From a virus (Duplodnaviria; Caudoviricetes): 64,000 bases of DNA. The number at the start of each line of letters is the position of its first letter. The first letter of the stretch is position 1. Of the stretch, positions 1 through 64,000 are shown piece by piece. The stretch is from IMG/VR virus record IMGVR_UViG_3300020598_000119; one strand, given 5' to 3'. The translations under genes were made by a program, and so were the position numbers. A model generated the notes under the pieces. It worked only from the letters and a program-made list of their open reading frames with translations. It had not been told where the DNA came from and ran no database searches.

Positions 1-201
1 CGACCGATCAATCTGGTAACCGTGATATAGCTGATCCACCTTCACCCGAGTTGCAAGTGGATCGCACGTTGCGGCTATTCCATCTGTAGAAAACATAAAT
101 GGACATAGAAGGAGGAGAAACGCTTTTCGTTCCATAGACTTGTAACCTTAAAAAGGATATATTACATCAACATTATCCGTGAATTAAATAGGAGGTCAAA
201 T

Positions 202-909
202 ATGAGAAATTCCGGTAATCAGTACGCAGATGCATATTTCTACGATGAAGGCCTCAGGAACCATATGGTTTCCACCTACTCGCTCGTAACGCAAGGCCTG
301 GTCGCGACTGCTCTTACCGCTACGGTCGTTGGGGGCACCAATCTGATGGATCTTTTCGTCAGGCCAGAAGGTGGATTTACGGCCCTTGGCACGGTGGTCT
401 CACTTGCACCACTGGCAGTCCTTCTGCTCTTCATGTTCGGCTTCGTAGGAAAAACCCTCGCCTCGACAAAGGCCGTATTTTGGACCCTGGTTCTCCTGCT
501 CGGCCCATCCTTGGCCGTGACCGCTTGGCATTACACAGGAGCATCGGTGATTAATGCAGCACTCGCTGCCATTGCCACCTTCATGGGGGCAAGTCTCTAC
601 GGCTACACGACCAAGAAAAGCTTGGCCAGCATGGGCGCGTTCATGGTGATGGGCCTCATTGGATTGATTGCGGCTTCAATCATCAACATCTTCCTCGGCT
701 CCTCGGCCCTAGATTTCGCTCTGTCCTGCATCGCAGTTCTTATTTTTACGTGTCTGACTGCGTGGGAGACGCAAGAGCTGAAAGCAACTTACGGCCTGAA
801 TCTGCCAAGCGAAGAGACGGAAAAGCTGAAGTATCTCTTCGCCATCAATCTTTACCTGAACATCATTAATCTGTTCAGGTCGATTCTCAACCTGACCGGA
901 AGCAGGTAG
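202..909 (+). CDS. Bax inhibitor-1/YccA family membrane protein
   Basis: About 7 hydrophobic helices, YGYTTKKSLASMG and INLYLNIINLF family motifs; SD GGAGG upstream. Confidence 0.9.
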   Translation: MRNSGNQYADAYFYDEGLRNHMVSTYSLVTQGLVATALTATVVGGTNLMDLFVRPEGGFTALGTVVSLAPLAVLLLFMFGFVGKTLASTKAVFWTLVLLLGPSLAVTAWHYTGASVINAALAAIATFMGASLYGYTTKKSLASMGAFMVMGLIGLIAASIINIFLGSSALDFALSCIAVLIFTCLTAWETQELKATYGLNLPSEETEKLKYLFAINLYLNIINLFRSILNLTGSR

Positions 910-921
910 TTATCAGTTCCA

Positions 922-1869
922 TCAGTCGGTGAGATCATTTCGGAGGCGTTCATACGCCTCCTTTATTTTTGGATCGTCACCTGATGGGATTTGAATAGAC
1001 ACTACTGCAATCAGGTCACCTTTCTCAGTGTCATCCGTATTTTTCCGCATTCCCATATCCTTCAACCGGATGCGCCGACCTTGTGGCGTCCCTCTGGGAA
1101 TGTTGAACGTATACCTTTCCCCATCAGGACCATGGACATCTTTTTTCCCACCTAACACCGCTTCCCAGACATCGAGCTTTAAATGCATCTCGATATCCCT
1201 GCCCAAAACCCTGAAACGAGGGTCAGGCTTCAAAGCGATCAGTAGCTCCAGATCCCCTACCACATTATTATCCTGATTAGAGAAGCCGTTTTCGACGACA
1301 AAGCTATCGTCTGCCAAACAACCAGCGGGAAGGTCAATAACCAGCCCTGCACCAGCCTTAGTTCCGAAACCATGGCATTCCAGGCACTTACGCCGTGTCG
1401 TCTTTCCGCTACCCTCGCAGTGCGAACAAACAATCTTGATCTGCAATGGGCCTCTATCTTTATAGGCCGAATTCCCAGTCCCGCCACAATAGGGGCAGGC
1501 GGTCGGCTGCTTCAGTCTGACAAATCCATCTCCATGGCAGGTGTCGCAATGACCGTGTGCATCATCAATTCGGTAGTGAACTCCATTCATTGCCTCATCA
1601 ATCGTCAGATGAATTACTTTTATCGAATTTACCCGTCTCGGAGACGAGCGATATGAATGGGTAGACGGCCGCTCACTTGCTGCAGGTGCTTGATCCAGAT
1701 TTTCAATGAGCTTGCGGTAAGCATCGTTTAACTCCTTGAACTTCCTCTCTAGAGTTAAATCGTGTCGATTGATATCAGGGTGGCACTCCTTCGCTTTTTT
1801 GCGGAAAGCTGCCGTTATTTCTTGCTTGGAGGCACCGGGTTTTACGCCTAATATCTGGTAAGAATCCAT
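922..1869 (-). CDS. DnaJ-class co-chaperone (J domain, Zn finger, C-terminal domain)
   Basis: HPD motif, four CxxCxGxG repeats, C-terminal GDL motif. Confidence 0.9.
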   Translation of the reverse strand: MDSYQILGVKPGASKQEITAAFRKKAKECHPDINRHDLTLERKFKELNDAYRKLIENLDQAPAASERPSTHSYRSSPRRVNSIKVIHLTIDEAMNGVHYRIDDAHGHCDTCHGDGFVRLKQPTACPYCGGTGNSAYKDRGPLQIKIVCSHCEGSGKTTRRKCLECHGFGTKAGAGLVIDLPAGCLADDSFVVENGFSNQDNNVVGDLELLIALKPDPRFRVLGRDIEMHLKLDVWEAVLGGKKDVHGPDGERYTFNIPRGTPQGRRIRLKDMGMRKNTDDTEKGDLIAVVSIQIPSGDDPKIKEAYERLRNDLTD

Positions 1870-1938
1870 TTTGCACCTTAAATCGACGTTGACTGTAACC
1901 GAGCCATGAGGCTATTTCGTCAACAAAGGAGTTTTCTG

Positions 1939-2652
1939 ATGAAAATGCTAACATCAGCCTTGGCTATTTCTCTAGCCCTTTCTTTGCCGAATACGTCTGT
2001 TGCAGCAGACAGCTTCACAAAGTTGTCCCCAGAAGATCGTAAGGCAATCGTGGGGGAGGTCATTGAGTATTTTAAAACCAATCCCAAGGAACTCGTTGAA
2101 GCCATAATGGAATGGCGACAAAAGGCAGAGACAGCCGCAGTGACGCCAAAGTTCCCAACGCCAGTATCAGGAAATCAAACGGGTGATGTCACAATTTTTG
2201 AGTTTCCAGACTATGGTTGCGATGCCTGCAACACAGTTTCAAAAATAATCGACAAGGTAGCGTCGGACGATAATGGCGTCGGTATTGTTCATCATGATCT
2301 TCCGAGAAGCGGTAACGTGATGGCCGTCCAAGCGTCGAGTGAGATAATTGCGGCAAATGCGGCAGGCGCAGATTGGAAACACTTGAGACGGGTATTCCTA
2401 AATGAAGGAATACAACCTGAGACACGCCTGAAGGCACTTAATGACCTTGGCTTGGTGCCGCTGTCTCTCGATACCCCATCAGCAGCGCTCAATATCCGGA
2501 GCAACAACGAACTCGCCAAGAAGACAGGCCTGCAATCACAGCCTGCAATAGTCATTGCGGTAGGCGATAAAGTCCAAGCTCTCAATGGAAACATCACCGA
2601 GATAATGGTTCTCGATGCAATAAAAGCGCTGAGAGCCGCACATTCAAAGTAA
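1939..2652 (+). CDS. Periplasmic DsbA/ScsC-like thioredoxin-fold protein
   Basis: Signal peptide, N-terminal YFKTNPKELVEA helix, EFPDYGCDAC CxxC motif; start uncertain (1906 or 1939). Confidence 0.75.
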   Translation: MKMLTSALAISLALSLPNTSVAADSFTKLSPEDRKAIVGEVIEYFKTNPKELVEAIMEWRQKAETAAVTPKFPTPVSGNQTGDVTIFEFPDYGCDACNTVSKIIDKVASDDNGVGIVHHDLPRSGNVMAVQASSEIIAANAAGADWKHLRRVFLNEGIQPETRLKALNDLGLVPLSLDTPSAALNIRSNNELAKKTGLQSQPAIVIAVGDKVQALNGNITEIMVLDAIKALRAAHSK

Positions 2653-2705
2653 GACAGAAGGCTGGAATTTTGGTTCCAGCCTTCTGTCTTTTAGACATAT
2701 CGCGG

Positions 2706-3788
2706 TTAATTTGCGTCAATCACATTCTTCTTAGGCTTAGATGCCATACTCCAAGCGGCATAGGCCAAGCCGCCCATATTGATCATCGACAGTCCAACGG
2801 CCAAGCTTATGTTGACGTCAGGCGTCCACCCCAGATAGCTCGCCGACAACAGGGCAAAGCCACCAACGCACGCAGAAATTAGACCCAAACGTGCGGCCCG
2901 TTGCGCGAGCAATGCGCCAGCTACGCACAGCATGCCGACAAGTGTCAGAAGCAGGAAGCTATCGAGATACTTCATTTCTTCAAACGGCATAGATGCAATC
3001 GGGAGGTAATAACCGTACTGGTATATCAATGCGCTAAATACAAGGAAGGCGTTAGTACCCAAAACGGTACGCGTGTGGATGCTTGGCGGGTCCAGCTCTT
3101 TCACATGACCAAGCAGAGCATTGATCAGGATCATCACAACCAAGGGGGTCCCGAGTCCTGCTAAAACGGCCTTCCAGCCTGCAGGAGAAGTGTCTTCTGG
3201 TTCCCAGTTAATAGGAACGACCATATGAGCAGCAGACGACCTGAGAGTGGTGATTTCCTGGGCCATCTGTACCCATCTTGACCGCAGGTTCTGAGATGAA
3301 GGAGAGACAAAGTCGGCAATCAGGATGCAATCTGGTGTAAAGAGGGCCTCCATATGCCCCACCAGCGCATCTCCGACCTTATCAATCTTAGTCTCTTCAA
3401 CGACCACCGACGCCACGGGATCATGAGGATGAACGGACTTCTCAGCCCATCGTCCTTGTGCCTTTGCCTTGCCCACCATAAAGCCAGCGAACTCATCGAC
3501 CTTGGCTACGTATGCACTTCGGGATATGTTTCCAACGGGATCGGCGCGGCCGAATGAAAGACTGACAACCATACGTGGATCATCCACATGACTAAAAACC
3601 ACTGATCCGTCTTTTTGTTTTTCCGGCGATTTAACTAGACGCGTGTTGAAATACGAACTCGATGCGACCACTTGGTTCACATCGAGCCTACACATCGCCT
3701 GAGCGGGAACCATCCCGAATAATATGATAAATACGCCGATTATAAAAGCCAACGAATTTTTCATAAAAGAATTACCTCCCGATGCCAC
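2706..3788 (-). CDS. Hypothetical membrane protein (signal peptide, periplasmic domain, about 5 C-terminal TM helices)
   Basis: 360-aa ORF, hydrophobicity pattern. Confidence 0.7.
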   Translation of the reverse strand: MASGGNSFMKNSLAFIIGVFIILFGMVPAQAMCRLDVNQVVASSSYFNTRLVKSPEKQKDGSVVFSHVDDPRMVVSLSFGRADPVGNISRSAYVAKVDEFAGFMVGKAKAQGRWAEKSVHPHDPVASVVVEETKIDKVGDALVGHMEALFTPDCILIADFVSPSSQNLRSRWVQMAQEITTLRSSAAHMVVPINWEPEDTSPAGWKAVLAGLGTPLVVMILINALLGHVKELDPPSIHTRTVLGTNAFLVFSALIYQYGYYLPIASMPFEEMKYLDSFLLLTLVGMLCVAGALLAQRAARLGLISACVGGFALLSASYLGWTPDVNISLAVGLSMINMGGLAYAAWSMASKPKKNVIDAN

Positions 3789-3905
3789 TGATGCGACAAT
3801 TGTGCGCCCTCATAAATCTGAATTTATATTGAAATCTTGTTTTCAGTCTTGCGCAAGCGGCGATTTAAGCGCAATATTTTTTGCGTTTTTAGAGAAGGAA
3901 GATCA

Positions 3906-6368
3906 ATGCATTTTAAGCGACCGCCTGCAGAAGCATTCTCCTACAAAAATAAGGCTTCAGGCGTAACTTCAAAGGCGTCGACGCCGAACAATTTGGGCAA
4001 TAGTCAGGGCGATCTTTTTGGTGCGGCTCCCAAACCTGCGTCGACAGGTTTTAGCCGACCGAATTCGTCCTCAGGTTTTGGCCTGAAAAAGTCTGTTCAG
4101 CCGGAGCAGTATGAGGACATCTCGTTGCCGCAAGCATCAGTCGCAAAAGCACCTGCTTCTCAACCTGTAGCTCCAGCCGAACCTACTTTGCAGGAAGTAA
4201 TTGGTAGGGTTGAGCGTGTGATCTATGAGACGTCTGACGGTTACGCCGTTTATAGCGTCAAAATCGACGGTGGAAAATCTACGACCGTTGCGGTGACCAG
4301 CAACATCAAGGCCAAGCGCGGTGACCGTATTGTCGCAAAAGGACAGTGGTCTCAGTACAAGGGTAAGGAAACCTTCAAAGCTGCGATTTTCATGATGGAA
4401 ATCGCGAAAGGGGCGAAAGGTGTCGTGGCCTGGCTTAAGATGGGTTCTGTTCCTGGCGTCGGCAAATCGACAGCCGAAAAGATCGCAAAGTTCTTTGGCG
4501 ATGCCATTCTAGAGGCCGTTGTAGACCCGAACGAACTCGTAAAATCGGGCATTCCTATGCGTCGCGCTGAGGCAATTGCGGAAGCTTGGAACAGCAACGC
4601 AGCCCAACCTGAACTGATCGAATTTCTCGGCCGCTTCGGGCTTGGCGAAATGACTATCGGCAAGATCATCAAACGCTACGGTGCGGCAGCTCGCCGGGTG
4701 ATCCAGACACGACCATGGGAACTCGCTGAGACCATCGATGGCATTGGATTTGCCACAGCAGACGAAATTGCTCTCGATGCAGGACACGCCAAGGATAGCC
4801 CTGCTCGTCTCAATTCAGGTGTTCGCTACGCGCTTGACCAGAAGACAGGTCGAGAAGGACATTGTGGACTGACTATGGAAGCTCTCGTTGGCGAGGCGCG
4901 ACGCCTGTTGCAGGTCGATGAGGCACTGATCGAGGAAGCGATCATCACCGTCGTCAAAGAAGGCGGCATCGTCGATGACAAGGTGACAGGCCTCCTCTAC
5001 ACCGAAGGCCTCTACCAAGCCGAAAGCAGACTCGCAAAGCGTCTGCTGGACATGGTGAAAAGCGGACCTCGCATCCCAGAAGAACTCGCTCGCAAGGTCG
5101 TTGAAGAAGCTGTTGTCGAGCTGAAGGTCAATCGCGATGACAGCCAGGTCAACGCTGCCGTGATGGCTGTTATGAATCCAATTTCGATCATCACGGGTGG
5201 CCCAGGCACTGGTAAGTCGACAACCCAGAAAGTCATCGTCCACGCAATCGAAAAGCTGGAGCAAGAAACCATTCTTGCCGCTCCCACTGGTCGTGCAGCA
5301 AAGCGCCTGTATGAGGCCTCAGGGCATCCGGCAAGCACCTGTCACCGCCTTCTTAGCTTTTCAGCAGACAAGGGCGGCTTCGAATACGATGCATCCAATC
5401 CGTTCCCAGAAGATCGTATCATCATCGACGAATTTTCGATGGTCGATATTCGGCTAGGACAAGCATTTATGGATGCCGTATCAGTGCATGCAGCCGTAAC
5501 CATTGTCGGCGACGTCGACCAGCTCCCGTCCGTGGGTGCAGGTCAGGTGCTACGCGATCTGATTCAGTCCGGCGTGATCCCTGTTGCTCGCCTGCAGACG
5601 GTTCATCGTCAGTCGGGTGACAGCGGGATCGTCGTCGCGGCGGCTAACATCAATGCTGGCGAACATCCTCTCAATGGCCGCGATGTCTTGAACGGCTTCG
5701 AGGTGTTTTCAGATACCAAGGCTGTTGGAGATCCCGAGTCATTCGCAAAAACTGTCGTGGATTTCATGTCGGTCAAAGTGAAAGAGCTTGGTTTTGATCC
5801 AATTTCGGATGTGCAGGTTCTATCGCCTATGCGCGTTGGCGATCTGGGAATTCTCGCTTTGAACCAGAAGCTCAAGGAGGCTCTAAATCCATCGAGCAAC
5901 GCTAAGACCGTGGAAATTCGCAAACGTGAGTTCTCGGTCGGCGACCGTGTCATGCACCTGAAAAACGACTATGTGAAAAAGGTCTATAACGGTGAAGTAG
6001 GGACGATCCTGCGCGTCGGCAAGCGCCCGAACAAAGACAACAATGAAGAACCATATCTGGTTGTCGATTATTCAGGTTTCGAAGCCTTCTACGGCCCTGA
6101 CGACATTCATGACATCGAACTGGCATGGGCCGCTACGGTCCATAAAAGTCAAGGGTGTGAATTTCCAGTCGTCATCTTCGTTTGCCCATGGGCGCACAAG
6201 CACATGCTGACACGCAACCTGATCTACACCGCCGTGACGCGCGCCAAGAAGCTCTGCATTGTTGTCGGCCACGATCAGGCTGTCTTACACTCTGTGAGAA
6301 CGACCGAGGCCAACGAACGCTTTACGGGCTTGTCTGCGCGTCTAAAAGAAGGCAAACAGGTAGCCTGA
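3906..6368 (+). CDS. recD2: RecD2-like SF1B DNA helicase
   Basis: OB and HhH N-terminal region, GGPGTGKS Walker A, DEFSM, GDVDQLPSVG, TVHKSQG, YTAVTRA; start placed after SD GAAGGA. Confidence 0.92.
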   Translation: MHFKRPPAEAFSYKNKASGVTSKASTPNNLGNSQGDLFGAAPKPASTGFSRPNSSSGFGLKKSVQPEQYEDISLPQASVAKAPASQPVAPAEPTLQEVIGRVERVIYETSDGYAVYSVKIDGGKSTTVAVTSNIKAKRGDRIVAKGQWSQYKGKETFKAAIFMMEIAKGAKGVVAWLKMGSVPGVGKSTAEKIAKFFGDAILEAVVDPNELVKSGIPMRRAEAIAEAWNSNAAQPELIEFLGRFGLGEMTIGKIIKRYGAAARRVIQTRPWELAETIDGIGFATADEIALDAGHAKDSPARLNSGVRYALDQKTGREGHCGLTMEALVGEARRLLQVDEALIEEAIITVVKEGGIVDDKVTGLLYTEGLYQAESRLAKRLLDMVKSGPRIPEELARKVVEEAVVELKVNRDDSQVNAAVMAVMNPISIITGGPGTGKSTTQKVIVHAIEKLEQETILAAPTGRAAKRLYEASGHPASTCHRLLSFSADKGGFEYDASNPFPEDRIIIDEFSMVDIRLGQAFMDAVSVHAAVTIVGDVDQLPSVGAGQVLRDLIQSGVIPVARLQTVHRQSGDSGIVVAAANINAGEHPLNGRDVLNGFEVFSDTKAVGDPESFAKTVVDFMSVKVKELGFDPISDVQVLSPMRVGDLGILALNQKLKEALNPSSNAKTVEIRKREFSVGDRVMHLKNDYVKKVYNGEVGTILRVGKRPNKDNNEEPYLVVDYSGFEAFYGPDDIHDIELAWAATVHKSQGCEFPVVIFVCPWAHKHMLTRNLIYTAVTRAKKLCIVVGHDQAVLHSVRTTEANERFTGLSARLKEGKQVA

Positions 6369-6423
6369 ATTCAAAAATGCAAATGACAGCGCTACAATAG
6401 ATGAAATCGTGAGGTAAGGTTCC

Positions 6424-7557
6424 ATGATTCATCTATTGGATGCACCCATTGCGCCACAGAATAAGTCTGAAAACATTGATGCGAGAAGCAGTCTTTTCGC
6501 GTCCGAAACCATTCATTCTGTCACGTCGGACGACGGACGCATCTGGGGACCATTCACCTCATTACAAGCATCTAAGAACTGGATCAAATTCTACTCGACT
6601 CATCGGCATAGGATTTTCACCGCTCGTGATCTCTACGAAGGCGCAATTCAGGGCGATGCAATCTCACTAATATCAGCATCCGCTTTCGAATTTGGCACCC
6701 ACCCCTTCACCGAGATTTATGACTTCTTAGAACGTCATGACAACGGGCGCGTCGTTCTTGATTTGCCGTCCAGCACCAAAGCTGTAGCAGCCAACACGGT
6801 TGTCTTGGTTGACAGACCCATGCCTAGTCATCGCATTCGGCACTTACCAAGCCCGATTACCCCTCCAGAATACGCAAACATTCGCTTTGGCATAAAGATG
6901 TCCATACCCGCCAAGGATCGGGGTGAGATAGTCATCTTCGAAGACGACAAAAACATACTCGTTGGATGGAGGCCAGACACCCGACACACGCGAGACATCA
7001 AGGTTCTAAGTCAGCACGACTTTATGGAAGCGGCTGAATCAGAAGCCAGACAGATAGCTAAACGATTTGATCCTCCGGCTCGGGGAAAGTCGAACCGTAT
7101 TCGCGATTACCAGCGTGAATTAGTCTATCGGTGGGAATGGACGTTTGATTACAAAAATGAGCAATTCAATACGATTGATGAATGTAGAGCTTACGCCGAT
7201 CAGGTTTGCGAGGAGTTAGGCGTCAAGGAAGTGCCGATCAAAGCAGGGCCATCGAATTTAGAAACTCATAGCTACTTCTCTGCGACCAAAGGAATAGTGC
7301 TCGCCAGCCACATGATGAACAGTGGCACAATAATCCATGAACTCGCCCATTATGTAGTGAAATTAGATCGAAAAGTTCGTGAAGCTTCGCATGGACCGAC
7401 ATTTGTCGGAACACTTGCGGCTATGTACGCCAAATTCTTGGATGCCGATCTGGATGAGGCGTTCCTGTCTGCTCGAAATCTCGGAATTGATTGCAATGAG
7501 GAAAAGGGAAGGGAGCTTTTCGAAAAGATGGAGGAAAAGTCGTCATTCAAGCCGTAG
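6424..7557 (+). CDS. Hypothetical protein with C-terminal HExxH zinc metallopeptidase-like domain
   Basis: IIHELAH...HGPTF motif (SprT/WLM-like). Confidence 0.65.
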   Translation: MIHLLDAPIAPQNKSENIDARSSLFASETIHSVTSDDGRIWGPFTSLQASKNWIKFYSTHRHRIFTARDLYEGAIQGDAISLISASAFEFGTHPFTEIYDFLERHDNGRVVLDLPSSTKAVAANTVVLVDRPMPSHRIRHLPSPITPPEYANIRFGIKMSIPAKDRGEIVIFEDDKNILVGWRPDTRHTRDIKVLSQHDFMEAAESEARQIAKRFDPPARGKSNRIRDYQRELVYRWEWTFDYKNEQFNTIDECRAYADQVCEELGVKEVPIKAGPSNLETHSYFSATKGIVLASHMMNSGTIIHELAHYVVKLDRKVREASHGPTFVGTLAAMYAKFLDADLDEAFLSARNLGIDCNEEKGRELFEKMEEKSSFKP

Positions 7558-7615
7558 GAGTTTAGATATATTCAAAAAGATTGACTACGATTGACGAAAG
7601 GATCGGTCAATTCAC

Positions 7616-8374
7616 ATGCATCAGAAATTCAAAACTTCAGACCATATTACTGACTATGCAATTGGCGACGTCCACGGCTGTGTTGAGCAGCTCAGGATCG
7701 CACTCGATTGGTGCGCCGCCGACGCTTTACAAAGCGGGACCAGAGGCAGAGTGCATTTGCTTGGTGACTACGTCGACCGAGGCCCAAGCTCCAGAGAAGT
7801 CATAAACCTCTTGATTGCAGGACCTCAAGAAAGTCACATGTCCTGGCATCCCATCAAGGGGAATCATGACGACATGTTCTCGTCTGTCTGGTTCGACCCT
7901 TCACACAATCTGGCAACAGCATGGTGGGAGCATGGTGGGCAACAAACTCTGCAGAGTTACGGCTGGAACCCGCTCTACAACCCGATCCCAGATACCTTGG
8001 ATGAGTTTGTTCCAGAGGAACATGCTGAATTCCTGCGGTCGCTTCCCATGACGGCGGAAACTGACACGCACATCTACGTCCATGCTGGGCTAAGGCCAGG
8101 CGTCGATCTGGAGAAGCAGTCGCTCCATGACATGATGTGGATCAGAGGCGAGTTCAATCGCTCGTCTCATGACTTCGGAAAGGTCGTCGTATACGGCCAC
8201 ACGCCCGATAAGAAGAACCCTTGCGATTATGGGAACAGGATCGCAATGGACAGCGGCTGTTTCGGTAGCGGCGTACTGTCGGTCGTAGCTTTCGACGATA
8301 GCGGGCGCAATCTTCGCTTCCAAACCATAACCCTTGAAAGCACGGTCGAGAACGTAGCTTCACCAAAACCCTGA
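7616..8374 (+). CDS. Ser/Thr phosphatase-type metallophosphoesterase (PPP/NinI-like)
   Basis: GDVHG, GDYVDRG, GNHD, VHAG, GHTP motifs. Confidence 0.9.
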   Translation: MHQKFKTSDHITDYAIGDVHGCVEQLRIALDWCAADALQSGTRGRVHLLGDYVDRGPSSREVINLLIAGPQESHMSWHPIKGNHDDMFSSVWFDPSHNLATAWWEHGGQQTLQSYGWNPLYNPIPDTLDEFVPEEHAEFLRSLPMTAETDTHIYVHAGLRPGVDLEKQSLHDMMWIRGEFNRSSHDFGKVVVYGHTPDKKNPCDYGNRIAMDSGCFGSGVLSVVAFDDSGRNLRFQTITLESTVENVASPKP

Positions 8375-8510
8375 TAGTTTGCGAGCCTGTCAAACTGTCA
8401 GGTTGGTTGCCCCATACACCTCGGTAGCGTGCATTCCAACCATCCTAACTCTCATCGAGAGAAAACGCAGAGTTTGTCAGTCACACAAACTGATAGTTTT
8501 GCAGACAAAC

Positions 8511-8538
8511 AAAAAGTGGCCCGAAGGCCACCATTCTC
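8511..8538. terminator. Intrinsic terminator hairpin
   Basis: AAAAA-GTGGCC-CGAA-GGCCAC; U-tract on the minus strand after the ORF ending at 8556. Confidence 0.6.
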
Positions 8539-8555
8539 TTCCATGCTGGAGCCGT

Positions 8556-9488
8556 TTAGCCTGGACGGCCAAACCCACCTGGGCGACCAAACCCGCCACC
8601 CATAGGACGACCAAAGCCAGTTGGCTTTGAAGCTGGGGCAGGAGCTGGCTTAACGGATGCTTCAGGAGCCTCCTCTTCGACCGGCGCTGCAGGCTCATCA
8701 TCAAGCACGTCCGACTGGCTTTCATCCAAGCCTTCCTCGGCTTCGTTACCAGCAGGCGCGTCTTCAGCTAACGGCTCATCGTCAACCACTTCACCGAAAA
8801 CGTAATCGTCTTCGTCAGCAGGTGCTTCTTGGCCAACGCCGGATACCTCAGCAACCTCCTCGTGAGCAGCCTCCTCCTTAGGGGCGTCACCAGCGAACTG
8901 CATCGCGTCTTCAACGCGGTTCATAGAAGAGAACTTCTTCAAAGCAGTCGCCTCAGGCGACGCAGAAGGCTCCTCAGCCGAAGAGACGTCGAAATCGTCC
9001 GGAATTTCATCATACCGATTGAGGCTTTCAACGATCTCCGAAACTTCATCGATCATGTTGCAAGTACGCCCCGCTTGCGCGAGCAACTCACGATAGGCGG
9101 AACGGAAATCGCCGTCCGCTCGGAATGCCTCGGCACGATGAAAAGCAGCCAAAGAATCCTGGCGAATTTTTTGGAGTTCTAGAGCTGGGCCAAGGAGGAA
9201 TTGAAACTGATCGATCTCAAATTGTCGATAAGTAAACTTCTTACCTTCCTTCTCATGCTCTCTATTTTTCCAATCACCATGAAGGTCAACGGTAACACTG
9301 CGCTCAGACAGGTCCGTAGTTGGATCGCAAATTTTATAAAGGCTTTTCAAAATATTATCGGCCGTAAACCCAAACGCAATAGCCTGGCTTTTACGGCCAT
9401 TCTTATCAAAACCATTAAGAGCGATCCGAGTGCGGCCATTAGATGCAACACTCTGACTGACTGACTTAATCTCTAGGAGTAATCGCAT
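8556..9488 (-). CDS. Hypothetical protein, possible OB-fold ssDNA-binding N-terminus with long acidic tail
   Basis: Beta-rich N-terminus (VTVDLHGDWKNREHEKEGKKFTYRQF), D/E-rich linker, C-terminal GFGRP repeats; start at MRLLL inferred. Confidence 0.55.
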   Translation of the reverse strand: MRLLLEIKSVSQSVASNGRTRIALNGFDKNGRKSQAIAFGFTADNILKSLYKICDPTTDLSERSVTVDLHGDWKNREHEKEGKKFTYRQFEIDQFQFLLGPALELQKIRQDSLAAFHRAEAFRADGDFRSAYRELLAQAGRTCNMIDEVSEIVESLNRYDEIPDDFDVSSAEEPSASPEATALKKFSSMNRVEDAMQFAGDAPKEEAAHEEVAEVSGVGQEAPADEDDYVFGEVVDDEPLAEDAPAGNEAEEGLDESQSDVLDDEPAAPVEEEAPEASVKPAPAPASKPTGFGRPMGGGFGRPGGFGRPG

Positions 9489-9664
9489 ACCCACAATCTC
9501 CATATCAAAAAATGCTCGATTTCCTTCATAGTCGTCGTTATTTTTGCAAGGAACCAGAACGCCATTTCCGATCAAAAGGTCAAAAATTCAACACAGCTAT
9601 TGCGACGAGACAACTGTGGTGGTTTCATAAATTATAAGAGGTCTCTTCAGAGAGGATATTTGTC

Positions 9665-10141
9665 ATGATCAAAACCGCCACCCTGTGTGCCACTATTATT
9701 TTGGGGACGGTTTACGCGTCTGCAGCCCAACAAAGCTTTGATGATTGGTCCGTGTTTTCAGGGAACGGGGCATGCTGGGCAAGCACAATGCCACATCATA
9801 GTGAGAGTACCTTCGAAAATCGAAGCACTCCATATTTATCAATCCAGAATCATCCATCTGAGGGCGTGAGAGGCTCGATAGCCGTCACCAATGGCGGCGT
9901 TGATGCAAGCCAAATGAAGGCGGTCATTGACGTAGACGGCAAGCAATTCGCTACTCTCACCTACGCAGAAGCTGCTTTTGTTGGAACGGGCAAACCAGAG
10001 ACGAACCTTACTGCCGCCATGCTACGCGGAAAAGAGTTCAAAGTTACTTGGACGGACAAAGACGGGAAAAGCGCCGAAGACAGATATAGCCTGACAGGGT
10101 TTTCAGCCGCAAAAAACGAAATTGACCAAAACTGCAAATAA
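9665..10141 (+). CDS. IalB (invasion-associated locus B)-like exported protein
   Basis: Signal peptide, FDDWSVF...CWAST, DRYSLTGFSAA...C motif. Confidence 0.75.
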   Translation: MIKTATLCATIILGTVYASAAQQSFDDWSVFSGNGACWASTMPHHSESTFENRSTPYLSIQNHPSEGVRGSIAVTNGGVDASQMKAVIDVDGKQFATLTYAEAAFVGTGKPETNLTAAMLRGKEFKVTWTDKDGKSAEDRYSLTGFSAAKNEIDQNCK

Positions 10142-10157
10142 GAAAACCAATTTAACG

Positions 10158-10195
10158 AAAAAGGCCAGCAAGAGGACTTCTTAGCTGGCCTTTTT
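10158..10195. terminator. Bidirectional intrinsic terminator
   Basis: AAAAAGGCCAGC...GCTGGCCTTTTT between convergent genes. Confidence 0.8.
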
Positions 10196-10219
10196 GTTGT
10201 TCATTTTTGAGGAAAGCAT

Positions 10220-10837
10220 TTATTTTTCTAGGGCAGTCGAACCAGCTTTTACGAGGACCAAGAAATTCTCAGGCGAAATAAAGCCGTCAAACTTCTCACC
10301 GTTGATAAAGAAGGTCGGAGTCGATGCTACTCCATTATCAATCGCCTTCGTCATGCCGTTTACAATTTCATTGGCCAGCTCTGAATTCGAAGCGCACTTC
10401 AGCATTTCAGCTGCATCAATCCTGTCGCCAAACTTCGATTGAAGAACTGGAACCATTTTCTTGATGTCTGGTGCCCAGACAGCAACTTGGTCGAATAGCG
10501 TGGAAACAACCTCAAATCGAATGTCTTCGGGAGCACAGGAAGCTGCAAGAGACCCAGCCAGCGCGGATTGATCGAGCGGAAGATGACGATAAATCAACTT
10601 TGCCTCTCCGGTGTCGATCAACTGCTGTTTGAAGGAAGCCATAGTTTCCTTATGAAATCGGCCGCAATGAGGACAAGTCAACGAAGCGTACTCAACGACT
10701 GTGATTGGAGCTGAAGGATTACCCACAATTATGTCGTGAGGCATTGGGGCATACGGGTCCCACTTGCTATCGACAGCCATAGCCACGGAAACAAGAGAAC
10801 CAAGTGCCACCAGGACCAACAAAGCTAATTTTCGCAT
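10220..10837 (-). CDS. DsbA family thiol-disulfide oxidoreductase
   Basis: Signal peptide MRKLALL, EYASLTCPHC, STPTFFING; SD AGGAG. Confidence 0.9.
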   Translation of the reverse strand: MRKLALLVLVALGSLVSVAMAVDSKWDPYAPMPHDIIVGNPSAPITVVEYASLTCPHCGRFHKETMASFKQQLIDTGEAKLIYRHLPLDQSALAGSLAASCAPEDIRFEVVSTLFDQVAVWAPDIKKMVPVLQSKFGDRIDAAEMLKCASNSELANEIVNGMTKAIDNGVASTPTFFINGEKFDGFISPENFLVLVKAGSTALEK

Positions 10838-10838
10838 C

Positions 10839-11300
10839 TTATTCTCCTGATTTAGCGAGGCGGGCCTGCTCATTGGCAAGCTTGTCGCATCGCTCGTTAA
10901 GTTCAATTCCGATATGACCGCGAACGTGCTTCCATTTAACCTTTCGATTGGAGACTTCGCGATCAAGACGTTGCCAGAGTTCAAGATTTTTTACTGGCTC
11001 ACCGTCAGCTTTTTTCCAGCCACGACGCTTCCAGCCAAAAATCCACGACGTCATGCCATCAACGACATACTTTGAATCCGTGCAGACAGTGACATCTACC
11101 CCCAAGGGGAGTTGAGCCAACCCTTCGGCGGCGGCAAGCATTTCCATTCGCTGGTTGGTGGAACGTTTCTCGCGACCAGTTACGACCGCGAGTTCCTTTC
11201 CATCGGGATCAAACGCAATGGCAGCGTATCCACCTGCGCCGGGGTTCCCAAGACAGGAACCATCGGACCAGACCTGAAAACCACCTATCCCATTATTCAT
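10839..11300 (-). CDS. rnhA: Ribonuclease HI
   Basis: [33 protein letters not shown]. Confidence 0.95.
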
Positions 11301-12369
11301 CCGAACCGCCGTCATCTGACATGTCGCCAGTCAGCAGAGATTCGGAAATTTCATCCTGCTCGCCGCGAATCTTTGCCTCGATTTCATCCGCGACTTCGGG
11401 GTTGTCACGCAGATACTGCTTGGCATTTTCACGACCCTGGCCGAGGCGCTGCGAATTATATGAGAACCACGCACCCGACTTTTCAACGAGGCCAGCCTTC
11501 AGACCGAGGTCAATGAGTTCGCCCACCTTCGACACGCCTTCGCCGTACAGGATGTCGAACTCAACCTGCTTGAACGGAGCAGCCAGCTTGTTCTTGACGA
11601 CCTTTACCTTGGTCTGGTTGCCGACGACCTCGTCGCGATCCTTGATCGAGCCAATACGGCGAATATCGAGACGAACCGATGCATAAAACTTCAGCGCGTT
11701 GCCGCCAGTCGTGGTTTCAGGAGAACCGAACATAACTCCGATCTTCATGCGAATCTGGTTGATGAAGATGACCATACAGTTCGAACGCGAGATCGAAGCG
11801 GTGAGCTTGCGTAGCGCTTGGCTCATCAGACGCGCCTGCAGACCTGGCAAGGAATCACCCATTTCGCCTTCAATTTCAGCCTTCGGGACGAGAGCGGCAA
11901 CCGAGTCGACAACAAGAACATCTACCGCACCGGAGCGCACCAGAGTGTCAGTGATTTCCAGAGCCTGTTCGCCAGTGTCGGGCTGAGAAACCAGAAGATT
12001 TTCCAGGTCAACGCCAAGCTTGCGGGCATAGATTGGATCGAGGGCATGTTCTGCGTCAACGAATGCGCAGGTGCCGCCGTTCTTCTGGGCCTCGGCAATC
12101 GTGTGCAGCGCGAGCGTGGTCTTGCCGGAGCTTTCCGGGCCATAAATTTCGATAATACGACCGCGAGGGAAACCACCGATACCAAGCGCGATGTCGAGCG
12201 AGAGCGAACCTGTCGACACGACTTCTGTTTCAACCTTTGAATTTGCACCAAGGGTCATAATGGACCCCTTGCCATGCGCACGCTCGATCTGCGAGAGGGC
12301 GCTTTCAAGGCTCTTTCGACGTGCGTCGATGTCACCGCCATTTTCGATAGAATTAAGCTTCTTTGTCAT
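11293..12369 (-). CDS. recA: Recombinase RecA
   Basis: GPESSGKTT and [11 protein letters not shown]; closely resembles rhizobial RecA. Confidence 0.98.
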
Positions 12370-12502
12370 TAAATGCTCCGTTGCAAGGAATATTCACAGG
12401 AATATCCATTGGGTAAAAATGTTGACACACATCAGAAAGATGCGCAACAAAAAAGCACGAGCTATGCAGAAAATAGCCCGTGCCCATATTATTTAAACAA
12501 AA

Positions 12503-13813
12503 TTATCGACCGAATTTCGGCAGGTCGCTGCCGTACTCAGTCTCTTGATCTTGCTTGGCCTCCAGTTTGTTCTCGAATTCAACAATATTCCCGCGACGGT
12601 CATAATGCTTCAGCGAACCGTCATCGAGAATTTCGGTATATCCTTCGACGACACCGTGAACATTTTCGCGATCATAGCGGCCCGCAGGCATATCACTAAA
12701 CTGAATCTGGGTAGCTTCGTCAAAATCCCGATCATATACAACGAACTCATTCGAAGTCTCAGCATACATACGGATGCTCAGATTGCGCGTAGATTCATAG
12801 TTTTCTTCGAGTTCATAGCCGAAATCGCCGAACGAGCTGACATTTGGATCGCTTGTCTTTGCAGCAAATGGCTCCGGTTCCTTACGCAAGAACTGTGACA
12901 GGTCAAATTCCTGAGTGCTTTCCTGCGTTTTGCCATCAAGGGAAGCTTCGCGCGCTTGCTTCGACTTAATCTTGCTTTCGATGGTTTCGACGAGGCCCAA
13001 ACCTCCGAACGCGTTAGCCAACGCATCGTGCTTTAGGCCTGAATGAACCACCTCGGCCTTCAAGGACTCCATTTTTTTCAAGAACGGAAGACCTGGAACT
13101 CGGCGTCCATTGATCGTGCCATCATCAGTCGGGAGTATGAGTTCAATACCCTGCTGTTTCGCCGCCCCTACAATCTCATGCATGGTCCGGCGATCATTCT
13201 GGTCAGCAAAGACCTTGCCTACATAAGCCTGCCCCTTGGAGATGGAGTAGCCGATATTCCCGCGAGAGTTGGACAGGGACATGGACATGCCTTCCCAACT
13301 GCCGAAAGCCTTTGCTGGCTCAGCCGTGCCGATTTCGCGGCGCAGATCCCCACGGAGCTTCTCCTCAAGCATATTCCAGTAAGACAGACGCTTGTCGACG
13401 GCAGCAGCAGGCGTAGCCGCGCTGGACTTGGTGTCCACAAGCATGTTCATAGGGCCTGGAGGCAGTTTCCAAGTTTCGAGGCGCAGGAAGCGCTCAGAAA
13501 GGTATTCCTTGAGTTCAGTGATGCTCTCTGGTTTGAACTTGTTTTCGACGAATTCCGAAATGCGTTTGCGCGCATCCTCTATCGTGAAAAGGATCGATGA
13601 TCTGGCGATTGGCTTGGCATTGGCCTTGAATTTGTCAGCAGACGCGAGGACACCGAAATTTCCAAACGGATTGTCTATCTTCTTTGTTGCTGCCATCGAA
13701 GGTGCAACGAGCGAAGTTGTCCCCATCAGGTTTTTCGTCAAGTCGGACAGAGTGCTGGTGAGCCTCTTCAAGAACGAGGCATTTTGTGGTCGGGACATCG
13801 CCATCGTTGCCAT
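12503..13813 (-). CDS. Hypothetical protein
   Basis: 436-aa ORF with SD GGAGGAG; acidic C-terminus ending LPKFGR. Confidence 0.75.
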   Translation of the reverse strand: MATMAMSRPQNASFLKRLTSTLSDLTKNLMGTTSLVAPSMAATKKIDNPFGNFGVLASADKFKANAKPIARSSILFTIEDARKRISEFVENKFKPESITELKEYLSERFLRLETWKLPPGPMNMLVDTKSSAATPAAAVDKRLSYWNMLEEKLRGDLRREIGTAEPAKAFGSWEGMSMSLSNSRGNIGYSISKGQAYVGKVFADQNDRRTMHEIVGAAKQQGIELILPTDDGTINGRRVPGLPFLKKMESLKAEVVHSGLKHDALANAFGGLGLVETIESKIKSKQAREASLDGKTQESTQEFDLSQFLRKEPEPFAAKTSDPNVSSFGDFGYELEENYESTRNLSIRMYAETSNEFVVYDRDFDEATQIQFSDMPAGRYDRENVHGVVEGYTEILDDGSLKHYDRRGNIVEFENKLEAKQDQETEYGSDLPKFGR

Positions 13814-13887
13814 GTGTCGTCTCCTCCATGATCATCAATATTCAGGAGATTATGACGACCACAAAGGCAAATAACTAATGCCGGTGC

Positions 13888-14202
13888 CTAGAGGCTGTTT
13901 TCGATAGCAATATTGATGTTCCGCTCAGCTAAATATAAAGCCACTCGACGAGCTACCGCCCAGATGTCATTAAGCGGCTCTTCAAAAAGAACATTTGTAA
14001 TCTCTCGATCTGTTAAACCATCAATCGAACCGACTTTAAATGTTGTCGTAACGAGCCAAACACGAGTGTTGCCCGACAACTCTGGAGTTATCGCAATGTT
14101 CTCAGAAGGAATAAGAAGTGCCGACCCATTAATCTGGACGGCTTCAGCAGGCAAGCCGAGTACGGAACACGCAGCAGCCAGCGTTTTTTGAAACCCATTC
14201 AT
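13888..14202 (-). CDS. Hypothetical protein
   Basis: ORF of about 104-116 aa; start uncertain. Confidence 0.55.
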   Translation of the reverse strand: MNGFQKTLAAACSVLGLPAEAVQINGSALLIPSENIAITPELSGNTRVWLVTTTFKVGSIDGLTDREITNVLFEEPLNDIWAVARRVALYLAERNINIAIENSL

Positions 14203-14360
14203 TGTTAAATTCTTCAAGGAAACCTCCCGAGAGCGCATTATTAATTGCCTTCAGACTATATGATCTACGCTAGATTTGCGCCAAGCAAGAGACCGTATTC
14301 TCCTTGTGGGCCTCAGCCGATTGAATCACACTAAGTCATACTTTGAAATGGAGAAGAAAT

Positions 14361-15293
14361 ATGCCGAGGCATCCTGAATACCAATATCTCGATCTGCTAG
14401 AAAACATTCTGGAGAATGGCGATTATCGCATGGATCGTACTGGCGTCGGCACGCGTTCTATATTCGGCGCAATGATGCGGTTTAATGTATCGGATGAAAC
14501 TGTTCCGATCCTGACCACAAAGCGCGTTTATTGGAAAACGGCGGTCAAAGAAATGCTCTGGTTCCTTACTGGGCAAACCAATATCCAGCAGCTGCTCCAG
14601 CAGAACGTGAAAATTTGGTCAGATTGGCCGCTTGATAAGTACCGCAAGGCGACTGGAGAAGATATCTCCCAAGAGCAATTTGAAGAGCGCATTCTTGCCG
14701 ACGATAGCTTCGCCGAAATGTGGGGCGACCTAGGCCCCGTGTATGGAAAACAGTGGCGCAAATGGAAAGGACCTGATGGCAAGGAATATGATCAGATCGC
14801 TACAATCATCGAAACACTGAAGACCAATCCTGCAAGCCGCAGAATACTGTTTCATGGCTGGAACGTGGCCGAGCTAGATGGAATGACCCTCCCTCCATGC
14901 CATCTCCTGTATCAATTTCATGTAAGCAATAAAAAGATTGAAGATCCGAATGATGGAAAGCTTAAGTTTAGCATCTCTGCAATGCTGACAGCCAGAAGCC
15001 AAGATTTATACCTGGGAACACCGTTTAATCTGATAGGGGTTAGCGCACTGCTACACATGATTGCCCAGCAAGCAGACATGATGCCTGGAGAAATAATCTG
15101 GTCTGGCGGCGACGTCCATCTTTACTCGAACCACGAAGACATGGCGCGAGAGTTGCTGACGCGCGAGCCTCGCCCGCTTCCCAAAATGAAATTGCTTCGT
15201 AAACCAGATTCCATCGACGGCTATCAGATCGAGGACTTCGAGGTAACTGGTTACGATCCTCACCCCGCAATCGCAGCGCCTGTGGCGGTCTGA
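14361..15293 (+). CDS. thyA: Thymidylate synthase
   Basis: DRTGVGT, LPPCH, RSQD..LG.PFN, HLYSNH, C-terminal PVAV. Confidence 0.97.
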   Translation: MPRHPEYQYLDLLENILENGDYRMDRTGVGTRSIFGAMMRFNVSDETVPILTTKRVYWKTAVKEMLWFLTGQTNIQQLLQQNVKIWSDWPLDKYRKATGEDISQEQFEERILADDSFAEMWGDLGPVYGKQWRKWKGPDGKEYDQIATIIETLKTNPASRRILFHGWNVAELDGMTLPPCHLLYQFHVSNKKIEDPNDGKLKFSISAMLTARSQDLYLGTPFNLIGVSALLHMIAQQADMMPGEIIWSGGDVHLYSNHEDMARELLTREPRPLPKMKLLRKPDSIDGYQIEDFEVTGYDPHPAIAAPVAV

Positions 15294-15294
15294 C

Positions 15295-15762
15295 ATGCAC
15301 ATAACATTGATCGCAGCAGCCGACGACAACTGGGGGATTGGCTTAAATGGCCACCTCCCATGGCATCACAAGGAAGACCTCAAACACTTCCGAACGAGAA
15401 CGATGGGGAAGGACCTTCTTGTCGGCCGAACCACCATGGAGACGTTGCCTCCGCTGACTGGTAGGAGAATTCACTCACTTTCGTCTCAAAACGGCGACTT
15501 CAGATCGCTTGAGGCAGCTATTTCCCATTTTAACAAGATACCCGTCGAGGAGTTTATTATCGCAGGCGGTGCCAAACTGTACGAATATTCCTTAGAATTC
15601 TGCAACTCGGCGGAAATAAGCAGGATTAATGGGATTTACGTTTGCGATACGTTCATGCCAGACTTGCGTTCTAAGATTGGCTGGAAACTAGTCAAAATCG
15701 AAGAAAAAAACCCTAATCTAAAAATTGAATACTGGGAAAACGAATGCATAAAATCGAAATAG
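15295..15762 (+). CDS. folA: Dihydrofolate reductase
   Basis: IG.NG.LPW..KEDLKHF, GRTT, IAGG; follows thyA. Confidence 0.93.
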   Translation: MHITLIAAADDNWGIGLNGHLPWHHKEDLKHFRTRTMGKDLLVGRTTMETLPPLTGRRIHSLSSQNGDFRSLEAAISHFNKIPVEEFIIAGGAKLYEYSLEFCNSAEISRINGIYVCDTFMPDLRSKIGWKLVKIEEKNPNLKIEYWENECIKSK

Positions 15763-16205
15763 AAATCAAAAATCCGTTGTTGAAGGAGCTTGACGCGTTG
15801 CCAAAGAGGGCAACTGATGGCGCTGCAGGATACGACATCCGATTTTGCGGTTCGAAGCCACTTGAACTGCGAACAGGTGATCGAGTGAAAATCCCACTTG
15901 GTTTCGCCATCCATATTGGCAATCCCAATATTGCAGCAGTTCTAATGCCACGTTCTGGTCTAGGTTCCAAGGGGCTGAGCCTTGCCAACACCATTGGCCT
16001 GATCGATTCCGATTACCAAGGTGAAATTGCGGCCGTTCTCGAATGGCATCCTGTCGATGGAGAACCACTCATCGTCCAGCCAGGTGACCGTATCATTCAG
16101 ATGGTGTTCCTCCCAATCGTTGGAACGGAACTTGCGGAAGTCGAAAAATTTTCATCCTCCACCGAACGCGGCGAAGGCGGCTACGGCTCTACTGGAGTGA
16201 AGTAA
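15744..16205 (+). CDS. dut: dUTP diphosphatase
   Basis: AGYDI, PRSGLG, GLIDSDYQG, RGEGGYGSTG. Confidence 0.97.
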   Translation: MHKIEIEIKNPLLKELDALPKRATDGAAGYDIRFCGSKPLELRTGDRVKIPLGFAIHIGNPNIAAVLMPRSGLGSKGLSLANTIGLIDSDYQGEIAAVLEWHPVDGEPLIVQPGDRIIQMVFLPIVGTELAEVEKFSSSTERGEGGYGSTGVK

Positions 16206-16967
16206 TCAAGAAGTGAAATTAGCCGCGACGTCGAATTCAGAAAGCGTCGCGGCCATTTTTTGTAGGGCCGCAATCTCAATCTGCCTGACTCGCTCTCGCG
16301 TAACGCCCAAATCGGTAGATATATCTTCCAGAGTGCGCGGAGGCTCGGTTAGTTTTCTCTCGAAAATAACCTTCTGCTCTCTCGGCGTCAGGCCCGACAT
16401 GGCGCGAGCAATTAGACGCTTATATTCTTCTTGAAGCGTCGAGTCGACCATCAGGTCTTCAGGATTCGGGCGCTTATCAGCTATCTTTTCCGAATAAGTC
16501 TGTCCGGTTTCATCTACCGTCGCCTCAAGGGCTACCAGATTATTCGTCGCATTGAATGCAGCGTGAGCCTTTTCTCCTTCCAGTTTACCCATCCTGGATT
16601 CAAGGAAAGCGCGCGATGGTACATAAACTACGTTCATAGTTCTTGATGCGGCATCCGCAACAAAATTCTCTATCCAATAAAAGCAGTATGTTGAGAACTT
16701 CACATTGTAACTGAAATCGAATTTGTCCAGAGCGCGGCAGATACCCAAGCTGCCTTCCTGCGCAAGGTCTCGCATATGCGTTTCATTTTTCGTGTAACGC
16801 GCGGCAAATGAGTAGCAAGAGCGCATATACGCCCGAACTATGCGCTCCTTGGAGCGCTCGTTTTGGTGTTGTTGCCAGTCCTTGATGAGCCTTGTTTCTT
16901 CATCGGGTTTCAACATAGGCTCCGCCAAGGCAGAATCCCGTGAATGTACCAAAATCACTTCCTTCAA
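16206..16967 (-). CDS. RpoH/sigma32-like RNA polymerase sigma factor
   Basis: PML..DEE..L, DLAQEG.LG..RA..KFD, FSTY..YWI, TLEDI...LGVTRERVRQIE..AL. Confidence 0.9.
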   Translation of the reverse strand: MKEVILVHSRDSALAEPMLKPDEETRLIKDWQQHQNERSKERIVRAYMRSCYSFAARYTKNETHMRDLAQEGSLGICRALDKFDFSYNVKFSTYCFYWIENFVADAASRTMNVVYVPSRAFLESRMGKLEGEKAHAAFNATNNLVALEATVDETGQTYSEKIADKRPNPEDLMVDSTLQEEYKRLIARAMSGLTPREQKVIFERKLTEPPRTLEDISTDLGVTRERVRQIEIAALQKMAATLSEFDVAANFTS

Positions 16968-17068
16968 TATATTCCACCCACCATAGTGGATCGTGTCGGC
17001 TAGTTAAAAGTCAATGATTTTATTTGTTGTTGGCAATTATAAATACGTTGGCGCGATGAATTTCACCA

Positions 17069-19345
17069 TTAATCATCGTCGTAATCGTAGGTTTCATGGG
17101 TGTAATTCTGCTCGTCTTCTACGTGTTGCTCAGAATTTTCCTCAGGAACGATTGGCTCAAGCTGCCTGACTTCATCGGCCGTCATAACCTCAAGAACGTC
17201 GCCATTCTCATCAATAGCTCCCGTTTTTCGGTTCACTCGGACGGTTCCAGCTTCTGCCGGGATTGAGAATTCATCAAATGAAACAGCCCCATCAATAGCA
17301 TCAGCAACACTTCGTACTAGTGGCGCTGCACTCGAACCACCAGCTGCGCCATTATAGAGGGGACCGTGGTCATCCCTTCCAATCCATCCAACGATAACCA
17401 CCTCAGGGCCGTATGCCGCAAACCATGCGTCCCGTGACTTGTTCGTAGTGCCTGTCTTGCCTGCCAATGGTTTCTTGAAGCCAGAGAAGGCCTTCTGCGC
17501 GGTACCAGCCTTGATCACGCCCTCAAGGATAGATGTCATCTTGGCGACATCCATAGGCTCAAATGCACGCTGTCTAACGACATCCTTGCTGAGTAGAAGC
17601 TTGGCGTCCACTCGATATCCGCCATTTGCGAAAGAGGAGTAGGCGCTGGCAACTTCAAGCGGTGTCGCCTCGGCAGCACCTAGAGCCATCGCATACGAAG
17701 CATTCGCAGGCATCGTGAAACCAGCTCGGGTGGCCACATCGACTACGCGATCCATACCGAGATCGTAGAGGAGACGAACAGTCGAGAGATTGCGAGACAA
17801 CTCCAGCGAGCGACGGAACGTGATCATACCCATGCCACCGGACGAACCGCCACTCGGCCGCCAGTCTTTCATCCCAGCACCTTGATCGATTGCTATCGGG
17901 CTATCGAGTACTGGAGAGACAGCGTTATAGCCTGCTTCGATGGCCGCCATATAAACAAACGGCTTGAACACCGACCCAGTCTGGCGCTTTGCCTGTGTCG
18001 CCCTATCGAATTCGCTCGTTTCGCCGCTGAACCCGCCAGCAAGGCCAAGCACCGATCCATCACGAGGGTCCATAACGACCACAGCCCCTTGAAGCTCAGG
18101 CAACTGGACAAGCTCCAACCCCTTGCCGAGATCAGCAAGCAAGACCACGTCGCCTTGTCTGAGAACAGCATTCGCGCGCTTCTTGGATGTTGCCCACGAC
18201 AGGCTCGCACCTTTGATGGTCACCTCGCCGTTTTCCGTGGCTAATGTCGCGTCACGATCAGACTTCAATACGACAGATACGATCCAGTCCTCAGCTCCTT
18301 CAGGCTTTGCCAACTGAGGGGAAGACCAATCAATCACACCAGCATATCCTCGCTTCAGAGGTCCACGCCAACCAGATTTGCGATCCTCAAGGACAAGGTG
18401 GCGTCGCAATTCAGCATGTGCGGCCCTCTGAACTCGCGAATTGATAGTCGAAACGACCTGCCCGCCACCTTCATAAAGTTGCTTTGCGCCACGTTCTTGC
18501 AACAACTGTCGTCGAACAGCTTCCTGTGCGTACCACATCGCTGGATCGTTCTCGGCAAGAGTAGCATCAGATTTATGGGCCGTAATCGGTGCGGAAGACG
18601 CTATCTGCTGTTCCTGAGCCGAAATGAATCCGTTCTCCTGCATCCTGCGAAGCACGTAGTTCCGGCGCTCAAGGGCACGACCAGGATTGATAAATGGATT
18701 GGCTGCACTTGGTGCTTTAGGAAGGCCTGCCAACATAGCGGCTTCCTCAATGGTCAACTCGGATAGCTCCTTTCCAAAATAGGTTTGAGCGGCCACAGCC
18801 ACTCCATAGGCTCCAGCGCCGAAATAAATTTGATTGAGATAAATCTCTAAAACACGATCCTTACCGACATCGCGATCAACCTTAAGGGCGAGGATGCCTT
18901 CCTTGATTTTACGGTCAAATGTACGCTCCGATGTCAAAAGGACATTCTTGACCACTTGCTGAGTGATGGTCGAGCCGCCTTCAAGTCGAGAGTCAGGACC
19001 TGATTTCAAATTCGACAGAGTCGCGCGGGCTATTGCACTGGCATCGACACCGTGATGCTTCCAGTAGTTGCCGTCCTCTGCCGCTATGAAAGCCGAGACA
19101 ACCACATTCGGGATAGCCTTCAATGGAACGAATTTGCGATGTTCTTTGGCATGAATCCCGAGCGTCACTCCATCGCTCGATACGATGGTCGTCCCCTCAG
19201 ACGGAGACCATGAAATGAGTTGTTTATGGTCTGGAAGTGTCTGCTCCACCTGCTTGATGTAGGCTATAGAGGTTGAGCCAACCAATACAGCTCCAGTCAA
19301 GCCAAGGACAGAAATCCCTGACATGAATGTCTTTGCCAAACTCAT
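17069..19345 (-). CDS. Class A penicillin-binding protein (PBP1A)
   Basis: AAED..Y..H.G, GGSTITQQ, RKIKE, YLNQIYFG, SVFK, SRN, KTGT. Confidence 0.95.
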   Translation of the reverse strand: MSLAKTFMSGISVLGLTGAVLVGSTSIAYIKQVEQTLPDHKQLISWSPSEGTTIVSSDGVTLGIHAKEHRKFVPLKAIPNVVVSAFIAAEDGNYWKHHGVDASAIARATLSNLKSGPDSRLEGGSTITQQVVKNVLLTSERTFDRKIKEGILALKVDRDVGKDRVLEIYLNQIYFGAGAYGVAVAAQTYFGKELSELTIEEAAMLAGLPKAPSAANPFINPGRALERRNYVLRRMQENGFISAQEQQIASSAPITAHKSDATLAENDPAMWYAQEAVRRQLLQERGAKQLYEGGGQVVSTINSRVQRAAHAELRRHLVLEDRKSGWRGPLKRGYAGVIDWSSPQLAKPEGAEDWIVSVVLKSDRDATLATENGEVTIKGASLSWATSKKRANAVLRQGDVVLLADLGKGLELVQLPELQGAVVVMDPRDGSVLGLAGGFSGETSEFDRATQAKRQTGSVFKPFVYMAAIEAGYNAVSPVLDSPIAIDQGAGMKDWRPSGGSSGGMGMITFRRSLELSRNLSTVRLLYDLGMDRVVDVATRAGFTMPANASYAMALGAAEATPLEVASAYSSFANGGYRVDAKLLLSKDVVRQRAFEPMDVAKMTSILEGVIKAGTAQKAFSGFKKPLAGKTGTTNKSRDAWFAAYGPEVVIVGWIGRDDHGPLYNGAAGGSSAAPLVRSVADAIDGAVSFDEFSIPAEAGTVRVNRKTGAIDENGDVLEVMTADEVRQLEPIVPEENSEQHVEDEQNYTHETYDYDDD

Positions 19346-19920
19346 TTCTGTCTAGCCTTCTTGTTGACGCTGAACATAGGAGGAAGGTTGGTGGCCAATG
19401 CAAACAGATAGCTCTTTGTAGGCTGCTTACCAGGCAACAGAGGAACAGGAGAGTCCTGGTAGATTTTTCCATACTCAAGAAGCGCTTTTACGGCGTCCTG
19501 CGCCACATGCCTTGACTTAGCCAAAAGCCCCCAGGCTTGACGTGCTACGTTCGCATAATCCCGAGAAAGGCTGGCTCCTACAGTCACCATGACAACCTGG
19601 GTGGCAACCATTTCCCACTTGCAGGCCATCACATAGATGTCTTTCATATTGCTACCGTCAGTATTATCGAAGGCCCCTTCAAGGCGCGTATATTGATCAT
19701 GTAATGCATCCAGCACCGTAGTGATTGTGTCAGGCTGAATTTTCATTGGCTGATGAGAAATCTCACGCCCCCAATGCGAGGCAGCTTTAAGAAGCAAGGC
19801 ATTCGAAACAGCAAGCGCCGAGCAGCGTTCGACAGCGGACACTGAGCCGATAAAGGCTATTAACTCAGGGGCGATTACAGCAAGCGCGTCCTGCCCTTTG
19901 CTCGTCCGCAATTTGGCCAA
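19342..19920 (-). CDS. Hypothetical protein
   Basis: 192-aa ORF, TTG start with SD AGGAG, overlaps the PBP1A start. Confidence 0.7.
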   Translation of the reverse strand: MAKLRTSKGQDALAVIAPELIAFIGSVSAVERCSALAVSNALLLKAASHWGREISHQPMKIQPDTITTVLDALHDQYTRLEGAFDNTDGSNMKDIYVMACKWEMVATQVVMVTVGASLSRDYANVARQAWGLLAKSRHVAQDAVKALLEYGKIYQDSPVPLLPGKQPTKSYLFALATNLPPMFSVNKKARQK

Positions 19921-20047
19921 AGTCGAATTCTCCTGAAACTGTAATTCTATGATGGTTCAGCAATAGCGACTTCGCAACGAATTTTGCTTTGAAATTAATC
20001 TTTCTCAATTATTTAGGAAGGAGATTCTTAGTCGGTCACCACGTCGC

Positions 20048-20076
20048 TTGTTCGTATCTACGAAATCGGTTATAGC
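20048..20076 (+). promoter_or_regulatory. Putative sigma70 promoter P1 of the Lys leader
   Basis: TTGTTC-N17-TATAGC upstream of the leader ORF. Confidence 0.45.
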
Positions 20077-20103
20077 TATTGAGATAAACGTTAGGAACTC
20101 AAG

Positions 20104-20157
20104 ATGTCCGTCACTTTCACAGCACTCAAACGAAAACTTTGGCACTGCGCGTCATAG
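20104..20157 (+). CDS. Putative attenuator leader peptide MSVTFTALKRKLWHCAS (Lys sensor)
   Basis: SD AGGA; AAA-CGA-AAA codons; followed by terminator/antiterminator and two tRNA-Lys genes. Confidence 0.6.
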   Translation: MSVTFTALKRKLWHCAS

Positions 20158-20183
20158 CGGCAGGATATCCGTTCTCTTTGACC

Positions 20184-20211
20184 AGAGCCGCGATGTCCTC
20201 GCGGCTTTTTT
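20184..20211 (+). terminator. Attenuator terminator upstream of the tRNA-Lys pair
   Basis: AGAGCCGCGA-TGTCC-TCGCGGCT followed by a U-tract; 5' arm can alternatively pair with CATAGCGGC (20153-20161). Confidence 0.75.
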
Positions 20212-20294
20212 AATGCGCAGTGCGAAACCATCCCTCGAATTCGATGGCTTTCGATGCGCTATTTTAGCGCCACGGAACTCCTTTGATTATTGCC

Positions 20295-20362
20295 TAACTG
20301 ATTGAAATTTATATCTTTTTTCTATTTTTGTTGTTGACTTGGTTTTTTGGGTATGCCATATA
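20295..20362 (+). promoter_or_regulatory. tRNA promoter cassette P2 (IHF-like site, T-tracts, -35/-10)
   Basis: TAACTGATTGAAA starts 39 bp before TTGACT-N17-CATATA; same layout at the other two tRNA clusters. Confidence 0.7.
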
Positions 20363-20375
20363 TAGATCATCAAAT

Positions 20376-20454
20376 GGACGCGTAGCTGAGTAGGTTTTAG
20401 CGGGGGACTTTTAATCCCCGTCTTACGTGGGTTCGAATCCCACCGCGTTCACCA
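20376..20454 (+). tRNA. tRNA-Lys(TTT)
   Basis: Cloverleaf; anticodon arm GGGGA-CTTTTAA-TCCCC; GTTCGAATC; CCA. Confidence 0.93.
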
Positions 20455-20458
20455 CTAC

Positions 20459-20535
20459 GGACGTATAGCTCAGTTGGTTAGAGCGGCGGTCTCTTAAACC
20501 GCAGGTCCTCGGTTCGAACCCGAGTGCGTCTTCCA
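20459..20535 (+). tRNA. tRNA-Lys(CTT)
   Basis: GCGGT-CTCTTAA-ACCGC; GTTCGAAC; CCA. Confidence 0.93.
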
Positions 20536-20606
20536 TTTTCCCGCCGATTAGATTCCTGCAAATGCGTGTGAAATAATCAAAGAGAAGAATTTCTCGGAGA
20601 AAAACT

Positions 20607-21842
20607 ATGGTTGTTATTGGCGCAAACGCTGTAAACAATACGTTGTTGATGACTGCGGCCAAACCTGCCATGCAGGCAATGCGAAATGCAGCACAATCTC
20701 AAAGAGGCGAGCAAGCTCGTGAAATTGCTGCTGAGGCCAGCAAAGGCAAACTAATGTCCGGTCTTCCGATTTTCGTGACGCTCGATGAAATTGTGGGGCC
20801 TGACGAAATCAAAGGTCATCTGGTTGTTGATACCTTTGGCGTAAAAGCAGGACAGCGCATAACCCTCAAACAGGCAGACGGACATACGTCCGAGCGCAAC
20901 TCACTAAAGACTGCAATTGCTGGCAACGACTGGGTCGCTCCGCTGGTCAAAGGTGACATCATTGGCTTCGAACGCGGATACGTTGAAAACAATAAAGTCA
21001 TGGTGGGTGCGGTAGCAGCTCGTGTTCACGACAAGCTTTTGGGCGAAGTGCAGGTCATGACCGCAATGACTCGACCAACCAAAGCCGTCGTAAACAAGAA
21101 AGGCGCTTTGCAGTCTGGGATAATAGCTGACGGCGCAAAAGCGATGGTCGTGAATTCAGTCGAAGGCCTTCGCGCCGCTTTTGATCGGATCAGAAGTGAG
21201 CGCTGGCCTGGAGGCAACCCAGGCTTCATCATCCGTGATAACGATGGACAGACCGACACCTTCTTTCAGACCTCAGAGAAGACAATCGATCACCTGATCG
21301 AGGATTTGATTCACGCAGACGTTGCCCCTGCTGCCGATTATTTACTCGAACTGATCCCAGCTTGGTCCCTTCCGATGGGCAAAGAACAGATCGTCAAGGA
21401 CGTAAACCCTAAGAATGAAACAGGCAAGGCCGTCGTTGGAAAATTCAGCTCCCAGTACATGACAGGAAATGAACTCGGCTTTCTACCATCACTGGTGATT
21501 GTATCAATGGAAGAGGAGTGGGCATTTGGAGGCAAAACCGGAAAAATAATTCCAGTTATCTCTTCAATGGCACCTGTCTTCAAACGTGAAGCGGTTAGTG
21601 CAGGGCGTCTTCCAACAAGCAAACGTGCGTATGGTGGAACTCCGAACACAATCCTGAAGCTCTATGACGACGAAGCCCTGAAGCGTATGAACTTCGAACG
21701 CATCAATCGTCGTGGCTATGAAAATCCGGAACCTTCCAGGTCCTCATCGTCAGGTCGGAAGTACGACACGCCTTCAGGTGGTCAGAATGACGATGACGAA
21801 TATGGCCGTCCATCTCCAAGAATGTCTTTCGGCCGGAGATAA
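20607..21842 (+). CDS. Hypothetical protein
   Basis: 411-aa ORF with SD GGAG; ends PSPRMSFGRR. Confidence 0.8.
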   Translation: MVVIGANAVNNTLLMTAAKPAMQAMRNAAQSQRGEQAREIAAEASKGKLMSGLPIFVTLDEIVGPDEIKGHLVVDTFGVKAGQRITLKQADGHTSERNSLKTAIAGNDWVAPLVKGDIIGFERGYVENNKVMVGAVAARVHDKLLGEVQVMTAMTRPTKAVVNKKGALQSGIIADGAKAMVVNSVEGLRAAFDRIRSERWPGGNPGFIIRDNDGQTDTFFQTSEKTIDHLIEDLIHADVAPAADYLLELIPAWSLPMGKEQIVKDVNPKNETGKAVVGKFSSQYMTGNELGFLPSLVIVSMEEEWAFGGKTGKIIPVISSMAPVFKREAVSAGRLPTSKRAYGGTPNTILKLYDDEALKRMNFERINRRGYENPEPSRSSSSGRKYDTPSGGQNDDDEYGRPSPRMSFGRR

Positions 21843-22303
21843 TGATGGAATTGAGCGACACGTCGGAAACCGAGATCGATGATTATACGACTGGCTACTG
21901 CCATGTGCTCGCTATTGCCATTCATGAGCTAACAGGCTGGGAAATGCTCGTCATCCTCGACGATGGCGAGCCGCACTGGATAGACCCCGATGACGATGCC
22001 AACTACATCGCGTCTGCATGCCACGTATTTTGCGTAGATGACGAGGGAATGGCTTGGGACATTCGAGGTCGTCGTCCATTGGCCGAAGTCAAGGATGAAA
22101 TGGAGAATTGGCTTCACATCCAATCCTACTCAGAGGACACATTGAAGTCCGCTGCAGAACTGATCGAAATCTATGTGGATGATGAGTGTGATTTAGAAGT
22201 CGACCGACCGCTTGCGTCTTACTCAGCTTCCAAGCTGGAGGATGCGAAAGTCATCGCACAAAGGTTGCTCGATCAGTTCAACACAGCACCAGCATTGAAG
22301 TGA
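21842..22303 (+). CDS. Hypothetical protein, possible Cys-His-Asp (papain/transglutaminase-like) fold
   Basis: YTTGYCHVLA...CHVFC...WDIRG. Confidence 0.55.
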   Translation: MMELSDTSETEIDDYTTGYCHVLAIAIHELTGWEMLVILDDGEPHWIDPDDDANYIASACHVFCVDDEGMAWDIRGRRPLAEVKDEMENWLHIQSYSEDTLKSAAELIEIYVDDECDLEVDRPLASYSASKLEDAKVIAQRLLDQFNTAPALK

Positions 22304-22328
22304 AAGGGCGCTTGAAGCGCCCTTTTTG
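22303..22328. terminator. Bidirectional intrinsic terminator
   Basis: AAAGGGCGC-TTGAA-GCGCCCTTTTT. Confidence 0.8.
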
Positions 22329-22331
22329 ATG

Positions 22332-22892
22332 TCACATCTTCAGCGTGGAAACCGCTTCAGGTTCAGGCTCGTTAGCCGCGACCGAAATTGGTTCCAACTG
22401 TAGCTTCAGGTAATCGCCACCGTCGTTGACATAGCGGCCGAAACTAGCTTCGTCGGCATAAAGTCCCTTGCCTACCCTATGCGCATAATCATCATCGTAG
22501 TGGGCAAGGTGTTGAGGGTTCTTTTCAGCATTTTCGTGAGTGAATTCCTTAAGCTGTGCCTTAGAAATATGAAGGGACACAGGGGGTTCTCTGCCAACGA
22601 AGCAGGCAGCCTCATTCGTTTTGCTACCACTTGCCTGCCCGTTTACCAGCCAAGTCAAATCATGTGCATGAGTGGCATAAAGAACTGATCGAGCGGTAAT
22701 CACACCGTATTCACGACCTTCGAATGGTACGGCAATGACCTTCTCGCCACGGCCGCCTTTGATGCGACCTTTGAAACTAAAATGACGATCCTCCAAACGG
22801 ATCGGAGCGTCGGAAATGGTAATACCAAGACCGTGATCCTCAGAGAGTTTTTCGACATATGCGCGCAGTTGCGATTGAGTGAATTTTGTCAT
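22332..22892 (-). CDS. Hypothetical protein
   Basis: About 186-aa ORF ending EPEPEAVSTLKM. Confidence 0.7.
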   Translation of the reverse strand: MTKFTQSQLRAYVEKLSEDHGLGITISDAPIRLEDRHFSFKGRIKGGRGEKVIAVPFEGREYGVITARSVLYATHAHDLTWLVNGQASGSKTNEAACFVGREPPVSLHISKAQLKEFTHENAEKNPQHLAHYDDDYAHRVGKGLYADEASFGRYVNDGGDYLKLQLEPISVAANEPEPEAVSTLKM

Positions 22893-22946
22893 TTGAATAT
22901 TCCAAGTTTTCAATCAGATTGAGCGCTGAAGTCGCAACCAACAAGC

Positions 22947-24584
22947 CTATCCTCTAGCAAAGAGCTTAGCGATATCCTCATTTTTCAAAAACGCGACGGT
23001 AGGCCTGCCATGGTTGCAGTATGAAGCATTGGGGGTCGCCTCGATTTCACGGAGCAACAGATCAGCTCGTTCCGGTGTCAGATCATCACCAGCCTTGATC
23101 GCCGCCTTACAGGCCGCTGTAGCCAACTTCTCCCACAGCGCCTCTTTCAAAGCGCCAGCGCCAACACCATCGACCGCACAGCGAACGACCAGAGTGACAA
23201 GCGACTTCGGCGAGACATCGGCTAGGACACTTGGCACCGAGATCAGTTGGACAATGTCTCCAACGACGCGTGTCTTGAAGCCAAGTTCACCGTACACCTC
23301 AGCCGCTTCATCAACACAGGCTGCATCCGAGAATGAGACATTCATTGAGACAGGCTCTGGATAGACGAACGCAGGGATCGTGATGCCATCCATGTGCTGC
23401 TTCAAACGCTCCAGAATGACCCGCTCATGGGCGGCATGCTGGTCAATGATGACAATGCCATCTGCGGTCTCGGATATCAGCCACGAGCCATTCGTCTGGC
23501 CAACAAACTGTCCGAGCGGCAGACGACGGCGATCATCAACTCCAATGTCGTTCTCTGTGGCAAGCGTACGAGCGAGATCGGGAAGAGAGACTGGCGAACG
23601 CAGTCCGGAATGATCGAGCGCGTGCTCAACTGCCTGTCTCACGGCCGCCGCCACATCGCTCGGTCGCATGAAACGCACCTCAGCCTTCCGTGGGTGAACA
23701 TTGATGTCGACCAGGCTGGAAGGAAGGGTGATGGCAATGTAGGCCTGCGGGTGCCTTCCAGGGCCGATCAAGGAGGCATAGGCGGCCTGAACAGCAGCCT
23801 TCAGCATCTTGTCGGCAACAGGGCGTCCGTTTACTGAGAGACGAATGCCGGATGCGTCAGAGCGCGCAGCAGTAGGGATGCAGGTGACACCGTCGATACG
23901 CATATCACCGACCTGATGAGCCACTTCAATACCGTTCCCTTGGAAATCCTTGCCCAGAACGTCAGCGCAGCGATCCTTGATGCTCTCACGTGCCTGATAG
24001 CGCCCCTCGGTGCCATTGACCGTAAAACGGAAGTCGACATTCGGAAAACAGAGCGCAGTCGCTGCCAAAACCTCTCGAATGGCGGCCGCCTCGGTCTTTG
24101 CCGATTTCTGGAATTTCTGTCGAGCTGGATGCCGTGCAAAGAGATCTGAGACCTCCACAATTGTACCGTATTGCCCAGCTGAAGGTCGTGGGCCTTGCAG
24201 AACTCCATGACGGCTTGTCATCACAAATGCGCAGTCCATATCGGCCGTTCGAGAGATAATCGCGACATCTGCCACCGTGGCAATGGAAGGCAAAGCTTCT
24301 CCACGATAGCCCAACGTCGAAACTTTCAGGATGTCGTCATCCGTCAGTTTAGATGTTGCATGCCGATGCATCGAAAGGGCCAAATCCTCCACATCCATGC
24401 CGCGACCATTATCAAGCACCTTGATATGTTCAAGCGCTGGTCCACGAACCGAGACCGTGACCGATTTAGCGCCAGCATCGACAGCATTCTCAACGAGTTC
24501 TTTAACGACAGAAGCTGATCTCTCGACAACCTCGCCAGCAGCAATTCTGGATGAGATGTGAGGCTGCAAAACTCTTATTTTCAT
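22947..24584 (-). CDS. mutL: DNA mismatch repair endonuclease MutL (compact)
   Basis: IAAGEVVER, KELVENA, DNGRGM, LGYRGEAL, DQHAAHER, CNHGRP. Confidence 0.96.
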   Translation of the reverse strand: MKIRVLQPHISSRIAAGEVVERSASVVKELVENAVDAGAKSVTVSVRGPALEHIKVLDNGRGMDVEDLALSMHRHATSKLTDDDILKVSTLGYRGEALPSIATVADVAIISRTADMDCAFVMTSRHGVLQGPRPSAGQYGTIVEVSDLFARHPARQKFQKSAKTEAAAIREVLAATALCFPNVDFRFTVNGTEGRYQARESIKDRCADVLGKDFQGNGIEVAHQVGDMRIDGVTCIPTAARSDASGIRLSVNGRPVADKMLKAAVQAAYASLIGPGRHPQAYIAITLPSSLVDINVHPRKAEVRFMRPSDVAAAVRQAVEHALDHSGLRSPVSLPDLARTLATENDIGVDDRRRLPLGQFVGQTNGSWLISETADGIVIIDQHAAHERVILERLKQHMDGITIPAFVYPEPVSMNVSFSDAACVDEAAEVYGELGFKTRVVGDIVQLISVPSVLADVSPKSLVTLVVRCAVDGVGAGALKEALWEKLATAACKAAIKAGDDLTPERADLLLREIEATPNASYCNHGRPTVAFLKNEDIAKLFARG

Positions 24585-25015
24585 TAGGTGACCGGAAGCT
24601 TCGTGCAGTGGTCCTCAAACATCTTGAGCGATTTTATTACATCACGAGGAGCTACGCCCTTGGCAACGCAGGCCTCTTTAATTGCAACAACAAGCGCTCG
24701 TCCCCGATCCGTGCAGACAACGATAGCGTTTCGCTTATCCGAAGGATCTTGACGACGTTCGATAAAACCACCGTCCTGCAGTGACTTTAGGGCGTAAGAA
24801 GCGTTCGAACCGACATAGTGACCACGTTTGACCAGATCATTCACGCGAGCTTCATTTTCACCAACCGAAACCAAGAAAAGCAGGTTGGTAATCGACATAG
24901 TGTCGGCTGCATGCGCGATTAGAATTGGCTTGGAAAAATCCGCAAAGACACGCAAGCCGCGATCCATGGCAATCGCAACTTCCGACCAGTCAAATGGCTG
25001 TCTATTGTCGGACAT
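24584..25015 (-). CDS. MarR family transcriptional regulator (LdtR-like)
   Basis: RGHYVGSNASYALKSL, DKRNAIVVCTDRG wHTH. Confidence 0.85.
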   Translation of the reverse strand: MSDNRQPFDWSEVAIAMDRGLRVFADFSKPILIAHAADTMSITNLLFLVSVGENEARVNDLVKRGHYVGSNASYALKSLQDGGFIERRQDPSDKRNAIVVCTDRGRALVVAIKEACVAKGVAPRDVIKSLKMFEDHCTKLPVT

Positions 25016-25222
25016 TCATGATCCTTAATTCGACATCTTCACAATTAGGATCAAAGAAACAAACGGGATTGGCAACCGCCGGTGCCGGATTTACTTATAA
25101 ATAAGCCGAATTTCGACCTTTCAATCCCGATGGTTTTGTCAGGGCAATCCAAAAAAGCGAAACCCTGAGAGCAGCGTTTCAAGCACGCCTGTCTCAGGGG
25201 CCTATCTATTTCACGGCTGTCC

Positions 25223-27190
25223 TCACCCGAAGATATCTACATAATCGTCTTCGAACCCGAAGGCGAATGACTGAGAATTTCTGCTTACCACACCAATCTT
25301 TTGCTGCTCACAAAAAGGTGCAATCAGATACTCGAAATTCGACTGCTGGAGAAAAACTCCTTTAAAACCAGTAGTAGGTTTGGTGATTTCAAGAATTTTT
25401 CTCGGGCGCGTCACAGCGACATAAAGTACGCGCTTTTCTTCCTCGATTTCCTCGTAACCATTGGCGTAAGCCGATGGCATGTGGCCCTGAATAAAGGACG
25501 GAATATAAACGACGTCCCATTCCAGACCCTTCGCAGAATGCACAGTTGAAATGGTCACAGGGTTTTCTTCCTGCATTTCCCCTGTAATTTCCCGCTTTTT
25601 ATCAATCGAATAATCGAGCGACATAGTCGAGAGGAAGCTATCAAGGCTTTCTTGGCCTTCGGCGAGGCCGATTACGGCATTGATGTCGCTCTTGCGACTG
25701 CTCCAGTCGTCATAGCGAAGCTTGAACAGGTCCTCAACGACAGCCATAGCGCGTTCGAGTATTTCGACAGGTGGGCCGCCCGCTGCCAAAATCCGATATG
25801 CTTCCGAAATGGGGCCTGCATCTGGGCTTTTCTTGCACATATCCATGATGATTTCGCACGGATCACCGAGGAATGATTCCGAAACTGCGTCAGCAATCTT
25901 GTTGTAAACCTGAGACGCCTTTTTCTCGCCGACTGTGCGGGCCATCATCAGCACGCGAAGCCATGCGGGTTCATCCAACGGGTTGGCGGCACAACGAGCC
26001 ATGCAAAGCATGTCCTTAATGTGAGCCGCATCATTGATCTTGATACCGCCAGAGACCTTATATGGAATGCGACGTCGAACCAGTTCAGCTTCAATGTGTC
26101 GAGCCGTATTCATCGACCTAACAAGGATCGCCTGCTCCCCGAGGTCGACACCATCGTCCTTACGGTCGAGGATTTTGTCAGCGATGTATTTTGCCTCGGT
26201 CTCATAATCCACGACCTGAGTCATGATAGGAGTTTCACCGACAGCGCCTGGAGCTGGAAGCAGTTCACGATCAAAGCGCTCGCGCATGTCGCGGTCGACA
26301 GCGTTTGCAATCGAAAGGATTTCTTCCGTCGAGCGATAATTCGTGTTCAGCTTAATCGTCGTCGCATGTGGCCAACGCTCAATGAACTCAAACATCGTGC
26401 GAGGAGCAGCACCTCGGAATGCATAGATCGACTGCGCAGGATCACCAACGACCATGACGTTCGGGTTATCGCCACCGAGCTTCGCCACGATAGAGCACTG
26501 GATAGCATTCGAATCCTGATCTTCATCGACCAGAACATACCTGAAGCGTTTGCGCACAGCCTCTCCGATGGCCGGATGGTCCATCATGTTGTCCCACGCA
26601 ACCAGCAGGTCGTCGTAATCCAGAAGTCCGCGCGTGCGCTTGTAAGTCTTGTACTCGTCCGCACACTTCTGGAAGAAGTCGACGGCATAGGAAAATTCGG
26701 GGAAGCGGTCGTGGACCACATCGTCCAGCTGGCGCTTCGTATTGACCGAGAACGAATGAGCTTTTGCTAGGGCCGACCCCTTCGGCATGTTCTCATCCTT
26801 ACCACCAAGAGAGACGGCGATTTTCTTGAAAGCCGACGTCACATCGTCTGGATCAAGGAAGGTAGGCTTTTCAGGCAGACGGAACATGCGATGGTTTTCA
26901 AGAACCAGCCTGTGCGCAATCGAGTGATACGTGCCGCCAACGACGTCAACCGCTGCTGGTGTGATCCGCTTAGCGCGATCCAGCATGTTCTTGGCCGCAA
27001 AACGTGTAAAGGTCAGAAGCAAAATCGAGGAAGGCTCGATGCCCGCCTCGACAAGTGCCGCAACACGGCGAGACAAGACCGTGGTCTTGCCCGAACCTGC
27101 GCCAGCAACAACGAGATATGCGCCGTCAACCGCTTCGGCCGCCTGGCGCTGTTCCTTGTTCAGACCCTGAAGGATGTTCTCTCTGCCCAT
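25223..27190 (-). CDS. UvrD/Rep/PcrA family helicase
   Basis: AGAGSGKT, VDEDQD, GDPAQSIY, STVHSAKGLE, YVAVTR. Confidence 0.93.
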   Translation of the reverse strand: MGRENILQGLNKEQRQAAEAVDGAYLVVAGAGSGKTTVLSRRVAALVEAGIEPSSILLLTFTRFAAKNMLDRAKRITPAAVDVVGGTYHSIAHRLVLENHRMFRLPEKPTFLDPDDVTSAFKKIAVSLGGKDENMPKGSALAKAHSFSVNTKRQLDDVVHDRFPEFSYAVDFFQKCADEYKTYKRTRGLLDYDDLLVAWDNMMDHPAIGEAVRKRFRYVLVDEDQDSNAIQCSIVAKLGGDNPNVMVVGDPAQSIYAFRGAAPRTMFEFIERWPHATTIKLNTNYRSTEEILSIANAVDRDMRERFDRELLPAPGAVGETPIMTQVVDYETEAKYIADKILDRKDDGVDLGEQAILVRSMNTARHIEAELVRRRIPYKVSGGIKINDAAHIKDMLCMARCAANPLDEPAWLRVLMMARTVGEKKASQVYNKIADAVSESFLGDPCEIIMDMCKKSPDAGPISEAYRILAAGGPPVEILERAMAVVEDLFKLRYDDWSSRKSDINAVIGLAEGQESLDSFLSTMSLDYSIDKKREITGEMQEENPVTISTVHSAKGLEWDVVYIPSFIQGHMPSAYANGYEEIEEEKRVLYVAVTRPRKILEITKPTTGFKGVFLQQSNFEYLIAPFCEQQKIGVVSRNSQSFAFGFEDDYVDIFG

Positions 27191-27193
27191 AGA

Positions 27194-28021
27194 TTACCCC
27201 GTTACTGCTAGTGCAAACTTTCGTTCCGCGATCACTGGCTCGGCACCATCGACGAGGACATCTGCAAGGTTTTCGATCAACGACAAATTCGGAAGCTGAA
27301 CCTGTTCAACACTGGACCGCTCGATTGGACCAGTCGGACGATGTTTCTCAGGGATGCGAGCCAGCTCTTCGGCTGTCAGTTCTCTCATCACCTTCACGCG
27401 CCTTACGAAAGCGCCGCGCCGGAAATCTTCAGGGAAACCATCAAATTCCAACCCGCGAGCGGACATCATCTCGCGCTGTTCACGGGATGAACGCCCACTA
27501 AGTTCGTTGGGCGAACAGACCGAACGGGCTGCCATGCTGACAGCATTACGACGAGCATCCAGCTCACGCCAAAGGATCGCCTTGGCAGCCAAATCAAGTG
27601 TCGGAAAAGCGATAGCGCGACCGTCAAATGAGGGCAAACGATCACCAATCAGGTCAGGGAACAGTTCAAGGCCCTTCATGAGGAAGTGAGCCGTCACATG
27701 CGCAGCAAAGCGACTGGCCAACTTCTCGTACCGACCACTGCAAGGCAGTTCCTGATCTGGACTATAAAGCAGGAAGCTCATTTCATCTGATTGTGTGTAG
27801 CCGATCCGGCAGTTGAATTCCTCAACCGTAGACTTCGTTGCGTAGATCATCGCCGCTGAAATACGCGCGTCAAATGGCTTCACCGCATTCCGCGTGAACT
27901 TCGAAAAAGAAGCTCCGTCGACACGCACAACCATCGGCTCGCCAATGTTGGCTGCGCGAGCAGAATTCAATTTCTCATATGCCTTGATCTCATCACCAAG
28001 GACGTCGTCTACCTTGCTCAT
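27194..28021 (-). CDS. Thg1-like 3'-5' RNA polymerase (tRNA-His guanylyltransferase family)
   Basis: VRVDG..F.KFT, GYTQSDE, FDGR, WRE.DA.RN. Confidence 0.92.
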   Translation of the reverse strand: MSKVDDVLGDEIKAYEKLNSARAANIGEPMVVRVDGASFSKFTRNAVKPFDARISAAMIYATKSTVEEFNCRIGYTQSDEMSFLLYSPDQELPCSGRYEKLASRFAAHVTAHFLMKGLELFPDLIGDRLPSFDGRAIAFPTLDLAAKAILWRELDARRNAVSMAARSVCSPNELSGRSSREQREMMSARGLEFDGFPEDFRRGAFVRRVKVMRELTAEELARIPEKHRPTGPIERSSVEQVQLPNLSLIENLADVLVDGAEPVIAERKFALAVTG

Positions 28022-28175
28022 CACAATCTCCAAACACGGGCCAGGAAGACCCGTCATAAGCTTTTATTAAATCCCTCGAAAAAATAAAATTGTCAACTTA
28101 ATTGAGCTTGGTTTCTTGCGTTAAAATTCATAATTATTATCAGGCAAAAAATACGAAAAAAGCGAATGAAAGAAA

Positions 28176-30542
28176 ATGAGAAAGCTGATTATAACTCGTG
28201 GCCAGCCTGGTTCTGGCAAATCCCACGCCCTGAAGGCAATCGGAATGGAACAATGGACCCTGTCTGCCGACAATATTCGGTCGACAATCGCCGCCCCATT
28301 TCTGACGAGTGATGGTCAGATGATCGTCAATCAAGAGGTCTCAAGCCGCGCTTTCATGATGCTCAATCAATTCGCAGCCGAACGCATGTCGCGAGGCGAA
28401 ACGCTAGCGATTGACTCGACTCTCATCGAGCGCTCGAACTTGAAGAATTTGGCAGAGATGGCGAAGCCTCATCGCTATGAAATCGCCGTGCTCGACATGT
28501 CGACCATCCCGCTTGAGTTGACGCTCAAGCAAAACAGCGAGCGGCAGGAGATCAATCGAGTTTCTGAATTCAAAATTCGCGAGATGCATGCAAAACTATT
28601 GGAAGCTGGTATTCGAGATGATGTCGATGACGTCACCATCATTTATGGCAAGGAAGACGGTAGCCACATTGCTGAGCTGGATGCGTGGCTGCGTGAGCCT
28701 GTTCATGACTTCAGCGACCGCTACAAAGGCGTAATTCACATTGGCGATCTTCAAGGCTGCTTCACCGTTCTCGCGGGAGAGGGCGGCCCGCTGGCGAATG
28801 GATTTGACGACGACTACAAGTATGTCTTTGTAGGCGACCTGCTTGATCGTGGCATTGAAAACGGCCAGGTGATGCGCTGGTTCGTCGACAATGCTCTCCA
28901 CAGGGAAAACGTCACCCTTCTCTGGGGTAATCACGAAGACCATCTCGACCGCTGGGCGCGTGGTGAAGATGCCACAAGCGGTGAATTCGCCCTCAGAACG
29001 CTTCCGCAGCTTATCAAAGCAGGGATTACTCCTGCAGACGCTGAAGCCGTCTGTCAGAAGGCTAAGGAATTTCTCCAGTACAATTTTAAGGGTGCTGAGG
29101 TTCTCGTTACCCACGCTGGCTTAAGCACATTCCCAGATAAGCCTCATCTAATTTCGCTGTATCAATACTCCCATGGCACGGGCTATTGGGAAGATCCGAT
29201 TGATGAGCAGTTCGAGCGCAACAGCAAGAGAGGCTTCCAAGTTCACGGACACCGCAATCACGGCAACGTCGATATTGCGGCGACCGAACACTCGTTCAAT
29301 CTCGAAGACTCAGTCGAACACGGCGGCAATCTGCGAATTTGCACTCTCGATGGCAATGGCTGGAGCACCAGTGCATTCCGCAACTATGTCTATCGCCCGC
29401 TCAAGGAGCGCCTGGCTCTCGAAACCCAGATCACCGAAGTCAGAAAGGCCCAACGTAAAATGCTGCCTCATTGGATTATCAAGCCTGACGGCAAGTCGAC
29501 GGAAATGGATGCAAGCCTCCTGAAGTCTATGCACGAGCATGAAGGCGTTCGTGAAAAGTCGAGCGAACTTTTCCCGCACATATATTCGCTTAATTTCACT
29601 AAAAAAGTTTTTTACGACCGTTCATGGGATGATGTTGTCGTGAAGGCTCGTGGCCTGTTTATTGAACGAGAGACAAACAAAATCGTTTCTCGTGGCTATG
29701 AAAAATTTTGGAATGTGGGAGAACGTGAAGAAACTGAACTCACTAATCTCGCAAAGAACATGCAATTCCCGATCAGGCTTTACGTGAAATACAATGGCTT
29801 CCTTGGAAATATGGGGTACGACGAAAAAACCGACAGTCTCTTCATCGCCTCAAAATCTATGCCAGAGGGAAAATTTGCAGATTTCTTTAGAGATATTGTC
29901 GCACAACAGCTAACCAGCGTTCAGCAGGAAAAAATACGTCGATATCTTCGCGACACTGAATCGTCGATGACTTGGGAGGTTATTGATCCAGTAAATGACC
30001 CACACATGATCGAATATAACGAACCGAAAATAGTTCTGCTCGACATTATTCGACGTTCTGCGAATTTTGAGAAAGCAAGCTTTGATGTGGTTGAAGCCGT
30101 TGGCCGGAAATTCGGTATCGAAACGAAGAAACTGGCGATGACGTTCCAGAATGCCGCTGCCTTTGCTGGCTGGTACAGGAAGGCGACCACCGACATGAAC
30201 TACCGCGTCGGCGGGGAACATGTGGAAGGCTTGGTGATCGAAGACGCCGCTGGGTATATGACGAAGGTCAAACTGCCATTCTACGCGTTCTGGAAGCAGA
30301 TGCGTGGCGTGAAGGATCGTATCGTTGCATCCCGCGAAAAAGGGACGGAATTCACGTGGTCGCATACGCGGAAACCAGACGGTGGGCAGCCTGATGATAC
30401 TGAGATCGGGCTTGCTCATAGCTTCCGTGATTGGTGTCTGACGCAGGACAGCGACACATTGAAGGCCGATATCATTACTCTTCGCAAGGCTTACGAAGCA
30501 CATCTGGAATTCGGCCAGGACCTATCTGGCCCTTCGCTCTAA
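28176..30542 (+). CDS. Trifunctional RNA repair enzyme: polynucleotide kinase, metallophosphoesterase and Rnl1-type RNA ligase
   Basis: GQPGSGKS P-loop; GDLQG/GDLLDRG/GNHE/HAG/HGH; ligase KYNG (motif I), EGLVI (IV), KVK (V). Confidence 0.88.
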   Translation: MRKLIITRGQPGSGKSHALKAIGMEQWTLSADNIRSTIAAPFLTSDGQMIVNQEVSSRAFMMLNQFAAERMSRGETLAIDSTLIERSNLKNLAEMAKPHRYEIAVLDMSTIPLELTLKQNSERQEINRVSEFKIREMHAKLLEAGIRDDVDDVTIIYGKEDGSHIAELDAWLREPVHDFSDRYKGVIHIGDLQGCFTVLAGEGGPLANGFDDDYKYVFVGDLLDRGIENGQVMRWFVDNALHRENVTLLWGNHEDHLDRWARGEDATSGEFALRTLPQLIKAGITPADAEAVCQKAKEFLQYNFKGAEVLVTHAGLSTFPDKPHLISLYQYSHGTGYWEDPIDEQFERNSKRGFQVHGHRNHGNVDIAATEHSFNLEDSVEHGGNLRICTLDGNGWSTSAFRNYVYRPLKERLALETQITEVRKAQRKMLPHWIIKPDGKSTEMDASLLKSMHEHEGVREKSSELFPHIYSLNFTKKVFYDRSWDDVVVKARGLFIERETNKIVSRGYEKFWNVGEREETELTNLAKNMQFPIRLYVKYNGFLGNMGYDEKTDSLFIASKSMPEGKFADFFRDIVAQQLTSVQQEKIRRYLRDTESSMTWEVIDPVNDPHMIEYNEPKIVLLDIIRRSANFEKASFDVVEAVGRKFGIETKKLAMTFQNAAAFAGWYRKATTDMNYRVGGEHVEGLVIEDAAGYMTKVKLPFYAFWKQMRGVKDRIVASREKGTEFTWSHTRKPDGGQPDDTEIGLAHSFRDWCLTQDSDTLKADIITLRKAYEAHLEFGQDLSGPSL

Positions 30543-30576
30543 TTAAAGGCGGCGGTGTCACACGGATAGGAAGCAG

Positions 30577-31047
30577 ATGGATTTTAGTAGTTGGAATATG
30601 CGACGCAGGCTGATCGACAAAGATTTTCGTGCGGATTTGGAGGCCACCATTGAATGTGGGCCATTCGATGGTGGCTGCGTTATCGTTGCGCAGGCTCTAA
30701 AGGCAGTCATTGGCGGCGAAATTGTCGGTCTGGTAGACAAGGACGATGCAGTTGGTCATGCTGTCATTCTATTGGATGGAAAGCTTTGGGACTACGATGG
30801 CCCGATGCCGCCAGTGGCATTTATCGCGCGCTTCAATCGCCTTGAAGCTCCATGGAAATGCGTCGGATACCGGACGTTTCATGAAAATGATCTTGAATTA
30901 GCCTATCGCGATGACGAACTAGTCCGACGCTTGGTTAAATTATTTCGTCGAATGATGCCAGATTTGGCAAGGCAAAAAGTACAGTCATCCACTCTCGATG
31001 AAGAGTCACAACACACCGTTTACACGCCCAGGCTTGGGCCATCGTAA
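30577..31047 (+). CDS. Hypothetical protein, possible Cys-His-Asp fold
   Basis: DGGCVIVAQAL...GHAVI...WDYDG, resembles 21842..22303. Confidence 0.55.
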   Translation: MDFSSWNMRRRLIDKDFRADLEATIECGPFDGGCVIVAQALKAVIGGEIVGLVDKDDAVGHAVILLDGKLWDYDGPMPPVAFIARFNRLEAPWKCVGYRTFHENDLELAYRDDELVRRLVKLFRRMMPDLARQKVQSSTLDEESQHTVYTPRLGPS

Positions 31048-31200
31048 TGTTCACCCGTTTAATAATACGAATGAACTCGAATCATTTCGCTAGGTCGCCA
31101 AGACCACATCTATTGTTGATGTTGAAAACACCCATCTTTTGGATGCCGGTGGCGAACTGTTGTATGTTCGCAACGAATATTCAAACAAAGGCTTCATATC

Positions 31201-33171
31201 ATGCTTAAATCGATACTAGCTGCAGCACTCATTTCGACGTCACTGAGTTCAGTTGCATACGCTGACACGAAAGGCCCCATCCGATCCGTAACTCTCTCTT
31301 CGGGAGGTCTCGCAGAAATTCACAGAACGGCCTCCATCAAGGATGATGGAAAAATCCTCATTGAAGTTCCCCTTGATCAGGTCGACGACATTTTGAAAAG
31401 CCTGATCGTGAAGGACAGGGAGGGGACCGTGAAGGGGATTTCTCTCGCTGGTCCACAGCCAGTCGAAGAAACATTCCGGACACTACCGTTCTCAGCTGGA
31501 GACCTGCAGAGCCTTCCACAGTTGCTCTCCAACCTTCAGGGAGCCAAGGTGTCTGTCACATCATCCGGCCAGGCGCTTCAAGGCAAAGTTCTTGGTGTGT
31601 CCTCAAAGCAGAGTGAGGAACGAGGCGTTCAATATGTTCTCAGCTTGCTGACCACGACAGGAAAGTTGACCAGCATGCCGCTGGATAGTTCGACAGAAGT
31701 CACCATAGAAGACCCAGACATTCAGGCCAAAATCGCTGCCGCAGTTGATGCAGCAGGGAAGAGGAAGTCAGACGGTTCACGCGTTATTGCCATCGAAATG
31801 GGTGGCAAAGGCAACCGTGACATCGATGTTTCCTACGTCGTCTCGGCCCCTGTTTGGAAAACGGCATATCGAGTGGTGGTCGAGGACGACAAGAAGGCTC
31901 GCATTCAGTCCTGGGCCATACTTGAAAACGCCAGCGGTGAAGACTGGAAGGACGTCTCGATCACCCTGTCGTCAGGCGCTCCTGTAACACTCAAACAGCG
32001 TCTCCACCAACGTATCTGGAAAGATCGCGCCGATGTCGCCATCAGCACAGCAGCAAACGCAGCCCCAAGGATGGATCGAGGTGAACTAGCGAGGCGTAAT
32101 AGCGCCAGCATAGGTGCAAAAGCGGCGATGGCCCCGATGCCGACCATGCAAGCGGCCGGAGCAATGGCCTTTGGTGCTGAAGTCGCAAGCTATGATATGG
32201 CGAAGGCCGAAGTCTCCGATGCGGTCGAAAACGACATCTCGACCTCGTTCACCATCAAAGGATCGCACGATGTCACGAACGGCGACACGCTTTCAGTACC
32301 TATCATTGACCAGGACGTCGATGCAGAAGTCGTGTCCGTTTACACGCTACATCAGTCGTCGGAAAATCCCGTCGCTGCTATCAGTTTCAAGAACTCGACG
32401 GGCGCTGGTCTGCCAGCGGGCATCCTAACAGTCTATGACAAGCACAACGGCTATGTGGGCGATGCACAACTGCCCAGCCTTGCTCCTGATGAAACCAGGT
32501 TTGCAAGCTTTGCCACCGACAAGAAAGTGACTGTCACCCCCGACGCGAAGAACGGTCGAACCATCCGATCCATCAAAGTCGTCGACGGAGTGATCACGAC
32601 GTCAGGCGTCATGAGAAATTCGACCACTTACACAATCTCAACGGCACCAGATGCAGAACGAGCCGTAATCATCGAGCATCCGAAATTGAACGGCTGGAAG
32701 TTCATTTCAGACGCCAACGTGACTGAAACGACGACCCATTATCGCATAAAAGTCAAAGCGCCAGCAGGAGAGCGCACAACAGTCAACGTCGTGGATGAGA
32801 TGCCCCTCGACGAGAGCTACACTGTCGGCGACATCAACTCCTCGATGATTGCGATGTGGGCCAACGACACCACTGACGAAACTTTGAAGGCAAAGCTCGA
32901 AGAATTAGCTGACCTCAAACAGAAGCAGATGACCGCTCAGTTTAGAGTAGAGGACCTAAACAGACAGATCGACCTCGTCTACAAGCAGCAGGACCGCATT
33001 CGCCAAAACCTGTCAGCAGTGCCGACAACAAGCGACATACATAAGAAGTATCTCCAGGCCTTGGAAGATTCAGAGGTCGCCCTCAAGAAACTCGAAGCGG
33101 ACTCAGAGGAGAGCATACAGACATTAAATCGCTGGAAGGCAACAGTAGATGACGTCGTGAGAACCTTATGA
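31201..33171 (+). CDS. DUF4139-domain exported protein
   Basis: Signal peptide, IRSVTLSSGGLAE, P.WK..YR, EN.SGEDW.DV, C-terminal coiled coil. Confidence 0.8.
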   Translation: MLKSILAAALISTSLSSVAYADTKGPIRSVTLSSGGLAEIHRTASIKDDGKILIEVPLDQVDDILKSLIVKDREGTVKGISLAGPQPVEETFRTLPFSAGDLQSLPQLLSNLQGAKVSVTSSGQALQGKVLGVSSKQSEERGVQYVLSLLTTTGKLTSMPLDSSTEVTIEDPDIQAKIAAAVDAAGKRKSDGSRVIAIEMGGKGNRDIDVSYVVSAPVWKTAYRVVVEDDKKARIQSWAILENASGEDWKDVSITLSSGAPVTLKQRLHQRIWKDRADVAISTAANAAPRMDRGELARRNSASIGAKAAMAPMPTMQAAGAMAFGAEVASYDMAKAEVSDAVENDISTSFTIKGSHDVTNGDTLSVPIIDQDVDAEVVSVYTLHQSSENPVAAISFKNSTGAGLPAGILTVYDKHNGYVGDAQLPSLAPDETRFASFATDKKVTVTPDAKNGRTIRSIKVVDGVITTSGVMRNSTTYTISTAPDAERAVIIEHPKLNGWKFISDANVTETTTHYRIKVKAPAGERTTVNVVDEMPLDESYTVGDINSSMIAMWANDTTDETLKAKLEELADLKQKQMTAQFRVEDLNRQIDLVYKQQDRIRQNLSAVPTTSDIHKKYLQALEDSEVALKKLEADSEESIQTLNRWKATVDDVVRTL

Positions 33172-33292
33172 ATTGATGCTTGCGTGCCAGCAAACCAATA
33201 TGAAGGCATGACCAAAGGAGTGTTGTGTCTTCATTATTGAGCCGAGCAACAGAAAACCCGTATCGCTACACAACATTCCTCTGTCTCTACTG

Positions 33293-33802
33293 ATGGAGCC
33301 AGAAAACGCGTCTAGCCATGAGGAGGAGATGCTGAAGCTTGCTCTGTGTGGAAAGACCTGGAACGGCAAAGCCCTTCACAATCCGCTCGAACTACTCAGA
33401 AAGCACGCCAATCGGACCTTTAAAATGCGGCACAGGTTCAATGTTTCCTCAGAAAGTGGATACGTCTGGATCAGCCCAAAAGAGCCGGATGAAGAAGGGA
33501 TTATCGCCATCTATGAAAAGGGATCTAGAGCATTTGTCGGTGGCATCAGCAAGAATTGGATCGCTGTTGACGAAGCGCACCACGGAGCTGGCCTCGGAGC
33601 CGAATTATTCATTCGAGCGTTCGACGCGATGATCAAACATCCAGATACCATGAACGTAGGGCACAAGCTGACAAAAGCGGGTCGTGCATGCCTTATGAAG
33701 GCTCACAAGATCGCGATACAACGCGCTATCGACAGCGGCCTCGAAGTACCAGGCGAAGTCCTCGTAGATTACCCAGAATTCACCGTTAGCCCATCAATTT
33801 GA
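33293..33802 (+). CDS. Putative GNAT-fold protein
   Basis: IAVDEAHHGAGLGAEL acetyl-CoA-binding-like motif A, T.AG.A. Confidence 0.55.
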   Translation: MEPENASSHEEEMLKLALCGKTWNGKALHNPLELLRKHANRTFKMRHRFNVSSESGYVWISPKEPDEEGIIAIYEKGSRAFVGGISKNWIAVDEAHHGAGLGAELFIRAFDAMIKHPDTMNVGHKLTKAGRACLMKAHKIAIQRAIDSGLEVPGEVLVDYPEFTVSPSI

Positions 33803-35491
33803 CTCGCGGTCTGGACGCGGAGTCGGAACGGGTATGTTCTCCAAGGTGATGTTTTCGGCTTCCATGGCCGCCTGTTCAACCACAGGTGCGATTGCAGCCT
33901 TTGCAATCTTAGTGTTCTCGTAAAGGACTGGAGCAGGCAGGTGGGACACTATGAGGTTCCAAGGGCCTATCGAACCAAGACCACGGCCAAGCTTCGAAAA
34001 TTCCGGCTGTATCGCTATTGCGCCGTGCATCAGATGAGCAACTGGGGCACCGCTCTTTATCTGAGCGAAAGCGGCGTTCGAGGTGACTACGTTGCCAGAC
34101 ATGCCCATGAATATGAAGGCACTAGCCATGACTGAGAAACCGAGGGCGTGGCGAACACCAGTGTTTATGAACTGAAGCTTCGTCCGGCCAGCCAAAATCT
34201 GTATGAGATAGGTCGAGAACTTATATATGTGCAACATCGCGCCAGCTATCGAAAGCAGGATTGCCATCACCGGAACTTGGATCATTTTCACTGCATTGGT
34301 CCCGAGCTTCTCGAACTCGTTGCCATTCGCGAACTGCGTGGCAGGGGCATCAAACGCACGAGCAAAAATGTCGGCATTACTGGAAGCAAGCGGCTCATAG
34401 ACCAGCTTTGAAAAATCTGCATCGGACATCGTATCGCCCAGAGGGATGGATGACTTCGGAAGCTTGAACACCGAGCGAAGCTTGTTGTGAACGGCGGGAT
34501 GGCTGAAGAATTCCTCAAACCCGAGGTCGGGGTCTATGACAGAACCAAACTGTTCTCGTATGCCCTTATCAAAAGATGCCCTAACTTCGACCTTGTACTT
34601 CTTGCCGAATTCATGGGCGAACACATCGCGATCAAGCGGGTTCTGCTTGTTCGTAAAGTGCAGGCCGTGTTTGCGGAATTCAGTACGAGCAACCTCAGCC
34701 TTCTTTTCCTTGTCATACCAGTACCACAAGCCATTCGCCTTCTTCCGAGCAGCGTCTTCGAACTTGCTTACGGCCCTGTTGGCTTCGCGGTTCAATTCCT
34801 GAAGAGCTTCGTGATACTTGCCAACAGCAACTTGGTACTGAGCATATATCTCTTTAGATACGGTGCGGCTCTCAGTGGAGAATTGCTTGCGGCCGTCCTC
34901 TAGGCTGCCAAGCGCACGATAAGCTTCCTCACGTATCATGTCCTTACGAGCGACGTTCGACATTTCAAACAGCTCGTCAGCGGATGCTCCAAGCGAAGGT
35001 ATTGCAGACACAAACGTAAGCCAGTCACTAGTGTCGGTCATAGCGATATCGCCAACGCCGTTCTGAGCTATCTGACGTTTTATAACATTCGTCTGAAATG
35101 CAACGCGGCGCTGCTCAGGCGTGCTGGAGGCACCCAGATAGTCGGCAATGTAGTTCAGAGCGTTAAACGTGCCGCCAATTGATAGCGACGTCCAAACGGC
35201 AATCCAGAAAGCGTTGCGAAACTTGGAACGCCTGAAGTTCATACGAGGAAGAACAATTGCGCCCACAACAAAGATTGCGACCGCGCAACCAGTCAGAATG
35301 CGACCAAAAAACTCTATGTCATCGATGTCCGATAACGAAGGGTTACCACCCATGAATTCGATCAAATGAACAGAGAAAGGCACTTCAATAGTCAGATATG
35401 CTAAGGTAACGGCCAGCATTACATAGACATATACGGGAACTTTCTTGTTCGAGGTTGAGAAATTCAAAATCAGCTCCTTTAATGGGGCCAA
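33794..35491 (-). CDS. Hypothetical membrane protein
   Basis: 565 aa; N- and C-terminal TM clusters flank a large soluble domain. Confidence 0.75.
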   Translation of the reverse strand: MAPLKELILNFSTSNKKVPVYVYVMLAVTLAYLTIEVPFSVHLIEFMGGNPSLSDIDDIEFFGRILTGCAVAIFVVGAIVLPRMNFRRSKFRNAFWIAVWTSLSIGGTFNALNYIADYLGASSTPEQRRVAFQTNVIKRQIAQNGVGDIAMTDTSDWLTFVSAIPSLGASADELFEMSNVARKDMIREEAYRALGSLEDGRKQFSTESRTVSKEIYAQYQVAVGKYHEALQELNREANRAVSKFEDAARKKANGLWYWYDKEKKAEVARTEFRKHGLHFTNKQNPLDRDVFAHEFGKKYKVEVRASFDKGIREQFGSVIDPDLGFEEFFSHPAVHNKLRSVFKLPKSSIPLGDTMSDADFSKLVYEPLASSNADIFARAFDAPATQFANGNEFEKLGTNAVKMIQVPVMAILLSIAGAMLHIYKFSTYLIQILAGRTKLQFINTGVRHALGFSVMASAFIFMGMSGNVVTSNAAFAQIKSGAPVAHLMHGAIAIQPEFSKLGRGLGSIGPWNLIVSHLPAPVLYENTKIAKAAIAPVVEQAAMEAENITLENIPVPTPRPDRESN

Positions 35492-35582
35492 TATTATCCA
35501 GGTTCAAGAATTATGCAACAATAAAAATTGACAAGTTCAATAAAAATATAGGCTTATCAGGGGTTCACGGGCGTTCAGAAAA

Positions 35583-35948
35583 CTAGATACAGGGCTGAAT
35601 ACCGAGCCTGCTCTCGTCGTACACTTCTGCTCTTTGAAGGAGAGCGCTACCGGAAGCGGGGTCATTAATAGCCGAGTTAAGGGCACAAACAGAATCCTCG
35701 GTAGCCTCAAAACAAAGAATGGAGAAATCTGCGCTCAATCCGGCGTCAGATGAGGCATTTTTCGCAAAGTCTTCAAACACCTGCATGATACGAGCGACGT
35801 TAGTTACATCGCCATGTGCGATCATCTGGTTAGCAGAGTTGTCCCATCCGATAGACAATAAATCGCCAATATGGCAGATGTAATCCTGTTTGCCACTCGG
35901 TCTATTCTTCACAACTAAGTCGCCAATAATCTCATAATCTGTAGACAT
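35583..35948 (-). CDS. Hypothetical protein
   Basis: 121-aa ORF filling an intergenic gap. Confidence 0.65.
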   Translation of the reverse strand: MSTDYEIIGDLVVKNRPSGKQDYICHIGDLLSIGWDNSANQMIAHGDVTNVARIMQVFEDFAKNASSDAGLSADFSILCFEATEDSVCALNSAINDPASGSALLQRAEVYDESRLGIQPCI

Positions 35949-36093
35949 GTAGATACTGCCTTACTTTTCTAATTAAGGAAAATAATGCCGAGCTTTCTTG
36001 AAAAACAAAAGGGAAATCATATCCTCGCGTGAATATATAGAATACCTACATCACAGTCAGAAAGACAAAGACCGAGGCCCATTCTGCTTTCTC

Positions 36094-36396
36094 TCAATCT
36101 TCGAACGGATAAATGTCCAAGTCGCAAAAGCTGACACCAAGAGGGTTTGGAGACGGCAAGGGAATGTTCTTTCCTGCTCTAGACGAATAGACATACTCAG
36201 GAATCGGACGCATGGGCTTACTGTCGGCAGGAGCTATCGTCGTTCCTGGTATCATCTCAAGGGCGTCCCGAGAGACATTGCCAGACGGAACAGCTCGCAA
36301 AGATTCCACGCGAGTAATGGTGATCTTGTGTTGCGCTAAAACTGGGGAAGAAGAAGCCACCAATGAAGCCACAATAAGAACAAGCTTAGCGAGCAT
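36094..36396 (-). CDS. Small exported hypothetical protein
   Basis: Signal peptide MLAKLVLIVASLVASSSPVLA; SD GGAGG; coupled to the upstream gene. Confidence 0.55.
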   Translation of the reverse strand: MLAKLVLIVASLVASSSPVLAQHKITITRVESLRAVPSGNVSRDALEMIPGTTIAPADSKPMRPIPEYVYSSRAGKNIPLPSPNPLGVSFCDLDIYPFED

Positions 36397-36913
36397 TCCC
36401 GCGAACCTCCAAAATTGCATAGTCAACAACAGCCTTGAGATAGCGAACGCCAACAAGCGCTCGACCGCGAGAAGGCATGCTCTCTTGAACGGCATCGAAA
36501 ATCTCATAAGCCCGCTCTGCTTCGATTCCCAAAAAACCGAGCAACCGTCCGACGCTTTCGATTTCATAATCACGCTTCACATCAGCCGCTCGATGAAGCT
36601 CATCGAGCCAATCGGAATCAGCCTCTGGGGAGTCCGAAAAGACTTTCTTTCCTTTGAAGGACTGATTGAGCCGAGCAGCAACCCTAACCGGGTGCAGACC
36701 TTTCATCGTAAGCGTCTGCACTGACAAGCCATGCATCGCTTCAGCATCGACATCCCATCGGGTCATATCCCAATGTTTCGACGGATCGATAATTAGGTGT
36801 CCAAAAACATCATCAACCAGCCAACCGACCTCGACTGGAAATGAACCCTTCATCAGGCCGCTGGCTTCAACATCAATTAGAGCCGACTTTTTCCAAATAT
36901 CTGGAACGGACAT
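36386..36913 (-). CDS. DEDD-type 3'-5' exonuclease-like protein
   Basis: IDVEASG..PVEVGW, HGL, SDSPEAD; C-terminal H..D motif degenerate (GRALVG). Confidence 0.65.
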   Translation of the reverse strand: MSVPDIWKKSALIDVEASGLMKGSFPVEVGWLVDDVFGHLIIDPSKHWDMTRWDVDAEAMHGLSVQTLTMKGLHPVRVAARLNQSFKGKKVFSDSPEADSDWLDELHRAADVKRDYEIESVGRLLGFLGIEAERAYEIFDAVQESMPSRGRALVGVRYLKAVVDYAILEVRGNAR

Positions 36914-37035
36914 TCGCAGCCTACCTATTCACCCTCCAAAAAAATGGAGAAAAATGTTGAACAACTGATATTCTGCGATAATAAATTACGGAAAAATCAT
37001 CCGCAAACGAAAAGAGAAAATATTCGAGAAAGTAC

Positions 37036-37335
37036 CTACATCTTCATCGTTGGCGCTTCCTCAATATCTTCAACTTCTGGCTCCCTCCCCATCCATACGG
37101 TAGTGGCCAAAATGCGATCTTCATTGGAAGGATCAAGCGCTTCATTCGAAGCCCAATCCAAAAACTCAGAGTAGCCGCTACCGTGGGGTGGAGGAGGTGC
37201 CGAACGGCCAAACCACTTCGAACTCCGCTTTGCCTCTTGCTTAGGAGCGGATGTAGCCAACGAACGAGACGAAGACGTCATCTCATCGGTATCCTCCGGC
37301 TTAGTTCCAGGTCGTCTAAGTTTAAGCGCCATCAC
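37036..37335 (-). CDS. Small hypothetical protein
   Basis: Coupled to the CCA gene; ends EDIEEAPTMKM. Confidence 0.6.
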   Translation of the reverse strand: MMALKLRRPGTKPEDTDEMTSSSRSLATSAPKQEAKRSSKWFGRSAPPPPHGSGYSEFLDWASNEALDPSNEDRILATTVWMGREPEVEDIEEAPTMKM

Positions 37336-38498
37336 AACCTCCTAGCAGCGGGACCGCCATTCATAATCTCAGTGATCAGTTCCTCTTTTGAGAGCGTAAA
37401 GCCGGAGTCGATCCACTTGACCTTGGCCTCGTTCAGAGCCGCGCCCATGCCAGGACCCTTGTCCACGACACCTACGAGATCACGGCCCTTAAGGGGGAAG
37501 ACCGGAATATCGCCAGCCAACGCCTTTGCGGCCGCGTGAGCGCCAAGCGCAGAAAGAATTGGACAGGCGACAGCAGGATCAAGTCCATTCACTGCCTGAG
37601 TCAGCCAGTAGTGAGGGTCGCACTCAGCTGCAGCGAGGACCTGAGCTGCAGCAACAGCGTCCTTCAGCTCGGCATTCGACAATTTCCAGCGAGTTCCAAG
37701 CTCTTCGGCATAACTCTCATGCCCTGAGAGGATGCCCAACATCACCGATGGCCGCGCGCCGAACTCTCTGGCATCGGAAGCAATCCCGATATGTTCCTCG
37801 TCAATCGGCAGACCAATGACCTGGGCAACGCCCAAGGACGCCATCGGCCGCAGCTGCTTCGTGCCATTCGAATGCTGCAAGACCTTTGATATTTCGCTCC
37901 AGACACGCTCGACCGAGATACCGGAAAGCCCATGAGCGGTATCTTTAATCGCCTGCAGGTCATGCTCGGTCTCTTCGCCACCAAAACGAGCACGAAAACG
38001 AAAGAAGCGCAGGATGCGCAGGTAGTCCTCTTCAATACGCTCGCGCGCATTGCCGACAAATCTTACGCGCCCTTCATTGAGATCCTTCAAGCCGCCAAAA
38101 TAGTCATGCACCTGCCCGTCGAGAGAGGCCGACATCGCGTTGAAGGTGAAATCGCGTCGAGCCGCATCTTCCGCGAAGTCAGTGACATACTCCACAGTTG
38201 CATGACGTCCATCGGTCTCAACGTCTTTCCGGAGCGTCGTGACTTCATAGCCAACGTCCTCATACATGAGGGTGACGGTACCATGTTGCAGACCAGTCGG
38301 AATAACCCGATAGCCCTTACGCTCAGCCAGTTCCATTACGACCTCGGGCAGAGCGTCTGTAGCAAGGTCCATATCTTTCGGTTGCATACCGACAACCATG
38401 TCACGCACGGCACCTCCGACCAGGCGGGACTGAAACCCGCCTGCTGAAAGGAGATGACCAATTGCATGGATGCCACGATCCGTTATGGAGATTTTCAT
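37332..38498 (-). CDS. cca: CCA-adding tRNA nucleotidyltransferase
   Basis: VGGAVRD..DMDLAT, HGT, EVTTLR, RRDFTFNA, EDYLRILR; start after SD GAGG. Confidence 0.93.
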   Translation of the reverse strand: MKISITDRGIHAIGHLLSAGGFQSRLVGGAVRDMVVGMQPKDMDLATDALPEVVMELAERKGYRVIPTGLQHGTVTLMYEDVGYEVTTLRKDVETDGRHATVEYVTDFAEDAARRDFTFNAMSASLDGQVHDYFGGLKDLNEGRVRFVGNARERIEEDYLRILRFFRFRARFGGEETEHDLQAIKDTAHGLSGISVERVWSEISKVLQHSNGTKQLRPMASLGVAQVIGLPIDEEHIGIASDAREFGARPSVMLGILSGHESYAEELGTRWKLSNAELKDAVAAAQVLAAAECDPHYWLTQAVNGLDPAVACPILSALGAHAAAKALAGDIPVFPLKGRDLVGVVDKGPGMGAALNEAKVKWIDSGFTLSKEELITEIMNGGPAARRL

Positions 38499-38569
38499 GT
38501 TCACCTCAAATTGCTTATGTCGAATGTAACCGAACATGACGAAATTACCTACGGCCAAAGATGCGATCC

Positions 38570-38598
38570 TTGACTGAGGCGGCGACATTTACTAAACA
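38570..38598 (+). promoter_or_regulatory. Putative sigma70 promoter P1 of the Glu/Asp leader
   Basis: cTTGACT-N17-TAAACA. Confidence 0.55.
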
Positions 38599-38622
38599 CT
38601 AATAGAAACCTTGGAGTTAAAC

Positions 38623-38688
38623 ATGAACGGCATGCAGCACATTCTGCGCACTGAAGAACGTCGGGAGGACGATACCACCCGGCGGTAG
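38623..38688 (+). CDS. Putative attenuator leader peptide MNGMQHILRTEERREDDTTRR (Glu/Asp sensor)
   Basis: SD GGAG; GAA GAA..GAG GAC GAT codons match downstream tRNA-Glu(TTC), Glu(CTC) and Asp(GTC). Confidence 0.72.
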   Translation: MNGMQHILRTEERREDDTTRR

Positions 38689-38747
38689 CCGTTTATCGGC
38701 GGCCGTCAAGCACGCGGCCGCTCAAAAAGATATCTGAATTCTTTTTT

Positions 38748-38777
38748 AGGGGTCGCATTTGCGGCCCCTTTTATTTT
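38748..38777 (+). terminator. Attenuator terminator upstream of the Glu/Asp tRNAs
   Basis: AGGGGTCGC-ATTT-GCGGCCCCT-TTTATTTT. Confidence 0.8.
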
Positions 38778-38820
38778 CTAGGTTCAAACCTGAAACCATC
38801 CAACCAGAAAGGAGAAAACG

Positions 38821-38913
38821 ATGCCGAAAGGCGACGACGATAGCGAAGAACGAGAACGTGACGAAACCAAATTGCGAGCGAATTTCAACGAGGCCAAAGG
38901 CAGCGAACGATAG
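38821..38913 (+). CDS. Second short D/E-rich ORF MPKGDDDSEERERDETKLRANFNEAKGSER
   Basis: Strong SD AAGGAG; 10 of 30 codons are Asp/Glu. Confidence 0.5.
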   Translation: MPKGDDDSEERERDETKLRANFNEAKGSER

Positions 38914-38929
38914 CCCATATTCATAAAGC

Positions 38930-38997
38930 TAAGCCTTTGAAATAATTATCTTTTTTTGATTTTAATGGTTGACGCCGATTTTAAGGTGTGTCATATA
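38930..38997 (+). promoter_or_regulatory. tRNA promoter cassette P2
   Basis: TAAGCCTTTGAAA starts 39 bp before TTGACG-N17-CATATA, with T-tracts between. Confidence 0.7.
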
Positions 38998-39055
38998 TGA
39001 GTTCATCAAGAACGGACGAGCTGACAGACAAAATCAGCAAGATCGAAATTGATAA

Positions 39056-39127
39056 GCCGCCATCTTCTAGTGGTTAGGATGCTGCCCTCTCAAGGCGGTG
39101 ACGCGAGTTCGAACCTCGCTGGCGGTA
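39056..39127 (+). tRNA. tRNA-Glu(CTC), no encoded CCA
   Basis: GCCGCCA/TGGCGGT acceptor; CTGCC-CTCTCAA-GGCGG; one nt separates it from the next tRNA. Confidence 0.9.
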
Positions 39128-39128
39128 C

Positions 39129-39205
39129 GGTGATGTAGCTCAGTGGGTTAGAGCACCTGACTGTCGATCAGGGTGTCGTGGGTTCGAGTCCCATCATTGC
39201 CGCCA
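39129..39205 (+). tRNA. tRNA-Asp(GTC)
   Basis: CCTGA-CTGTCGA-TCAGG; G73; CCA. Confidence 0.92.
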
Positions 39206-39208
39206 CGT

Positions 39209-39283
39209 GTCGCTGTCGTCTAATGGTTAGGACGTCTGATTTTCAATCAGAAAATGGGAGTTCGATTCTCCTCAGCGGTACCA
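39209..39283 (+). tRNA. tRNA-Glu(TTC)
   Basis: TCTGA-TTTTCAA-TCAGA; CCA. Confidence 0.92.
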
Positions 39284-39379
39284 CTTTACCATAATCCCAC
39301 AGACCACTGGCCCCGCCGCGCAAGCGGATAAACTTCGTTCTGCTCCCTTAAAAGAAAAAGGCCCCAAAGGGCCTTAATC

Positions 39380-41506
39380 CTATTCTTCTTTACCGCCTCC
39401 TTGTCCACCACCTGACTGAGGTGGTGGCGGTGTCTTGACTTGAGGTTGCTTGACAGGAAGTTTCTGAGGGGCAATTGGGGCTTTAGCCGTTGCCATACCT
39501 GCAGCAACCATTGCGCCTGCGGCCGCATGAGTTTCCTGTCCATCATTGTAACCATGGGTACCAGAGAAGCCCATCCAATGCCCAACACGATCTGCAATAG
39601 TTGGAATGAGACCAAAAAGACGAAGCGTCAAATGCCACTGCATCCATGCCCACATAACAAGCTTAACCGCGTATTGAATGAAGAAAAGGATACCCATGCT
39701 ACCCGTTTGGGCATAAAAGGCCTCATCCCAGATAATGTTAAGGGACAACAAGAGAACTGGAAGCAACAACAATCCGCCAATAAATGCTAACATTCCAATA
39801 GCAGGTCGCAAGAACAGATTGAATATTAATGTAACACCAGGGGCCTGGTTACGATCAAAAAATTCATTGCCATCCATGCGAATGAATGCAAAGGCCCATA
39901 GAACGCCAGCGATTGCTGCTTCCAAGAACATTATCAGCCAAGACACACCCATCACAAACACCATAATCATTGGGATCATAGGCAGAACATAAGCATGTAA
40001 CATACCGACAACCAAAAAGATCAATATCAGATACGTGACCCACTGACCGAAATAACTCAGGACCCCGCTAAGAAATCCACTCGCGGCACCAACACCTGGT
40101 AACAGTTTAAAAAAGCCAGTGCCTTCGGCAGCAGCATTGGCAGTTCCATTTAGCAGAAGCATAGCAGCAATAGCTGAAGCAGCAGCACCGAGCAAGTAAT
40201 GGCCATAGGTAATCATAGACCCAATAGGATCACCTGACATATTCTTAATCTGCATATCATCGGCAGATGGCAAAATTGAGGACAATAAGGTAGTTACAGT
40301 ATCACCACCATCGGAAGCAATCATACTACCATCTTCAGACAACGTCATATTATCAAGTGCGCGTGCCGCCAACACTGCATTGAAAGCAGCGGCGTATGCC
40401 TCATAATATGAGCGTCCAGGATTCGGAGTCGTCTTAACTGGAGTAGCATTCGCCAAAGAAGATGTTGTTCCCGAAATTTTCGATATGTCTCGCTCGTAAG
40501 AGCCAGCCATCATAAAGCCGTACTCTTTAATCCGCTTTGCCAGATTCTCTTTATTCTCAGATGAGGCCCCCTTGTAAACCTCAGATGCCGCTGCTCCCAC
40601 TGCTTTGTTCCATTTTCTTGCCTCATCTTCGATAGTGGTTGCAATGTGCTTAGAAATAATACCGGCCTTTTCAAGCTCTGCAGCGACTTCACCTGCAGGC
40701 CGATCAGAATACGACTTTGTAGCAAAATACTCGCCGAGAACCGACATTTTGTCTTCTGCCGATTTTCTCACATCAATTTTACTGCGAACCGTATTAATGA
40801 CCGCTTGAGTAGCATCGTCCCGCTTCTTGTGAAAGTCTGAAAATCTACGGGTTTTATCTTCCTCGGAACCTGCGAGACCATCATCCGCAATTGTGGTTGT
40901 GAATCCAATCGAACCACACCAACCATAACTCCACGTAGTGGTTATAGAACCAGACTGTATTCTCGTAGTTGGCTTCTCGGGCAGAGCGATCTCCCCGCTC
41001 ACACCAAAATAAGAATTATTGTAGATTGCATTACGAACAGTGGTACACACTTCGCGCTCTATAACATCGATGACCAATTGACGCCCAGACATTGACGTAA
41101 GGGATATCTCACCTCCGTTCGCGGCCAAGTGATCGATGTAGGCAATGATTGGCGCATTGCCCATGTTTACGGCTGCTCGACCTATAACCTCCTTTAGAAC
41201 ATAATGGACCGAAGAAAAACCACCGGCGATTGGGATCAAGAGACCGAATCCAAGGACAACACGCAGCGGTGCCCAAATTTGATGATATCTTTCTCCCAAC
41301 ACTTTGCCACTATAGGCCGAGGACACGATACCTATGACAATGTGCCAACCCAGAAAAAGACCGCCGAGAAGACCAAGCATCGATGTAAAAACGGAGAAAG
41401 CCTGTCCAAATCCGCTTTCTGGACCGGTATTAAACAAGACTTCGATCCACTTAAAAGCGATATCGTTGCCTTTTCCATCCCCTGGCGTTGCAAATAGGTC
41501 CAGCAT
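39380..41506 (-). CDS. dotA: DotA/TraY family type IVB secretion membrane protein
   Basis: SA..GKVLG...IWAPLR..LG.GLLIP N-terminus; YVLPMIP, EA.IA..LWA, LFLRP C-terminal TM bundle. Confidence 0.88.
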   Translation of the reverse strand: MLDLFATPGDGKGNDIAFKWIEVLFNTGPESGFGQAFSVFTSMLGLLGGLFLGWHIVIGIVSSAYSGKVLGERYHQIWAPLRVVLGFGLLIPIAGGFSSVHYVLKEVIGRAAVNMGNAPIIAYIDHLAANGGEISLTSMSGRQLVIDVIEREVCTTVRNAIYNNSYFGVSGEIALPEKPTTRIQSGSITTTWSYGWCGSIGFTTTIADDGLAGSEEDKTRRFSDFHKKRDDATQAVINTVRSKIDVRKSAEDKMSVLGEYFATKSYSDRPAGEVAAELEKAGIISKHIATTIEDEARKWNKAVGAAASEVYKGASSENKENLAKRIKEYGFMMAGSYERDISKISGTTSSLANATPVKTTPNPGRSYYEAYAAAFNAVLAARALDNMTLSEDGSMIASDGGDTVTTLLSSILPSADDMQIKNMSGDPIGSMITYGHYLLGAAASAIAAMLLLNGTANAAAEGTGFFKLLPGVGAASGFLSGVLSYFGQWVTYLILIFLVVGMLHAYVLPMIPMIMVFVMGVSWLIMFLEAAIAGVLWAFAFIRMDGNEFFDRNQAPGVTLIFNLFLRPAIGMLAFIGGLLLLPVLLLSLNIIWDEAFYAQTGSMGILFFIQYAVKLVMWAWMQWHLTLRLFGLIPTIADRVGHWMGFSGTHGYNDGQETHAAAGAMVAAGMATAKAPIAPQKLPVKQPQVKTPPPPQSGGGQGGGKEE

Positions 41507-41671
41507 GAGCCGCTCCCAAAATAAATAATTGATAAAGATGATAAATGTTATCCCCAGTCCATGCAAACATCGATTTTTTTCGTTTTTAGAAGAAAAATAT
41601 GTTGACAGGCATAAATAACGCCCCTATATAAGGGTCACAAAGACCGCAGACGATTTTATAAGGAGGATCAC

Positions 41672-41938
41672 ATGCGTAAGATTATTGCTATAGCACTCGT
41701 TGCCATCGCCGTAGCTCCGGTTGCATATGCCATGGTTGGCGACATAGCCCACGACATACGAATAGTTAACAAGCTTGAGTCTTCAAAGACTCTGAGCAAT
41801 AAGGCAATAGCTGAGGAGCGCGAGAAGACCTTTAAGGGCGCTTGCTCAATATATTTCGAGCAGAGCTACATAAGTCGCATAACCACCTCAACTGGGAGAA
41901 ATTTGGCATGGTGCGAAGACTACAAGGATCGCATGTAA
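41672..41938 (+). CDS. Small exported/membrane hypothetical protein
   Basis: SD AGGAGG, signal-like N-terminus, own TTGACA..TATA promoter. Confidence 0.7.
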   Translation: MRKIIAIALVAIAVAPVAYAMVGDIAHDIRIVNKLESSKTLSNKAIAEEREKTFKGACSIYFEQSYISRITTSTGRNLAWCEDYKDRM

Positions 41939-41959
41939 GCGACCCGATTAATATGAGCC

Positions 41960-42001
41960 AAATAGAAGGTGCTTGAACGTTCAAGCACCTTCTATTTTTT
42001 T
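41960..42001. terminator. Bidirectional terminator
   Basis: AATAGAAGGTGCTTGAA-CG-TTCAAGCACCTTCTATT perfect inverted repeat plus U-tract. Confidence 0.8.
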
Positions 42002-42579
42002 GGCACCCAGTCAAATGATTTGAGGAATGACAGCAAAGTTCCCAACTGTCGTGTTCTAACAACCCAGTTCGTATAGGCATATTTGAGCAAAAGAGGCCCG
42101 ACGATATAGAGTGGTACAAATCTCGTAAGAGCGTCAGCAAAGTCTCTCGGCGAGAATGAAAATAGCGACGCAACGCCAAGGAAAGCGGCTATTAAAGTCA
42201 GGGCAAAATACAATATTGATGCCCGATACGTATTTGTCTGGATCGCTATTATATCGTCTTCAGAGCGGTTATGAACGATCATAGACTGAATGAAGCGCTC
42301 CTTGGCATTACCGCCTTCAGGAAGAGCCTGCACATTTTCTCGCCCGAATACACTAGAAGTCAGTGTCGAAAGCCTGTTGAGAGACTCGTTTGCTGTGTTG
42401 CCAACGGTGCCCACAGATCTCTTGATCACAGACGCTCCGGTCAAGTAACCAACCTTACTGCGCTTCCAATCATCTGATCCGACCAGGTCTTTTACAATTA
42501 CGTTCTTGGCAAGAGCGGTCGTGTCGTAGCGTTCATCGACTTCTGTAGTTTCTCGCGCGGTCTTGTCGTTGTTTTTCAT
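41992..42579 (-). CDS. IcmV/TraX-like membrane protein
   Basis: ERF...M...SEDD then 2 TM helices then W.VR.R.LG...F; upstream of dotA as in icmV-dotA/traX-traY. Confidence 0.6.
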   Translation of the reverse strand: MKNNDKTARETTEVDERYDTTALAKNVIVKDLVGSDDWKRSKVGYLTGASVIKRSVGTVGNTANESLNRLSTLTSSVFGRENVQALPEGGNAKERFIQSMIVHNRSEDDIIAIQTNTYRASILYFALTLIAAFLGVASLFSFSPRDFADALTRFVPLYIVGPLLLKYAYTNWVVRTRQLGTLLSFLKSFDWVPKK

Positions 42580-42712
42580 GGCAACTCACTCATATATTCA
42601 TTAAGACCCAATTATCTGCCAAATACCTAGAGTTCTTGATATTTTAGGCAAATAATGTTGACTTAAAAATAGGAATTATGGCATTATATTGGCCAATTAG
42701 GAGTGAAATCAA

Positions 42713-42994
42713 ATGAAAGATTCTGACAACGTTGCCCGCCTTGAAGCGCTTCGCCCAAAATACGAACAGTTTCGCGATCTGAAAATTCGGACTGGCGCTG
42801 AATTGGAGCGTGCCGAGGCTGATCTTCAGGCCGCTCGTGATCAGGCAATTGCCGTTGCTGGCACTGATAACGAAGACGAAATTCGTCAGAAAATTCTTCA
42901 GAATTATGAGGAAAACACAAAGCGCGTCGACGAGTTCAGTTCGGTTCTAGACGCCATTGAGTCCAAGCTTGCTGCCGTCGAGGGTGGCGCTTGA
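42713..42994 (+). CDS. Small coiled-coil protein, first gene of the SbcCD-like operon
   Basis: SD AGGAG; helical heptads. Confidence 0.7.
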   Translation: MKDSDNVARLEALRPKYEQFRDLKIRTGAELERAEADLQAARDQAIAVAGTDNEDEIRQKILQNYEENTKRVDEFSSVLDAIESKLAAVEGGA

Positions 42995-43004
42995 GGTGAC
43001 GCAA

Positions 43005-45185
43005 ATGAACGTGGACGTCCTTAGTCATCGAAATCGTCTATCTGTAGCAGAACGCAAAATCGCAGAGCTTGTCGGTGAGCAAACATCGGTCATTCGTCGA
43101 CGTGAAACTCTGACAAATGAAGTGGGACTTGCAAAGGGGCGTCTCGCCAACAAATCAAAAGTCAGCGACTTCCTCGAACAATTGCAGGCTGACGCCAATG
43201 CCCGTCTCGTCTCGAACTATGAGATGTTGCTCACTGCCCTCGTGACCGAAGTGCTTCCGAATGAAGCACCGATTGGCCTCGATCTCCAGATTGAACGCGG
43301 CCAGCCGTCGCTCGATATCGTTTCCAGGCGTTCCAACGACCGTTCTGAGGATATCTATGAGGATCAGGGCGGAGCACTCACCAATCTGGTTTCTCTTGGC
43401 CTGCGCATGATTGGCGTCGTGCGTTCGGGCATGAACCGTTTTCTGTTGCTCGACGAAAGCGATTGTTGGGTCGCGACGGAACGGGTTCCATCTTTCTATG
43501 GCGTGGTCAAGGACGCTGCGCGCAAGATCGGCGTTCAGTGTCTCGCTGTGTCTCACCACGACGTGGCTACATTTAATGACGGCATCTCAATCGCAAAGCT
43601 CACTGGTCATCCAGAACACCCAGAAGGTGTCCGGATCGAAAACAATCCGCGTCCATATCCATGGACGAACGAGGAAACTGGTATCCGTTGGATTCGCCTA
43701 AAAAATTTTCAGGGCTACGTTGATGAAACTCTCCACCTGACGCCTGGCGTAAATGCTCTCGTTGGCACCAACAATATCGGCAAAAGTTCATTTGTTCGTG
43801 CTTTCCGGGCTGTTTTCTACGGTGAAGCGCGCGACAGCCTTATTCGGTGGGGCGAGCGCATGTGCACCGTCGAAATCGGTATGGCAGGTGGTCGTGTTCT
43901 GTGTTGGGACCGTCAGGCAAAGCGCAATCCGATCAATCGCTGGCGCTACCTTGAAGCTGACGGCTCTCTTGTCAGCGAAGAGTTTAACACTGGCGGCCGC
44001 ACGGTTCCTGATTGGATCATGTCCGAATTCAAGATCGGGTCTCTTGAGGGCATGGACATTCACGCCATCAAACAAAAAGAACCAGTCTTCCTGCTGAATC
44101 AGCCAGCTTCCAAGCGCGCTGCTGTGCTGTCTATTGGCCAAGAAGCCAGCCACATCCGCAAGATGCTGACCCTTCATAAGGACCAGTGTGCGGCCGACAG
44201 CGCACGGGTAAAGGAAGGCGAAGCTGAAATGAGCGTTCTGCTTGATCGCCTAGAGAAGCTTTCCGCACTGCCAGAGTGTCGACTGCTGGTTGAAAAGGCG
44301 AGCCAACTCCTTCAGCAATTCCAGACCACTGCCGAAGAGACATCGAAATTGGAGCTTGCAGCCGATAGCCTGAACAAGGCGGTCGCAGTCAAAACTTCCA
44401 TCATCAGGAAGCTCAACGCACTGGCAAAGCTACCAGAGACTGAAGCTGTCCGAAAAATGGAACAGCAGGCCTCAACGATCTCTAAGCTTGAGGAGCTTGC
44501 AAGCGCGATTTTGGTCTCCAGTCAGAAGGTGTCCTCGAAACGAGGCGTTCTTAGTGCCCTTGCTGACCTGCCTGCGAATGGGCCTGCACTTATTAACAAT
44601 GAACGCCTCGTCAATGTCGCGCAAAATATCGAATCCAGTTCGCAACGCATTGCTCGCAACAAAAAGGTCGCCGAGGCTTTGGCATCACTGCCTGCTGTAG
44701 CACCGGAGCTTCATGACATCCGTTCCCTGAACTCAGCGCTCTCGACCATCGTGTCGGCTACAAAAACCATCGAACGCAATTCAAGGACGTTGGCGATCCT
44801 GCAGCACCTGCCTCAGGCAATGCCGGAGATCATCAGGAATGAAGAAGCCATCAAATGCGGAAAGGCGCTTCGGGATACGCGCATTTATGTAGGGAAGGTC
44901 AAGGAGCGGAGTGCAATCTTGGCCTCCCTTCCAGACGCAATGCCTCAGCTTGCCGACAATAAAGTTCCTGAAGATCTTCTGACTTCAATCGGGAAGGCGT
45001 CGTCGCGGGTTCAAGCCACAAAACAGAAGCTGGCACAGACCGAGATCGAGATGAAGAATGTAGAGAGCGAGCTGGAAACGGTTGTCGCCTCGATGGGCCA
45101 CACTTGCCCACTTTGCCACAGCACTATTGGAAGCGCGGCTTCCTTGCTTGGCCACAGCCACACGGAAGAGCACGCACATGACTGA
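43005..45185 (+). CDS. Circularly permuted SbcC/Rad50-like ATPase
   Basis: Signature/Walker B/H-loop (QGGAL, LLLDE, VSHH) precede LKNFQ and GTNNIGKS Walker A; coiled coil ends in CPLC. Confidence 0.8.
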   Translation: MNVDVLSHRNRLSVAERKIAELVGEQTSVIRRRETLTNEVGLAKGRLANKSKVSDFLEQLQADANARLVSNYEMLLTALVTEVLPNEAPIGLDLQIERGQPSLDIVSRRSNDRSEDIYEDQGGALTNLVSLGLRMIGVVRSGMNRFLLLDESDCWVATERVPSFYGVVKDAARKIGVQCLAVSHHDVATFNDGISIAKLTGHPEHPEGVRIENNPRPYPWTNEETGIRWIRLKNFQGYVDETLHLTPGVNALVGTNNIGKSSFVRAFRAVFYGEARDSLIRWGERMCTVEIGMAGGRVLCWDRQAKRNPINRWRYLEADGSLVSEEFNTGGRTVPDWIMSEFKIGSLEGMDIHAIKQKEPVFLLNQPASKRAAVLSIGQEASHIRKMLTLHKDQCAADSARVKEGEAEMSVLLDRLEKLSALPECRLLVEKASQLLQQFQTTAEETSKLELAADSLNKAVAVKTSIIRKLNALAKLPETEAVRKMEQQASTISKLEELASAILVSSQKVSSKRGVLSALADLPANGPALINNERLVNVAQNIESSSQRIARNKKVAEALASLPAVAPELHDIRSLNSALSTIVSATKTIERNSRTLAILQHLPQAMPEIIRNEEAIKCGKALRDTRIYVGKVKERSAILASLPDAMPQLADNKVPEDLLTSIGKASSRVQATKQKLAQTEIEMKNVESELETVVASMGHTCPLCHSTIGSAASLLGHSHTEEHAHD

Positions 45186-46194
45186 GACCTATCGCGAAGT
45201 GGAAGGCATCCTTTTTATCGGAGATCCGCACCTCAGCTCCAAGAAGCCTGGTCGACGCAAGGACGGAAACTTCAGTGCGACGGTTCTCAAGAAGATCGAG
45301 TACGCAATCAACATCTGCAATGAACGCAGGTTCGTACCCTGCTTCCTCGGCGACATGTTTGATGACGCTGTTGAGAAGGATGAATCGCTCAAGACAAAAC
45401 TCATCCGCATCCTGCGACAATGCTGGACGACACCAATCTCGAATGTGGGCAACCACGACAAGGTCAATGACACACTGACAGATTCCGATACGCTGGCGAT
45501 CATCGCAGAAAGTGGCGTTCTAAACGTCTGCACCAAGGCAGGGGCGTTCGAGACGTTCAAGATCGGCGACAAGATTGTAGGCCTCGGAGCGACACCTTAC
45601 GGCCAGAGCTTCCCAACCGACGCTCGCCCATTCTTCGGTCAGGTGGACCAGATCGTTTGGCTCACCCATCACGACGTCGCCTTCGAGAACCCTTATCCGG
45701 GATCGGTGGCTCCTCAAGCGATCATCGGCTGCAAGCTGGTCGTGAACGGCCATATGCACCTGCGCAAGAACGTTGTGAGGGTAGGGGCGACTGTTTGGTT
45801 TAATCCAGGCAACATCATCCGCCAGCATGTCGACGCCATCGATCATGAACCCGCCGTCTTCGCATTGACGGCCAAGGGAAGCCTCGAAAAGTTCGTGATC
45901 CCGCATGAGAAGATCATCTTTGACCTCACGGGCAAGCTGATCGATGCTATCTCGCCAGGTGAAGCACCGACTCCAGAATCGAACAAGGATTTCGATAGCG
46001 CCTTCGTAAACCTTTTGAACGCCAACAGCTCCATGGAAATGGCCAAGAGCGACGACGGCTCGATCCTCCTTGAAGACATCAAGGACAAATTCGAGCGAGA
46101 GAAAACCTCGGTCGAGGTCCAAGACATTGTTCTCGGCCTGCTATCTAGGGCCGTTAAGAATGAGAAACAACTTATCGCTGAAGTGAAGGTTTGA
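45178..46194 (+). CDS. SbcD/Mre11-like metallophosphoesterase nuclease
   Basis: GDPH, LGDMFD, GNHD, THH, NGHMH, NPG. Confidence 0.85.
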   Translation: MTETYREVEGILFIGDPHLSSKKPGRRKDGNFSATVLKKIEYAINICNERRFVPCFLGDMFDDAVEKDESLKTKLIRILRQCWTTPISNVGNHDKVNDTLTDSDTLAIIAESGVLNVCTKAGAFETFKIGDKIVGLGATPYGQSFPTDARPFFGQVDQIVWLTHHDVAFENPYPGSVAPQAIIGCKLVVNGHMHLRKNVVRVGATVWFNPGNIIRQHVDAIDHEPAVFALTAKGSLEKFVIPHEKIIFDLTGKLIDAISPGEAPTPESNKDFDSAFVNLLNANSSMEMAKSDDGSILLEDIKDKFEREKTSVEVQDIVLGLLSRAVKNEKQLIAEVKV

Positions 46195-46230
46195 GAGCCG
46201 CCAGGCTTACGTTTTGCCGCAAGACACACT

Positions 46231-46479
46231 ATGTATGCACAGGATCGCCTCGAAAGGGAGAATGCAATGAGAATCTCGGATGCTATTAAAAAGAATTCAG
46301 AATCGATCCGTCAAATGGGTCGAAAGGCTATCGAAGAAAGCAAGAAGAAGGGCGTGCCAGCCTACTATGTAGAAAAGGGCGAGGGAAAAACTATTACTCA
46401 AGAAAATCCAGACGGGACAAGAGTTCACATCGAGGGAGAGGAAGAGGGGGTGCAAAATGGAGCACGAATGGGAAGATGA
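46231..46479 (+). CDS. Small protein, putative antitoxin partner of the zeta-like kinase
   Basis: KAIEE.KKKGVP.YY...I..E.PDG pattern; overlaps the downstream gene. Confidence 0.55.
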   Translation: MYAQDRLERENAMRISDAIKKNSESIRQMGRKAIEESKKKGVPAYYVEKGEGKTITQENPDGTRVHIEGEEEGVQNGARMGR

Positions 46480-47092
46480 GTTATACTGCGTAATCCTTGC
46501 AGGTCCTAACGGATCAGGTAAATCGACGATTGCCAAGGAAATTGAAACGCCTGGAGAATTCATAAACGCTGACCATATTGAGGCGGCCCTTAAAAGGGAA
46601 GGTAACCCCAATGCTGGGTCTATTGCGGCGGGCAAAATAGCTATAAAAGCAATAAACAATAAGATCGAAACCAGAAAATCGTTCACGTATGAAACAACCC
46701 TAAGCAGCCATCAGTCTATGAATGTAATAAGGAGTGCAAAAGATCACGGATACACCGTAGATCTTCTTTTTGTCTGCGTAAATTCCACTCTCCTCAACGT
46801 CAAGCGAGTTCAGAGCAGAGTTGAACAGGGTGGGCATGATATCCCAATCGAAGCCATTACACGAAGATATGACAAGTCCTTTTCAAATCTGTCTCCAGCA
46901 CTACAGCTTGTTGATACTGCTCTTATTTATGACAACTCGGGCGAAAGCCCTCAATTGATTGCCCACGTTGAAGACAGAATGGTCATAGCTACCAACTTTG
47001 AGGATGGGAACGAGCTACACGAAAGAATTTTCGGCATATTAAGAGATAATTTTGAAATCACTTCAGATGCGAAAAAACCGGGACCAAGATGA
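46457..47092 (+). CDS. Zeta-toxin-like P-loop kinase
   Basis: AGPNGSGKST, INAD, ETTLS, RV..RV..GGH.IP, YDNS. Confidence 0.85.
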   Translation: MEHEWEDELYCVILAGPNGSGKSTIAKEIETPGEFINADHIEAALKREGNPNAGSIAAGKIAIKAINNKIETRKSFTYETTLSSHQSMNVIRSAKDHGYTVDLLFVCVNSTLLNVKRVQSRVEQGGHDIPIEAITRRYDKSFSNLSPALQLVDTALIYDNSGESPQLIAHVEDRMVIATNFEDGNELHERIFGILRDNFEITSDAKKPGPR

Positions 47093-47107
47093 TTATTCAT
47101 CAAGCCC

Positions 47108-47137
47108 TTGACGATTGCGCATCAATCGATGTATATT
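47108..47137 (+). promoter_or_regulatory. Putative sigma70 promoter P1 of the array leader
   Basis: cTTGACG-N18-TATATT. Confidence 0.6.
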
Positions 47138-47176
47138 GTAGAAAGAGCTAAATAGCTCAGGAGAAAAGGTATTCAG

Positions 47177-47299
47177 ATGCATTCCGTGCGCGCTATCGCG
47201 ATTAATACCATCAACGTCACCGCCAATATGGCGGGCGGACGTGGTATTGTCGTGCGCTCAGCACAGAAGGGTGTCGAAGTAGGGATTAACGCGAGGTAG
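47177..47299 (+). CDS. Putative attenuator leader peptide MHSVRAIAINTINVTANMAGGRGIVVRSAQKGVEVGINAR (Ala/Ile/Asn/Thr/Val/Met/Gly sensor)
   Basis: SD-like AGGAG/AAGG; 20 of codons 6-26 are read by tRNAs of the downstream array. Confidence 0.78.
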   Translation: MHSVRAIAINTINVTANMAGGRGIVVRSAQKGVEVGINAR

Positions 47300-47325
47300 C
47301 AAAATCCCCAAGGTTCTGAAGAACC

Positions 47326-47363
47326 AAGGCCCCTTCTGGAAACGGAAGGGGCCTTTTCTTTTT
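47326..47363 (+). terminator. Attenuator terminator upstream of the 14-tRNA array
   Basis: AAGGCCCCTTCTG-GAAA-CGGAAGGGGCCTT-TTCTTTTT; 5' arm complementary to CAGAAGGG (47264-47271) in the leader. Confidence 0.85.
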
Positions 47364-47383
47364 GGCCTCGGGGAAAAACGACA

Positions 47384-47503
47384 ATGGACGACGACGGTAA
47401 CGGGGCGGCGGTCACTCGCCGCAGACACCAAGCACTAACCAAATTTTCGGACGCCTCAAAAGAGGCGAACGGGGAAGTATTGCGCCATAAGTTAAGTCGT
47501 TGA
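47384..47503 (+). CDS. Possible second short ORF MDDDGNGAAVTRRRHQALTKFSDASKEANGEVLRHKLSR
   Basis: Weak SD GGGG; same position as 38821..38913 in the Glu/Asp locus. Confidence 0.35.
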   Translation: MDDDGNGAAVTRRRHQALTKFSDASKEANGEVLRHKLSR

Positions 47504-47560
47504 AATAATTATATTTTTTTGATTTTTGTTGTTGACTTACGTTTTTGGCCAGGCTAACTT
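47493..47560 (+). promoter_or_regulatory. tRNA promoter cassette P2
   Basis: TAAGTCGTTGAAA starts 39 bp before TTGACT-N17-TAACTT, with T-tracts between. Confidence 0.7.
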
Positions 47561-47602
47561 AGTAAACATGAACGACGACCGACGACGACGACGTTCACTA
47601 CC

Positions 47603-47631
47603 GCTCTCAACCGAGGGCATGTTCTTTGACA
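47603..47631 (+). promoter_or_regulatory. rrn-like boxB-boxA antitermination element
   Basis: Hairpin GCTCTC-AACC-GAGGGC followed by TGTTCTTTGACA (cf. boxA TGCTCTTTAACA). Confidence 0.55.
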
Positions 47632-47732
47632 TTGATGGAAACGATAAAATCTCGCGAATGCTTCTGCTGAGATTTGCCCTTAGCGCCAAATTGGCTGCTT
47701 CGTGCATAAAATGAAGCAAGGCATTCGCATAT

Positions 47733-47808
47733 TTGGGTGTAGCTCAGTTGGTAGAGCGCCTGGCTGTTAACCAGGTTGTCGCAGGTTCGAACCCTGCCAT
47801 CCAAGCCA
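47733..47808 (+). tRNA. tRNA-Asn(GTT)
   Basis: CCTGG-CTGTTAA-CCAGG; G73; CCA. Confidence 0.93.
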
Positions 47809-47871
47809 ATTTTCACTTCAGGTAAACCTGAAAGCTCGCGGATATTGATTGTCGCGGCGAGCGAGGAATTC

Positions 47872-47948
47872 GCGTCCTTAGCTCAGCTGGTAGTAGCGTC
47901 TCCTTTACACGGAGAATGTCGGCGGTTCGATCCCGTCAGGACGCACCA
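47872..47948 (+). tRNA. tRNA-Val(TAC)
   Basis: TCTCC-TTTACAC-GGAGA; CCA. Confidence 0.93.
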
Positions 47949-47972
47949 AATTGCAATTGAGAGGAGATGGAA

Positions 47973-48128
47973 ATGCAAAGAAATGAGGCTTCGGCAGGAC
48001 GTAAATCGGGTGAAAAGCTCGTTCGTGCATGTCCAGTTAGTGTTCTAAAACAGCCAGTTAGGAAGTTTGAAGATACATTTAGCGCCGAGAATGTCGTTCT
48101 TGAGAAATTCTTCTCGCGCAACATATGA
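47973..48128 (+). CDS. Small 51-aa ORF inside the tRNA array
   Basis: SD GAGGAG 6 nt before ATG; MQRNEASAG...EKFFSRNI. Confidence 0.4.
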   Translation: MQRNEASAGRKSGEKLVRACPVSVLKQPVRKFEDTFSAENVVLEKFFSRNI

Positions 48129-48154
48129 TCTATGACATTTGAATGTCGATAATT

Positions 48155-48229
48155 GCGGGTATAACTCAGTGGTAGAGTGTCACCTTGCCAAGGTGAAAGT
48201 CGAGAGTTCGAATCTCTTTGCCCGCTCCA
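48155..48229 (+). tRNA. tRNA-Gly(GCC)
   Basis: TCACC-TTGCCAA-GGTGA; U73; CCA. Confidence 0.94.
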
Positions 48230-48290
48230 CGAATTGCCTTCCGAACTGGTCCTTGACGGGCGGCGATTTGAGAAACAACATCAGGACTAT

Positions 48291-48366
48291 GGGGAATTAG
48301 CTCAGCTGGGAGAGCGCGTGCTTTGCAAGCATGAGGTCATCGGTTCGAACCCGATATTCTCCACCA
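48291..48366 (+). tRNA. tRNA-Ala(TGC)
   Basis: G3:U70; CGTGC-TTTGCAA-GCATG; CCA. Confidence 0.94.
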
Positions 48367-48487
48367 GAATTTGTAGCTCATTAATGGGCGAGGGAGCGAC
48401 ATGCCTTAAGGGCGGCTCAACGTAATTATGCGAGGAATCTATCAGGTACGCCGGAGAAAGTTCCACGGTTGGGGGCAGATTACAAAT

Positions 48488-48561
48488 GCGGGTGTAGCTC
48501 AATGGTAGAGCAGTAGCCTTCCAAGCTGATGACGAGGGTTCGATTCCCTTCACCCGCTCCA
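48488..48561 (+). tRNA. tRNA-Gly(TCC)
   Basis: TAGC-CTTCCAA-GCTG; U73; CCA. Confidence 0.93.
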
Positions 48562-48602
48562 TCTAATTCACTGAATTTGACGTTTAAATACGTCATACGA
48601 AA

Positions 48603-48678
48603 CGCGGAATAGAGCAGTGGTAGCTCGTCGGGGTCATGACCCGAAGGTCGCAGGGTTCGATTCCCTCTTCCGCAACCA
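48603..48678 (+). tRNA. Initiator-type tRNA-fMet(CAT), variant 1
   Basis: C1:A72 mismatch; TCGGG-GTCATGA-CCCGA; bulged T stem. Confidence 0.82.
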
Positions 48679-48833
48679 ATGTCGGCCTCAGCCGAGTGTC
48701 GACATCTTTCTCTCCCGTGAGGGGTGCGAGATGCCCTCTAATTATCAAAGGGCTACCGTGCTCAGAATGGCCTAGACTTTCGGGGCGTGGAGAGTAACGT
48801 CTACAGAATTTGCCGGAAAGGCAGTCAAGTTAT

Positions 48834-48911
48834 CGCGGAGTGGAGCAGCCAGGTCAGCTCGCTAGGCTCATAACCTTGAGGTCATCGGTTCGAATCCGAT
48901 CTCCGCAACCA
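48834..48911 (+). tRNA. Initiator-type tRNA-fMet(CAT), variant 2
   Basis: C1:A72; GAGC/GCTC D stem; CTAGG-CTCATAA-CCTTG. Confidence 0.85.
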
Positions 48912-49110
48912 GCTTGGGAAATCGCGAGTAAAGTAGCCCTGCGGCGGTTCGAAACGTTTGCGCAGTGTGTGAAATGATAAGCGGTTTCCCATCCTTAAAG
49001 AAGATGGCGCATTGATTGCGACGTCGACAAACAGCGGCATTCGTTGCCGTGTAGAGGCCCGTAATGATCACCACGGATGTACTGGGATCAATCAGGCCTC
49101 GAACCCTTTT

Positions 49111-49187
49111 GGCGGGATAGAGCAGCCAGGTAGCTCGTCAGGTTCATAACCTGAAGGCCGTAGGTTCAAATCCTACTCCCGCAACCA
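49111..49187 (+). tRNA. Initiator-type tRNA-fMet(CAT), variant 3
   Basis: G1:A72 mismatch; TCAGG-TTCATAA-CCTGA; GTTCAAATC. Confidence 0.87.
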
Positions 49188-49216
49188 GTAAGATGCGAGA
49201 AAACATCAAGAAATTC

Positions 49217-49312
49217 ACTGCCGGATGCTCCAACTGGGTTGGGGAGAATCCATAATATGACCTGGGCGCGGCCTGTCGGTCACAAGGTAGGTTCGATTCC
49301 TGCACGGCGGTA
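49217..49312 (+). ncRNA. tRNA-like RNA without a canonical anticodon arm
   Basis: ACTGCCG/CGGCGGT acceptor-like stem, long D-like hairpin, long extra hairpin, T arm GTAGG-TTCGATT-CCTGC; no CCA. Confidence 0.5.
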
Positions 49313-49329
49313 AAGTCATTCACTCATAT

Positions 49330-49405
<76 letters not shown>

Positions 49406-49621
49406 TATTCCGCGATGAAGCGCCACTATCGGCGATCTCGCATCATTTCTGTCGAAGGCCCAATCGATGGGCAGCCACCAGAGGATTCCGTGAGGAACTC
49501 GGCCGATGAAATCTAGCCCCTCACCAGGGCGGCGAGATCATCAAATGGTCAGTGGGGTGGAAGGTAGCGAAAAAGGAGCTGTGGTGGCTCTTGGTGCAAA
49601 TCCCGCTCGGCAGGCCAATTC

Positions 49622-49696
49622 GGGTTCGTAGTTTAGTGGTAGAACATCGCCTTGACATGGCGAAGGTCGCAAGTTCGATCCTTGCCGAACCCACCA
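49622..49696 (+). tRNA. tRNA-Val(GAC)
   Basis: TCGCC-TTGACAT-GGCGA; CCA. Confidence 0.93.
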
Positions 49697-49712
49697 CGAA
49701 GTTTAACAGTTT

Positions 49713-49787
49713 GCGCGCATAGCTCAGTGGTAGAGCACTCCGCTGATAACGGAGAGGTCGGAAGTTCAACCCTTCCTGCACGCACCA
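49713..49787 (+). tRNA. tRNA-Ile(GAT) copy 1
   Basis: CTCCG-CTGATAA-CGGAG; CCA. Confidence 0.92.
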
Positions 49788-49795
49788 GAATTGAT

Positions 49796-49870
49796 GTCAG
49801 TGTAGCTCAGCGGGAGAGCGCGCGCTTGATAAGCGTGATGTCGCAAGTTCGATCCTTGCCATTGACACCA
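49796..49870 (+). tRNA. tRNA-Ile(GAT) copy 2 (divergent body)
   Basis: CGCGC-TTGATAA-GCGTG; CCA. Confidence 0.9.
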
Positions 49871-49884
49871 GTTATCATAGTTTT

Positions 49885-49960
49885 GGCAGTATAGCTCAGT
49901 TGGTAGAGCGGCGGACTCATAAGCCGTAGGTCGATAGTTCAATCCTATCTACTGCCACCA
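49885..49960 (+). tRNA. Elongator tRNA-Met(CAT) (Ile2 not excluded)
   Basis: Paired G1:C72; GCGGA-CTCATAA-GCCGT; CCA. Confidence 0.85.
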
Positions 49961-49987
49961 AAACATCGTTTCCATTAATGTTGAGAT

Positions 49988-50062
49988 GCTGCAGTAACTC
50001 AGTGGTAGAGTACCTTCTTGGTAAGGAGGAAGCCGAGAGTTCGATCCTCTCCTGCAGCACCA
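49988..50062 (+). tRNA. tRNA-Thr(GGT)
   Basis: CCTTC-TTGGTAA-GGAGG; CCA. Confidence 0.93.
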
Positions 50063-50253
50063 CATTACAAAACCTCCTATTTTCTTCAATTAGTTATTAA
50101 TTGGGTTGTGACCCTAATCCGCAGTGGCGACTGCAGGGCATCATTGGATGCCTGAGTTAACGGAGGTTTTTCTCCTGTTTTATCGGCCCAATATGGGTTT
50201 GGTGAAATACGATTGTTCTCAAAGCACCGACTGGCAAACAAAGCCATAACTTC

Positions 50254-50283
50254 AAAAAGGCGAGCATAGCGCCCGCCTTTTTT
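50254..50283 (+). terminator. Terminator of the tRNA array
   Basis: AAAAAGGCGAGC-ATAGC-GCCCGCCTTTTT. Confidence 0.7.
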
Positions 50284-50356
50284 CTTATCAAAAGGATGGT
50301 GGTGTAGCTCGCGTGAGAATATGCCATCCTGTCTCTACAAACGTAGAGGAGGTGTC

Positions 50357-50881
50357 ATGCAAGTTGATAGAAGCAAACCATATTTCGAGGTTGATTATCC
50401 GCGCAAAGTACGGATTACCCACTATCCGAGTGGCGATACATGCCTGCGCCATCCTTGGATGATCGGAAAAGACAGCAAGAAGTGGGAGGAAAAGCTAAGA
50501 GCATTCTTCGAAAAACACTCAGATGTCAAAGTGATGGCCAACTCGCGAGGACAGCTTATTGGCAACGTCGATGATTTCCCAATTCAAGGTGCATCGTTTA
50601 AGGTTGGCGATGTGGTCATACTGAAGCACGATGAATTCGGCGAATATGCAGAAGAAATTGTGGAGGTTGTTCCAACCAAACAGCCGCTCTTGGATTTCGG
50701 CGATTTTCACGAACATTATGTTCTAGAAAGTGGCGACGAGGTCTATTGGAGTGACGGTAGCGACACCTGGATGTCGACTTCTAAGAACTCAAATAGTCAG
50801 AGAGTGCGCAAGCAAAGAGAAGGCGATCCAACCGAAACCTTGGAAGACCTTTTAAACGCACGGAATTCTTTCCGCATTTAA
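50357..50881 (+). CDS. Hypothetical protein
   Basis: SD GGAGG before MQVD; ends NSFRI. Confidence 0.7.
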   Translation: MQVDRSKPYFEVDYPRKVRITHYPSGDTCLRHPWMIGKDSKKWEEKLRAFFEKHSDVKVMANSRGQLIGNVDDFPIQGASFKVGDVVILKHDEFGEYAEEIVEVVPTKQPLLDFGDFHEHYVLESGDEVYWSDGSDTWMSTSKNSNSQRVRKQREGDPTETLEDLLNARNSFRI

Positions 50882-50911
50882 GAGATCAGGCGAGCTTCAA
50901 GCTGGCCATCG

Positions 50912-51778
50912 CTACGCGAGCTTTCGGCAGTTTGATAATTCAGGCTGCCTAACATCAAAAAGTAGCTCACCTGTAGGTCCGTGAATTTCCAGTAACCTGT
51001 CATTACCGCTTTCCGCTTGCGCGTACTTCAATCGTTTTCCATTCAGCTTCAACAACCAGCCATCATTTCTGTATTTATCGCCATCTAGGTCATTCATCGG
51101 GTCGGAGACGGCAAAGGTTTCCAACATCTTGCGGCCATCGTCAGTGAAACTGTGACCAGCCTTGTTGAGATAATCGGCAACAAACACTCGAAGGAAGATG
51201 GGATCAAATGCACGTCTGCCGAAACCAGGGCTTTCAACATTCGCAGACATCAAACACAAGGCCGCCTCAGCCGTCATCCCGCTCTTATAGACTCGCTTTT
51301 GGGTCAATGCGTCGAACACATCCGCAATAGCGGTCAAACGAGCAGAAACTGGGATATTCTCGCCCTTTAGGCCATGATAGCCAAAGCCGTCATAGCGCTC
51401 ATGATGGTATTTTGCGACGTCTCTCCAAATCTGGGGCGCATCGTCGCCGAGCAAAACGCTTCCGTCCGATGCATGCCGCTGCATGATCGTTCGTTCACTG
51501 TCGTCCAGCTTTCCTGATTTGTTCAAAACCGCATCTGGGGTCGCCAGTTTGCCGATGTCGTGCCAACGAGCTGCATCGTTCAAAGTGGCCACGAAATCGA
51601 CATCAAAACCCACCGCATCAGCCAACGCCGTTGCAACGCGCGCAACACCCTCTGAATGCAGCTTCACGTCCTTGCGGAAAGACGATTCACGCGCCTCAAG
51701 CCAGGTCAAACGATCTGCAAAGGAAATCCCACGAGGGATTTCTCGCATAAGCGCGGTAATATTCGACGTTGTCGACAT
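50912..51778 (-). CDS. HD-GYP family phosphodiesterase
   Basis: HSEGVA, HDIGK, HHERYDGFGY, IADVFDALT.KR.YK. Confidence 0.9.
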   Translation of the reverse strand: MSTTSNITALMREIPRGISFADRLTWLEARESSFRKDVKLHSEGVARVATALADAVGFDVDFVATLNDAARWHDIGKLATPDAVLNKSGKLDDSERTIMQRHASDGSVLLGDDAPQIWRDVAKYHHERYDGFGYHGLKGENIPVSARLTAIADVFDALTQKRVYKSGMTAEAALCLMSANVESPGFGRRAFDPIFLRVFVADYLNKAGHSFTDDGRKMLETFAVSDPMNDLDGDKYRNDGWLLKLNGKRLKYAQAESGNDRLLEIHGPTGELLFDVRQPELSNCRKLA

Positions 51779-51891
51779 GAGCTAAACTCCACCATTCGAA
51801 TTCAATGGTGAGGAGCGCTCACGAATGGCACAAACAAAAAGGGCGCTTCCAACCAGGACGCGCCCTTGCAATCCTCGAATTTCAGGTGCGG

Positions 51892-52545
51892 TCAGATACG
51901 AACGCGACGACGAGTTCCAGTAACATAATCGACGTCGAACGTGGCTCCACGTTGCAAGATCATCAGAGGCGCATGCATCGGATAACTTGCAGACAGACCC
52001 CACTTCTCGCGATATTGTGTAGGCGTCATATTCAATGACTTGAGGTGGGCGGCCAAGTCTTTCACCTTCCTACCGTCCTCAAGACACACAATCGACTTCA
52101 TGGAAATCGTTTCTTCGAGAGACGTCACATTCTTCGGCAGTTCGTGCCCATTGATCATGGGGCGGAGCTTCCGAGCACGCCCGCGAGGACGTGGCGCGGG
52201 TTGGACAGCAGGCGCTGGAGCGATCTCTCGCGGTCTTGGCGATACAGGAGCAGCAGAAGGGGTCTGAACAGGCGTTACCCTTGAGACCGCAATCCCCTCA
52301 GAAGCCAAAAACCGCCTGAATTCAATTTCAGCTGCATCAATGACCGTTTCCGAACTGTCCGATGCCCTGTTTGCAAGTTCAAAAGCATTGTCAGCTTTTG
52401 AAAGGATTTCCATACTCAATGAAGCGAGGGAATCATCACTCACATTGTTGCGAGACTTGTAAGCATCCAAAAATCTGAGTGTCGCACCCACAACCTGCTG
52501 ATTAGTAGGTTTTAAATTCCATGAGCCGATATGAAGCCCAGCCAT
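51892..52545 (-). CDS. MucR/Ros family regulator with extended N-terminus
   Basis: IVCLEDGRKVKDL..HL...MTP.QYREKWGL...YPM.AP. Confidence 0.85.
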   Translation of the reverse strand: MAGLHIGSWNLKPTNQQVVGATLRFLDAYKSRNNVSDDSLASLSMEILSKADNAFELANRASDSSETVIDAAEIEFRRFLASEGIAVSRVTPVQTPSAAPVSPRPREIAPAPAVQPAPRPRGRARKLRPMINGHELPKNVTSLEETISMKSIVCLEDGRKVKDLAAHLKSLNMTPTQYREKWGLSASYPMHAPLMILQRGATFDVDYVTGTRRRVRI

Positions 52546-52678
52546 CTAAGCCTCCTAAGTGATTTAGATCTCTATTGCATTTTGCTCGGTGGACATCAAG
52601 CAAAATCGCCGGCGTTTGGCAATGAGCGTTATCAAGTTATCCTTATCCATGAGTACGAAACCCTAGAGGCAAAACCAG

Positions 52679-53662
52679 ATGTCCCACGACACGAACGATA
52701 CCAGCGCTCAGATTTTGCCTGAAGCCGATATCATGCAGCTTCCTTTTACCGATTTATATATGACTATGAGCGAAGCTCATATGCACGTTCCGACCAGATT
52801 TCGACCGGACCCAACTAAGGTCAAAGAAGCCGGGAATTACATTGTTCCGAGGAAATATCAGCCTGCGATTAACAAAATTCGCAATATGATCAGGGAAAGA
52901 GAGGAGGACGATGGCACTGTTCAATACAGCGCGCTCCGTCTCAGATACTCTCGATTTAAGGCAGCTGAAGACATGGAATGGGCCGCTGTTCGCGCCGTTC
53001 CATTGGACCTTCCTGACCTCGATCACTTAAGAATTAATGCAAATCTGCTGAAAGATATCCAGGGATGGGGCAGGCAGCGGGGATTGGTTCTGGTTGGCGG
53101 AAGAACTGGCGACGGGAAAACCACTACCTCCGTAGCAGCACTAAAATATTATCTGGAGAAATTCGGCGGCTTGGCAATTACCTGCGAAGATCCCGTCGAA
53201 TACCAGCTTCAGGGCGCTATTTCTGAAAAGGGATATTGCCTCCAAACTGAAATTAAAAACGAGGAAGATTGGGCTAAGAGCATTCGAGGGATTATGCGCC
53301 GCCGTCCGGAATATATCTTGATAGGTGAAGTCCGCTCTCCTGAGGCTGCAGAACAATTGCTTAAAGCAGTAACAAGCGGACACCTTGTCTTCGCTACCAT
53401 TCATGCAGCTTCGGCGGCCGACACCGTTCAGGCAATCCTCCATCTCGCTGAAAACAAGCTCGGTCCCGTGGCAAGGAGCATTCTTGGCGACCGACTTGTT
53501 GGCATTCTTCACCAGACTCTCCGAACTGACGGCCCGCATATCGATGCAGTCATACCAAATCAGCACAATAAGGAACAGATAAAGGCAATTATTGTAAACG
53601 GAGAAGTAGGAAGCCTGAACGACAATCATGTCACTACATTCAAGCCTGTTCCTATTAGGTAA
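52679..53662 (+). CDS. DotB/TraJ (PilT-like) secretion ATPase
   Basis: GRTGDGKTT, EDPVE, MRRRP.YILIGEVR, SGHLVFATIHA. Confidence 0.85.
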   Translation: MSHDTNDTSAQILPEADIMQLPFTDLYMTMSEAHMHVPTRFRPDPTKVKEAGNYIVPRKYQPAINKIRNMIREREEDDGTVQYSALRLRYSRFKAAEDMEWAAVRAVPLDLPDLDHLRINANLLKDIQGWGRQRGLVLVGGRTGDGKTTTSVAALKYYLEKFGGLAITCEDPVEYQLQGAISEKGYCLQTEIKNEEDWAKSIRGIMRRRPEYILIGEVRSPEAAEQLLKAVTSGHLVFATIHAASAADTVQAILHLAENKLGPVARSILGDRLVGILHQTLRTDGPHIDAVIPNQHNKEQIKAIIVNGEVGSLNDNHVTTFKPVPIR

Positions 53663-53736
53663 ATTTCTGTTTGACATTCTCAATGTGCTCAGGCAGGAAT
53701 AAAGTCATCCCTCTTGCGGGATAAAGGGTAGAACAA

Positions 53737-53841
53737 ATGAGCGCAATGCAGATCAATTCGGTCGGGATTTATGATGGCGGGACAGCGATGCTCCCGGCAG
53801 GTGAATTCCTGCGCTCTGATTTGGAATACTCTTTTGGTTGA
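53737..53841 (+). CDS. Possible 34-aa leader ORF upstream of the HNH gene
   Basis: Downstream of TTGACA; MSAMQINSVG...EYSFG; followed by alternative hairpins over the HNH RBS. Confidence 0.35.
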   Translation: MSAMQINSVGIYDGGTAMLPAGEFLRSDLEYSFG

Positions 53842-53927
53842 AGGGACATCGTCCGGTTCGGCCAACTAGCCGGACAAAATGCTAAATTCTTGGTGTTCTC
53901 CGGCTACAGATTTTTACGGGGAATATC

Positions 53928-54488
53928 ATGATCTACGAAAACAGTTATCCTGCCTTACTTTTGAACGCCGATTTCAGCCCTATCAGCATCTTCCCTCTGA
54001 AGACGCTGACGTGGCAGGAGGCAATTCGCGGCCTGTTCCTGAACAAGCTCGTGCGCGTGGCAGAGTATGACGTCGAGGTCAAAAGCCCCACTTCATCCGT
54101 TCGCCTGCCAAGTGTCGTAGCCCTTACGCAGTACAAAAAGGTTCCGCATTGCGTCGCGTTTTCCAGAACCAATATCTGGCTGCGCGATCATGGTCGGTGC
54201 GTATACTGCAACAAGGACCTGACGACAGCCGAACTGACGTTCGACCACGTGATGCCAAAGTCGCGTGGTGGCGACACGAGCTGGGAGAACATTGTTTGCG
54301 CTTGCACTCCATGCAACCTGCGCAAGGCGAACAGGACTCCAAAGGAAAGCAAGATGTTTCCTGATCCGACGCCACGCAAGCCAAATCAGTTTGAACTGGC
54401 TCGCAACGCAAAGAAGCTCATCAGGAGCAGCCCAGCACCCAAAGATTGGGTCGATTTCCTCTACTGGGAATCAGAGCTGGAGCGGTAA
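53928..54488 (+). CDS. HNH endonuclease (McrA-like)
   Basis: LLLNAD..P, RD...C.YC, TFDHVMP.SRGG...WENIV.AC..CN. Confidence 0.93.
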   Translation: MIYENSYPALLLNADFSPISIFPLKTLTWQEAIRGLFLNKLVRVAEYDVEVKSPTSSVRLPSVVALTQYKKVPHCVAFSRTNIWLRDHGRCVYCNKDLTTAELTFDHVMPKSRGGDTSWENIVCACTPCNLRKANRTPKESKMFPDPTPRKPNQFELARNAKKLIRSSPAPKDWVDFLYWESELER

Positions 54489-54493
54489 AATAG

Positions 54494-54519
54494 AGAAGCC
54501 CCCAATTGGGGGCTTTTTC
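54494..54519. terminator. Bidirectional terminator
   Basis: AAGCCCCC-AATT-GGGGGCTTTTT. Confidence 0.8.
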
Positions 54520-54524
54520 ATTTT

Positions 54525-55091
54525 CTAGAGCAAGGGCATTCGCTTCGGAGTGGAAGGGGTATTCAGCAACCGCCCCAGCTCTTCCAAGCGCCGATTCACA
54601 TCCTCATCGGTTGAAAACTCGGGCGTAGAAACTGGCGCACCGCGAACGACAGCACGGCGCTGTGTCGCAACGCTCTGTGCTTGAGCAGGTGCAGCAGCAC
54701 GAGGAGCCATCTCGACTGGCTGGCGGCGCGGTTCAGAGAAACCTGGAAGGTTGATTTCGGAACCAAGAGCCACAACTCGATCTACCATCTGAGCATCTGA
54801 CTGAGCAAACTCACGGGTGGCTGCATCTAGGGCAGACATCATGGTCTGAACATCGTGTTCAAGGCGCTGATTGACCTGCTGCAGATGACGGATTTGTTCC
54901 GTCGCCGTCTTGTATTTGGTGTTCACTTCTCGAAGCTGTACCAAGGCAGCATCTCGCTCCTCGCGAGTCTTGGTGATCTGCGTAACCGCCGCCGTCAGAT
55001 AGGACAAAATCTTCTCACGCTCTTTTTGGCCGTTCTGAAGAACGGTATTCAGCGTCTGGACGAAACGGTTGGTGTTATTGCTGACGGTCAT
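54525..55091 (-). CDS. Coiled-coil hypothetical protein
   Basis: SD AAGGAG; heptad repeats. Confidence 0.7.
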   Translation of the reverse strand: MTVSNNTNRFVQTLNTVLQNGQKEREKILSYLTAAVTQITKTREERDAALVQLREVNTKYKTATEQIRHLQQVNQRLEHDVQTMMSALDAATREFAQSDAQMVDRVVALGSEINLPGFSEPRRQPVEMAPRAAAPAQAQSVATQRRAVVRGAPVSTPEFSTDEDVNRRLEELGRLLNTPSTPKRMPLL

Positions 55092-55100
55092 TATGGCTCC

Positions 55101-55559
55101 TTAATTAAGACTGTCTTCGATGAGATTGAGAAAAGAGATCGATTTAGGCGATGTCAGATTTGGATGATTTCCAACTTCAGAACCTGAATTTGAAGCAAGC
55201 AGAAATGACTCCAAACGAGTTTCGAGAGAAAGTTCGCTTTCACCTGGAAATTTGAGGGTAAGTACCTTGACTAGGCCTTCATGAAGTTCTGCATATTTAC
55301 GTTGAAGACTATTCAGCTGAGCCGACAAATTCTGGACTTCGAGTTCGGCTGAAGAACGGAGTGTTCGCTCCTCAATCAGCTCCTTAGTCGCCTTGTGAAG
55401 TTTCTCTGAAACACCGTCAATGGCCTCGGACATTCTCTCGGCCGAGCTTCGACGAATTTCCAATAATTTGGACATCGCAGCCTTAGCAGCATCAGAAGAC
55501 TGCTCAGCTGGAATTTTTTGGCTAACAAGCGGTTGCTCGATTAAGAGAGCGCGAGACAT
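55101..55559 (-). CDS. Coiled-coil hypothetical protein
   Basis: ORF 55101..55595; probable start MSRALL. Confidence 0.6.
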   Translation of the reverse strand: MSRALLIEQPLVSQKIPAEQSSDAAKAAMSKLLEIRRSSAERMSEAIDGVSEKLHKATKELIEERTLRSSAELEVQNLSAQLNSLQRKYAELHEGLVKVLTLKFPGESELSLETRLESFLLASNSGSEVGNHPNLTSPKSISFLNLIEDSLN

Positions 55560-55611
55560 TGAAGGTTCCTTTTCACCCTTTAATTGTTCACACAAACTAA
55601 AGTGGAGTCAA

Positions 55612-56328
55612 CTAATTTTGCTGGAAAATTCCCCAGACAGAATCTTTAATTCCAGAGATAAATTTCTGGTGGGCCGCCAATTCCGAAAGGGTCGGCTGGA
55701 TGGCCCCACGAGATGGGCGGAAAATCCGATTATGGCTTACACTAGAAGTGATTGCTTCAATCTCCGTGGCCTCCTCGGCGACGTCGAGATTTAGCTTATC
55801 CAGGCCCATAAGCTTGACATAAACGCGAGCCAGCAAAGTGGCATCGATCAATGCGCCGTGGAGTGTACGATCAGTGTTATCCACACCATAGCGAAGGCAG
55901 AGATGATCGAGCGAAGCCTTTTTGCCTGGCTCCTTTTCACGAGCAACGCGCAGCGAGTCGATAATCTCGTTCTGAATTGGCTTCAGGGAGAGGCGGGCAC
56001 ACTCTTCATTCAAAAAGCCCATATCGAACGACGCGTTATGGATAACCAAGGGAGCGTCGCCGATAAATTCAAAGAAATCATGATAGATATCCCTAAAACG
56101 AGGGGCATCCTTCAGCATTTCATCTGAAATCCCGTGAACCGCAAATGCGTCAGGGTGAACTTGGCGAGGATATGGGTTTAAATATGTGTGATAACGGCGA
56201 CCCGACTCTAGATTGCCGATAACCTCAACCGCACCAATTTCAATGACTCGATCTCCATCCTGATAGCTAAGGCCAGTTGTTTCCGTATCTAAAGCGATGA
56301 ATCGCTTTTGCGGCGCTTGAGACATCAT
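55612..56328 (-). CDS. dnaQ: DNA polymerase III epsilon subunit
   Basis: LDTETTG, HNASFD, HGALIDA, C-terminal EL.AH..F...W. Confidence 0.93.
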   Translation of the reverse strand: MMSQAPQKRFIALDTETTGLSYQDGDRVIEIGAVEVIGNLESGRRYHTYLNPYPRQVHPDAFAVHGISDEMLKDAPRFRDIYHDFFEFIGDAPLVIHNASFDMGFLNEECARLSLKPIQNEIIDSLRVAREKEPGKKASLDHLCLRYGVDNTDRTLHGALIDATLLARVYVKLMGLDKLNLDVAEEATEIEAITSSVSHNRIFRPSRGAIQPTLSELAAHQKFISGIKDSVWGIFQQN

Positions 56329-56444
56329 TTCCCTTTCGGTAGTCAATAAATCCTGTAATATCGAATGTGGAATAAAGTATCTGTCTGGAGAATGCGTTGT
56401 CAACGAATTTAAGCAATAAAAGCCATTCCAAATTCAGAAGTATT

Positions 56445-56795
56445 ATGTGGGCGTCGATTTGGCTTTTCGCGTGCTCCTTGGCGTGGAAAGGTTCCACATT
56501 GTCCGGTGGCAGTCGTTCGGCAGAAGCCGAACAATTGGCCTTCACCGTAGGTCTTTATAATCATCTCAACCTAAAATGCGTGCTGCAGGCACGAGATTTA
56601 GCTGACGCATCCATTCGCGCTGAAATTGCTAACTATCGGCCGACAGCTCGGTATCTCAAAATGAAAGAAGACAGGGCCATCAAGGAATGGCATAAGGCCA
56701 GGTGCCCTGACCGTGCTCTTGTTGGAATTTCCTATGGAGTCATGAAAATTGCTCGCGAGGACCTTGCCTCTCGAAAGATTGCGAAGAGGAAGTAA
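56445..56795 (+). CDS. Hypothetical protein
   Basis: Hydrophobic N-terminus; abuts rusA; start uncertain. Confidence 0.45.
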   Translation: MWASIWLFACSLAWKGSTLSGGSRSAEAEQLAFTVGLYNHLNLKCVLQARDLADASIRAEIANYRPTARYLKMKEDRAIKEWHKARCPDRALVGISYGVMKIAREDLASRKIAKRK

Positions 56796-56796
56796 A

Positions 56797-57390
56797 GTGG
56801 TCCGAATAACCGAGGCGCAAGCCAAGAAGCTTGGAATAAATCTGTGGAGGAAATCCGCCTCTGGAGAAAAGAAACCCACCAAAGCAAAAGGGCGTTCACG
56901 CGCAAAGCGATGTGAATACAATTTCGAGCCAGTTGAATTCACAGTGAGGCTGGACCACGATCCCAAGCCCAAGGAACGTCCGCGCACGGTTGTAGACCGC
57001 GATATTCTCCACAGCTGCTTTCTTGCCGCCCGAGGCAATGTTGGAGCATTTATGGACATGGTGAACAAAAAGATCAGCCGCACCTACACTCCCAAGGCTA
57101 CCCTTGATTACGAGCGTCTTGTTGCTGACCACGCCAAAATTGCCATGGCTGGGAAGGCAATGTTCTACTGCCCCGTTGAAACCAGCCTGATTTTCGTCCT
57201 GAAGGGTGAAGATGACATTTGGCCGACGTCCAGACTGGACGGTGACGCTGACAACCTTGAGAAGTCAGTGCTCGACGCATTGAACGGCATCGTATTTGAA
57301 GACGACAAGTTGGTCGTCAAAAGCTTTCGTGAGAAGCGCTGCGGAGCAGAGCCTTGTGTTCACATTCGTATCGCCCCAGCCAAACCCTGA
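56797..57390 (+). CDS. rusA: RusA family Holliday junction resolvase
   Basis: PKPKERPR, YTP..T..YE, DADNLEKSVLDALNG..FEDD.LV; GTG start after GAGGA. Confidence 0.88.
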   Translation: MVRITEAQAKKLGINLWRKSASGEKKPTKAKGRSRAKRCEYNFEPVEFTVRLDHDPKPKERPRTVVDRDILHSCFLAARGNVGAFMDMVNKKISRTYTPKATLDYERLVADHAKIAMAGKAMFYCPVETSLIFVLKGEDDIWPTSRLDGDADNLEKSVLDALNGIVFEDDKLVVKSFREKRCGAEPCVHIRIAPAKP

Positions 57391-57404
57391 GGCGATACGA
57401 CTTC

Positions 57405-59519
57405 TCATCGAGCGAAACCTGAACGACCTGCGCGCTTCTTTGCCTTCTTACGTCCGAGATCAGCAGTCGTTGCAGTCCCGATTTCCTGCCACTTGAATTC
57501 GCATTCTTCCATAAAGCTCGACGGGCCACCCACCTTAGTCTTCTGGTGAGATCCTCCTCGACGCCACGCAAAGCTGACATCGAGACCGTGACGAGCACGT
57601 GTGAAGGCCACATGAGCCAGGCGACGCTCCTCTTCCACACCGCCGCCTGCAGGACCATTCCAGCGGTCGCCAGCTTTGCCTTTACGACCTTCTTCCATAG
57701 CGCGAGCATTTGGCATTACGCCGTAGTCGAAGGCAGGGCAGAACACATAATCGAATTCCAAGCCCTTCACAGAGTGCATCGTGGAAAGACGCACTTTCCC
57801 AATCAGATCGACCATGCTACGGTCAACTTCAGTCAGAAGACTAAGGTCTTCCAAAAACTGGATTGCATCCTCATAGCCATCGGCCAGTCGATGAACCGCC
57901 TCGATGTTCTGAAGGCGCTTGTCGCCATCCGACTGGTTAGAGAGCCATTCCAAATAGCCAGTCTTCTCCAGACCAATCGTGATGATGTCGTGCGTATGGT
58001 GGCACCACTCACCTTTCTCCGCTAGGATCGCGAGAGCATGCCCCAGCGATGCAGCGCCATCGCGAACGTCCTTGCGCAGTCCGACACCTGACTTGACATC
58101 AGCCGCAACGATGCACGCCTCGTGGAACGGTATGGAGCGGGCGAGCACAAGGTTTGTGATCGCTTCAATAGCGGCGGTACCCAGACCTCTGGTCGGACGG
58201 GAGGCAACACGGATAAACGAGAGGTCGTCGAACGGGTTCATGGCCATACGGACCATGGCAATCACGTCCTTGACTTCCTCACGATCCAGCAGAGACGAGC
58301 CACTGGTCACAACGCTAGGAACGCCCTTTCGAAGGATCGCTTCTTCATACGGAGGTATGATGTACGCCGAACGGAACAGAACGGCGATTTCATGCGGAGG
58401 GACCCCGCCGTCGATCAATTCCTTGATCCGGCCAGCAATCCAGGAAGCCTCGCTTATATCGGTTGCATGACCCGTCGACCGAACAGCTTCACCAGAACGC
58501 TGAGATTCCAAAACCTTCGGGGTCGAACGGCGATTGTAATCAACGATGATGTTCGCTGGCTCCAATATCTGTTGAGTACAGCGACGATTGGCCTTGAGAA
58601 CGAACCGACTGGCGGTCGGCCCGACCATGTCACTCATTGCACCCGTGTAGCCGCCCTGGAAGCCAAAGATGTTTTGATCTTCGTCGCCAACTGCAGTCAG
58701 CCCGCCATTATACGAGGTCAGCAACCGCACCCACTCAACCTGAACCTGGTTGGCGTCCTGCGCCTCGTCCACGAGCATGTGCGTGATGGCAGAGGCCTCA
58801 GCCTGAAGAATGTCAGGGTTTCCTTTGAGCAAGGTGACGACCTTCAATATCAGGTCACCGAAATCGACCATGTTGCGTCGTTCGAGTTCGTACTGATACG
58901 AGCTGTAGGCGACGGCCATCTGCTCTTCTTCGGGGCTACGTGCCTCGCGAGCTGGATCGGATGCCTCTACATCGGACAACCCCCATCCCTTCCAAAGCGA
59001 AACCTGGCGAAGTGCTCGTTCAGCGAAGTTGCGAAGACCAGCGTCATAATCCTTTTTCAGAGCCTTGATTTCAGCCTCTGTGGCGTCTTCATGTGTGATA
59101 AATGGACCGAATGCCCCATCAACGACCGCAGCCTCAATCATCAGAGCCTTTGCCTCGTCTTCATCAACAATCATGAAGTTGCGGCTCTGCAAGCCAGCCA
59201 TCTCGGCATATTTACGGAGAATTTTTGAAGATAAACTGTGGAATGTTCCGATCCTCAAACCTTCGGCCGCAGCCCCTACATGCTTTTCCACACGTTCTTT
59301 AAGCTCCTTCGCCGCTTTCTTGGTGAAAGTGACTGCCATAATTGACGAAGCGGGAATTCCGCGAGCAATTAAAACAGAAATTCTTGCGGTAAGAGTTGTT
59401 GTTTTACCCGTACCAGCACCGGCAGAAATAAGCGAAATTCCTTGTGGCGCAGCGGCTGCAGCAGCCTGATCGGCATCTAGTTTGCCTGTGATTTCAATGA
59501 TTCTATCTTCGATTTTCAT
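57405..59519 (-). CDS. Second UvrD/Rep/PcrA family helicase
   Basis: AGAGTGKT, VDEAQD, GDEDQ.IF, STMHSVKGLE, EERRL.HVA.TRA. Confidence 0.93.
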   Translation of the reverse strand: MKIEDRIIEITGKLDADQAAAAAAPQGISLISAGAGTGKTTTLTARISVLIARGIPASSIMAVTFTKKAAKELKERVEKHVGAAAEGLRIGTFHSLSSKILRKYAEMAGLQSRNFMIVDEDEAKALMIEAAVVDGAFGPFITHEDATEAEIKALKKDYDAGLRNFAERALRQVSLWKGWGLSDVEASDPAREARSPEEEQMAVAYSSYQYELERRNMVDFGDLILKVVTLLKGNPDILQAEASAITHMLVDEAQDANQVQVEWVRLLTSYNGGLTAVGDEDQNIFGFQGGYTGAMSDMVGPTASRFVLKANRRCTQQILEPANIIVDYNRRSTPKVLESQRSGEAVRSTGHATDISEASWIAGRIKELIDGGVPPHEIAVLFRSAYIIPPYEEAILRKGVPSVVTSGSSLLDREEVKDVIAMVRMAMNPFDDLSFIRVASRPTRGLGTAAIEAITNLVLARSIPFHEACIVAADVKSGVGLRKDVRDGAASLGHALAILAEKGEWCHHTHDIITIGLEKTGYLEWLSNQSDGDKRLQNIEAVHRLADGYEDAIQFLEDLSLLTEVDRSMVDLIGKVRLSTMHSVKGLEFDYVFCPAFDYGVMPNARAMEEGRKGKAGDRWNGPAGGGVEEERRLAHVAFTRARHGLDVSFAWRRGGSHQKTKVGGPSSFMEECEFKWQEIGTATTADLGRKKAKKRAGRSGFAR

Positions 59520-59640
59520 TCAAAAACTCCAAGTGCCAATTAGTTGACAAATATAAGGGGAATATGTCAAGGATAAAGAGTTCTCGACTGGCGCATCAGG
59601 AATTTGTATCTTTATTCGCCAGCCGCAATAAGAGGAAATA

Positions 59641-62600
59641 ATGCAGGAAATTTTTGCCCATCTACATGTCCACTCCGATTTCACGCTTGCTATCGGCGCG
59701 AGCAAGGTAAAGGCGCTCGTAGCCGCTGCAAAGGCCGCAAAAATCCCAGCTATTGCCTTGGTTGACGAAGGCAATATGTACGGAGCCATGGAATTTTCGC
59801 AAGCTGCCGCAGATAAGGGCATTCAACCAATTATCGGTGTAAAGCTGTGGTTCGATAACGGCATGAATACGAAGGGAAGCATTATTCTTCTGGCTCAGAA
59901 CGAAAAAGGCTATGAGAATATTTGCCATATTCTGGCTCAGTCGCACCGTCCTCGCGAGGGCAACGAGGGCGGCATGGCAATTATTCCTGTTGAGGTTATT
60001 TCTGGAAATACCGAAGGCGTCATCGCCCTGACAGGCGGCGTTGATGGTTGCATTCGCACTCTATTGTTGAAGGGCCGCGACGACGACGCAGAACAGCTCC
60101 TGAACTGGTTGCGGTACGAATTCTGTGACCGTATTTATATCGAAATCACGCGTTTCGGCGACGAGACTGCAAAAGACATCGAAATCGAAGAGAAGCTGAT
60201 CAATTTCGCCTACAATGCTGTGGAGTTTGAATGCTCTGACGGGGTCGTCCGCAATTCTGTTCCGCTGGTTGGCACTAGCGAAGTCTGGTACGCAGAAAAG
60301 AAGCGGCACGACGCCTTTGAAATACTGAATGCCGTTACGAACAAGAGCGTCGTTAATATCGAAGGCGGTGTCATCACCGCTCGTAGCAACCGTCGATATC
60401 ATGTCCGTAGCGTCGACGAAATGAAGGCCCTTTTTGCCGACCTTCCGGAAGCTTTTGAAAACGCGGCTGCCATCGCGCAACGTTGCGCCTTCAAAACAAG
60501 CGGTCGCAAACCGATTCTTCCCCCTTTCCAGACACAGGGCGGCCGCTCTGAGGGTGAGGAAATGCGTGTTCAGGCTCACGAGGGTCTTAAACAACGTCTG
60601 GCATCAGTTGGCATGGCAGATGGCTATACCGAACAGCAATACATTGATCGCCTTGAATACGAACTCGGCATCATCGAGGGGATGGAATTCCCAGGCTACT
60701 TCCTTATCGTTTCGGACTTCATCAAGTGGGCGAAGGCCCATGGCATTCCTGTAGGTCCTGGACGTGGCTCGGGTGCTGGTTCGCTCGTCGCATACAGTCT
60801 CAAAATTACCGACCTCGATCCGCTTCGCTGGGGCCTACTGTTTGAGCGCTTTCTCAATCCAGAGCGCGTTTCGATGCCGGACTTCGACGTCGACTTCTGT
60901 CAGGACCGTCGAGGTGAAGTGATCCAGTACGTTCGCGAGAAGTACGGTGACGATTATGTTTCCATGATTGCCACCTTTGGTGAGATCAAGTCGCGTACCG
61001 CGATCAAGGATGTCGGCCGCGTTCTAAACTCGGACGAACACGGCACCTATAGCTATCCTGAAGTGGATGCGCTCACGAAGATCATCCCAAAGAAGGGGCA
61101 AGAACCGAAACCGCTCGCTGAAGCTATGGAAGACGAAAATGATCCAGGCTTCCGCATGCTCGTAAACAGCTCGGAAAAGAACAAGTTGCTGATCCAGAAG
61201 TCGATGCAGGTTGAAGGCCTCTATCGAAGTCAGGGAACGCACGCTGCTGGCGTGATCATCACCGGACGTCCAATGGACACACTGGTCCCGGTCGGCTGGG
61301 ATAGCCAGTCGAGTATGCCTGTATGCCAGTTCAATATGAAGCACGCTGAAAAGTCTGGCCTCGTGAAGTTCGACTTCCTTGGTCTGAAGACGCTCTCTGT
61401 TATTCGTGAATGCCTTGAAAACATTGAAAACACCACTGGTGAGAAGATCGACCTCGAACAAATCGATCTCGGTTGCCAACAGACTTACGCAATGCTCTCG
61501 GAAGGCTATACCAACGGCGTATTTCAGTTTGAATCTGATGGAATGAAGAAGTGGTTCCGAGCGCTCAAGCCGAGCCGCTTTGAAGACTTGATCGCTCTTG
61601 TGTCGCTGTATCGACCAGGTCCGATGGACATGATCCCGCACTTCGTCGACTGTAAGAACGGTAAGGCAACGCCGCATTACCCTGAACCTGCGGATCAGAC
61701 CAAGCTCTTTCTCGAAGAGACGTTCGGCATCATGGTCTACCAGGAGCAGGTCATGCTCGTGGCGCAGGTCGTCGCAGGCTATTCGCTAGGTGGCGCAGAC
61801 ATGCTTCGTCGTGCTATGGGCAAGAAGATCCCCGAAGAAATGGCTGCTCAGCGAAAGACCTTCATCGATGGTGCTGTCGCGAAGGGCACGCCTGCCGAAA
61901 CAGCCAACGCTCTATTCGACACCATCGATAAGTTCGCAGGCTACGGCTTCAACAAGTCGCACGCAGCCGCTTATGCGCTGATTGCGTACCAGACGGCGTG
62001 GTTGAAGAAGCATTATCCGGCGCAGTTCATGGCCGCACTCCTGACCTACGAAGACAAGCCTGAAAAGATGGCCAAGGTTAAGGAAGACATGGACGCGTTC
62101 GGCATCAAAATGCTAATGCCGTCCATCGACCTGTCCAGCGCTCGTTTCAAACCTGAGAAATTTGGTGATGGCTTTGGCGTCCGCTTTGGATTGGCCGCGA
62201 TCAACGGAATCTCGAAAGACCTTTCGATCCTGGAAAATGCTCGCAAAGATGGTCCGTTCAAGAGCTTGACAGACTTCTACTCTCGCGCGGGTACTCAGTT
62301 CAACAAGGGGCAACTCGAACGTCTGGTGGAGGCTGGCGCTTTTGATGGCAAGCAATTCGCCAGAAACCGCTATTGTGCTGCGAGCATCCTCGCCTACCTG
62401 TCCAAGGGTGGTAAAAAGACCAACACTGCTCAAACCGATCTATTTGGCGGAACCCTGGAACTTGCCTTCCCGAAGGAACTCAATGAGAAGGTCGAATGGG
62501 GCAACCGTATTGATCGAGAGTTCAACGCTGTCGGCTTCTATTTCGGTGAACACCCTCTCGACACCTATGAAGCTCGCCTTCGCAAGGTGAAGGTAAAGCG

Positions 62601-63312
62601 CAAAGCCTCGTTGGCGCGCTGGATGCAGGAAAACAACGCTGCATCCCTGAAGAACAAGCGTCTTGCTGGCCTCGTTGAATTCATCGAGCGTAAACAGACC
62701 CGCAATGGAGATCCATTTATCACGGCCAGAGTTGCCGAAAAGAATGATCACTTCTACGTGCGATTTTTCATGAGTGATGAAGACAGCGAGCATCTGGACA
62801 AGGTTCGACAGACCCTTGAGAACGCCAAAATAAGCCGTCGACCTGTCATTATCGTGGCGAATCTTTCCATTCGATCTGACGGCGGTGATCGTGAAGATAT
62901 GGCAATCTGGGGGAACGCTGTTCTCGATGCGGACGAAATTCTAGTCAGCGAGCGAGGCAAAATTCGCGTAAAAATCGACGCGGATCAGATCATTCCTTCG
63001 ATGGATGAGCAGAAGCAAATTCGCGACATTAAGGAAAAGCAGACTCAGGGTACTTTCTCGACGGAAGATGCAGAGAACGCAATCGCTGGAGTCAGAGCAG
63101 CGGGTGCGAGGCGCAAGACTGAAACATTGACCAAAATGCTGGGTCGAGTTCGGGCCGATGAAAAGGAATCTGCGACGCAGATCATTCTTACTACAATCGT
63201 CAATGGAACTTCGACAGACGTCCTGCTAGAAGGCAACTACATGGTCGATCTGTCTGTCGAGAACGCCATTAAAGCCACGGACGGCGTCATATCTGTCGGA
63301 GAAGCCATCTAA
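59641..63312 (+). CDS. dnaE: DNA polymerase III alpha subunit
   Basis: HLHVHS PHP domain, GRGSGAGS, PDFDVDF, KFDFLGL, FNKSH, QTDLF clamp motif. Confidence 0.97.
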   Translation: MQEIFAHLHVHSDFTLAIGASKVKALVAAAKAAKIPAIALVDEGNMYGAMEFSQAAADKGIQPIIGVKLWFDNGMNTKGSIILLAQNEKGYENICHILAQSHRPREGNEGGMAIIPVEVISGNTEGVIALTGGVDGCIRTLLLKGRDDDAEQLLNWLRYEFCDRIYIEITRFGDETAKDIEIEEKLINFAYNAVEFECSDGVVRNSVPLVGTSEVWYAEKKRHDAFEILNAVTNKSVVNIEGGVITARSNRRYHVRSVDEMKALFADLPEAFENAAAIAQRCAFKTSGRKPILPPFQTQGGRSEGEEMRVQAHEGLKQRLASVGMADGYTEQQYIDRLEYELGIIEGMEFPGYFLIVSDFIKWAKAHGIPVGPGRGSGAGSLVAYSLKITDLDPLRWGLLFERFLNPERVSMPDFDVDFCQDRRGEVIQYVREKYGDDYVSMIATFGEIKSRTAIKDVGRVLNSDEHGTYSYPEVDALTKIIPKKGQEPKPLAEAMEDENDPGFRMLVNSSEKNKLLIQKSMQVEGLYRSQGTHAAGVIITGRPMDTLVPVGWDSQSSMPVCQFNMKHAEKSGLVKFDFLGLKTLSVIRECLENIENTTGEKIDLEQIDLGCQQTYAMLSEGYTNGVFQFESDGMKKWFRALKPSRFEDLIALVSLYRPGPMDMIPHFVDCKNGKATPHYPEPADQTKLFLEETFGIMVYQEQVMLVAQVVAGYSLGGADMLRRAMGKKIPEEMAAQRKTFIDGAVAKGTPAETANALFDTIDKFAGYGFNKSHAAAYALIAYQTAWLKKHYPAQFMAALLTYEDKPEKMAKVKEDMDAFGIKMLMPSIDLSSARFKPEKFGDGFGVRFGLAAINGISKDLSILENARKDGPFKSLTDFYSRAGTQFNKGQLERLVEAGAFDGKQFARNRYCAASILAYLSKGGKKTNTAQTDLFGGTLELAFPKELNEKVEWGNRIDREFNAVGFYFGEHPLDTYEARLRKVKVKRKASLARWMQENNAASLKNKRLAGLVEFIERKQTRNGDPFITARVAEKNDHFYVRFFMSDEDSEHLDKVRQTLENAKISRRPVIIVANLSIRSDGGDREDMAIWGNAVLDADEILVSERGKIRVKIDADQIIPSMDEQKQIRDIKEKQTQGTFSTEDAENAIAGVRAAGARRKTETLTKMLGRVRADEKESATQIILTTIVNGTSTDVLLEGNYMVDLSVENAIKATDGVISVGEAI

Positions 63313-63332
63313 ATGCAATTCCGCAAACAAAT

Positions 63333-63360
63333 AAAAAGGCGGCACAGGAGCCGCCTTTTT
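63333..63360. terminator. Bidirectional terminator
   Basis: AAAAAGGCGGC-ACAGGA-GCCGCCTTTTT. Confidence 0.8.
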
Positions 63361-63361
63361 A

Positions 63362-63952
63362 TTACTGTTTGAACGTCGCAGAGGGAGGGGACGGCAATTG
63401 CAGATATTTCTTGTCAAATTTCTCACAGAGGATTTCACCGTTTTCGGCATGCAAGAATTCATGTCCCTCGTTAGCCAGTGCAACGGCGTCGACTTCGATG
63501 ACCATGGGTCCAGGACCAGGTCGGGCCTCTGCGATTTCTAAAGCACGCTCAAATGTATCCACCAACCGAATGAAGTGCTTCTTTGACAAAGTAAGGCCAT
63601 GTTCCTCGATCTGATCCCGTGCTTCCTCCGTCGTTCCGAAATAGAGCATCCCCGTAGGCACATATCGCTCATATCCCAAATCGACTTCAAATGAGTGGCC
63701 AGAGAGCGCCCGAATTTCCAATCCATTCTCGCTCAGAGCGAAACGTGTCTTATGAGGGTCATTGAGAGCCTCTTCAATATGAACCCGATCCAGCTTTCCG
63801 TCGAACGCCTTCAATCCATTCAGGTAGTTAATAACAGAGTCGACTGACACAAAACCGTTACGATCAATGGAGAGCACACCATCAGGATTGTGTCGGAGCA
63901 AGCGCGAGAGACTTTTAGTGATCAGAGGCAACGGAAATCCATTGTGTTCCAT
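63362..63952 (-). CDS. kptA: Tpt1/KptA RNA 2'-phosphotransferase family protein
   Basis: S.LLRH, K.RF, IRA.SGHS; NAD-domain HGT is FGT; start may lie further upstream (window edge). Confidence 0.8.
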   Translation of the reverse strand: MEHNGFPLPLITKSLSRLLRHNPDGVLSIDRNGFVSVDSVINYLNGLKAFDGKLDRVHIEEALNDPHKTRFALSENGLEIRALSGHSFEVDLGYERYVPTGMLYFGTTEEARDQIEEHGLTLSKKHFIRLVDTFERALEIAEARPGPGPMVIEVDAVALANEGHEFLHAENGEILCEKFDKKYLQLPSPPSATFKQ

Positions 63953-64000
63953 AAAAATAGCTCCAAGCGACATTGCCGGAGCCATTTCTATCACGAGCAT

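What the first reader, a model, noticed from the sequence alone, without database searches (positions are those of the whole stretch)
20104..20211. Lys-sensing leader with classic 1:2 / 2:3 / 3:4 attenuator geometry before two tRNA-Lys genes
Leader MSVTFTALKRKLWHCAS has AAA-CGA-AAA at 20128-20136. Segment 1 CTGCGC (20145-20150) pairs with GC-G-GCAG. Segment 2 CATAGCGGC (20153-20161, spanning the stop) pairs 8/9 with the terminator arm GCCGCGATG. The 3:4 pair is the U-tailed terminator. A ribosome stalled on the Lys codons would mask segment 1 and free segment 2. It is the weakest of the three by codon count (two Lys codons, AAA only), but the geometry is textbook. tRNA-Lys is the established target of PrrC and PARIS AriB.
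Basis: partly seen in the sequence, partly recalled or inferred. Interest (0 to 1): 0.8.

Follow-up and report, generated by a model that had tools for sequence, protein, structure and literature searches.

The report
Lysine leader attenuator before tRNA-Lys genes
A 17-codon translated mini-gene with a Lys-Arg-Lys core and a switchable transcription stop lies upstream of two lysine-tRNA genes on a giant low-GC soil replicon; it is kept, with compensating base changes, in ten diverged relatives, and probably raises tRNA-Lys output when ribosomes wait at lysine codons, a control of tRNA genes I could not find published.

Summary

Nine further lineages from soil and sediment assemblies (neighbour proteins 37-96% identical, GC 44-67%) keep the same module. 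Each has a 17-20-codon ORF with a Lys cluster, a hairpin with U-tract, a promoter (P2) and then tRNA-Lys(UUU) and tRNA-Lys(CUU).

A longer antiterminator (20156-20177 with 20184-20206) is, with covariation.
- **Masked folds fit attenuation.** A ribosome stalled on the second Lys codon favours the antiterminator in seven of ten lineages. A ribosome at the stop codon favours the terminator in all ten.
Promoter P2 lies between the terminator and the tRNAs. A covarying helix joins codons 12-16 to the bases just after the U-tract; its role is unexplained.

Sibling tRNA arrays of the same ~1.2-Mb element carry clearly codon-matched leaders, which I checked. This scan has noted the same logic before on other DNA (giant phages); those are AI notes I did not test. 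I found no paper on it. There is no experimental evidence.

Verdict: probable ribosome-mediated attenuator of tRNA genes, a new variant of a known kind.

The parts
20047..20075 (+). Promoter P1 candidate: CTTGTT (20047-52), 17-nt spacer, TTATAG (20070-75). The expected start is near 20082.
   Evidence: CTTG..N17..TATA is kept in all six close lineages. It matches the alphaproteobacterial sigma-70 type consensus as I recall it (own knowledge). No start-site data exist. In the four distant lineages an ECF sigma gene ends here instead.
20093..20096 (+). Shine-Dalgarno AGGA, 7 nt before the ATG
   Evidence: AGGA/AAGGAAA is kept in the close lineages.
20104..20157 (+). Leader ORF of 17 codons (the peptide given in the finding) plus TAG
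   Evidence: Start, stop and length are kept in 10 lineages. Codons 2-7 vary freely. The Leu-Lys-Arg-Lys core and the His codon are kept.
20128..20136 (+). Candidate sensor codons AAA-CGA-AAA (Lys-Arg-Lys)
   Evidence: Invariant in the close clade. AAG replaces AAA in L065, L069 and L071, and L067 has five Lys codons, so the constraint is on Lys codons rather than on RNA sequence.
20138..20152 (+). Segment B (segment 1): codons 12-16. It pairs either with 20157-63 (1:2 hairpin) or with E.
20145..20163 (+). 1:2 hairpin (anti-antiterminator) spanning the stop codon
   Evidence: 78% of cells paired in 10 lineages; covariation score reached by 5/500 shuffles. The G-to-A changes in L056 and L063 fall on the bulge.
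20156..20177 (+). Segment 2: 5' strand of the conserved antiterminator, starting inside the stop codon
   Evidence: It pairs with 20184-20206. dG is -22.9 against -13.9 to -15.5 for the terminator.
20184..20211 (+). Intrinsic terminator: stem 20185-93 / 20199-207, loop 20194-98, U-tract 20206-11. The whole block is also the 3' strand of the antiterminator.
   Evidence: The loop bases covary with segment 2 (alignment A2 columns 81/121 and 82/120).
20213..20227 (+). Segment E: pairs with B (20138-52), 1-3 nt after the U-tract. It exists only in read-through RNA.
   Evidence: dG -17.6 to -29.9 in all 10 lineages. 84% of cells paired, 13 double-change cells, 0/500 shuffles. The exact 9-mer occurs only at these two places in the window.
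20256..20270 (+). Small 4-bp hairpin F in the spacer (GCGC, 7-nt loop, GCGC)
   Evidence: Kept with one double change in the close clade. Weak evidence.
20302..20362 (+). Promoter P2: TTGAAA-led A/T-rich upstream block, TTGACT (20334-39), -10 near 20356-62
   Evidence: Conserved in all 10 lineages. The same block precedes the other two tRNA arrays of the window.
20376..20454 (+). tRNA-Lys(UUU)
20459..20535 (+). tRNA-Lys(CUU)

Best explanation
This is a ribosome-mediated (leader-peptide) transcription attenuator tied to the two tRNA-Lys genes.

**Proposed sequence of events**
1. Transcripts start at P1. In distant relatives they come from an upstream ECF sigma gene whose stop codon abuts the leader ATG.
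2. The 17-codon ORF is translated.
3. If no ribosome is present, or the ribosome runs on to the last codons or the stop, segment 2 (20156-77) is tied up. Either segment B holds it in the 1:2 hairpin, or the ribosome covers it. The hairpin 20185-20207 then forms and RNA polymerase stops at the U-tract.
4. If the ribosome waits with the second Lys codon (20134-36) in its A site, it covers B. Segment 2 pairs with the terminator's 5' arm, loop and 3' arm, and polymerase reads on through E, the spacer and P2 into the tRNA genes.
5. This read-through would add to the basal synthesis from P2. The result would be negative feedback on the supply of usable Lys-tRNA for an element whose GC content (51%) differs from its host's (65%).
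6. After read-through, E pairs with B and closes a long helix. I infer that this locks or processes the leader.

**Shown here:** the sequence features, their conservation and covariation, and the fold preferences in silico.

**Inferred:** translation of the ORF, termination at the hairpin, Lys dependence, and the contribution of read-through to tRNA levels.
For: 1. **Conservation.** 20104-20210 is identical in G001, while the aligned 1.3 kb is 94% identical.
2. **Ten lineages share the module.** Their flanking proteins are 37-96% identical and their GC is 44-67%. Each has an ORF of 17-20 codons, a Lys cluster (LKRK, KKQKR or KQKRKSK), a hairpin with U-tract, P2 and tRNA-Lys(UUU) plus tRNA-Lys(CUU). 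The ATG-to-tRNA distance is 265-296 nt.
3. **ORF evolution fits a leader.** Codons 2-7 turn over. Lys codons persist, and AAA and AAG interchange in distant lineages.
4. **Antiterminator covariation.** 79% of cells paired, 10 pairs and 17 cells with double changes, 0/500 shuffles, slid controls 34-56%. Terminator-loop bases covary with segment 2.
5. **1:2 hairpin.** 78% paired, 5/500 shuffles.
6. **Masked MFE folds.** A stall at the second core Lys gives the antiterminator in win, L060, L064, L061, L069 and L071, and in L056 with a 16-nt mask. A ribosome at the stop gives the terminator in all ten. No ribosome gives the terminator in nine.
7. **Sibling arrays, checked by me in G001.** A run of 15 Ser/Gln codons precedes the Ser/Gln array. 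A Thr/Trp/Cys/Arg-rich leader precedes the Trp-Thr-Thr-Cys-Arg array. In both, the terminator abuts the first tRNA with no P2. RRRF precedes Phe/Arg. In the window, codons 6-26 of the 47177 ORF use almost only amino acids of the 14-tRNA array.
8. **The element depends on its host.** The G001 contig has no 16S rRNA, S12 or RpoB; these lie on 65%-GC contigs.
9. **RNA library contig.** One contig runs unbroken from 20021 to 20278, across the hairpin and E. It is low depth and may be DNA.
Against: - There are only two Lys codons here, which is not significant on its own (p about 0.22).
- The three-state pattern arises in 5.6% of shuffles.
- By MFE the antiterminator window is broad (A-site codons about 5-14 in the window), so folding does not single out the Lys codons.
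- In L063, L065 and L067 the terminator stays the MFE under a stall.
- P2 between terminator and tRNAs means the tRNAs do not need read-through. A strong P2 would make the attenuator's contribution small.
- The Arg codon CGA is as conserved as the Lys codons and is unexplained.
- Segment E cannot act in the termination decision, so part of the conserved structure is not explained by the model.
- There are no transcript ends, ribosome data or genetics.
Confidence: 0.6

Rival explanations
1. It is a translation-dependent attenuator, but it does not sense Lys-tRNA specifically. It could report general translation speed or ribosome availability. It could depend on slow decoding of the rare CGA Arg codon. 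Or the conserved Lys-Arg-Lys ... His peptide could arrest the ribosome in response to some ligand, as TnaC, SpeFL or Erm leaders do.
For: - CGA is kept in 9 of 10 lineages, and a His codon follows at a fixed distance.
- The antiterminator is favoured for stalls over about ten codons, not only at Lys.
- Only 2-3 Lys codons are present in most lineages.
Against: - The module is always linked to tRNA-Lys genes, even where neighbouring genes differ.
- Sibling leaders of the same element track the amino acids of their own arrays.
- The His codon lies in segment B, whose bases are constrained by pairing with E. Its conservation therefore need not reflect the peptide.
Confidence: 0.15
2. There is no regulatory link to the tRNAs. 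The ORF plus hairpin would be an independent small gene (a 17-residue peptide or a roughly 130-nt sRNA). Alternatively it is the 3' end and terminator of the upstream ECF sigma transcript, shielding P2 from incoming transcription. P2 alone would drive the tRNAs.
For: - P2 is conserved and lies downstream of the hairpin.
- In four distant lineages the leader abuts an ECF sigma gene, so the hairpin also ends that mRNA.
- Attenuator RNAs and leader peptides can act in trans in a related bacterium (S. meliloti rnTrpL/peTrpL, PMC7298713).
Against: - A plain terminator needs neither a covarying alternative pairing that consumes both arms and the loop nor a translated ORF placed so that the stop codon opens that pairing.
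- The close clade lost the sigma gene but kept the module with its own promoter.
- Segment E implies that selection acts on read-through RNA.
- The N-terminal two fifths of the peptide are not conserved.
Confidence: 0.15
3. The main function is RNA processing or stability. B:E plus the antiterminator would form a roughly 35-bp interrupted duplex, an RNase III-type site or a protective 5' structure, on a constitutive long transcript. The small ORF would be secondary.
For: - In the close clade the MFE of the full element is one long helix made of B:E plus the antiterminator.
- B:E is the best-supported helix.
- An RNA-library contig spans the whole element.
Against: - It does not explain the conserved SD, ATG, stop and Lys codons, nor the strong hairpin with U-tract in every lineage.
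- B:E is absent from the three sibling modules tested, so it looks like an add-on rather than the core.
Confidence: 0.08

Closest known systems
Leader-peptide transcription attenuators of amino-acid operons (E. coli trpL, pheL, hisL, leuL, thrL, ilvL; pheL reviewed in PMC3082878)
   Same: - A short SD-led ORF with regulatory codons.
- 1:2, antiterminator and terminator alternatives, with the stop codon at the edge of segment 2.
- A U-tailed intrinsic terminator.
- Ribosome position predicted to choose the fold.
   Different: - The linked genes are tRNA genes, not biosynthetic or synthetase genes. The sensed molecule would therefore be the product itself.
- There are only 2-5 sensor codons, split by an Arg codon.
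- A second promoter lies between terminator and target.
- An extra conserved segment after the U-tract pairs back to segment 1.
Sinorhizobium meliloti trpL attenuator with its sRNA rnTrpL and peptide peTrpL (PMC7298713, PMC7968998)
   Same: - An alphaproteobacterial setting.
- A short terminated leader RNA of about 110-130 nt that encodes a small peptide.
   Different: - That attenuator controls trpE(G). Its RNA and peptide have shown trans functions.
- No trans target is known here, and there is no sequence similarity (Rfam gave nothing).
Anabaena sp. PCC 7120 trn operon: 26 tRNA genes on a megaplasmid, repressed by TrcR and induced under translational stress (PMC10272220)
   Same: An accessory replicon carries a spare tRNA set that is switched on when translation is impaired.
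   Different: - Control there is by a protein repressor at the promoter.
- Control here is by a translated leader and alternative RNA folds, one module per amino-acid group.
T-box riboswitches
   Same: Both are cis-acting leader RNAs that read tRNA status and switch between terminator and antiterminator.
   Different: - T-boxes bind uncharged tRNA directly, need no ORF and control synthetase or amino-acid genes.
- No T-box match was found here, and the ORF is conserved as an ORF.
Codon-matched leader attenuators before tRNA operons of giant phages, noted earlier in this scan (e1-5675543, e1-5381190, e1-5617856, e1-5714076, e1-5709739; AI notes that I did not test)
   Same: The layout and logic are the same: a small ORF written in the codons of the downstream tRNAs, followed by a switchable terminator.
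   Different: - Those are phages. This is a 1.19-Mb low-GC contig of a Mesorhizobium isolate assembly, with DotA/TraY and without the capsid and terminase families I searched.
- The Lys module senses a single amino acid and carries the P2 and E additions.

Membership tests
Ribosome-mediated (leader-peptide) transcription attenuator | Short ORF with a ribosome-binding site and start codon in the leader transcript | tested here: met
   AGGA lies 7 nt before ATG 20104. The ORF has 17 codons. Start, stop and length (17-20 codons) are kept in 10 lineages. In 4 of them the ATG abuts or overlaps the stop of the upstream gene. Translation itself is not shown.
Ribosome-mediated (leader-peptide) transcription attenuator | Regulatory codons cognate to the controlled pathway or product | tested here: inconclusive
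   There are two Lys codons here (p about 0.22 alone) and 2-5 in relatives. They are always kept, always 5 nt before segment B, and always upstream of tRNA-Lys genes. The equally conserved CGA Arg codon is not matched by the downstream tRNAs.
Ribosome-mediated (leader-peptide) transcription attenuator | Intrinsic terminator (GC-rich hairpin plus U-tract) after the ORF | tested here: met
   Hairpin 20185-20207 has dG -15.5 and is followed by U6. Nine of ten lineages scored -9.6 to -25.8 with U-rich tails; L069's bulged hairpin, also followed by a U-run, was identified by eye.
Ribosome-mediated (leader-peptide) transcription attenuator | Antiterminator mutually exclusive with the terminator, and an anti-antiterminator (1:2) | tested here: met
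   - Antiterminator 20156-77 with 20184-20206: 79% paired, 17 double-change cells, 0/500 shuffles.
- 1:2 hairpin: 78% paired.
Ribosome-mediated (leader-peptide) transcription attenuator | Ribosome stalled on the regulatory codons frees the antiterminator; a ribosome at the stop codon or none gives termination | tested here: inconclusive
   The in-silico pattern holds in 7 of 10 lineages. The stall window is broad, and 5.6% of shuffles give the pattern.
Ribosome-mediated (leader-peptide) transcription attenuator | Controlled genes lie directly downstream in the same transcription unit | tested here: inconclusive
   The tRNAs start 165 nt after the U-tract, on the same strand and with no other terminator seen. 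Conserved promoter P2 lies between. Two sibling arrays in G001 have the terminator abutting the first tRNA.
Ribosome-mediated (leader-peptide) transcription attenuator | Read-through responds to supply of the cognate charged tRNA | not testable with these tools
   This needs reporters, Term-seq or toeprinting.
T-box riboswitch | Specifier loop, T-box sequence and stem I architecture (Rfam RF00230) | tested here: not met
   No Rfam match on the + strand of 20048-20300, even at E up to 10. Only tRNAs passed at gathering score.
Lysine riboswitch (L-box, RF00168) | Five-helix lysine-binding aptamer | tested here: not met
   No match.

The most novel reading that the evidence does not exclude
A family of giant, host-dependent soil replicons (GC 44-67%) may regulate each of its tRNA gene sets by its own codon-matched leader-peptide attenuator, so that tRNA genes are fed back on by the decoding speed of their own codons. 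The Lys module would be the minimal, single-amino-acid member. It has an added post-terminator clamp (E) that acts only on read-through RNA, a sixth element unknown in classical attenuators. The system could serve to match tRNA supply to the element's foreign codon usage, or to replace tRNAs lost to anticodon nucleases.
Probability: 0.5. Interest if true: 0.85.

Novelty: new variant of a known kind. Interest (0 to 1): 0.78.

Why it matters
Leader-peptide attenuation is textbook for amino-acid operons. There, a ribosome senses charged tRNA in order to control enzymes. Here the same device appears to control the tRNA genes themselves.

If that is true, tRNA supply on large accessory replicons and phages is under direct, isoacceptor-group-specific feedback from decoding speed. 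That would bear on three questions:

- how foreign DNA with a mismatched codon usage gets expressed;
- how mobile elements withstand tRNA-cleaving defence systems;
- how to design self-regulating tRNA cassettes.

The Lys module is small (about 130 nt) and conserved. It has clear alternative folds and an unexplained fifth segment, which makes it a convenient model for experiments.

Tried and rejected
**Searches that found nothing**
- Phage and plasmid collections gave only tRNA matches.
- 201 other species of the genus lack the region, and the 120 sampled lack the neighbouring gene.
- A pattern scan of JGI metagenome contigs and IMG/VR for the invariant core found nothing. The relatives came from Logan and ENA assemblies instead.
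- Rfam found no family for the leader.

**Other readings of the sequence**
- The 85-codon ORF 20048-20305 is broken by a 1-nt indel in G001, so it is not a gene.
- The minus-strand 46-codon ORF 20231-20091 was not pursued. The G.U pairs and the U-tract favour the + strand.
- A second ORF starting at 20213 inside E has no SD. Its length ranges from 5 to more than 60 codons, and the A/U of its NUG covaries with B. I rejected it as coding.
- B and E as a DNA inverted repeat or protein site: L065 and L063 keep the pairing only through G.U, which fits RNA.
- The B:E clamp as a general feature of P2-type modules: not seen in the Glu/Asp, 14-tRNA or Phe/Arg modules.

**Leads that failed**
- From memory I thought E. 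coli pheV has an attenuator-like leader. The MG1655 sequence shows none.
- Codon usage of the host contigs by stop-to-stop ORFs was unreliable in 65%-GC DNA, so I did not use it.

**RNA library X5**
- No contig lay over 19968-20020, 20279-20382 or beyond 20545. Holes in low-depth contigs prove nothing.
- The contig starts at 20021, upstream of the predicted P1 start, so it gives no transcript ends.

**Nature of the element**
- No RepC, Terminase_6N or HK97-type capsid match lies on the G001 contig. Its type stays open.

Full report
**1. What is in the window**

The finding's coordinates are exact.
- AGGA lies at 20093-96 and ATG at 20104.
- The ORF has 17 codons, with AAA-CGA-AAA at 20128-36 and TAG at 20155-57.
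- A hairpin at 20185-20207 (7-9 bp, GC-rich, 5-nt loop, about -15.5 kcal/mol) is followed by six U.
- The two tRNA-Lys genes (UUU at 20376-20454, CUU at 20459-20535) are the only Rfam or ARAGORN features nearby.
- The gene upstream (19342-19920) is on the other strand, so the hairpin does not end a long + strand gene here.
- One thing is not in the finding text. Between the hairpin and the tRNAs lies a promoter-like block (P2). It has a TTGAAA-led A/T-rich stretch, TTGACT at 20334-39 and a -10 near 20356-62, and the tRNA starts about 14 nt later. The same block precedes the other two tRNA arrays of the window.

**2. What DNA this is**

- The window is 50% GC. Public runs place it in soil metagenomes.
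- Its only near relative among 185,579 species genomes is contig 2 (1.19 Mb) of Mesorhizobium sp. SP-1A, at 93-94% identity.
- That contig is 51-52% GC, while contigs 1 and 3 of the same assembly are 64.7%.
- The assembly's only 16S rRNA, S12 and RpoB matches lie on other contigs. The three RepC matches, and the capsid and terminase matches, also lie elsewhere.
- The window itself holds PBP1A, a sigma factor, MutL, a UvrD-like helicase, a Pnkp-like protein, DotA/TraY and 19 tRNA genes.
- I therefore read it as a giant accessory element of unsettled type that depends on its host's ribosomes and RNA polymerase.
- Neither the region nor its neighbour gene was found in other species of the genus: the region in 201 others, the gene in the 120 sampled.

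**3. Relatives**

- The 192-aa neighbour has five homologues (67-96% identity) and the roughly 400-aa gene after the tRNAs has eleven (37-90%). All are in Logan, ENA or JGI assemblies.
- I fetched contigs for nine lineages. GC ranges from 44% to 67%.
- Every lineage that has tRNA-Lys genes at this place has the whole module. The parts are a 17-20-codon ORF, a strong hairpin with a U-rich tail, P2 (ATTGAC, 16-17 nt, a TATA-like -10), and tRNA-Lys(UUU) and tRNA-Lys(CUU) in either order. L069 has a third tRNA-Lys(UUU), and L071 has a tRNA-Arg(CCU) just after its pair. The ATG-to-tRNA distance is 265-296 nt.
- In the close clade the module has its own promoter-like CTTG-N17-TATA (P1). In the four distant lineages the leader ATG abuts or overlaps the stop of an ECF sigma gene.

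**4. How the ORF evolves**

- Codons 2-7 change freely.
- The core Leu-Lys-Arg-Lys is kept, or appears as KKQKR (L065) or KQKRKSK (L067).
- In the close clade AAA-CGA-AAA is invariant. In L065, L069 and L071 AAG replaces AAA. The constraint is therefore on Lys codons of either kind, which the two downstream tRNAs read.
- The last core Lys codon always ends 5 nt before segment B. A ribosome waiting there would cover B.
- In this window alone, two Lys in 16 codons is unremarkable (about 22% at the 5.6% Lys frequency). The argument rests on retention across lineages, not on counts.
- The CGA Arg codon is equally conserved (9 of 10 lineages), and I cannot explain it.

**5. RNA folds**

It returned a longer helix in which 20156-77, starting in the stop codon, pairs with 20184-20206, that is both arms and the loop of the terminator.
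- Counts on the ten-lineage alignment A2:

| Helix | Cells paired | Double-change cells | Shuffle control | Slid controls |
|---|---|---|---|---|
| New antiterminator (20156-77 / 20184-20206) | 79% | 17, in 10 pairs | 0/500 | 34-56% |
| 1:2 hairpin | 78% | 4 | 5/500 | 22-71% |

- In the 1:2 hairpin, the changes in L056 and L063 fall on the bulge.
- The window's antiterminator is about -23 kcal/mol, against -14 to -15.5 for the terminator.

**6. Ribosome masks**

- Folding the nascent RNA up to the 3' arm gives the terminator with no ribosome (nine of ten lineages) and with a ribosome at the stop codon (all ten).
- A ribosome whose A site holds the second core Lys gives the antiterminator in win, L060, L064, L061, L069 and L071, and in L056 with a 16-nt mask. 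L063, L065 and L067 keep the terminator as the MFE.
- Scanning every A-site codon shows a broad antitermination window in this window (codons about 5-14). It is narrower in L056 (from the second Lys) and in L069 (from Arg/Lys).
- The three-state pattern occurs in 56 of 1000 shuffles of 20137-20183. The folds are therefore compatible with Lys sensing but do not prove it.

**7. The unexpected segment E**

- Bases 20213-27, which begin 1-3 nt after the U-tract, pair with codons 12-16 (20138-52).
- The duplex is -17.6 to -29.9 kcal/mol in all ten lineages.
- It covaries: U-A becomes C-G in four lineages at one position and U-A becomes A-U at another. 84% of cells are paired and 0/500 shuffles reach this.
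- G.U pairs point to the + strand RNA.
- The exact 9-mer core occurs only at these two places in 64 kb.
- E can exist only in read-through RNA, so it cannot decide termination.
- In the close clade the full element folds into one long helix made of B:E plus the antiterminator. I suggest it locks or processes read-through RNA, but this is unexplained.
- The clamp is absent from three sibling modules.

**8. Context that raises the prior**

- I checked sibling arrays in G001. The Ser/Gln array follows a leader with 15 consecutive Ser/Gln codons. The Trp-Thr-Thr-Cys-Arg array follows a leader rich in exactly those residues. In both, the terminator abuts the first tRNA and there is no P2.
- The Phe/Arg array follows a leader with RRRF and then P2.
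- In the window, codons 6-26 of the 47177 ORF use almost only amino acids of the 14-tRNA array, and EERREDD precedes Glu-Asp-Glu.
- The scan's earlier notes report the same logic in this genome and in several giant phages. These are AI notes and not independent evidence.

**9. Expression**

One metatranscriptome library has a contig identical to the window from 20021 to 20278. It bridges the leader, hairpin and E. Another covers the tRNAs. Depth is about 3 and DNA carry-over cannot be excluded, so I give this little weight.

**10. Literature**

Six of the seven searches looked for leader peptides or attenuators in front of tRNA genes and found nothing. The nearest items are these:
- classical attenuators (PMC3082878);
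- the S. meliloti trpL RNA and peptide (PMC7298713);
- the repressor-controlled Anabaena trn operon (PMC10272220).

E. coli pheV, which I misremembered as a precedent, has no leader. tRNA-Lys cleavage by PARIS AriB is published (PMC11464382). Nothing here ties the module to it beyond the RNA-repair genes nearby.

**11. Verdict**

- It works like a leader-peptide attenuator. Membership in that mechanistic class is met on structure and untested on function.
- It is a new variant because its linked genes are tRNAs.
- My confidence in the Lys-sensing attenuator reading is about 0.6.

Noticed in passing
G001 contig C2 (1.19 Mb), matching the whole window; L076-L079: The window's relative is a 1.19-Mb contig of 51-52% GC in an isolate assembly whose other large contigs are 64.7% GC. 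It has no 16S rRNA, S12, RpoB, RepC, Terminase_6N or HK97-type capsid match. It does carry PBP1A, MutL, sigma factors, DotA/TraY, RNA-repair genes and many tRNA arrays. It is a giant host-dependent element of unsettled type.
   Followed up: partly
L082:1990-2090 and L080:1890-2040 (G001), about 38-55 kb and 17 kb before the window start: In two sibling tRNA arrays (Ser/Gln and Trp-Thr-Thr-Cys-Arg) a codon-matched leader and terminator abut the first tRNA with no second promoter. One leader has 15 consecutive Ser/Gln codons.
   Followed up: partly
window 47177-47363 and 38623-38777: Two further leaders lie in the window. A 40-codon ORF has codons 6-26 that use almost only Ala/Ile/Asn/Thr/Val/Met/Gly, ahead of the 14-tRNA array. 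An ORF with EERREDD precedes tRNA Glu-Asp-Glu. Each is followed by a terminator, a second short ORF and the shared P2 block.
   Followed up: partly
L065:1926-2453, L067:997-1515, L069:1-520, L071:1-49: In the four distant lineages an ECF-type sigma factor gene ends at or overlaps the Lys leader's ATG (ATGA-type junctions). The leader is therefore co-transcribed, and perhaps translationally coupled, with a sigma gene. The close clade has lost this gene.
   Followed up: no
window 20540-20565: A block just after tRNA-Lys(CUU) (CGCCGATTAG.TT..TGCA) is kept in the close lineages, L064 among them. Its function is unknown.
   Followed up: no
L069:995-1081 and L071:434-524: ARAGORN calls tRNA-Lys(UUU) genes of 87 and 91 nt in two distant lineages, which is unusually long for tRNA-Lys. 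The window's tRNA-Lys(UUU) is 79 nt.
   Followed up: no
window 20103-20109 and 20192-20198: The start-codon region and the terminator loop share GATGTCC. Both can pair with segment 2, so the untranslated RNA may also hide its own start codon. This is seen in only some lineages.
   Followed up: partly
window 20228-20255 and the same place in relatives: The spacer after segment E is C-rich and G-poor in most lineages (for example CCATCCC). It could be a Rho loading site acting on read-through RNA.
   Followed up: no

Follow-up and report, generated by a model that had tools for sequence, protein, structure and literature searches.

Gene content of the window and its replicon

By the window we mean the whole 64,000-nucleotide stretch of DNA analysed here. 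It carries genes for a Thg1-like protein, or TLP-type 3'-5' nucleotidyltransferase (27194..28021, minus strand, the ORF extending to 28057), a trifunctional RNA heal-and-seal enzyme of 788 aa (28176..30542, plus strand; hereafter the fusion), a class II CCA-adding tRNA nucleotidyltransferase (37332..38588, minus strand) and a Tpt1/KptA-family protein with a variant active site (63362..63952, minus strand). Profile matches and motifs bear out these four identities, which had been assigned in a preliminary description, and its two divergent gene pairs are likewise present. The Thg1-like gene and the fusion stand head to head across an AT-rich spacer of 118-154 bp (28022..28175, as read from the sequence), in which a consensus promoter scan found no convincing promoter, and the CCA gene diverges from genes for tRNA-Glu(CTC), tRNA-Asp(GTC) and tRNA-Glu(TTC) (39056..39283, plus strand). 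A 14-tRNA array follows (47733..50062, plus strand), all tRNA genes being located with ARAGORN. The transfer genes within the window encode a DotA/TraY type IVB secretion/conjugation protein (39380..41566, minus strand; TIGR04346, E 1e-72, 245.7 bits against a cut-off of 100) and a T2SSE-type ATPase.

The window is a piece of a giant transferable replicon of Mesorhizobium, a soil rhizobium; this replicon is low in GC and of Dot/Icm type. Its nearest relative is the 1.19-Mb low-GC contig C2 of Mesorhizobium sp. SP-1A (genome G001), whose proteins are 87-100% identical to those of the window and from which our inferences on RtcB and tRNA-His are drawn; the RtcB gene lies just outside the window, on this relative's replicon. 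The replicon has a GC content of ~51% and, with 45 tRNAs in the 400 kb read, carries its own near-complete tRNA set in the manner of a jumbo phage. A collinear but diverged second relative, the 1.32-Mb pRlX5 of R. leguminosarum, has tblastn matches to 37 of the 50 window ORFs. The RNA-repair genes are accessory genes, and their presence is not a matter of chance. Of 401 genomes sampled from the host order, one had the Thg1-like gene; the fusion was found in one of 61 relatives, eight of 61 had a Tpt1 above its family cut-off, and the sole PF09511, Tpt1 and RtcB genes of G001 are all located on C2.

The Thg1-like gene

The Thg1-like protein (PF04446, E 1e-26; phrog_4717, E 1e-53) comprises 275 aa from a probable start at 28021 that is common to homologs, and among solved structures the TLP of Bacillus thuringiensis (4KGK) is closest to it in sequence (E 1e-21). 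It retains the carboxylates of RVDG and SDE, with D35, D79 and E80 invariant in an alignment of 25 sequences, and a DARRNAVSM stretch of TLP type stands where the eukaryotic counterpart has HINNLYN. The protein is like the bacterial TLPs of B. thuringiensis and Myxococcus xanthus in sequence, catalytic carboxylates and motif. Bacterial TLPs can mend tRNAs truncated at the 5' end in vitro (PMC3061083), and templated 3'-5' mending of such ends would be expected here likewise (PMC3061083, PMC3701042). Unlike these TLPs, it adds a conserved C-terminal extension of ~50 residues, common to alphaproteobacterial plasmid and phage homologs, and its gene shares an operon with that of a UvrD-type helicase.

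The preliminary description had favoured repair over tRNA-His maturation and had reported no tRNA-His in the window, and our results agree on both counts. None of the 19 tRNAs of the window is a tRNA-His, and the tRNA-His genes on the replicons of both relatives encode no G-1, have a G1.U72 pair and carry U73 or A73, so that there is no C73 to template G-1 (PMC3561963). With G-1 lacking in the relatives, a repair enzyme is the better and more plausible reading of the Thg1-like sequence than a tRNA-His maturase.

Gene order points to another possible substrate, since the Thg1-like protein might act with its co-transcribed helicase on DNA or replication primers, and not on tRNA. It is the first gene of the operon with the UvrD-type helicase (25223-27190, same strand, 3 bp apart), MarR and MutL genes come next on that strand, and pRlX5 retains the Thg1-like/UvrD pair, a link better conserved than the one to the fusion. 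Yet a UvrD neighbour is found at none of 80 distant Thg1-like loci, and we know of no DNA-acting member of the Thg1 family. The target of characterised bacterial TLPs being the tRNA 5' end (PMC3061083), we regard action on DNA as highly improbable.

A predicted three-domain heal-and-seal enzyme

The fusion (AAA_33, Metallophos and RNA_lig_T4_1) matches phrog_8238 over its full length (E 6e-167). It consists of a P-loop polynucleotide kinase (aa 1-175), a binuclear metallophosphoesterase with motif I GDLQG (aa 176-413) and a Trl1/Rnl6-type ATP-dependent RNA ligase with C-domain and nucleophile Lys538 (aa 423-779). In an AF2 model (pLDDT 91.4), the kinase and phosphoesterase superpose on CthPnkp with Z 20.2 and Z 22.3, and the ligase part superposes on Trl1-LIG across the adenylyltransferase domain and the C-domain (Z 30.6, rmsd 3.0 Å, 327 aa), whereas T4 Rnl1 matches the nucleotidyltransferase part only (Z 23). 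As modelled, the enzyme thus joins healing domains of CthPnkp type to a ligase of Trl1/Rnl6 type, a composition that replaces the earlier comparison with phage T4 Pnkp plus Rnl1. The predicted chemistry is that of the T4 pair, which acts against PrrC: 5'-OH phosphorylation, healing of the 3' end and ATP-dependent joining of breaks in the anticodon loop. However, the fusion is a single polypeptide and T4 uses two proteins, and its phosphatase is a metallophosphoesterase, whereas that of T4 Pnkp is a DxDxT (HAD) acylphosphatase.

Bacterial Pnkp/Hen1 systems (Clostridium thermocellum, Anabaena) have kinase, metallophosphoesterase and ligase in the same order, and provide the closest solved structures for the first two. 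The fusion nonetheless scores 71.6 bits on TIGR04075, for which the cut-off is 750, has GDLQG in place of the GDxHG of Pnkp, and its ligase is not of the Rnl4 type, which needs the Hen1 N-domain; the Hen1 partner noted earlier as missing is indeed not found above the family cut-off in the nearest genome. Compared with fungal Trl1 (Rnl6 clade), the fusion has the order KIN-phosphoesterase-LIG instead of LIG-KIN-CPD, would heal by a metallophosphoesterase instead of a 2H cyclic phosphodiesterase, and is only 18-20% identical in sequence. It does have motifs I, III, IV and V, and its His610 and Lys707-x-x-Arg710, invariant in 40 homologs, align with the Trl1 2'-PO4 (sulfate) ligands His227 and Arg334-x-x-Arg337 (PMC6379707, PMC11404444), the first Arg of RxxR being Lys in the fusion.

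The phrog_8238 'RNA ligase' proteins of Twort-like, SPbeta-like and Brochothrix A9 phages share the full-length architecture at 30-36% identity. The Firmicutes phage members examined have the motif I His (GDxHG or GDVHS), whereas the clade of the window gene always has Gln (GDxQG in 119/119 close homologs). In CthPnkp, the cyclic phosphodiesterase activity of H189Q/N is below that of H189A (PMC2190708), and by analogy the Gln may weaken 3'-end healing by the fusion. Downstream, at a distance of 35 bp and in the same orientation as the fusion, a 156-aa ORF (30577..31047, plus strand) has a tblastn match in the G001 relative, none in the first 400 kb of pRlX5, and no Pfam, PHROG or PADLOC match; a language-model look-alike search offers, only as a lead, that it is perhaps YunG-like.

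The CCA-adding enzyme and the tRNA genes

The CCA enzyme (PF01743, PF12627) finds its best matches in the NCBIfam CCA models, yet under their cut-offs; it aligns over its full length with the human mitochondrial enzyme (E 1e-68) and has motifs A-E intact (GGAVRD, DMD, RRD, EDYLR, ERVWSE). It is 36% identical to the chromosomal copy of G001 and so duplicates an enzyme that the host already has.

Such a gene invites the view that the enzymes are housekeeping functions for the replicon's own tRNAs, and not a defence against toxins. A 51%-GC replicon in a higher-GC host would bring codon-fitting tRNAs together with maturation and quality-control enzymes, which by completing CCA, correcting 5' ends and clearing stray phosphates would keep these foreign tRNAs working in any host. 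Codon adaptation is the published explanation for the tRNA arrays of the Bifidobacterium megaplasmid pMP7017 (PMC10832533). In the window, tRNA-Glu(CTC) (39056-39128), a neighbour of the CCA gene, terminates in A-C directly against the following tRNA, so that its CCA end is incompletely encoded; the CCA and Glu/Asp tRNA genes remain neighbours in pRlX5; two U.U mismatches interrupt the acceptor stem of the G001 replicon's tRNA-His; and among the unknown ORFs of the window PADLOC identified neither a tRNase toxin nor a defence gene. Against this, CCA is encoded in 18/19 tRNAs of the window (14/14 in the array) in a host with its own CCA enzyme, and the acceptor stems show no systematic 5' mismatches needing editing. 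Moreover, maturation of intron-less bacterial tRNAs requires no kinase-phosphoesterase-ligase, RtcB or Pnkp/Hen1, which are enzymes of broken RNA. We thus consider housekeeping unlikely, if the foremost of the alternatives. The array tRNAs are likely substrates of the repair enzymes.

The Tpt1-family protein

Membership of the Tpt1 family, as first proposed, holds (PF01885, E 6e-25), but the 2'-phosphate removal proposed with it is not assured, because the catalytic tetrad is non-canonical. Alignment to Runella Tpt1 (7KW8) and within the clade shows an unchanged Arg-His and third Arg, with Lys in place of the fourth catalytic Arg and Arg in place of the VHLS His. The protein has diverged far, scoring 92 bits where other Mesorhizobium copies reach ~155; within the clade its variant pattern persists across 40-96% identity, a sign of purifying selection.

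The fusion and Tpt1 could together form a yeast-type ligation pathway, in which the Gln-variant phosphoesterase would only open the cyclic phosphate to give 3'-OH/2'-PO4 ends, the Trl1-like ligase would leave a 2'-PO4 junction, and Tpt1 with NAD+ would remove the phosphate. The Trl1-LIG superposition, the invariant residues at the 2'-PO4 ligand positions and the universal GDxQG of close homologs all fit such a route, as do the CthPnkp motif I His, required for the monoesterase and dispensable for the Mn-dependent diesterase, and the location of the only Tpt1 of G001 on C2. However, H189Q lowered and did not raise the cyclic phosphodiesterase activity of CthPnkp (PMC2190708), the WKxxR site is also kept in His-type phage members, and the fourth catalytic Arg is lost from the window's Tpt1. 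The two genes lie 33 kb apart. Tpt1 occurs in only one of five other genomes with a Gln-type fusion (both Asticcacaulis genomes are without it), pRlX5 has Tpt1 without the fusion, and the 70 Tpt1-positive phage records include no Staphylococcus, Brochothrix or Lactobacillus phage. A dedicated pathway hence seems rather improbable, somewhat more so than housekeeping.

RNA repair as a probable modular trait of the replicon family

The preliminary description had joined these genes into one strategy. They are spread over 37 kb, 9-33 kb apart and interleaved with DNA-replication, DNA-repair and T4SS genes, and the consensus promoter scan found no regulatory signal common to the four; a single strategy is for this reason something to be inferred. 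The Thg1-like gene and the fusion do occur together on at least eight metagenomic contigs (matched as identical in length), one of only 6,763 bp, with homologues 54-64% and 55-65% identical, respectively. Outside the replicon lineage, the fusion adjoins a Thg1-like gene at none of 80 metagenome loci, nor do fusion loci there have a Thg1-like neighbour, and in phages three of the families differ largely in host range.

In pRlX5, Thg1-like (43% identity), CCA (49%) and Tpt1 (32%) hold their syntenic places, and pRlX5 also keeps Ro60, RlaP and several RtcB-family matches. A PF09511 profile search did not find the fusion there, and pRlX5 instead carries Hen1 and a canonical Pnkp elsewhere on the replicon, both above curated cut-offs. 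The fusion is hence a variable module, and because the other genes are kept and this one is swapped, RNA repair has the look of a trait under selection in the replicon family, built of interchangeable modules and not of one operon. Were the genes mere cargo, of phage-like ancestry or gained piecemeal, they would have no common function and some, such as Tpt1, might be decaying. PHROG counterparts for all four families, the common carriage of fusion and Thg1-like genes by large phages, the scattered positions, the differing fusion slot and the divergence of Tpt1 are compatible with this. Nevertheless, every ORF is intact, the core catalytic motifs are kept in Thg1-like, fusion and CCA, synteny persists despite 32-49% protein identity, the Tpt1 pattern is conserved, and the absent fusion is replaced by an analogous system instead of simply being lost, so that cargo status appears very doubtful.

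We therefore think it probable that the replicon carries an RNA end-repair kit of independent enzymes for different lesions, a modular selected trait that likely guards tRNAs against tRNA-cutting toxins or defences; its tRNA substrates, activities and anti-toxin purpose we infer. The fusion would phosphorylate 5'-OH ends and open or remove 2',3'-cyclic phosphates, and its Trl1-type ligase would then seal the break with no need for Hen1, whereas RtcB would join such breaks directly. The Thg1-like protein would use templated 3'-5' addition to restore acceptor stems shortened at the 5' end, the CCA enzyme would restore 3' ends, and the Tpt1-family protein may handle 2'-phosphate (or 5'-phosphate) ends. 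Thg1-like, CCA, Tpt1 and RtcB would form the backbone, with an ATP-dependent heal-and-seal slot filled by the fusion in the window's lineage and by Pnkp/Hen1 in pRlX5.

RNA-repair gene sets were reportedly treated by Burroughs and Aravind in 2016, whom Iyer et al. cite in 2021. In jumbo phages, the same families (an ATP-dependent RNA ligase with kinase and phosphoesterase, RtcB, KptA/Tpt1, CCA-adding enzyme, Thg1, RlaP and Ro60) are carried alongside numerous tRNA genes by a single large mobile genome and have been described as an RNA-repair kit against RNA-cutting effectors (Iyer et al. 2021, PMC7824862, section 3.4.9), a purpose like the one proposed here. The concept of an anti-ribotoxin toolkit is thus already published for jumbo phages; what our analysis adds is a plasmid-type carrier and, for the fusion, the predicted union of CthPnkp-type healing with a Trl1-like ligase and its C-domain, together with a motif I Gln throughout the clade. 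Jumbo phages form virions, whereas the carrier here is a replicon of ~1.2 Mb with Dot/Icm-like transfer genes and an almost complete tRNA set, and the likely benefit to it would be that its tRNAs stay functional on meeting tRNA-cutting toxins or defences.

Gene content and replicon context

Scans against Pfam, NCBIfam and PHROG recover the four RNA-repair genes named in the preliminary description of the window. The genes for a Thg1-like protein (27194-28057, minus strand; PF04446 E 1e-26, phrog_4717 E 1e-53) and for a 788-residue fusion (28176-30542, plus strand) with AAA_33 kinase, Metallophos and RNA_lig_T4_1 domains and an end-to-end match to phrog_8238 (E 6e-167) are divergently oriented, with an AT-rich spacer between them; a promoter and terminator scan of this divergent region was uninformative. 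The gene for a class II CCA-adding enzyme (37332-38588, minus strand) is divergent from tRNA-Glu/Asp/Glu genes, and that of a Tpt1/KptA-family protein is found at 63362-63952 (minus strand). ARAGORN detects 19 tRNA genes in the window and no tRNA-His among them, in agreement with the same description. Between and around the repair genes are genes for secretion (DotA/TraY, a T2SSE ATPase) and for DNA replication and repair (RecA, MutL, two UvrD-type helicases, RecD2, Pol III alpha and epsilon, RusA), as well as ThyA, DHFR, a dUTPase, a sigma factor and a PBP. This gene content is like that of giant phages, but type IVB transfer genes set the window apart.

The nearest genome, Mesorhizobium sp. 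SP-1A, harbors the same region on its 1,189,113-bp contig 2, to which the window proteins that were compared show 87-100% identity. Over the 400 kb read, this contig has a uniform GC content of ~51% and 45 tRNA genes. With Ro60/TROVE at 190 kb and Tpt1 at 1,080 kb, repair genes extend over most of the contig, and this contig probably corresponds to the replicon itself. A collinear but strongly diverged relative is pRlX5, the 1.32-Mb plasmid of R. leguminosarum TP16: 37 of 50 window ORFs have matches in it, nearly all in one inverted collinear order, and its 52 tRNA genes fall in the same blocks. A tblastn search of PLSDB with DotA returned pRlX5 as the only such plasmid, and megablast of 20 kb found no DNA-level relatives in plasmids or phages. 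The two collinear replicons lie ~12 points apart in GC content (51% over positions 760001-1160000 of contig 2 versus 63% over 1-400000 of pRlX5), and hence one of them has drifted far from, or towards, host composition.

A PADLOC search for defence and toxin genes among the unknown ORFs of the window gave only weak P-loop and HD matches. Other loci may be recorded here. A P-loop kinase (Zeta_toxin/AAA_33; 46457-47092, plus strand), just upstream of the 14-tRNA array, faintly resembles the Pnkp kinase domain (TIGR04075 E 5e-5) and is unmatched in the first 400 kb of pRlX5. Directly after the array lies an HD/HD_5 phosphohydrolase (50912-51778, minus strand; 44% identity in pRlX5) that could be an additional phosphoesterase for RNA ends or nucleotides. 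Near RecD2 there is a stand-alone calcineurin-type metallophosphoesterase (7616-8374, plus strand), 56% identical to a pRlX5 gene. Directly after the fusion gene, a 156-residue ORF (30577-31047, plus strand) has a copy in SP-1A and, like the fusion, is unmatched in pRlX5, whose initial 400 kb were searched with this ORF; its sole lead is a likeness to YunG-like phage proteins in a language-model search.

A Trl1-like ligase joined to Pnkp-type healing domains

The motifs of kinase, phosphoesterase and ligase are all present in the fusion. In its ligase, K538-x-N-G, E601, E684-G and K697-x-K699 are invariant, PF09511 scores 123.5 bits, and the adenylyltransferase domain shows motifs I, III, IV and V together with an Rnl1-like N sub-domain. 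In an AlphaFold model of the fusion derived from 40 homologs (pLDDT 91.4), the ligase (residues 423-779) superposes on fungal Trl1-LIG along chain residues 24-398, C-domain included (VIA-align Z 30.6, rmsd 3.0 Å, 327 residues). T4 Rnl1 is matched in its nucleotidyltransferase part only, to about chain residue 280 (Z 23, rmsd 2.4 Å, 243 residues). The model thus points to the presence in the fusion of the distinctive C-terminal domain of Trl1, which has been reported as unique (PMC6379707).

The healing domains are of Pnkp type. The kinase shows the motifs GQPGSGKS and D32 and finds its best solved match in the kinase of Clostridium thermocellum Pnkp (CthPnkp; VIA-align Z 20.2, rmsd 2.0 Å, 163 residues), and the modelled phosphatase matches the corresponding CthPnkp domain (4J6O; VIA-align Z 22.3, rmsd 2.8 Å, 226 residues). 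The fusion thus shares a P-loop kinase and a binuclear metallophosphoesterase with the Pnkp/Hen1 system, but differs from it in having neither an Rnl4-type ligase nor Hen1. The bacterial Pnkp model TIGR04075 scores 71.6 bits, below its cut-off of 750, with a match confined to residues 4-317, and no protein of SP-1A exceeds the cut-off for Hen1 (TIGR04074; best score 25 bits versus 340). As modelled, the fusion combines Pnkp-type healing domains with an Rnl6-type ligase, and a ligase of this type would explain why Hen1 is neither needed nor there. We found no mention of a prokaryotic Rnl6 ligase in the literature searched, and we present the Trl1-like nature of the ligase, as suggested by the model, as a new point; Burroughs and Aravind (2016) may describe the fusion architecture.

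The phosphoesterase variant and Tpt1

The phosphoesterase keeps GDLLDRG, GNHE, H313, H357 and H359, and the His of motif I is replaced by Gln. All 119 close homologs share this GDxQG form, as do all proteobacterial loci; His stands at the same position in those Firmicutes phage and plasmid members that were examined. [quoted passage not shown] In the ligase, His610 aligns with Trl1 His227 and K707-x-x-R710, by sequence and motif V spacing, with Trl1 R334-x-x-R337, the first Arg being Lys; in Trl1, His227 and Arg334-x-x-Arg337 are the 2'-PO4 ligands (PMC11404444).

The Tpt1-family protein belongs clearly to its family (PF01885 88.7 bits, cut-off 26; Runella Tpt1 7KW8, E 8e-23) and carries an incomplete Arg-His-Arg-Arg tetrad: LRH and IRA are conserved, and the fourth Arg is Lys. 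Where Runella Tpt1 reads SR-HHVHLS, the window protein reads SKKHFIRLV, with the His of VHLS changed to Arg. This pattern is common to six clade members of 40-96% identity, and the pRlX5 and G434 copies show the canonical tetrad. These alignments suggest a protein that is under selection but whose activity cannot be assumed.

Taken together, the Gln-for-His change at a position dispensable for the Mn-dependent diesterase of CthPnkp, the Trl1-like ligase with residues at the 2'-PO4 ligand positions and the Tpt1 gene on the same replicon raise the prospect of a yeast-style tRNA ligation pathway in bacteria, in which the fusion would be a prokaryotic member of the Trl1/Rnl6 group and its phosphoesterase would halt at a 2'-phosphate to be removed by the variant Tpt1. 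If true, this would supply the long-missing native substrate for bacterial Tpt1 enzymes. Nonetheless, we regard it as improbable. Of five other genomes that encode a Gln-type fusion, only one also encodes Tpt1; pRlX5 carries Tpt1 but no fusion; the WKxxR site is also kept in His-type members; and the H189Q mutant of CthPnkp shows lowered cyclic phosphodiesterase activity. An obligate coupling of fusion and Tpt1 is likewise weakened by their distribution across genomes, in pRlX5 and in phages.

The Thg1-like protein as a candidate 5'-end repair enzyme

The Thg1 catalytic domain is recognized with 93.9 bits by PF04446 (cut-off 29.2), and the metal-binding carboxylates D35, D79 and E80 (275-residue numbering) are invariant in 25 homologs and align with those of the Bacillus thuringiensis Thg1-like protein (BtTLP). 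The best alignment is to BtTLP (4KGK, E 1e-21, versus E 3e-10 for human Thg1), and the stretch DARRNAVSM aligns with DASKNSISM of BtTLP and with the HINNLYN region of chain 5XOX. Judged by its sequence, the protein belongs to the TLP branch, closest to bacterial members and devoid of the eukaryotic HINNLYN tRNA-His motif.

The tRNA-His genes of the replicons lack both an encoded G-1 and C73. In SP-1A the gene (GTG anticodon; contig 2, 955472-955546, minus strand) has T at -1, G1.U72 and U73; both copies in pRlX5 have T at -1, G1.U72 and A73. The SP-1A gene also bears the acceptor-stem mismatches U5.U68 and U6.U67, and the stems of the pRlX5 copies are clean. Rhizobiales and Caulobacterales have tRNA-His of the same type and a HisRS that makes no use of G-1 (PMC3561963). 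A role in tRNA-His maturation is therefore unlikely, and we rejected it. Editing of mismatched acceptor stems was also rejected, because no systematic mismatch at positions 1-3 was seen in 64 tRNA genes (45 from SP-1A and 19 from the window), the 1:72 mismatch of initiator-type tRNA-Met being set aside. Bacterial TLPs repair tRNA 5' ends in vitro (PMC3061083), and by analogy 5'-end repair seems the better reading, as had been proposed in preference to a tRNA-His role.

The Thg1-like gene heads an operon that also contains a UvrD-type helicase gene (25223-28057, minus strand; 3 bp apart), and MarR and MutL come next. The adjacency to UvrD is kept in pRlX5 (117887-120688).

The CCA-adding enzyme

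The head-domain motifs A-E of class II CCA enzymes (GGAVRD/DMD, RRD, DYFGG, EDYLR, ERVWSE) are all found, and human TRNT1 gives a full-length match (E 1e-68). The NCBIfam CCA models are the best matches, yet score below their equivalog cut-offs, with PcnB models lower still; sequence separates CCA-adding from A-adding, CC-adding and poly(A) activity unreliably. Because 18 of the 19 tRNAs in the window have an encoded CCA, the main task of the enzyme would be the repair of ends. The one tRNA that departs from this, tRNA-Glu(CTC) at 39056-39128, ends in the discriminator A and one C where it abuts tRNA-Asp, so that CCA would have to be completed after processing; its SP-1A copy has full CCA and a 9-nt spacer.

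Conservation, linkage and exchange of the repair genes

The repair genes are accessory. Within the order, the Thg1-like gene occurs in one of 401 sampled genomes, SP-1A itself; the fusion is found in one of 61 relatives and Tpt1 in seven of the 37 genomes of the genus. The sole PF09511 ligase, Tpt1 and RtcB of SP-1A are all on contig 2, and its CCA gene has a second copy on the chromosome (36% identical). In pRlX5 the Thg1-like protein (43% identity) has the UvrD neighbor, the CCA enzyme (49%) adjoins Glu/Asp tRNAs and DotA as in the window, and Tpt1 is 32% identical.

Eight metagenomic contigs, one spanning just 6,763 bp, appear in the homolog lists of both the Thg1-like protein (54-64% identity) and the fusion (55-65%), their co-location being inferred solely from equal lengths in the two lists. 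Within the lineage of the window the pair thus seems stable. A general linkage was rejected: the fusion lies beside the Thg1-like gene at none of 80 distant metagenome loci, where the single match is weak, partial and ~8 kb off, and none of seven fusion loci outside the lineage has a Thg1-like neighbor. The pairing is limited to the replicon lineage of the window. Across phages, the three families are found in largely different hosts.

The fusion was not found in pRlX5. Elsewhere on this plasmid (NZ_CP140867.1) is a Hen1-Pnkp operon (578735-582655) scoring above the curated NCBIfam cut-offs (TIGR04074 456 bits). The plasmid also has Ro60, RlaP and RtcB-family matches at no fewer than four loci (within 392842-646091), and RNA ligases are far more numerous on it than on the Mesorhizobium-type replicon. 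The exchange of one ATP-dependent heal-and-seal system for an analogous one, while the rest of the backbone stays collinear, is the best reason we have to think that RNA repair is selected on these replicons. That different modules fill this slot in different relatives is an observation that we present as new.

Implications

The preliminary description had joined repair enzymes and replacement tRNAs into a single anti-ribotoxin strategy. The predicted repair capacity is real and selected; that it serves one strategy is something we still infer. The concept itself is not new, for jumbo phages have been described as having an RNA-repair arm of the same composition: tRNAs, an ATP-dependent ligase with kinase and phosphoesterase, RtcB, KptA, CCA, Thg1, RlaP and Ro60 (PMC7824862, section 3.4.9). 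The repair families are alike, but the carrier here is a family of megabase transferable rhizobial plasmids, which is a new point. On phages, such cargo is read as armour against host defences that cut tRNA. Its presence on these plasmids extends this logic to conjugation and makes it testable in hosts that can be cultured and are amenable to genetics. More generally, the exchange of fusion and Pnkp/Hen1 between collinear relatives provides a natural experiment in which the thing selected is the function and not the gene. The fusion, in turn, resembles a bacterial or phage counterpart of the eukaryotic tRNA-splicing ligase, whose C-domain was reported to be restricted to fungi, and this likeness bears on the ancestry of the eukaryotic enzyme and on the puzzle of why bacteria carry Tpt1.

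Follow-up and report, generated by a model that had tools for sequence, protein, structure and literature searches.

The Glu/Asp tRNA cluster and its upstream region

The window analyzed here is a stretch of 64,000 nucleotides from a virus (IMGVR_UViG_3300020598_000119), which encodes 19 tRNAs and also SbcCD-like proteins. The genes for tRNA-Glu(CTC), tRNA-Asp(GTC), and tRNA-Glu(TTC) form a cluster on the forward strand at 39056-39283 (ARAGORN; Rfam RF00005 at 55-68 bits), and are presumed to be the genes regulated by the elements described below. A CCA-adding enzyme gene (37332-38498, reverse strand; PF01743 at 2e-30, phrog_2244 at 6e-56) lies upstream and is transcribed divergently, as an earlier note on this DNA had stated; we used it as the anchor to locate orthologues, and obtained 12 syntenic copies of the locus (taken from about 80 CCA homologues) in which identity of the CCA enzyme runs from 95% down to 46%. 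Comparison of the sequence with the Rfam ends places an encoded CCA after tRNA-Asp and tRNA-Glu(TTC), and not after tRNA-Glu(CTC), so that only tRNA-Glu(CTC) would strictly need the neighboring enzyme; since two of the three tRNAs encode CCA, we no longer explain the presence of the enzyme next to the cluster by a missing CCA. A tRNA repair enzyme, a 788-residue fusion of P-loop kinase, metallophosphatase, and T4-type RNA ligase (28176-30542; phrog_8238 at 6e-167), is encoded 8 kb from the CCA enzyme, between tRNA clusters. In the divergent promoter region, the block at 38521-38545 (containing GAATGTAA) is nearly invariant across copies, with diverged flanks, and may be a promoter or operator of the CCA enzyme gene.

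On the forward strand, a promoter-like site (CTTGAC-17 nt-TAAACA, 38569-38598; the -35 hexamer CTTGAC is at 38569-38574) predicts a leader transcript starting near 38605. Its -35 hexamer is unchanged across six copies, and distant copies carry TTGAC-N17-A/T-rich sites at the equivalent position; the consensus promoter scan did not call the site, because the -10 is weak. A Shine-Dalgarno (SD) sequence, GGAG (38613-38616), stands 6 nt upstream of the ATG of a 21-codon ORF (38623-38688, with the stop codon TAG at 38686-38688), so that the predicted transcript, with the promoter-like site upstream of it, has at its 5′ end an SD and a short ORF that is predicted to be translatable. Five Glu/Asp codons are found in this ORF, at codons 11, 12, 15, 16, and 17 (GAA GAA at 38653-38658; GAG GAC GAT at 38665-38673); they are interrupted by two Arg codons and include no run of identical codons. 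All five had been pointed out in the earlier note, and its statement that the downstream tRNAs serve all four GAN codons agrees with the ARAGORN calls under standard wobble rules, by which tRNA-Glu(CTC), tRNA-Asp(GTC), and tRNA-Glu(TTC) together read the whole box. Within this single leader the enrichment is modest (5 GAN codons among 20, binomial P about 0.1), and Arg CGN codons are equally numerous; on composition alone the Glu/Asp leader would be a weak candidate, and it is conservation and geometry that make the case for it.

Between the leader ORF and the tRNA genes, the terminator scan called an intrinsic terminator (38748-38779), in which 38748-38756 pair with 38761-38769 (9 G+C-rich pairs, -17.2 kcal/mol) ahead of a U tract. 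Two further elements intervene before the tRNAs. One is a second small ORF on the same strand (38810-38913 including its SD, AGGAG; ATG at 38821, ORF 38821-38913), and the other is a second promoter-like site (38937-38998), 190 nt after the terminator, which consists of an A/T-rich upstream box, a -35 TTGACG at 38969-38974, and a -10 near 38992-38998. The TTGACG is kept in orthologues; the site was not called by the consensus promoter scan. No further terminator was predicted by the scan between 38780 and the tRNAs, so read-through would probably reach the tRNAs. Since the conserved second promoter follows the terminator, attenuation at this terminator would gate only the transcripts from the upstream promoter, and its share in making the tRNAs may be small.

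The second ORF has an acidic N-terminus: in each of the ten copies examined, residues 1-16 include 7-11 Asp/Glu. Its frame, its length, and the C-terminal half differ from copy to copy. It is possibly a second sensor of Glu/Asp codons, judging from this composition. We found no structure that it could control, and no second terminator behind it. Two candidate structures were rejected: a 6-pair helix noticed by eye in the window (38891-38896/38939-38944) is not conserved, and pairing of the U tract with the SD of the second ORF is weak. Upstream of the second promoter, at 38885-38912 and at the orthologous places, a small hairpin and, after it, a motif resembling GCGAACGA are conserved, as is an ATTGC motif some 20-30 nt before them; because the frame of the second ORF into which this element falls differs among the copies, it is an RNA or DNA element and not coding sequence. 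The promoter module itself (TTGAAAT box, A/T-rich stretch, TTGAC(G/T)) is present before all three tRNA clusters of the window (20297-20365, 38937-38998, and 47503-47560), the other two being the Lys cluster and the large cluster, and the consensus promoter scan missed it at all three.

Competing helices and the position of the ribosome

From the leader ORF to the terminator we distinguish six segments: 1 (38659-38665), 2 or A (38678-38691), 3 or B (38697-38707), 4 or C (38714-38722 plus an A-run), 5 or D (a U-run plus 38748-38756), and 6 or E (38761-38769). In the window they can form five successive helices, each of which excludes the next, with similar predicted energies (-13.5 to -18.4 kcal/mol). 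Helix 1:2 is wholly contained in the ORF (38659-38665 with 38678-38684, -13.5 kcal/mol); its 3′ strand overlaps segment A, and the last three Glu/Asp codons fall in its distal part and loop. Helix A:B (2:3) pairs 38681-38691 with 38697-38707 (10 pairs and one mismatch, -16.0 kcal/mol) and carries the stop codon in its 5′ strand; this is the hairpin that the earlier note had placed over the stop codon, and it is longer than described there. Helix B:C (3:4), the anti-antiterminator (38698-38706 with 38714-38722, -16.4 kcal/mol), is part of the minimum-energy fold, and shares segment B with A:B, so that the two exclude each other as that note had proposed. In helix C:D (4:5), the antiterminator, 38714-38719 pair with 38751-38756, stacked on the A-run (38724-38730) paired with the U-run (38740-38746), for -18.4 kcal/mol in all; it shares 38714-38722 with B:C and 38748-38756 with the terminator (D:E, 5:6), and the proposal that the freed segment pairs with the terminator arm also stands when B:C is absent. 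Segment 1 and the stretch immediately ahead of it carry the Glu/Asp codons, and segment 2 carries the stop codon.

Every sequence feature named in the earlier note was found. The region as a whole (38600-38785) folds at -75.8 kcal/mol, as compared with -51.1 +/- 4.2 kcal/mol in 200 shuffles (z -5.89, none as good). We rejected a long-range helix between the start-codon region and bases after the stop codon, which is present in the minimum-energy fold of the window but out of register in distant copies.

We then folded the RNA with a ribosome mask that extends from the 5′ end to 13 nt beyond the A-site codon. With the ribosome on the Glu/Asp codons and segment E not yet made, A:B and C:D form in 12 of the 12 copies, consistent with the earlier suggestion, drawn from structure, that a stall at these codons leads to read-through. 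With the ribosome at the stop codon, B:C and the terminator form in most copies, in line with the companion suggestion that a ribosome at the stop leads to termination. The 13-nt downstream footprint then also masks 2-3 nt of B, and the result is ambiguous in five copies, whose masked fold favors C:D as long as E is missing. The copy in the nearest genome, Mesorhizobium sp. SP-1A (G001; contig 2, 1,189,113 bp), gives an antiterminated state (A:B and C:D) that is 5.5-7 kcal/mol above the terminated one with the ribosome at codons 9-16, where it leaves A free; the difference is 12.5-16 kcal/mol for a ribosome anywhere from codon 17 to the stop. Step-wise folds of the window agree in order: with a stalled ribosome, A:B is best after B emerges and before C, and C:D is best after D and before E; with the ribosome at the stop, B:C comes first, and D remains free for E. 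The terminated fold is always more stable at equilibrium in the constrained folds, so in this model the switch must be kinetic and depend on kinetic trapping. The trp and his attenuators are also kinetic. The relay-type switch of the earlier note was reproduced by constrained folding in every copy. Helix 1:2 had been overlooked, and once it is included the layout is that of the his-operon leader, so that the "relay" is a known architecture and not a switch of a new kind.

Conservation across orthologues and sister units

The identity of the CCA enzyme at the loci is 84% (L055/L056), 81% (L057/L058), 70% (L059/L060), 57% (L061), 56% (L062), 53% (L063), 51% (L064), 50% (L065, an Agrobacterium rubi assembly), 49% (L066, a Rhizobium sp. 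MHM7A assembly), and 46% (L067). Among the matches listed from a metagenome scan with a degenerate pattern, one of 100 loci was a true orthologue (L074), and the others were chance matches; in IMG/VR, the CCA protein search yielded no locus, and 20 pattern matches were all unrelated. Among 61 relatives, the locus was found only in Mesorhizobium sp. SP-1A, where it is 88-90% identical overall to the window and fully identical over 38623-38750; besides this genome, a protein search across 401 genomes returned only host-type CCA enzymes (about 40% identity), and nothing concluded here draws on the unpublished genome G138 that appeared in that search. In phage databases, a distant BLAST search with 38000-40000 found only tRNAs and the CCA gene (67%) of Agrobacterium phage Atu_ph07, the nearest phage relative of the enzyme, and a megablast search with 30000-50000 found only tRNA matches.

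All copies have a TTGAC-type promoter-like site, an SD-like site, the leader, the terminator, the second small ORF, the second promoter, and a cluster made exclusively of Glu and Asp tRNAs, the order and number of which vary. The earlier note had singled out loss of the Glu/Asp codons in homologues as the observation to look for; they are not lost, and all 12 copies keep 4-5 GAN codons in a leader 20-22 codons long. Over its N-terminal half the leader peptide varies freely and is almost wholly diverged, and a core pattern, [E/D]-E-R-x-E-[E/D]-D, is kept. Substitutions at the Glu/Asp codons stay within the GAN box (GAG/GAA, GAC/GAG/GAA), with variable third positions and interchange of Asp and Glu. 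The last GAN codon is four codons from the stop in 11 of the 12 copies, and the stop codon lies within the A:B stem (two of its three bases paired) in 11 of the 12 as well. All five helices can be formed in each of the 12 copies (-8 to -27 kcal/mol), including the antiterminator C:D, which excludes the terminator, and the helix B:C that pre-empts it.

For covariation, we used 11 distinct sequences, aligned by MAFFT without guidance. A:B has 99% of its cells paired, with both partners changed at two pairs; one compensatory pair joins the third base of the stop codon (TAG/TGA) to C/U (4 A-U, 4 G-C, and 2 G-U). The terminator is paired in 90% of cells and has five compensatory pairs. For B:C (87.5% of cells paired) the changes are one-sided (wobble) only, and for the core of C:D (86% paired) there are wobble changes only and no compensatory change; we consider these two helices to be supported by conservation and formability, not by covariation. 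The joint covariation score of A:B and C:D was reached by only 1 of 500 shuffles, and sliding the partner columns lowers pairing from 89-94% to 64% or less (for A:B and C:D, from 94% to 59% or less). Every copy has helix 1:2 as well, and lining the sequences up at the stop codon reveals compensatory exchanges in it, from G-C to A-U and from G-C to U-A.

The Glu/Asp unit has sister units in the nearest genome. The last 289 kb of the Mesorhizobium contig (900001-1189113; L010-L024), with about 51% G+C inside a Mesorhizobium assembly, has 45 ARAGORN tRNA calls that together represent all 20 amino acids and are arranged by codon box in seven clusters; a lone 92-nt Phe tRNA call, inside a coding region and outside the seven clusters, is doubtful and was set aside. 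Ahead of each of the seven real clusters stand a promoter, a short ORF rich in the codons that match its tRNAs, and a terminator. For example, a run of 15 Ser/Gln codons precedes Ser/Gln tRNAs, and ACG, AGA, ACA, TGG, and TGT codons precede the genes for Thr-CGT, Arg-TCT, Thr-TGT, Trp, and Cys tRNAs. When every leader was scored against every cluster (a 7 x 7 matrix, binomial scores), the actual assignment came out first among the 5040 permutations. The sister units have their antiterminator strand within the ORF itself, where only a ribosome close to the stop masks it; their stop-to-terminator distance is 26-32 nt, versus 59 nt in the Glu/Asp unit, whose ORF ends earlier and which therefore needs an extra pair of segments. 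The second-promoter module precedes four of the clusters; three sister clusters lack a second promoter, and in these the terminator lies directly against the first tRNA. Two sister leaders with terminators are also seen in the window itself: a 17-codon ORF with a Lys-Arg-Lys core stands before two tRNA-Lys genes (20104-20212), and in a 40-codon ORF (47177-47360) 30 residues belong to the set N, V, G, A, M, I, and T, which is also the set of amino acids served by the 14-tRNA array that follows.

Searches of the Mesorhizobium contig for RepC, 16S rRNA, and Terminase_6N gave no match; the replicon may be a plasmid, a chromid, or phage-like. Relatives of the CCA enzyme are located on contigs of 0.5-1.7 Mb in Agrobacterium (including A. 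rubi), Rhizobium spp., and Sinorhizobium meliloti assemblies, and the Glu/Asp unit sits on a giant low-GC rhizobial replicon.

Proposed function and relation to known attenuators

We read the unit, with a probability of roughly 0.7, as a Glu/Asp-codon-sensing, six-segment, his-type leader-peptide attenuator that would gate upstream-promoter transcription into the Glu/Asp tRNA cluster. Since a Glu/Asp mini-gene and a stop/go switch lie ahead of Glu/Asp tRNA genes, the unit probably raises the output of these genes when ribosomes read Glu/Asp codons slowly. The signal would be the supply of charged tRNA-Glu and tRNA-Asp, which could drop if these tRNAs were damaged, cleaved, or poorly charged, or if the replicon's A/T-rich codons made heavy demands on them. 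A ribosome stalled at a GAN codon would melt helix 1:2 and leave segment A free; A:B would form once B is made, and C would stay single until D appears; with C:D formed there would be no terminator, and RNA polymerase would continue across the second small ORF and the second promoter until it reached the tRNA genes. An unhindered ribosome at the stop codon would instead cover A, B:C would form, D would be left for E, and transcription would end at 38779, giving an RNA of about 170 nt. In the absence of translation, 1:2, B:C, and D:E would form, which also predicts termination. The second promoter would then provide a basal tRNA supply, and the attenuated promoter an on-demand supplement.

A wider reading, to which we give slightly less than even odds, is that the Glu/Asp unit is a node of a codon-addressed, demand-driven tRNA supply network in which each cluster has its own codon-matched leader. 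In such a network, loss of one tRNA group (by an anticodon nuclease or a tRNA-modifying toxin) would switch on exactly the matching cluster; sensing would be two-tiered, by the attenuator leader and by the second, much more acidic small ORF; and the adjacent tRNA repair genes (kinase-phosphatase-ligase and CCA enzyme) would serve the same function, tRNA maintenance.

Several observations could also fit a sensor of translation speed or transcription-translation coupling in general, responding to antibiotics, ribosome shortage, or stress, in which the acidic codons are incidental or structural. In the leader, Arg codons are as many as Glu/Asp codons, and taken by itself the Glu/Asp enrichment falls short of significance; helix 1:2 and its loop contain three of the five GAN codons, whose conservation could therefore be structural in part; and the trn array of Anabaena, a known regulated accessory tRNA array, answers general translational stress (PMC10272220). 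We nevertheless hold a general sensor to be improbable: the GAN identity is kept while third positions change and Asp and Glu replace each other, no fold pairs the invariant GAA immediately 5′ of helix 1:2, each sister leader fits its own tRNA cluster, and the second ORF, too, is selected for Asp/Glu content while its sequence varies freely.

The two other explanations that we considered turn on what lies after the terminator. If the small ORF and the terminator were an independent small gene or small RNA, the terminator would insulate the strong tRNA promoter, read-through would be negligible, and the tRNAs would come from the second promoter only. An insulating terminator, however, needs no chain of four competing helices, no covarying stop-codon stem, and no fixed spacing from the Glu/Asp codons to the stop, and this explanation, which we rate as quite improbable, also has to face the three sister clusters that lack a second promoter and the absence of any other predicted terminator from 38780 to the tRNAs. 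It gains from the conservation of the second promoter and its A/T-rich box, recurring as they do before four clusters, and from Sinorhizobium, in which attenuator-derived RNAs and leader peptides can act in trans (PMC6614838, PMC7968998). It is very improbable, in our estimate, that the attenuator mainly controls the second acidic ORF (as a peptide or a second regulatory step), or that read-through lowers tRNA output by occluding the second promoter. The second ORF does come directly after the terminator, with a strong SD, and is conserved in all copies; but it is only the acidic N-terminus that is kept, which argues against a functional peptide, and the counterpart ORF in the Arg/Phe unit of the Mesorhizobium contig is Arg/Phe-rich, so that the composition of the second ORF follows the tRNA cluster.

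Leader-peptide attenuation is textbook knowledge for amino-acid biosynthesis operons and a few synthetase genes, in which slow decoding leads to more amino acid, and the regulation of bacterial tRNA genes is generally thought to be global, at promoters. If the Glu/Asp-sensing attenuator is real, decoding speed would set the transcription of tRNA genes, codon family by codon family, and such cis-acting control, specific to an isoacceptor group, would be a new regulatory layer for tRNA genes. It would also offer a way to learn why tRNA arrays are carried by mobile elements and large phages (to compensate for codon usage, or to replace tRNAs lost to defense nucleases), with the leaders predicting which stress activates each array. 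The unit is small (about 170 nt) and portable, and could be put to use as a natural biosensor that reports how abundant, or how well charged, specific tRNAs are.

In a cmscan search of 36000-42000 against Rfam (E up to 1), only the three tRNAs were found, with no match to a leader family and no sequence relationship; the unit would work like the amino-acid leaders of Rfam (His, Thr, Leu, Trp, Phe), but by its sequence is not a member of any of these families. The closest likeness is to the enterobacterial his-operon leader (hisL), which is described as forming AB, CD, and EF when it terminates, and BC and DE when A is covered by the ribosome (PMC10989985). Both hisL and the Glu/Asp unit have six segments and five alternative helices; a ribosome on the first segment gives 2:3 and 4:5 and no terminator 5:6, and free or no translation gives 1:2, 3:4, and 5:6. 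The Glu/Asp unit differs from hisL in having no run of identical codons, in the location of its stop codon in segment 2, and in its output, which is tRNA and not biosynthetic enzymes. Multivalent attenuators are known as well: the thr leader samples Thr and Ile codons, and the ilvGMEDA leader samples Leu, Val, and Ile codons, the amino acids in each case sharing a biosynthetic pathway. The Glu/Asp leader resembles them in that one leader samples codons for more than one amino acid; its codons, however, match the set of downstream tRNA genes.

Other systems resemble the unit in part. The trn array of Anabaena sp. PCC 7120 consists of 26 accessory tRNA genes on a megaplasmid, with a single promoter and the repressor TrcR (PMC10272220, which mentions neither a leader peptide nor attenuation); it is likewise an accessory tRNA array on a large extrachromosomal element that is turned on when translation is in trouble, whereas control of the Glu/Asp unit would be in cis, RNA-based, and cluster by cluster. 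In the Salmonella mgtCBR leader there are two short ORFs in series, one of which senses a specific charged tRNA (PMC3641672); tandem short ORFs in one leader are the shared feature, and the difference is that the second ORF of the Glu/Asp unit comes after the terminator, with no controlled structure found. The tRNA arrays and repair genes of phages, jumbo phages, and mycobacterial plasmids are seen as a supply against tRNA-targeting defenses (PMC12803027), and they share with the present locus the clustering of accessory tRNAs beside tRNA repair genes; no codon-matched leader for such arrays was described in the literature searched. Ribosome-mediated attenuation operates in the same host family, at Sinorhizobium trpL (PMC6614838). 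We found no publication on leader-peptide attenuation of tRNA genes in the full-text literature, the coverage of which leaves out most subscription journals. Set beside these systems, the Glu/Asp unit would represent a known mechanism, a his-type, multivalent leader-peptide attenuator, applied to an unprecedented target, tRNA genes.
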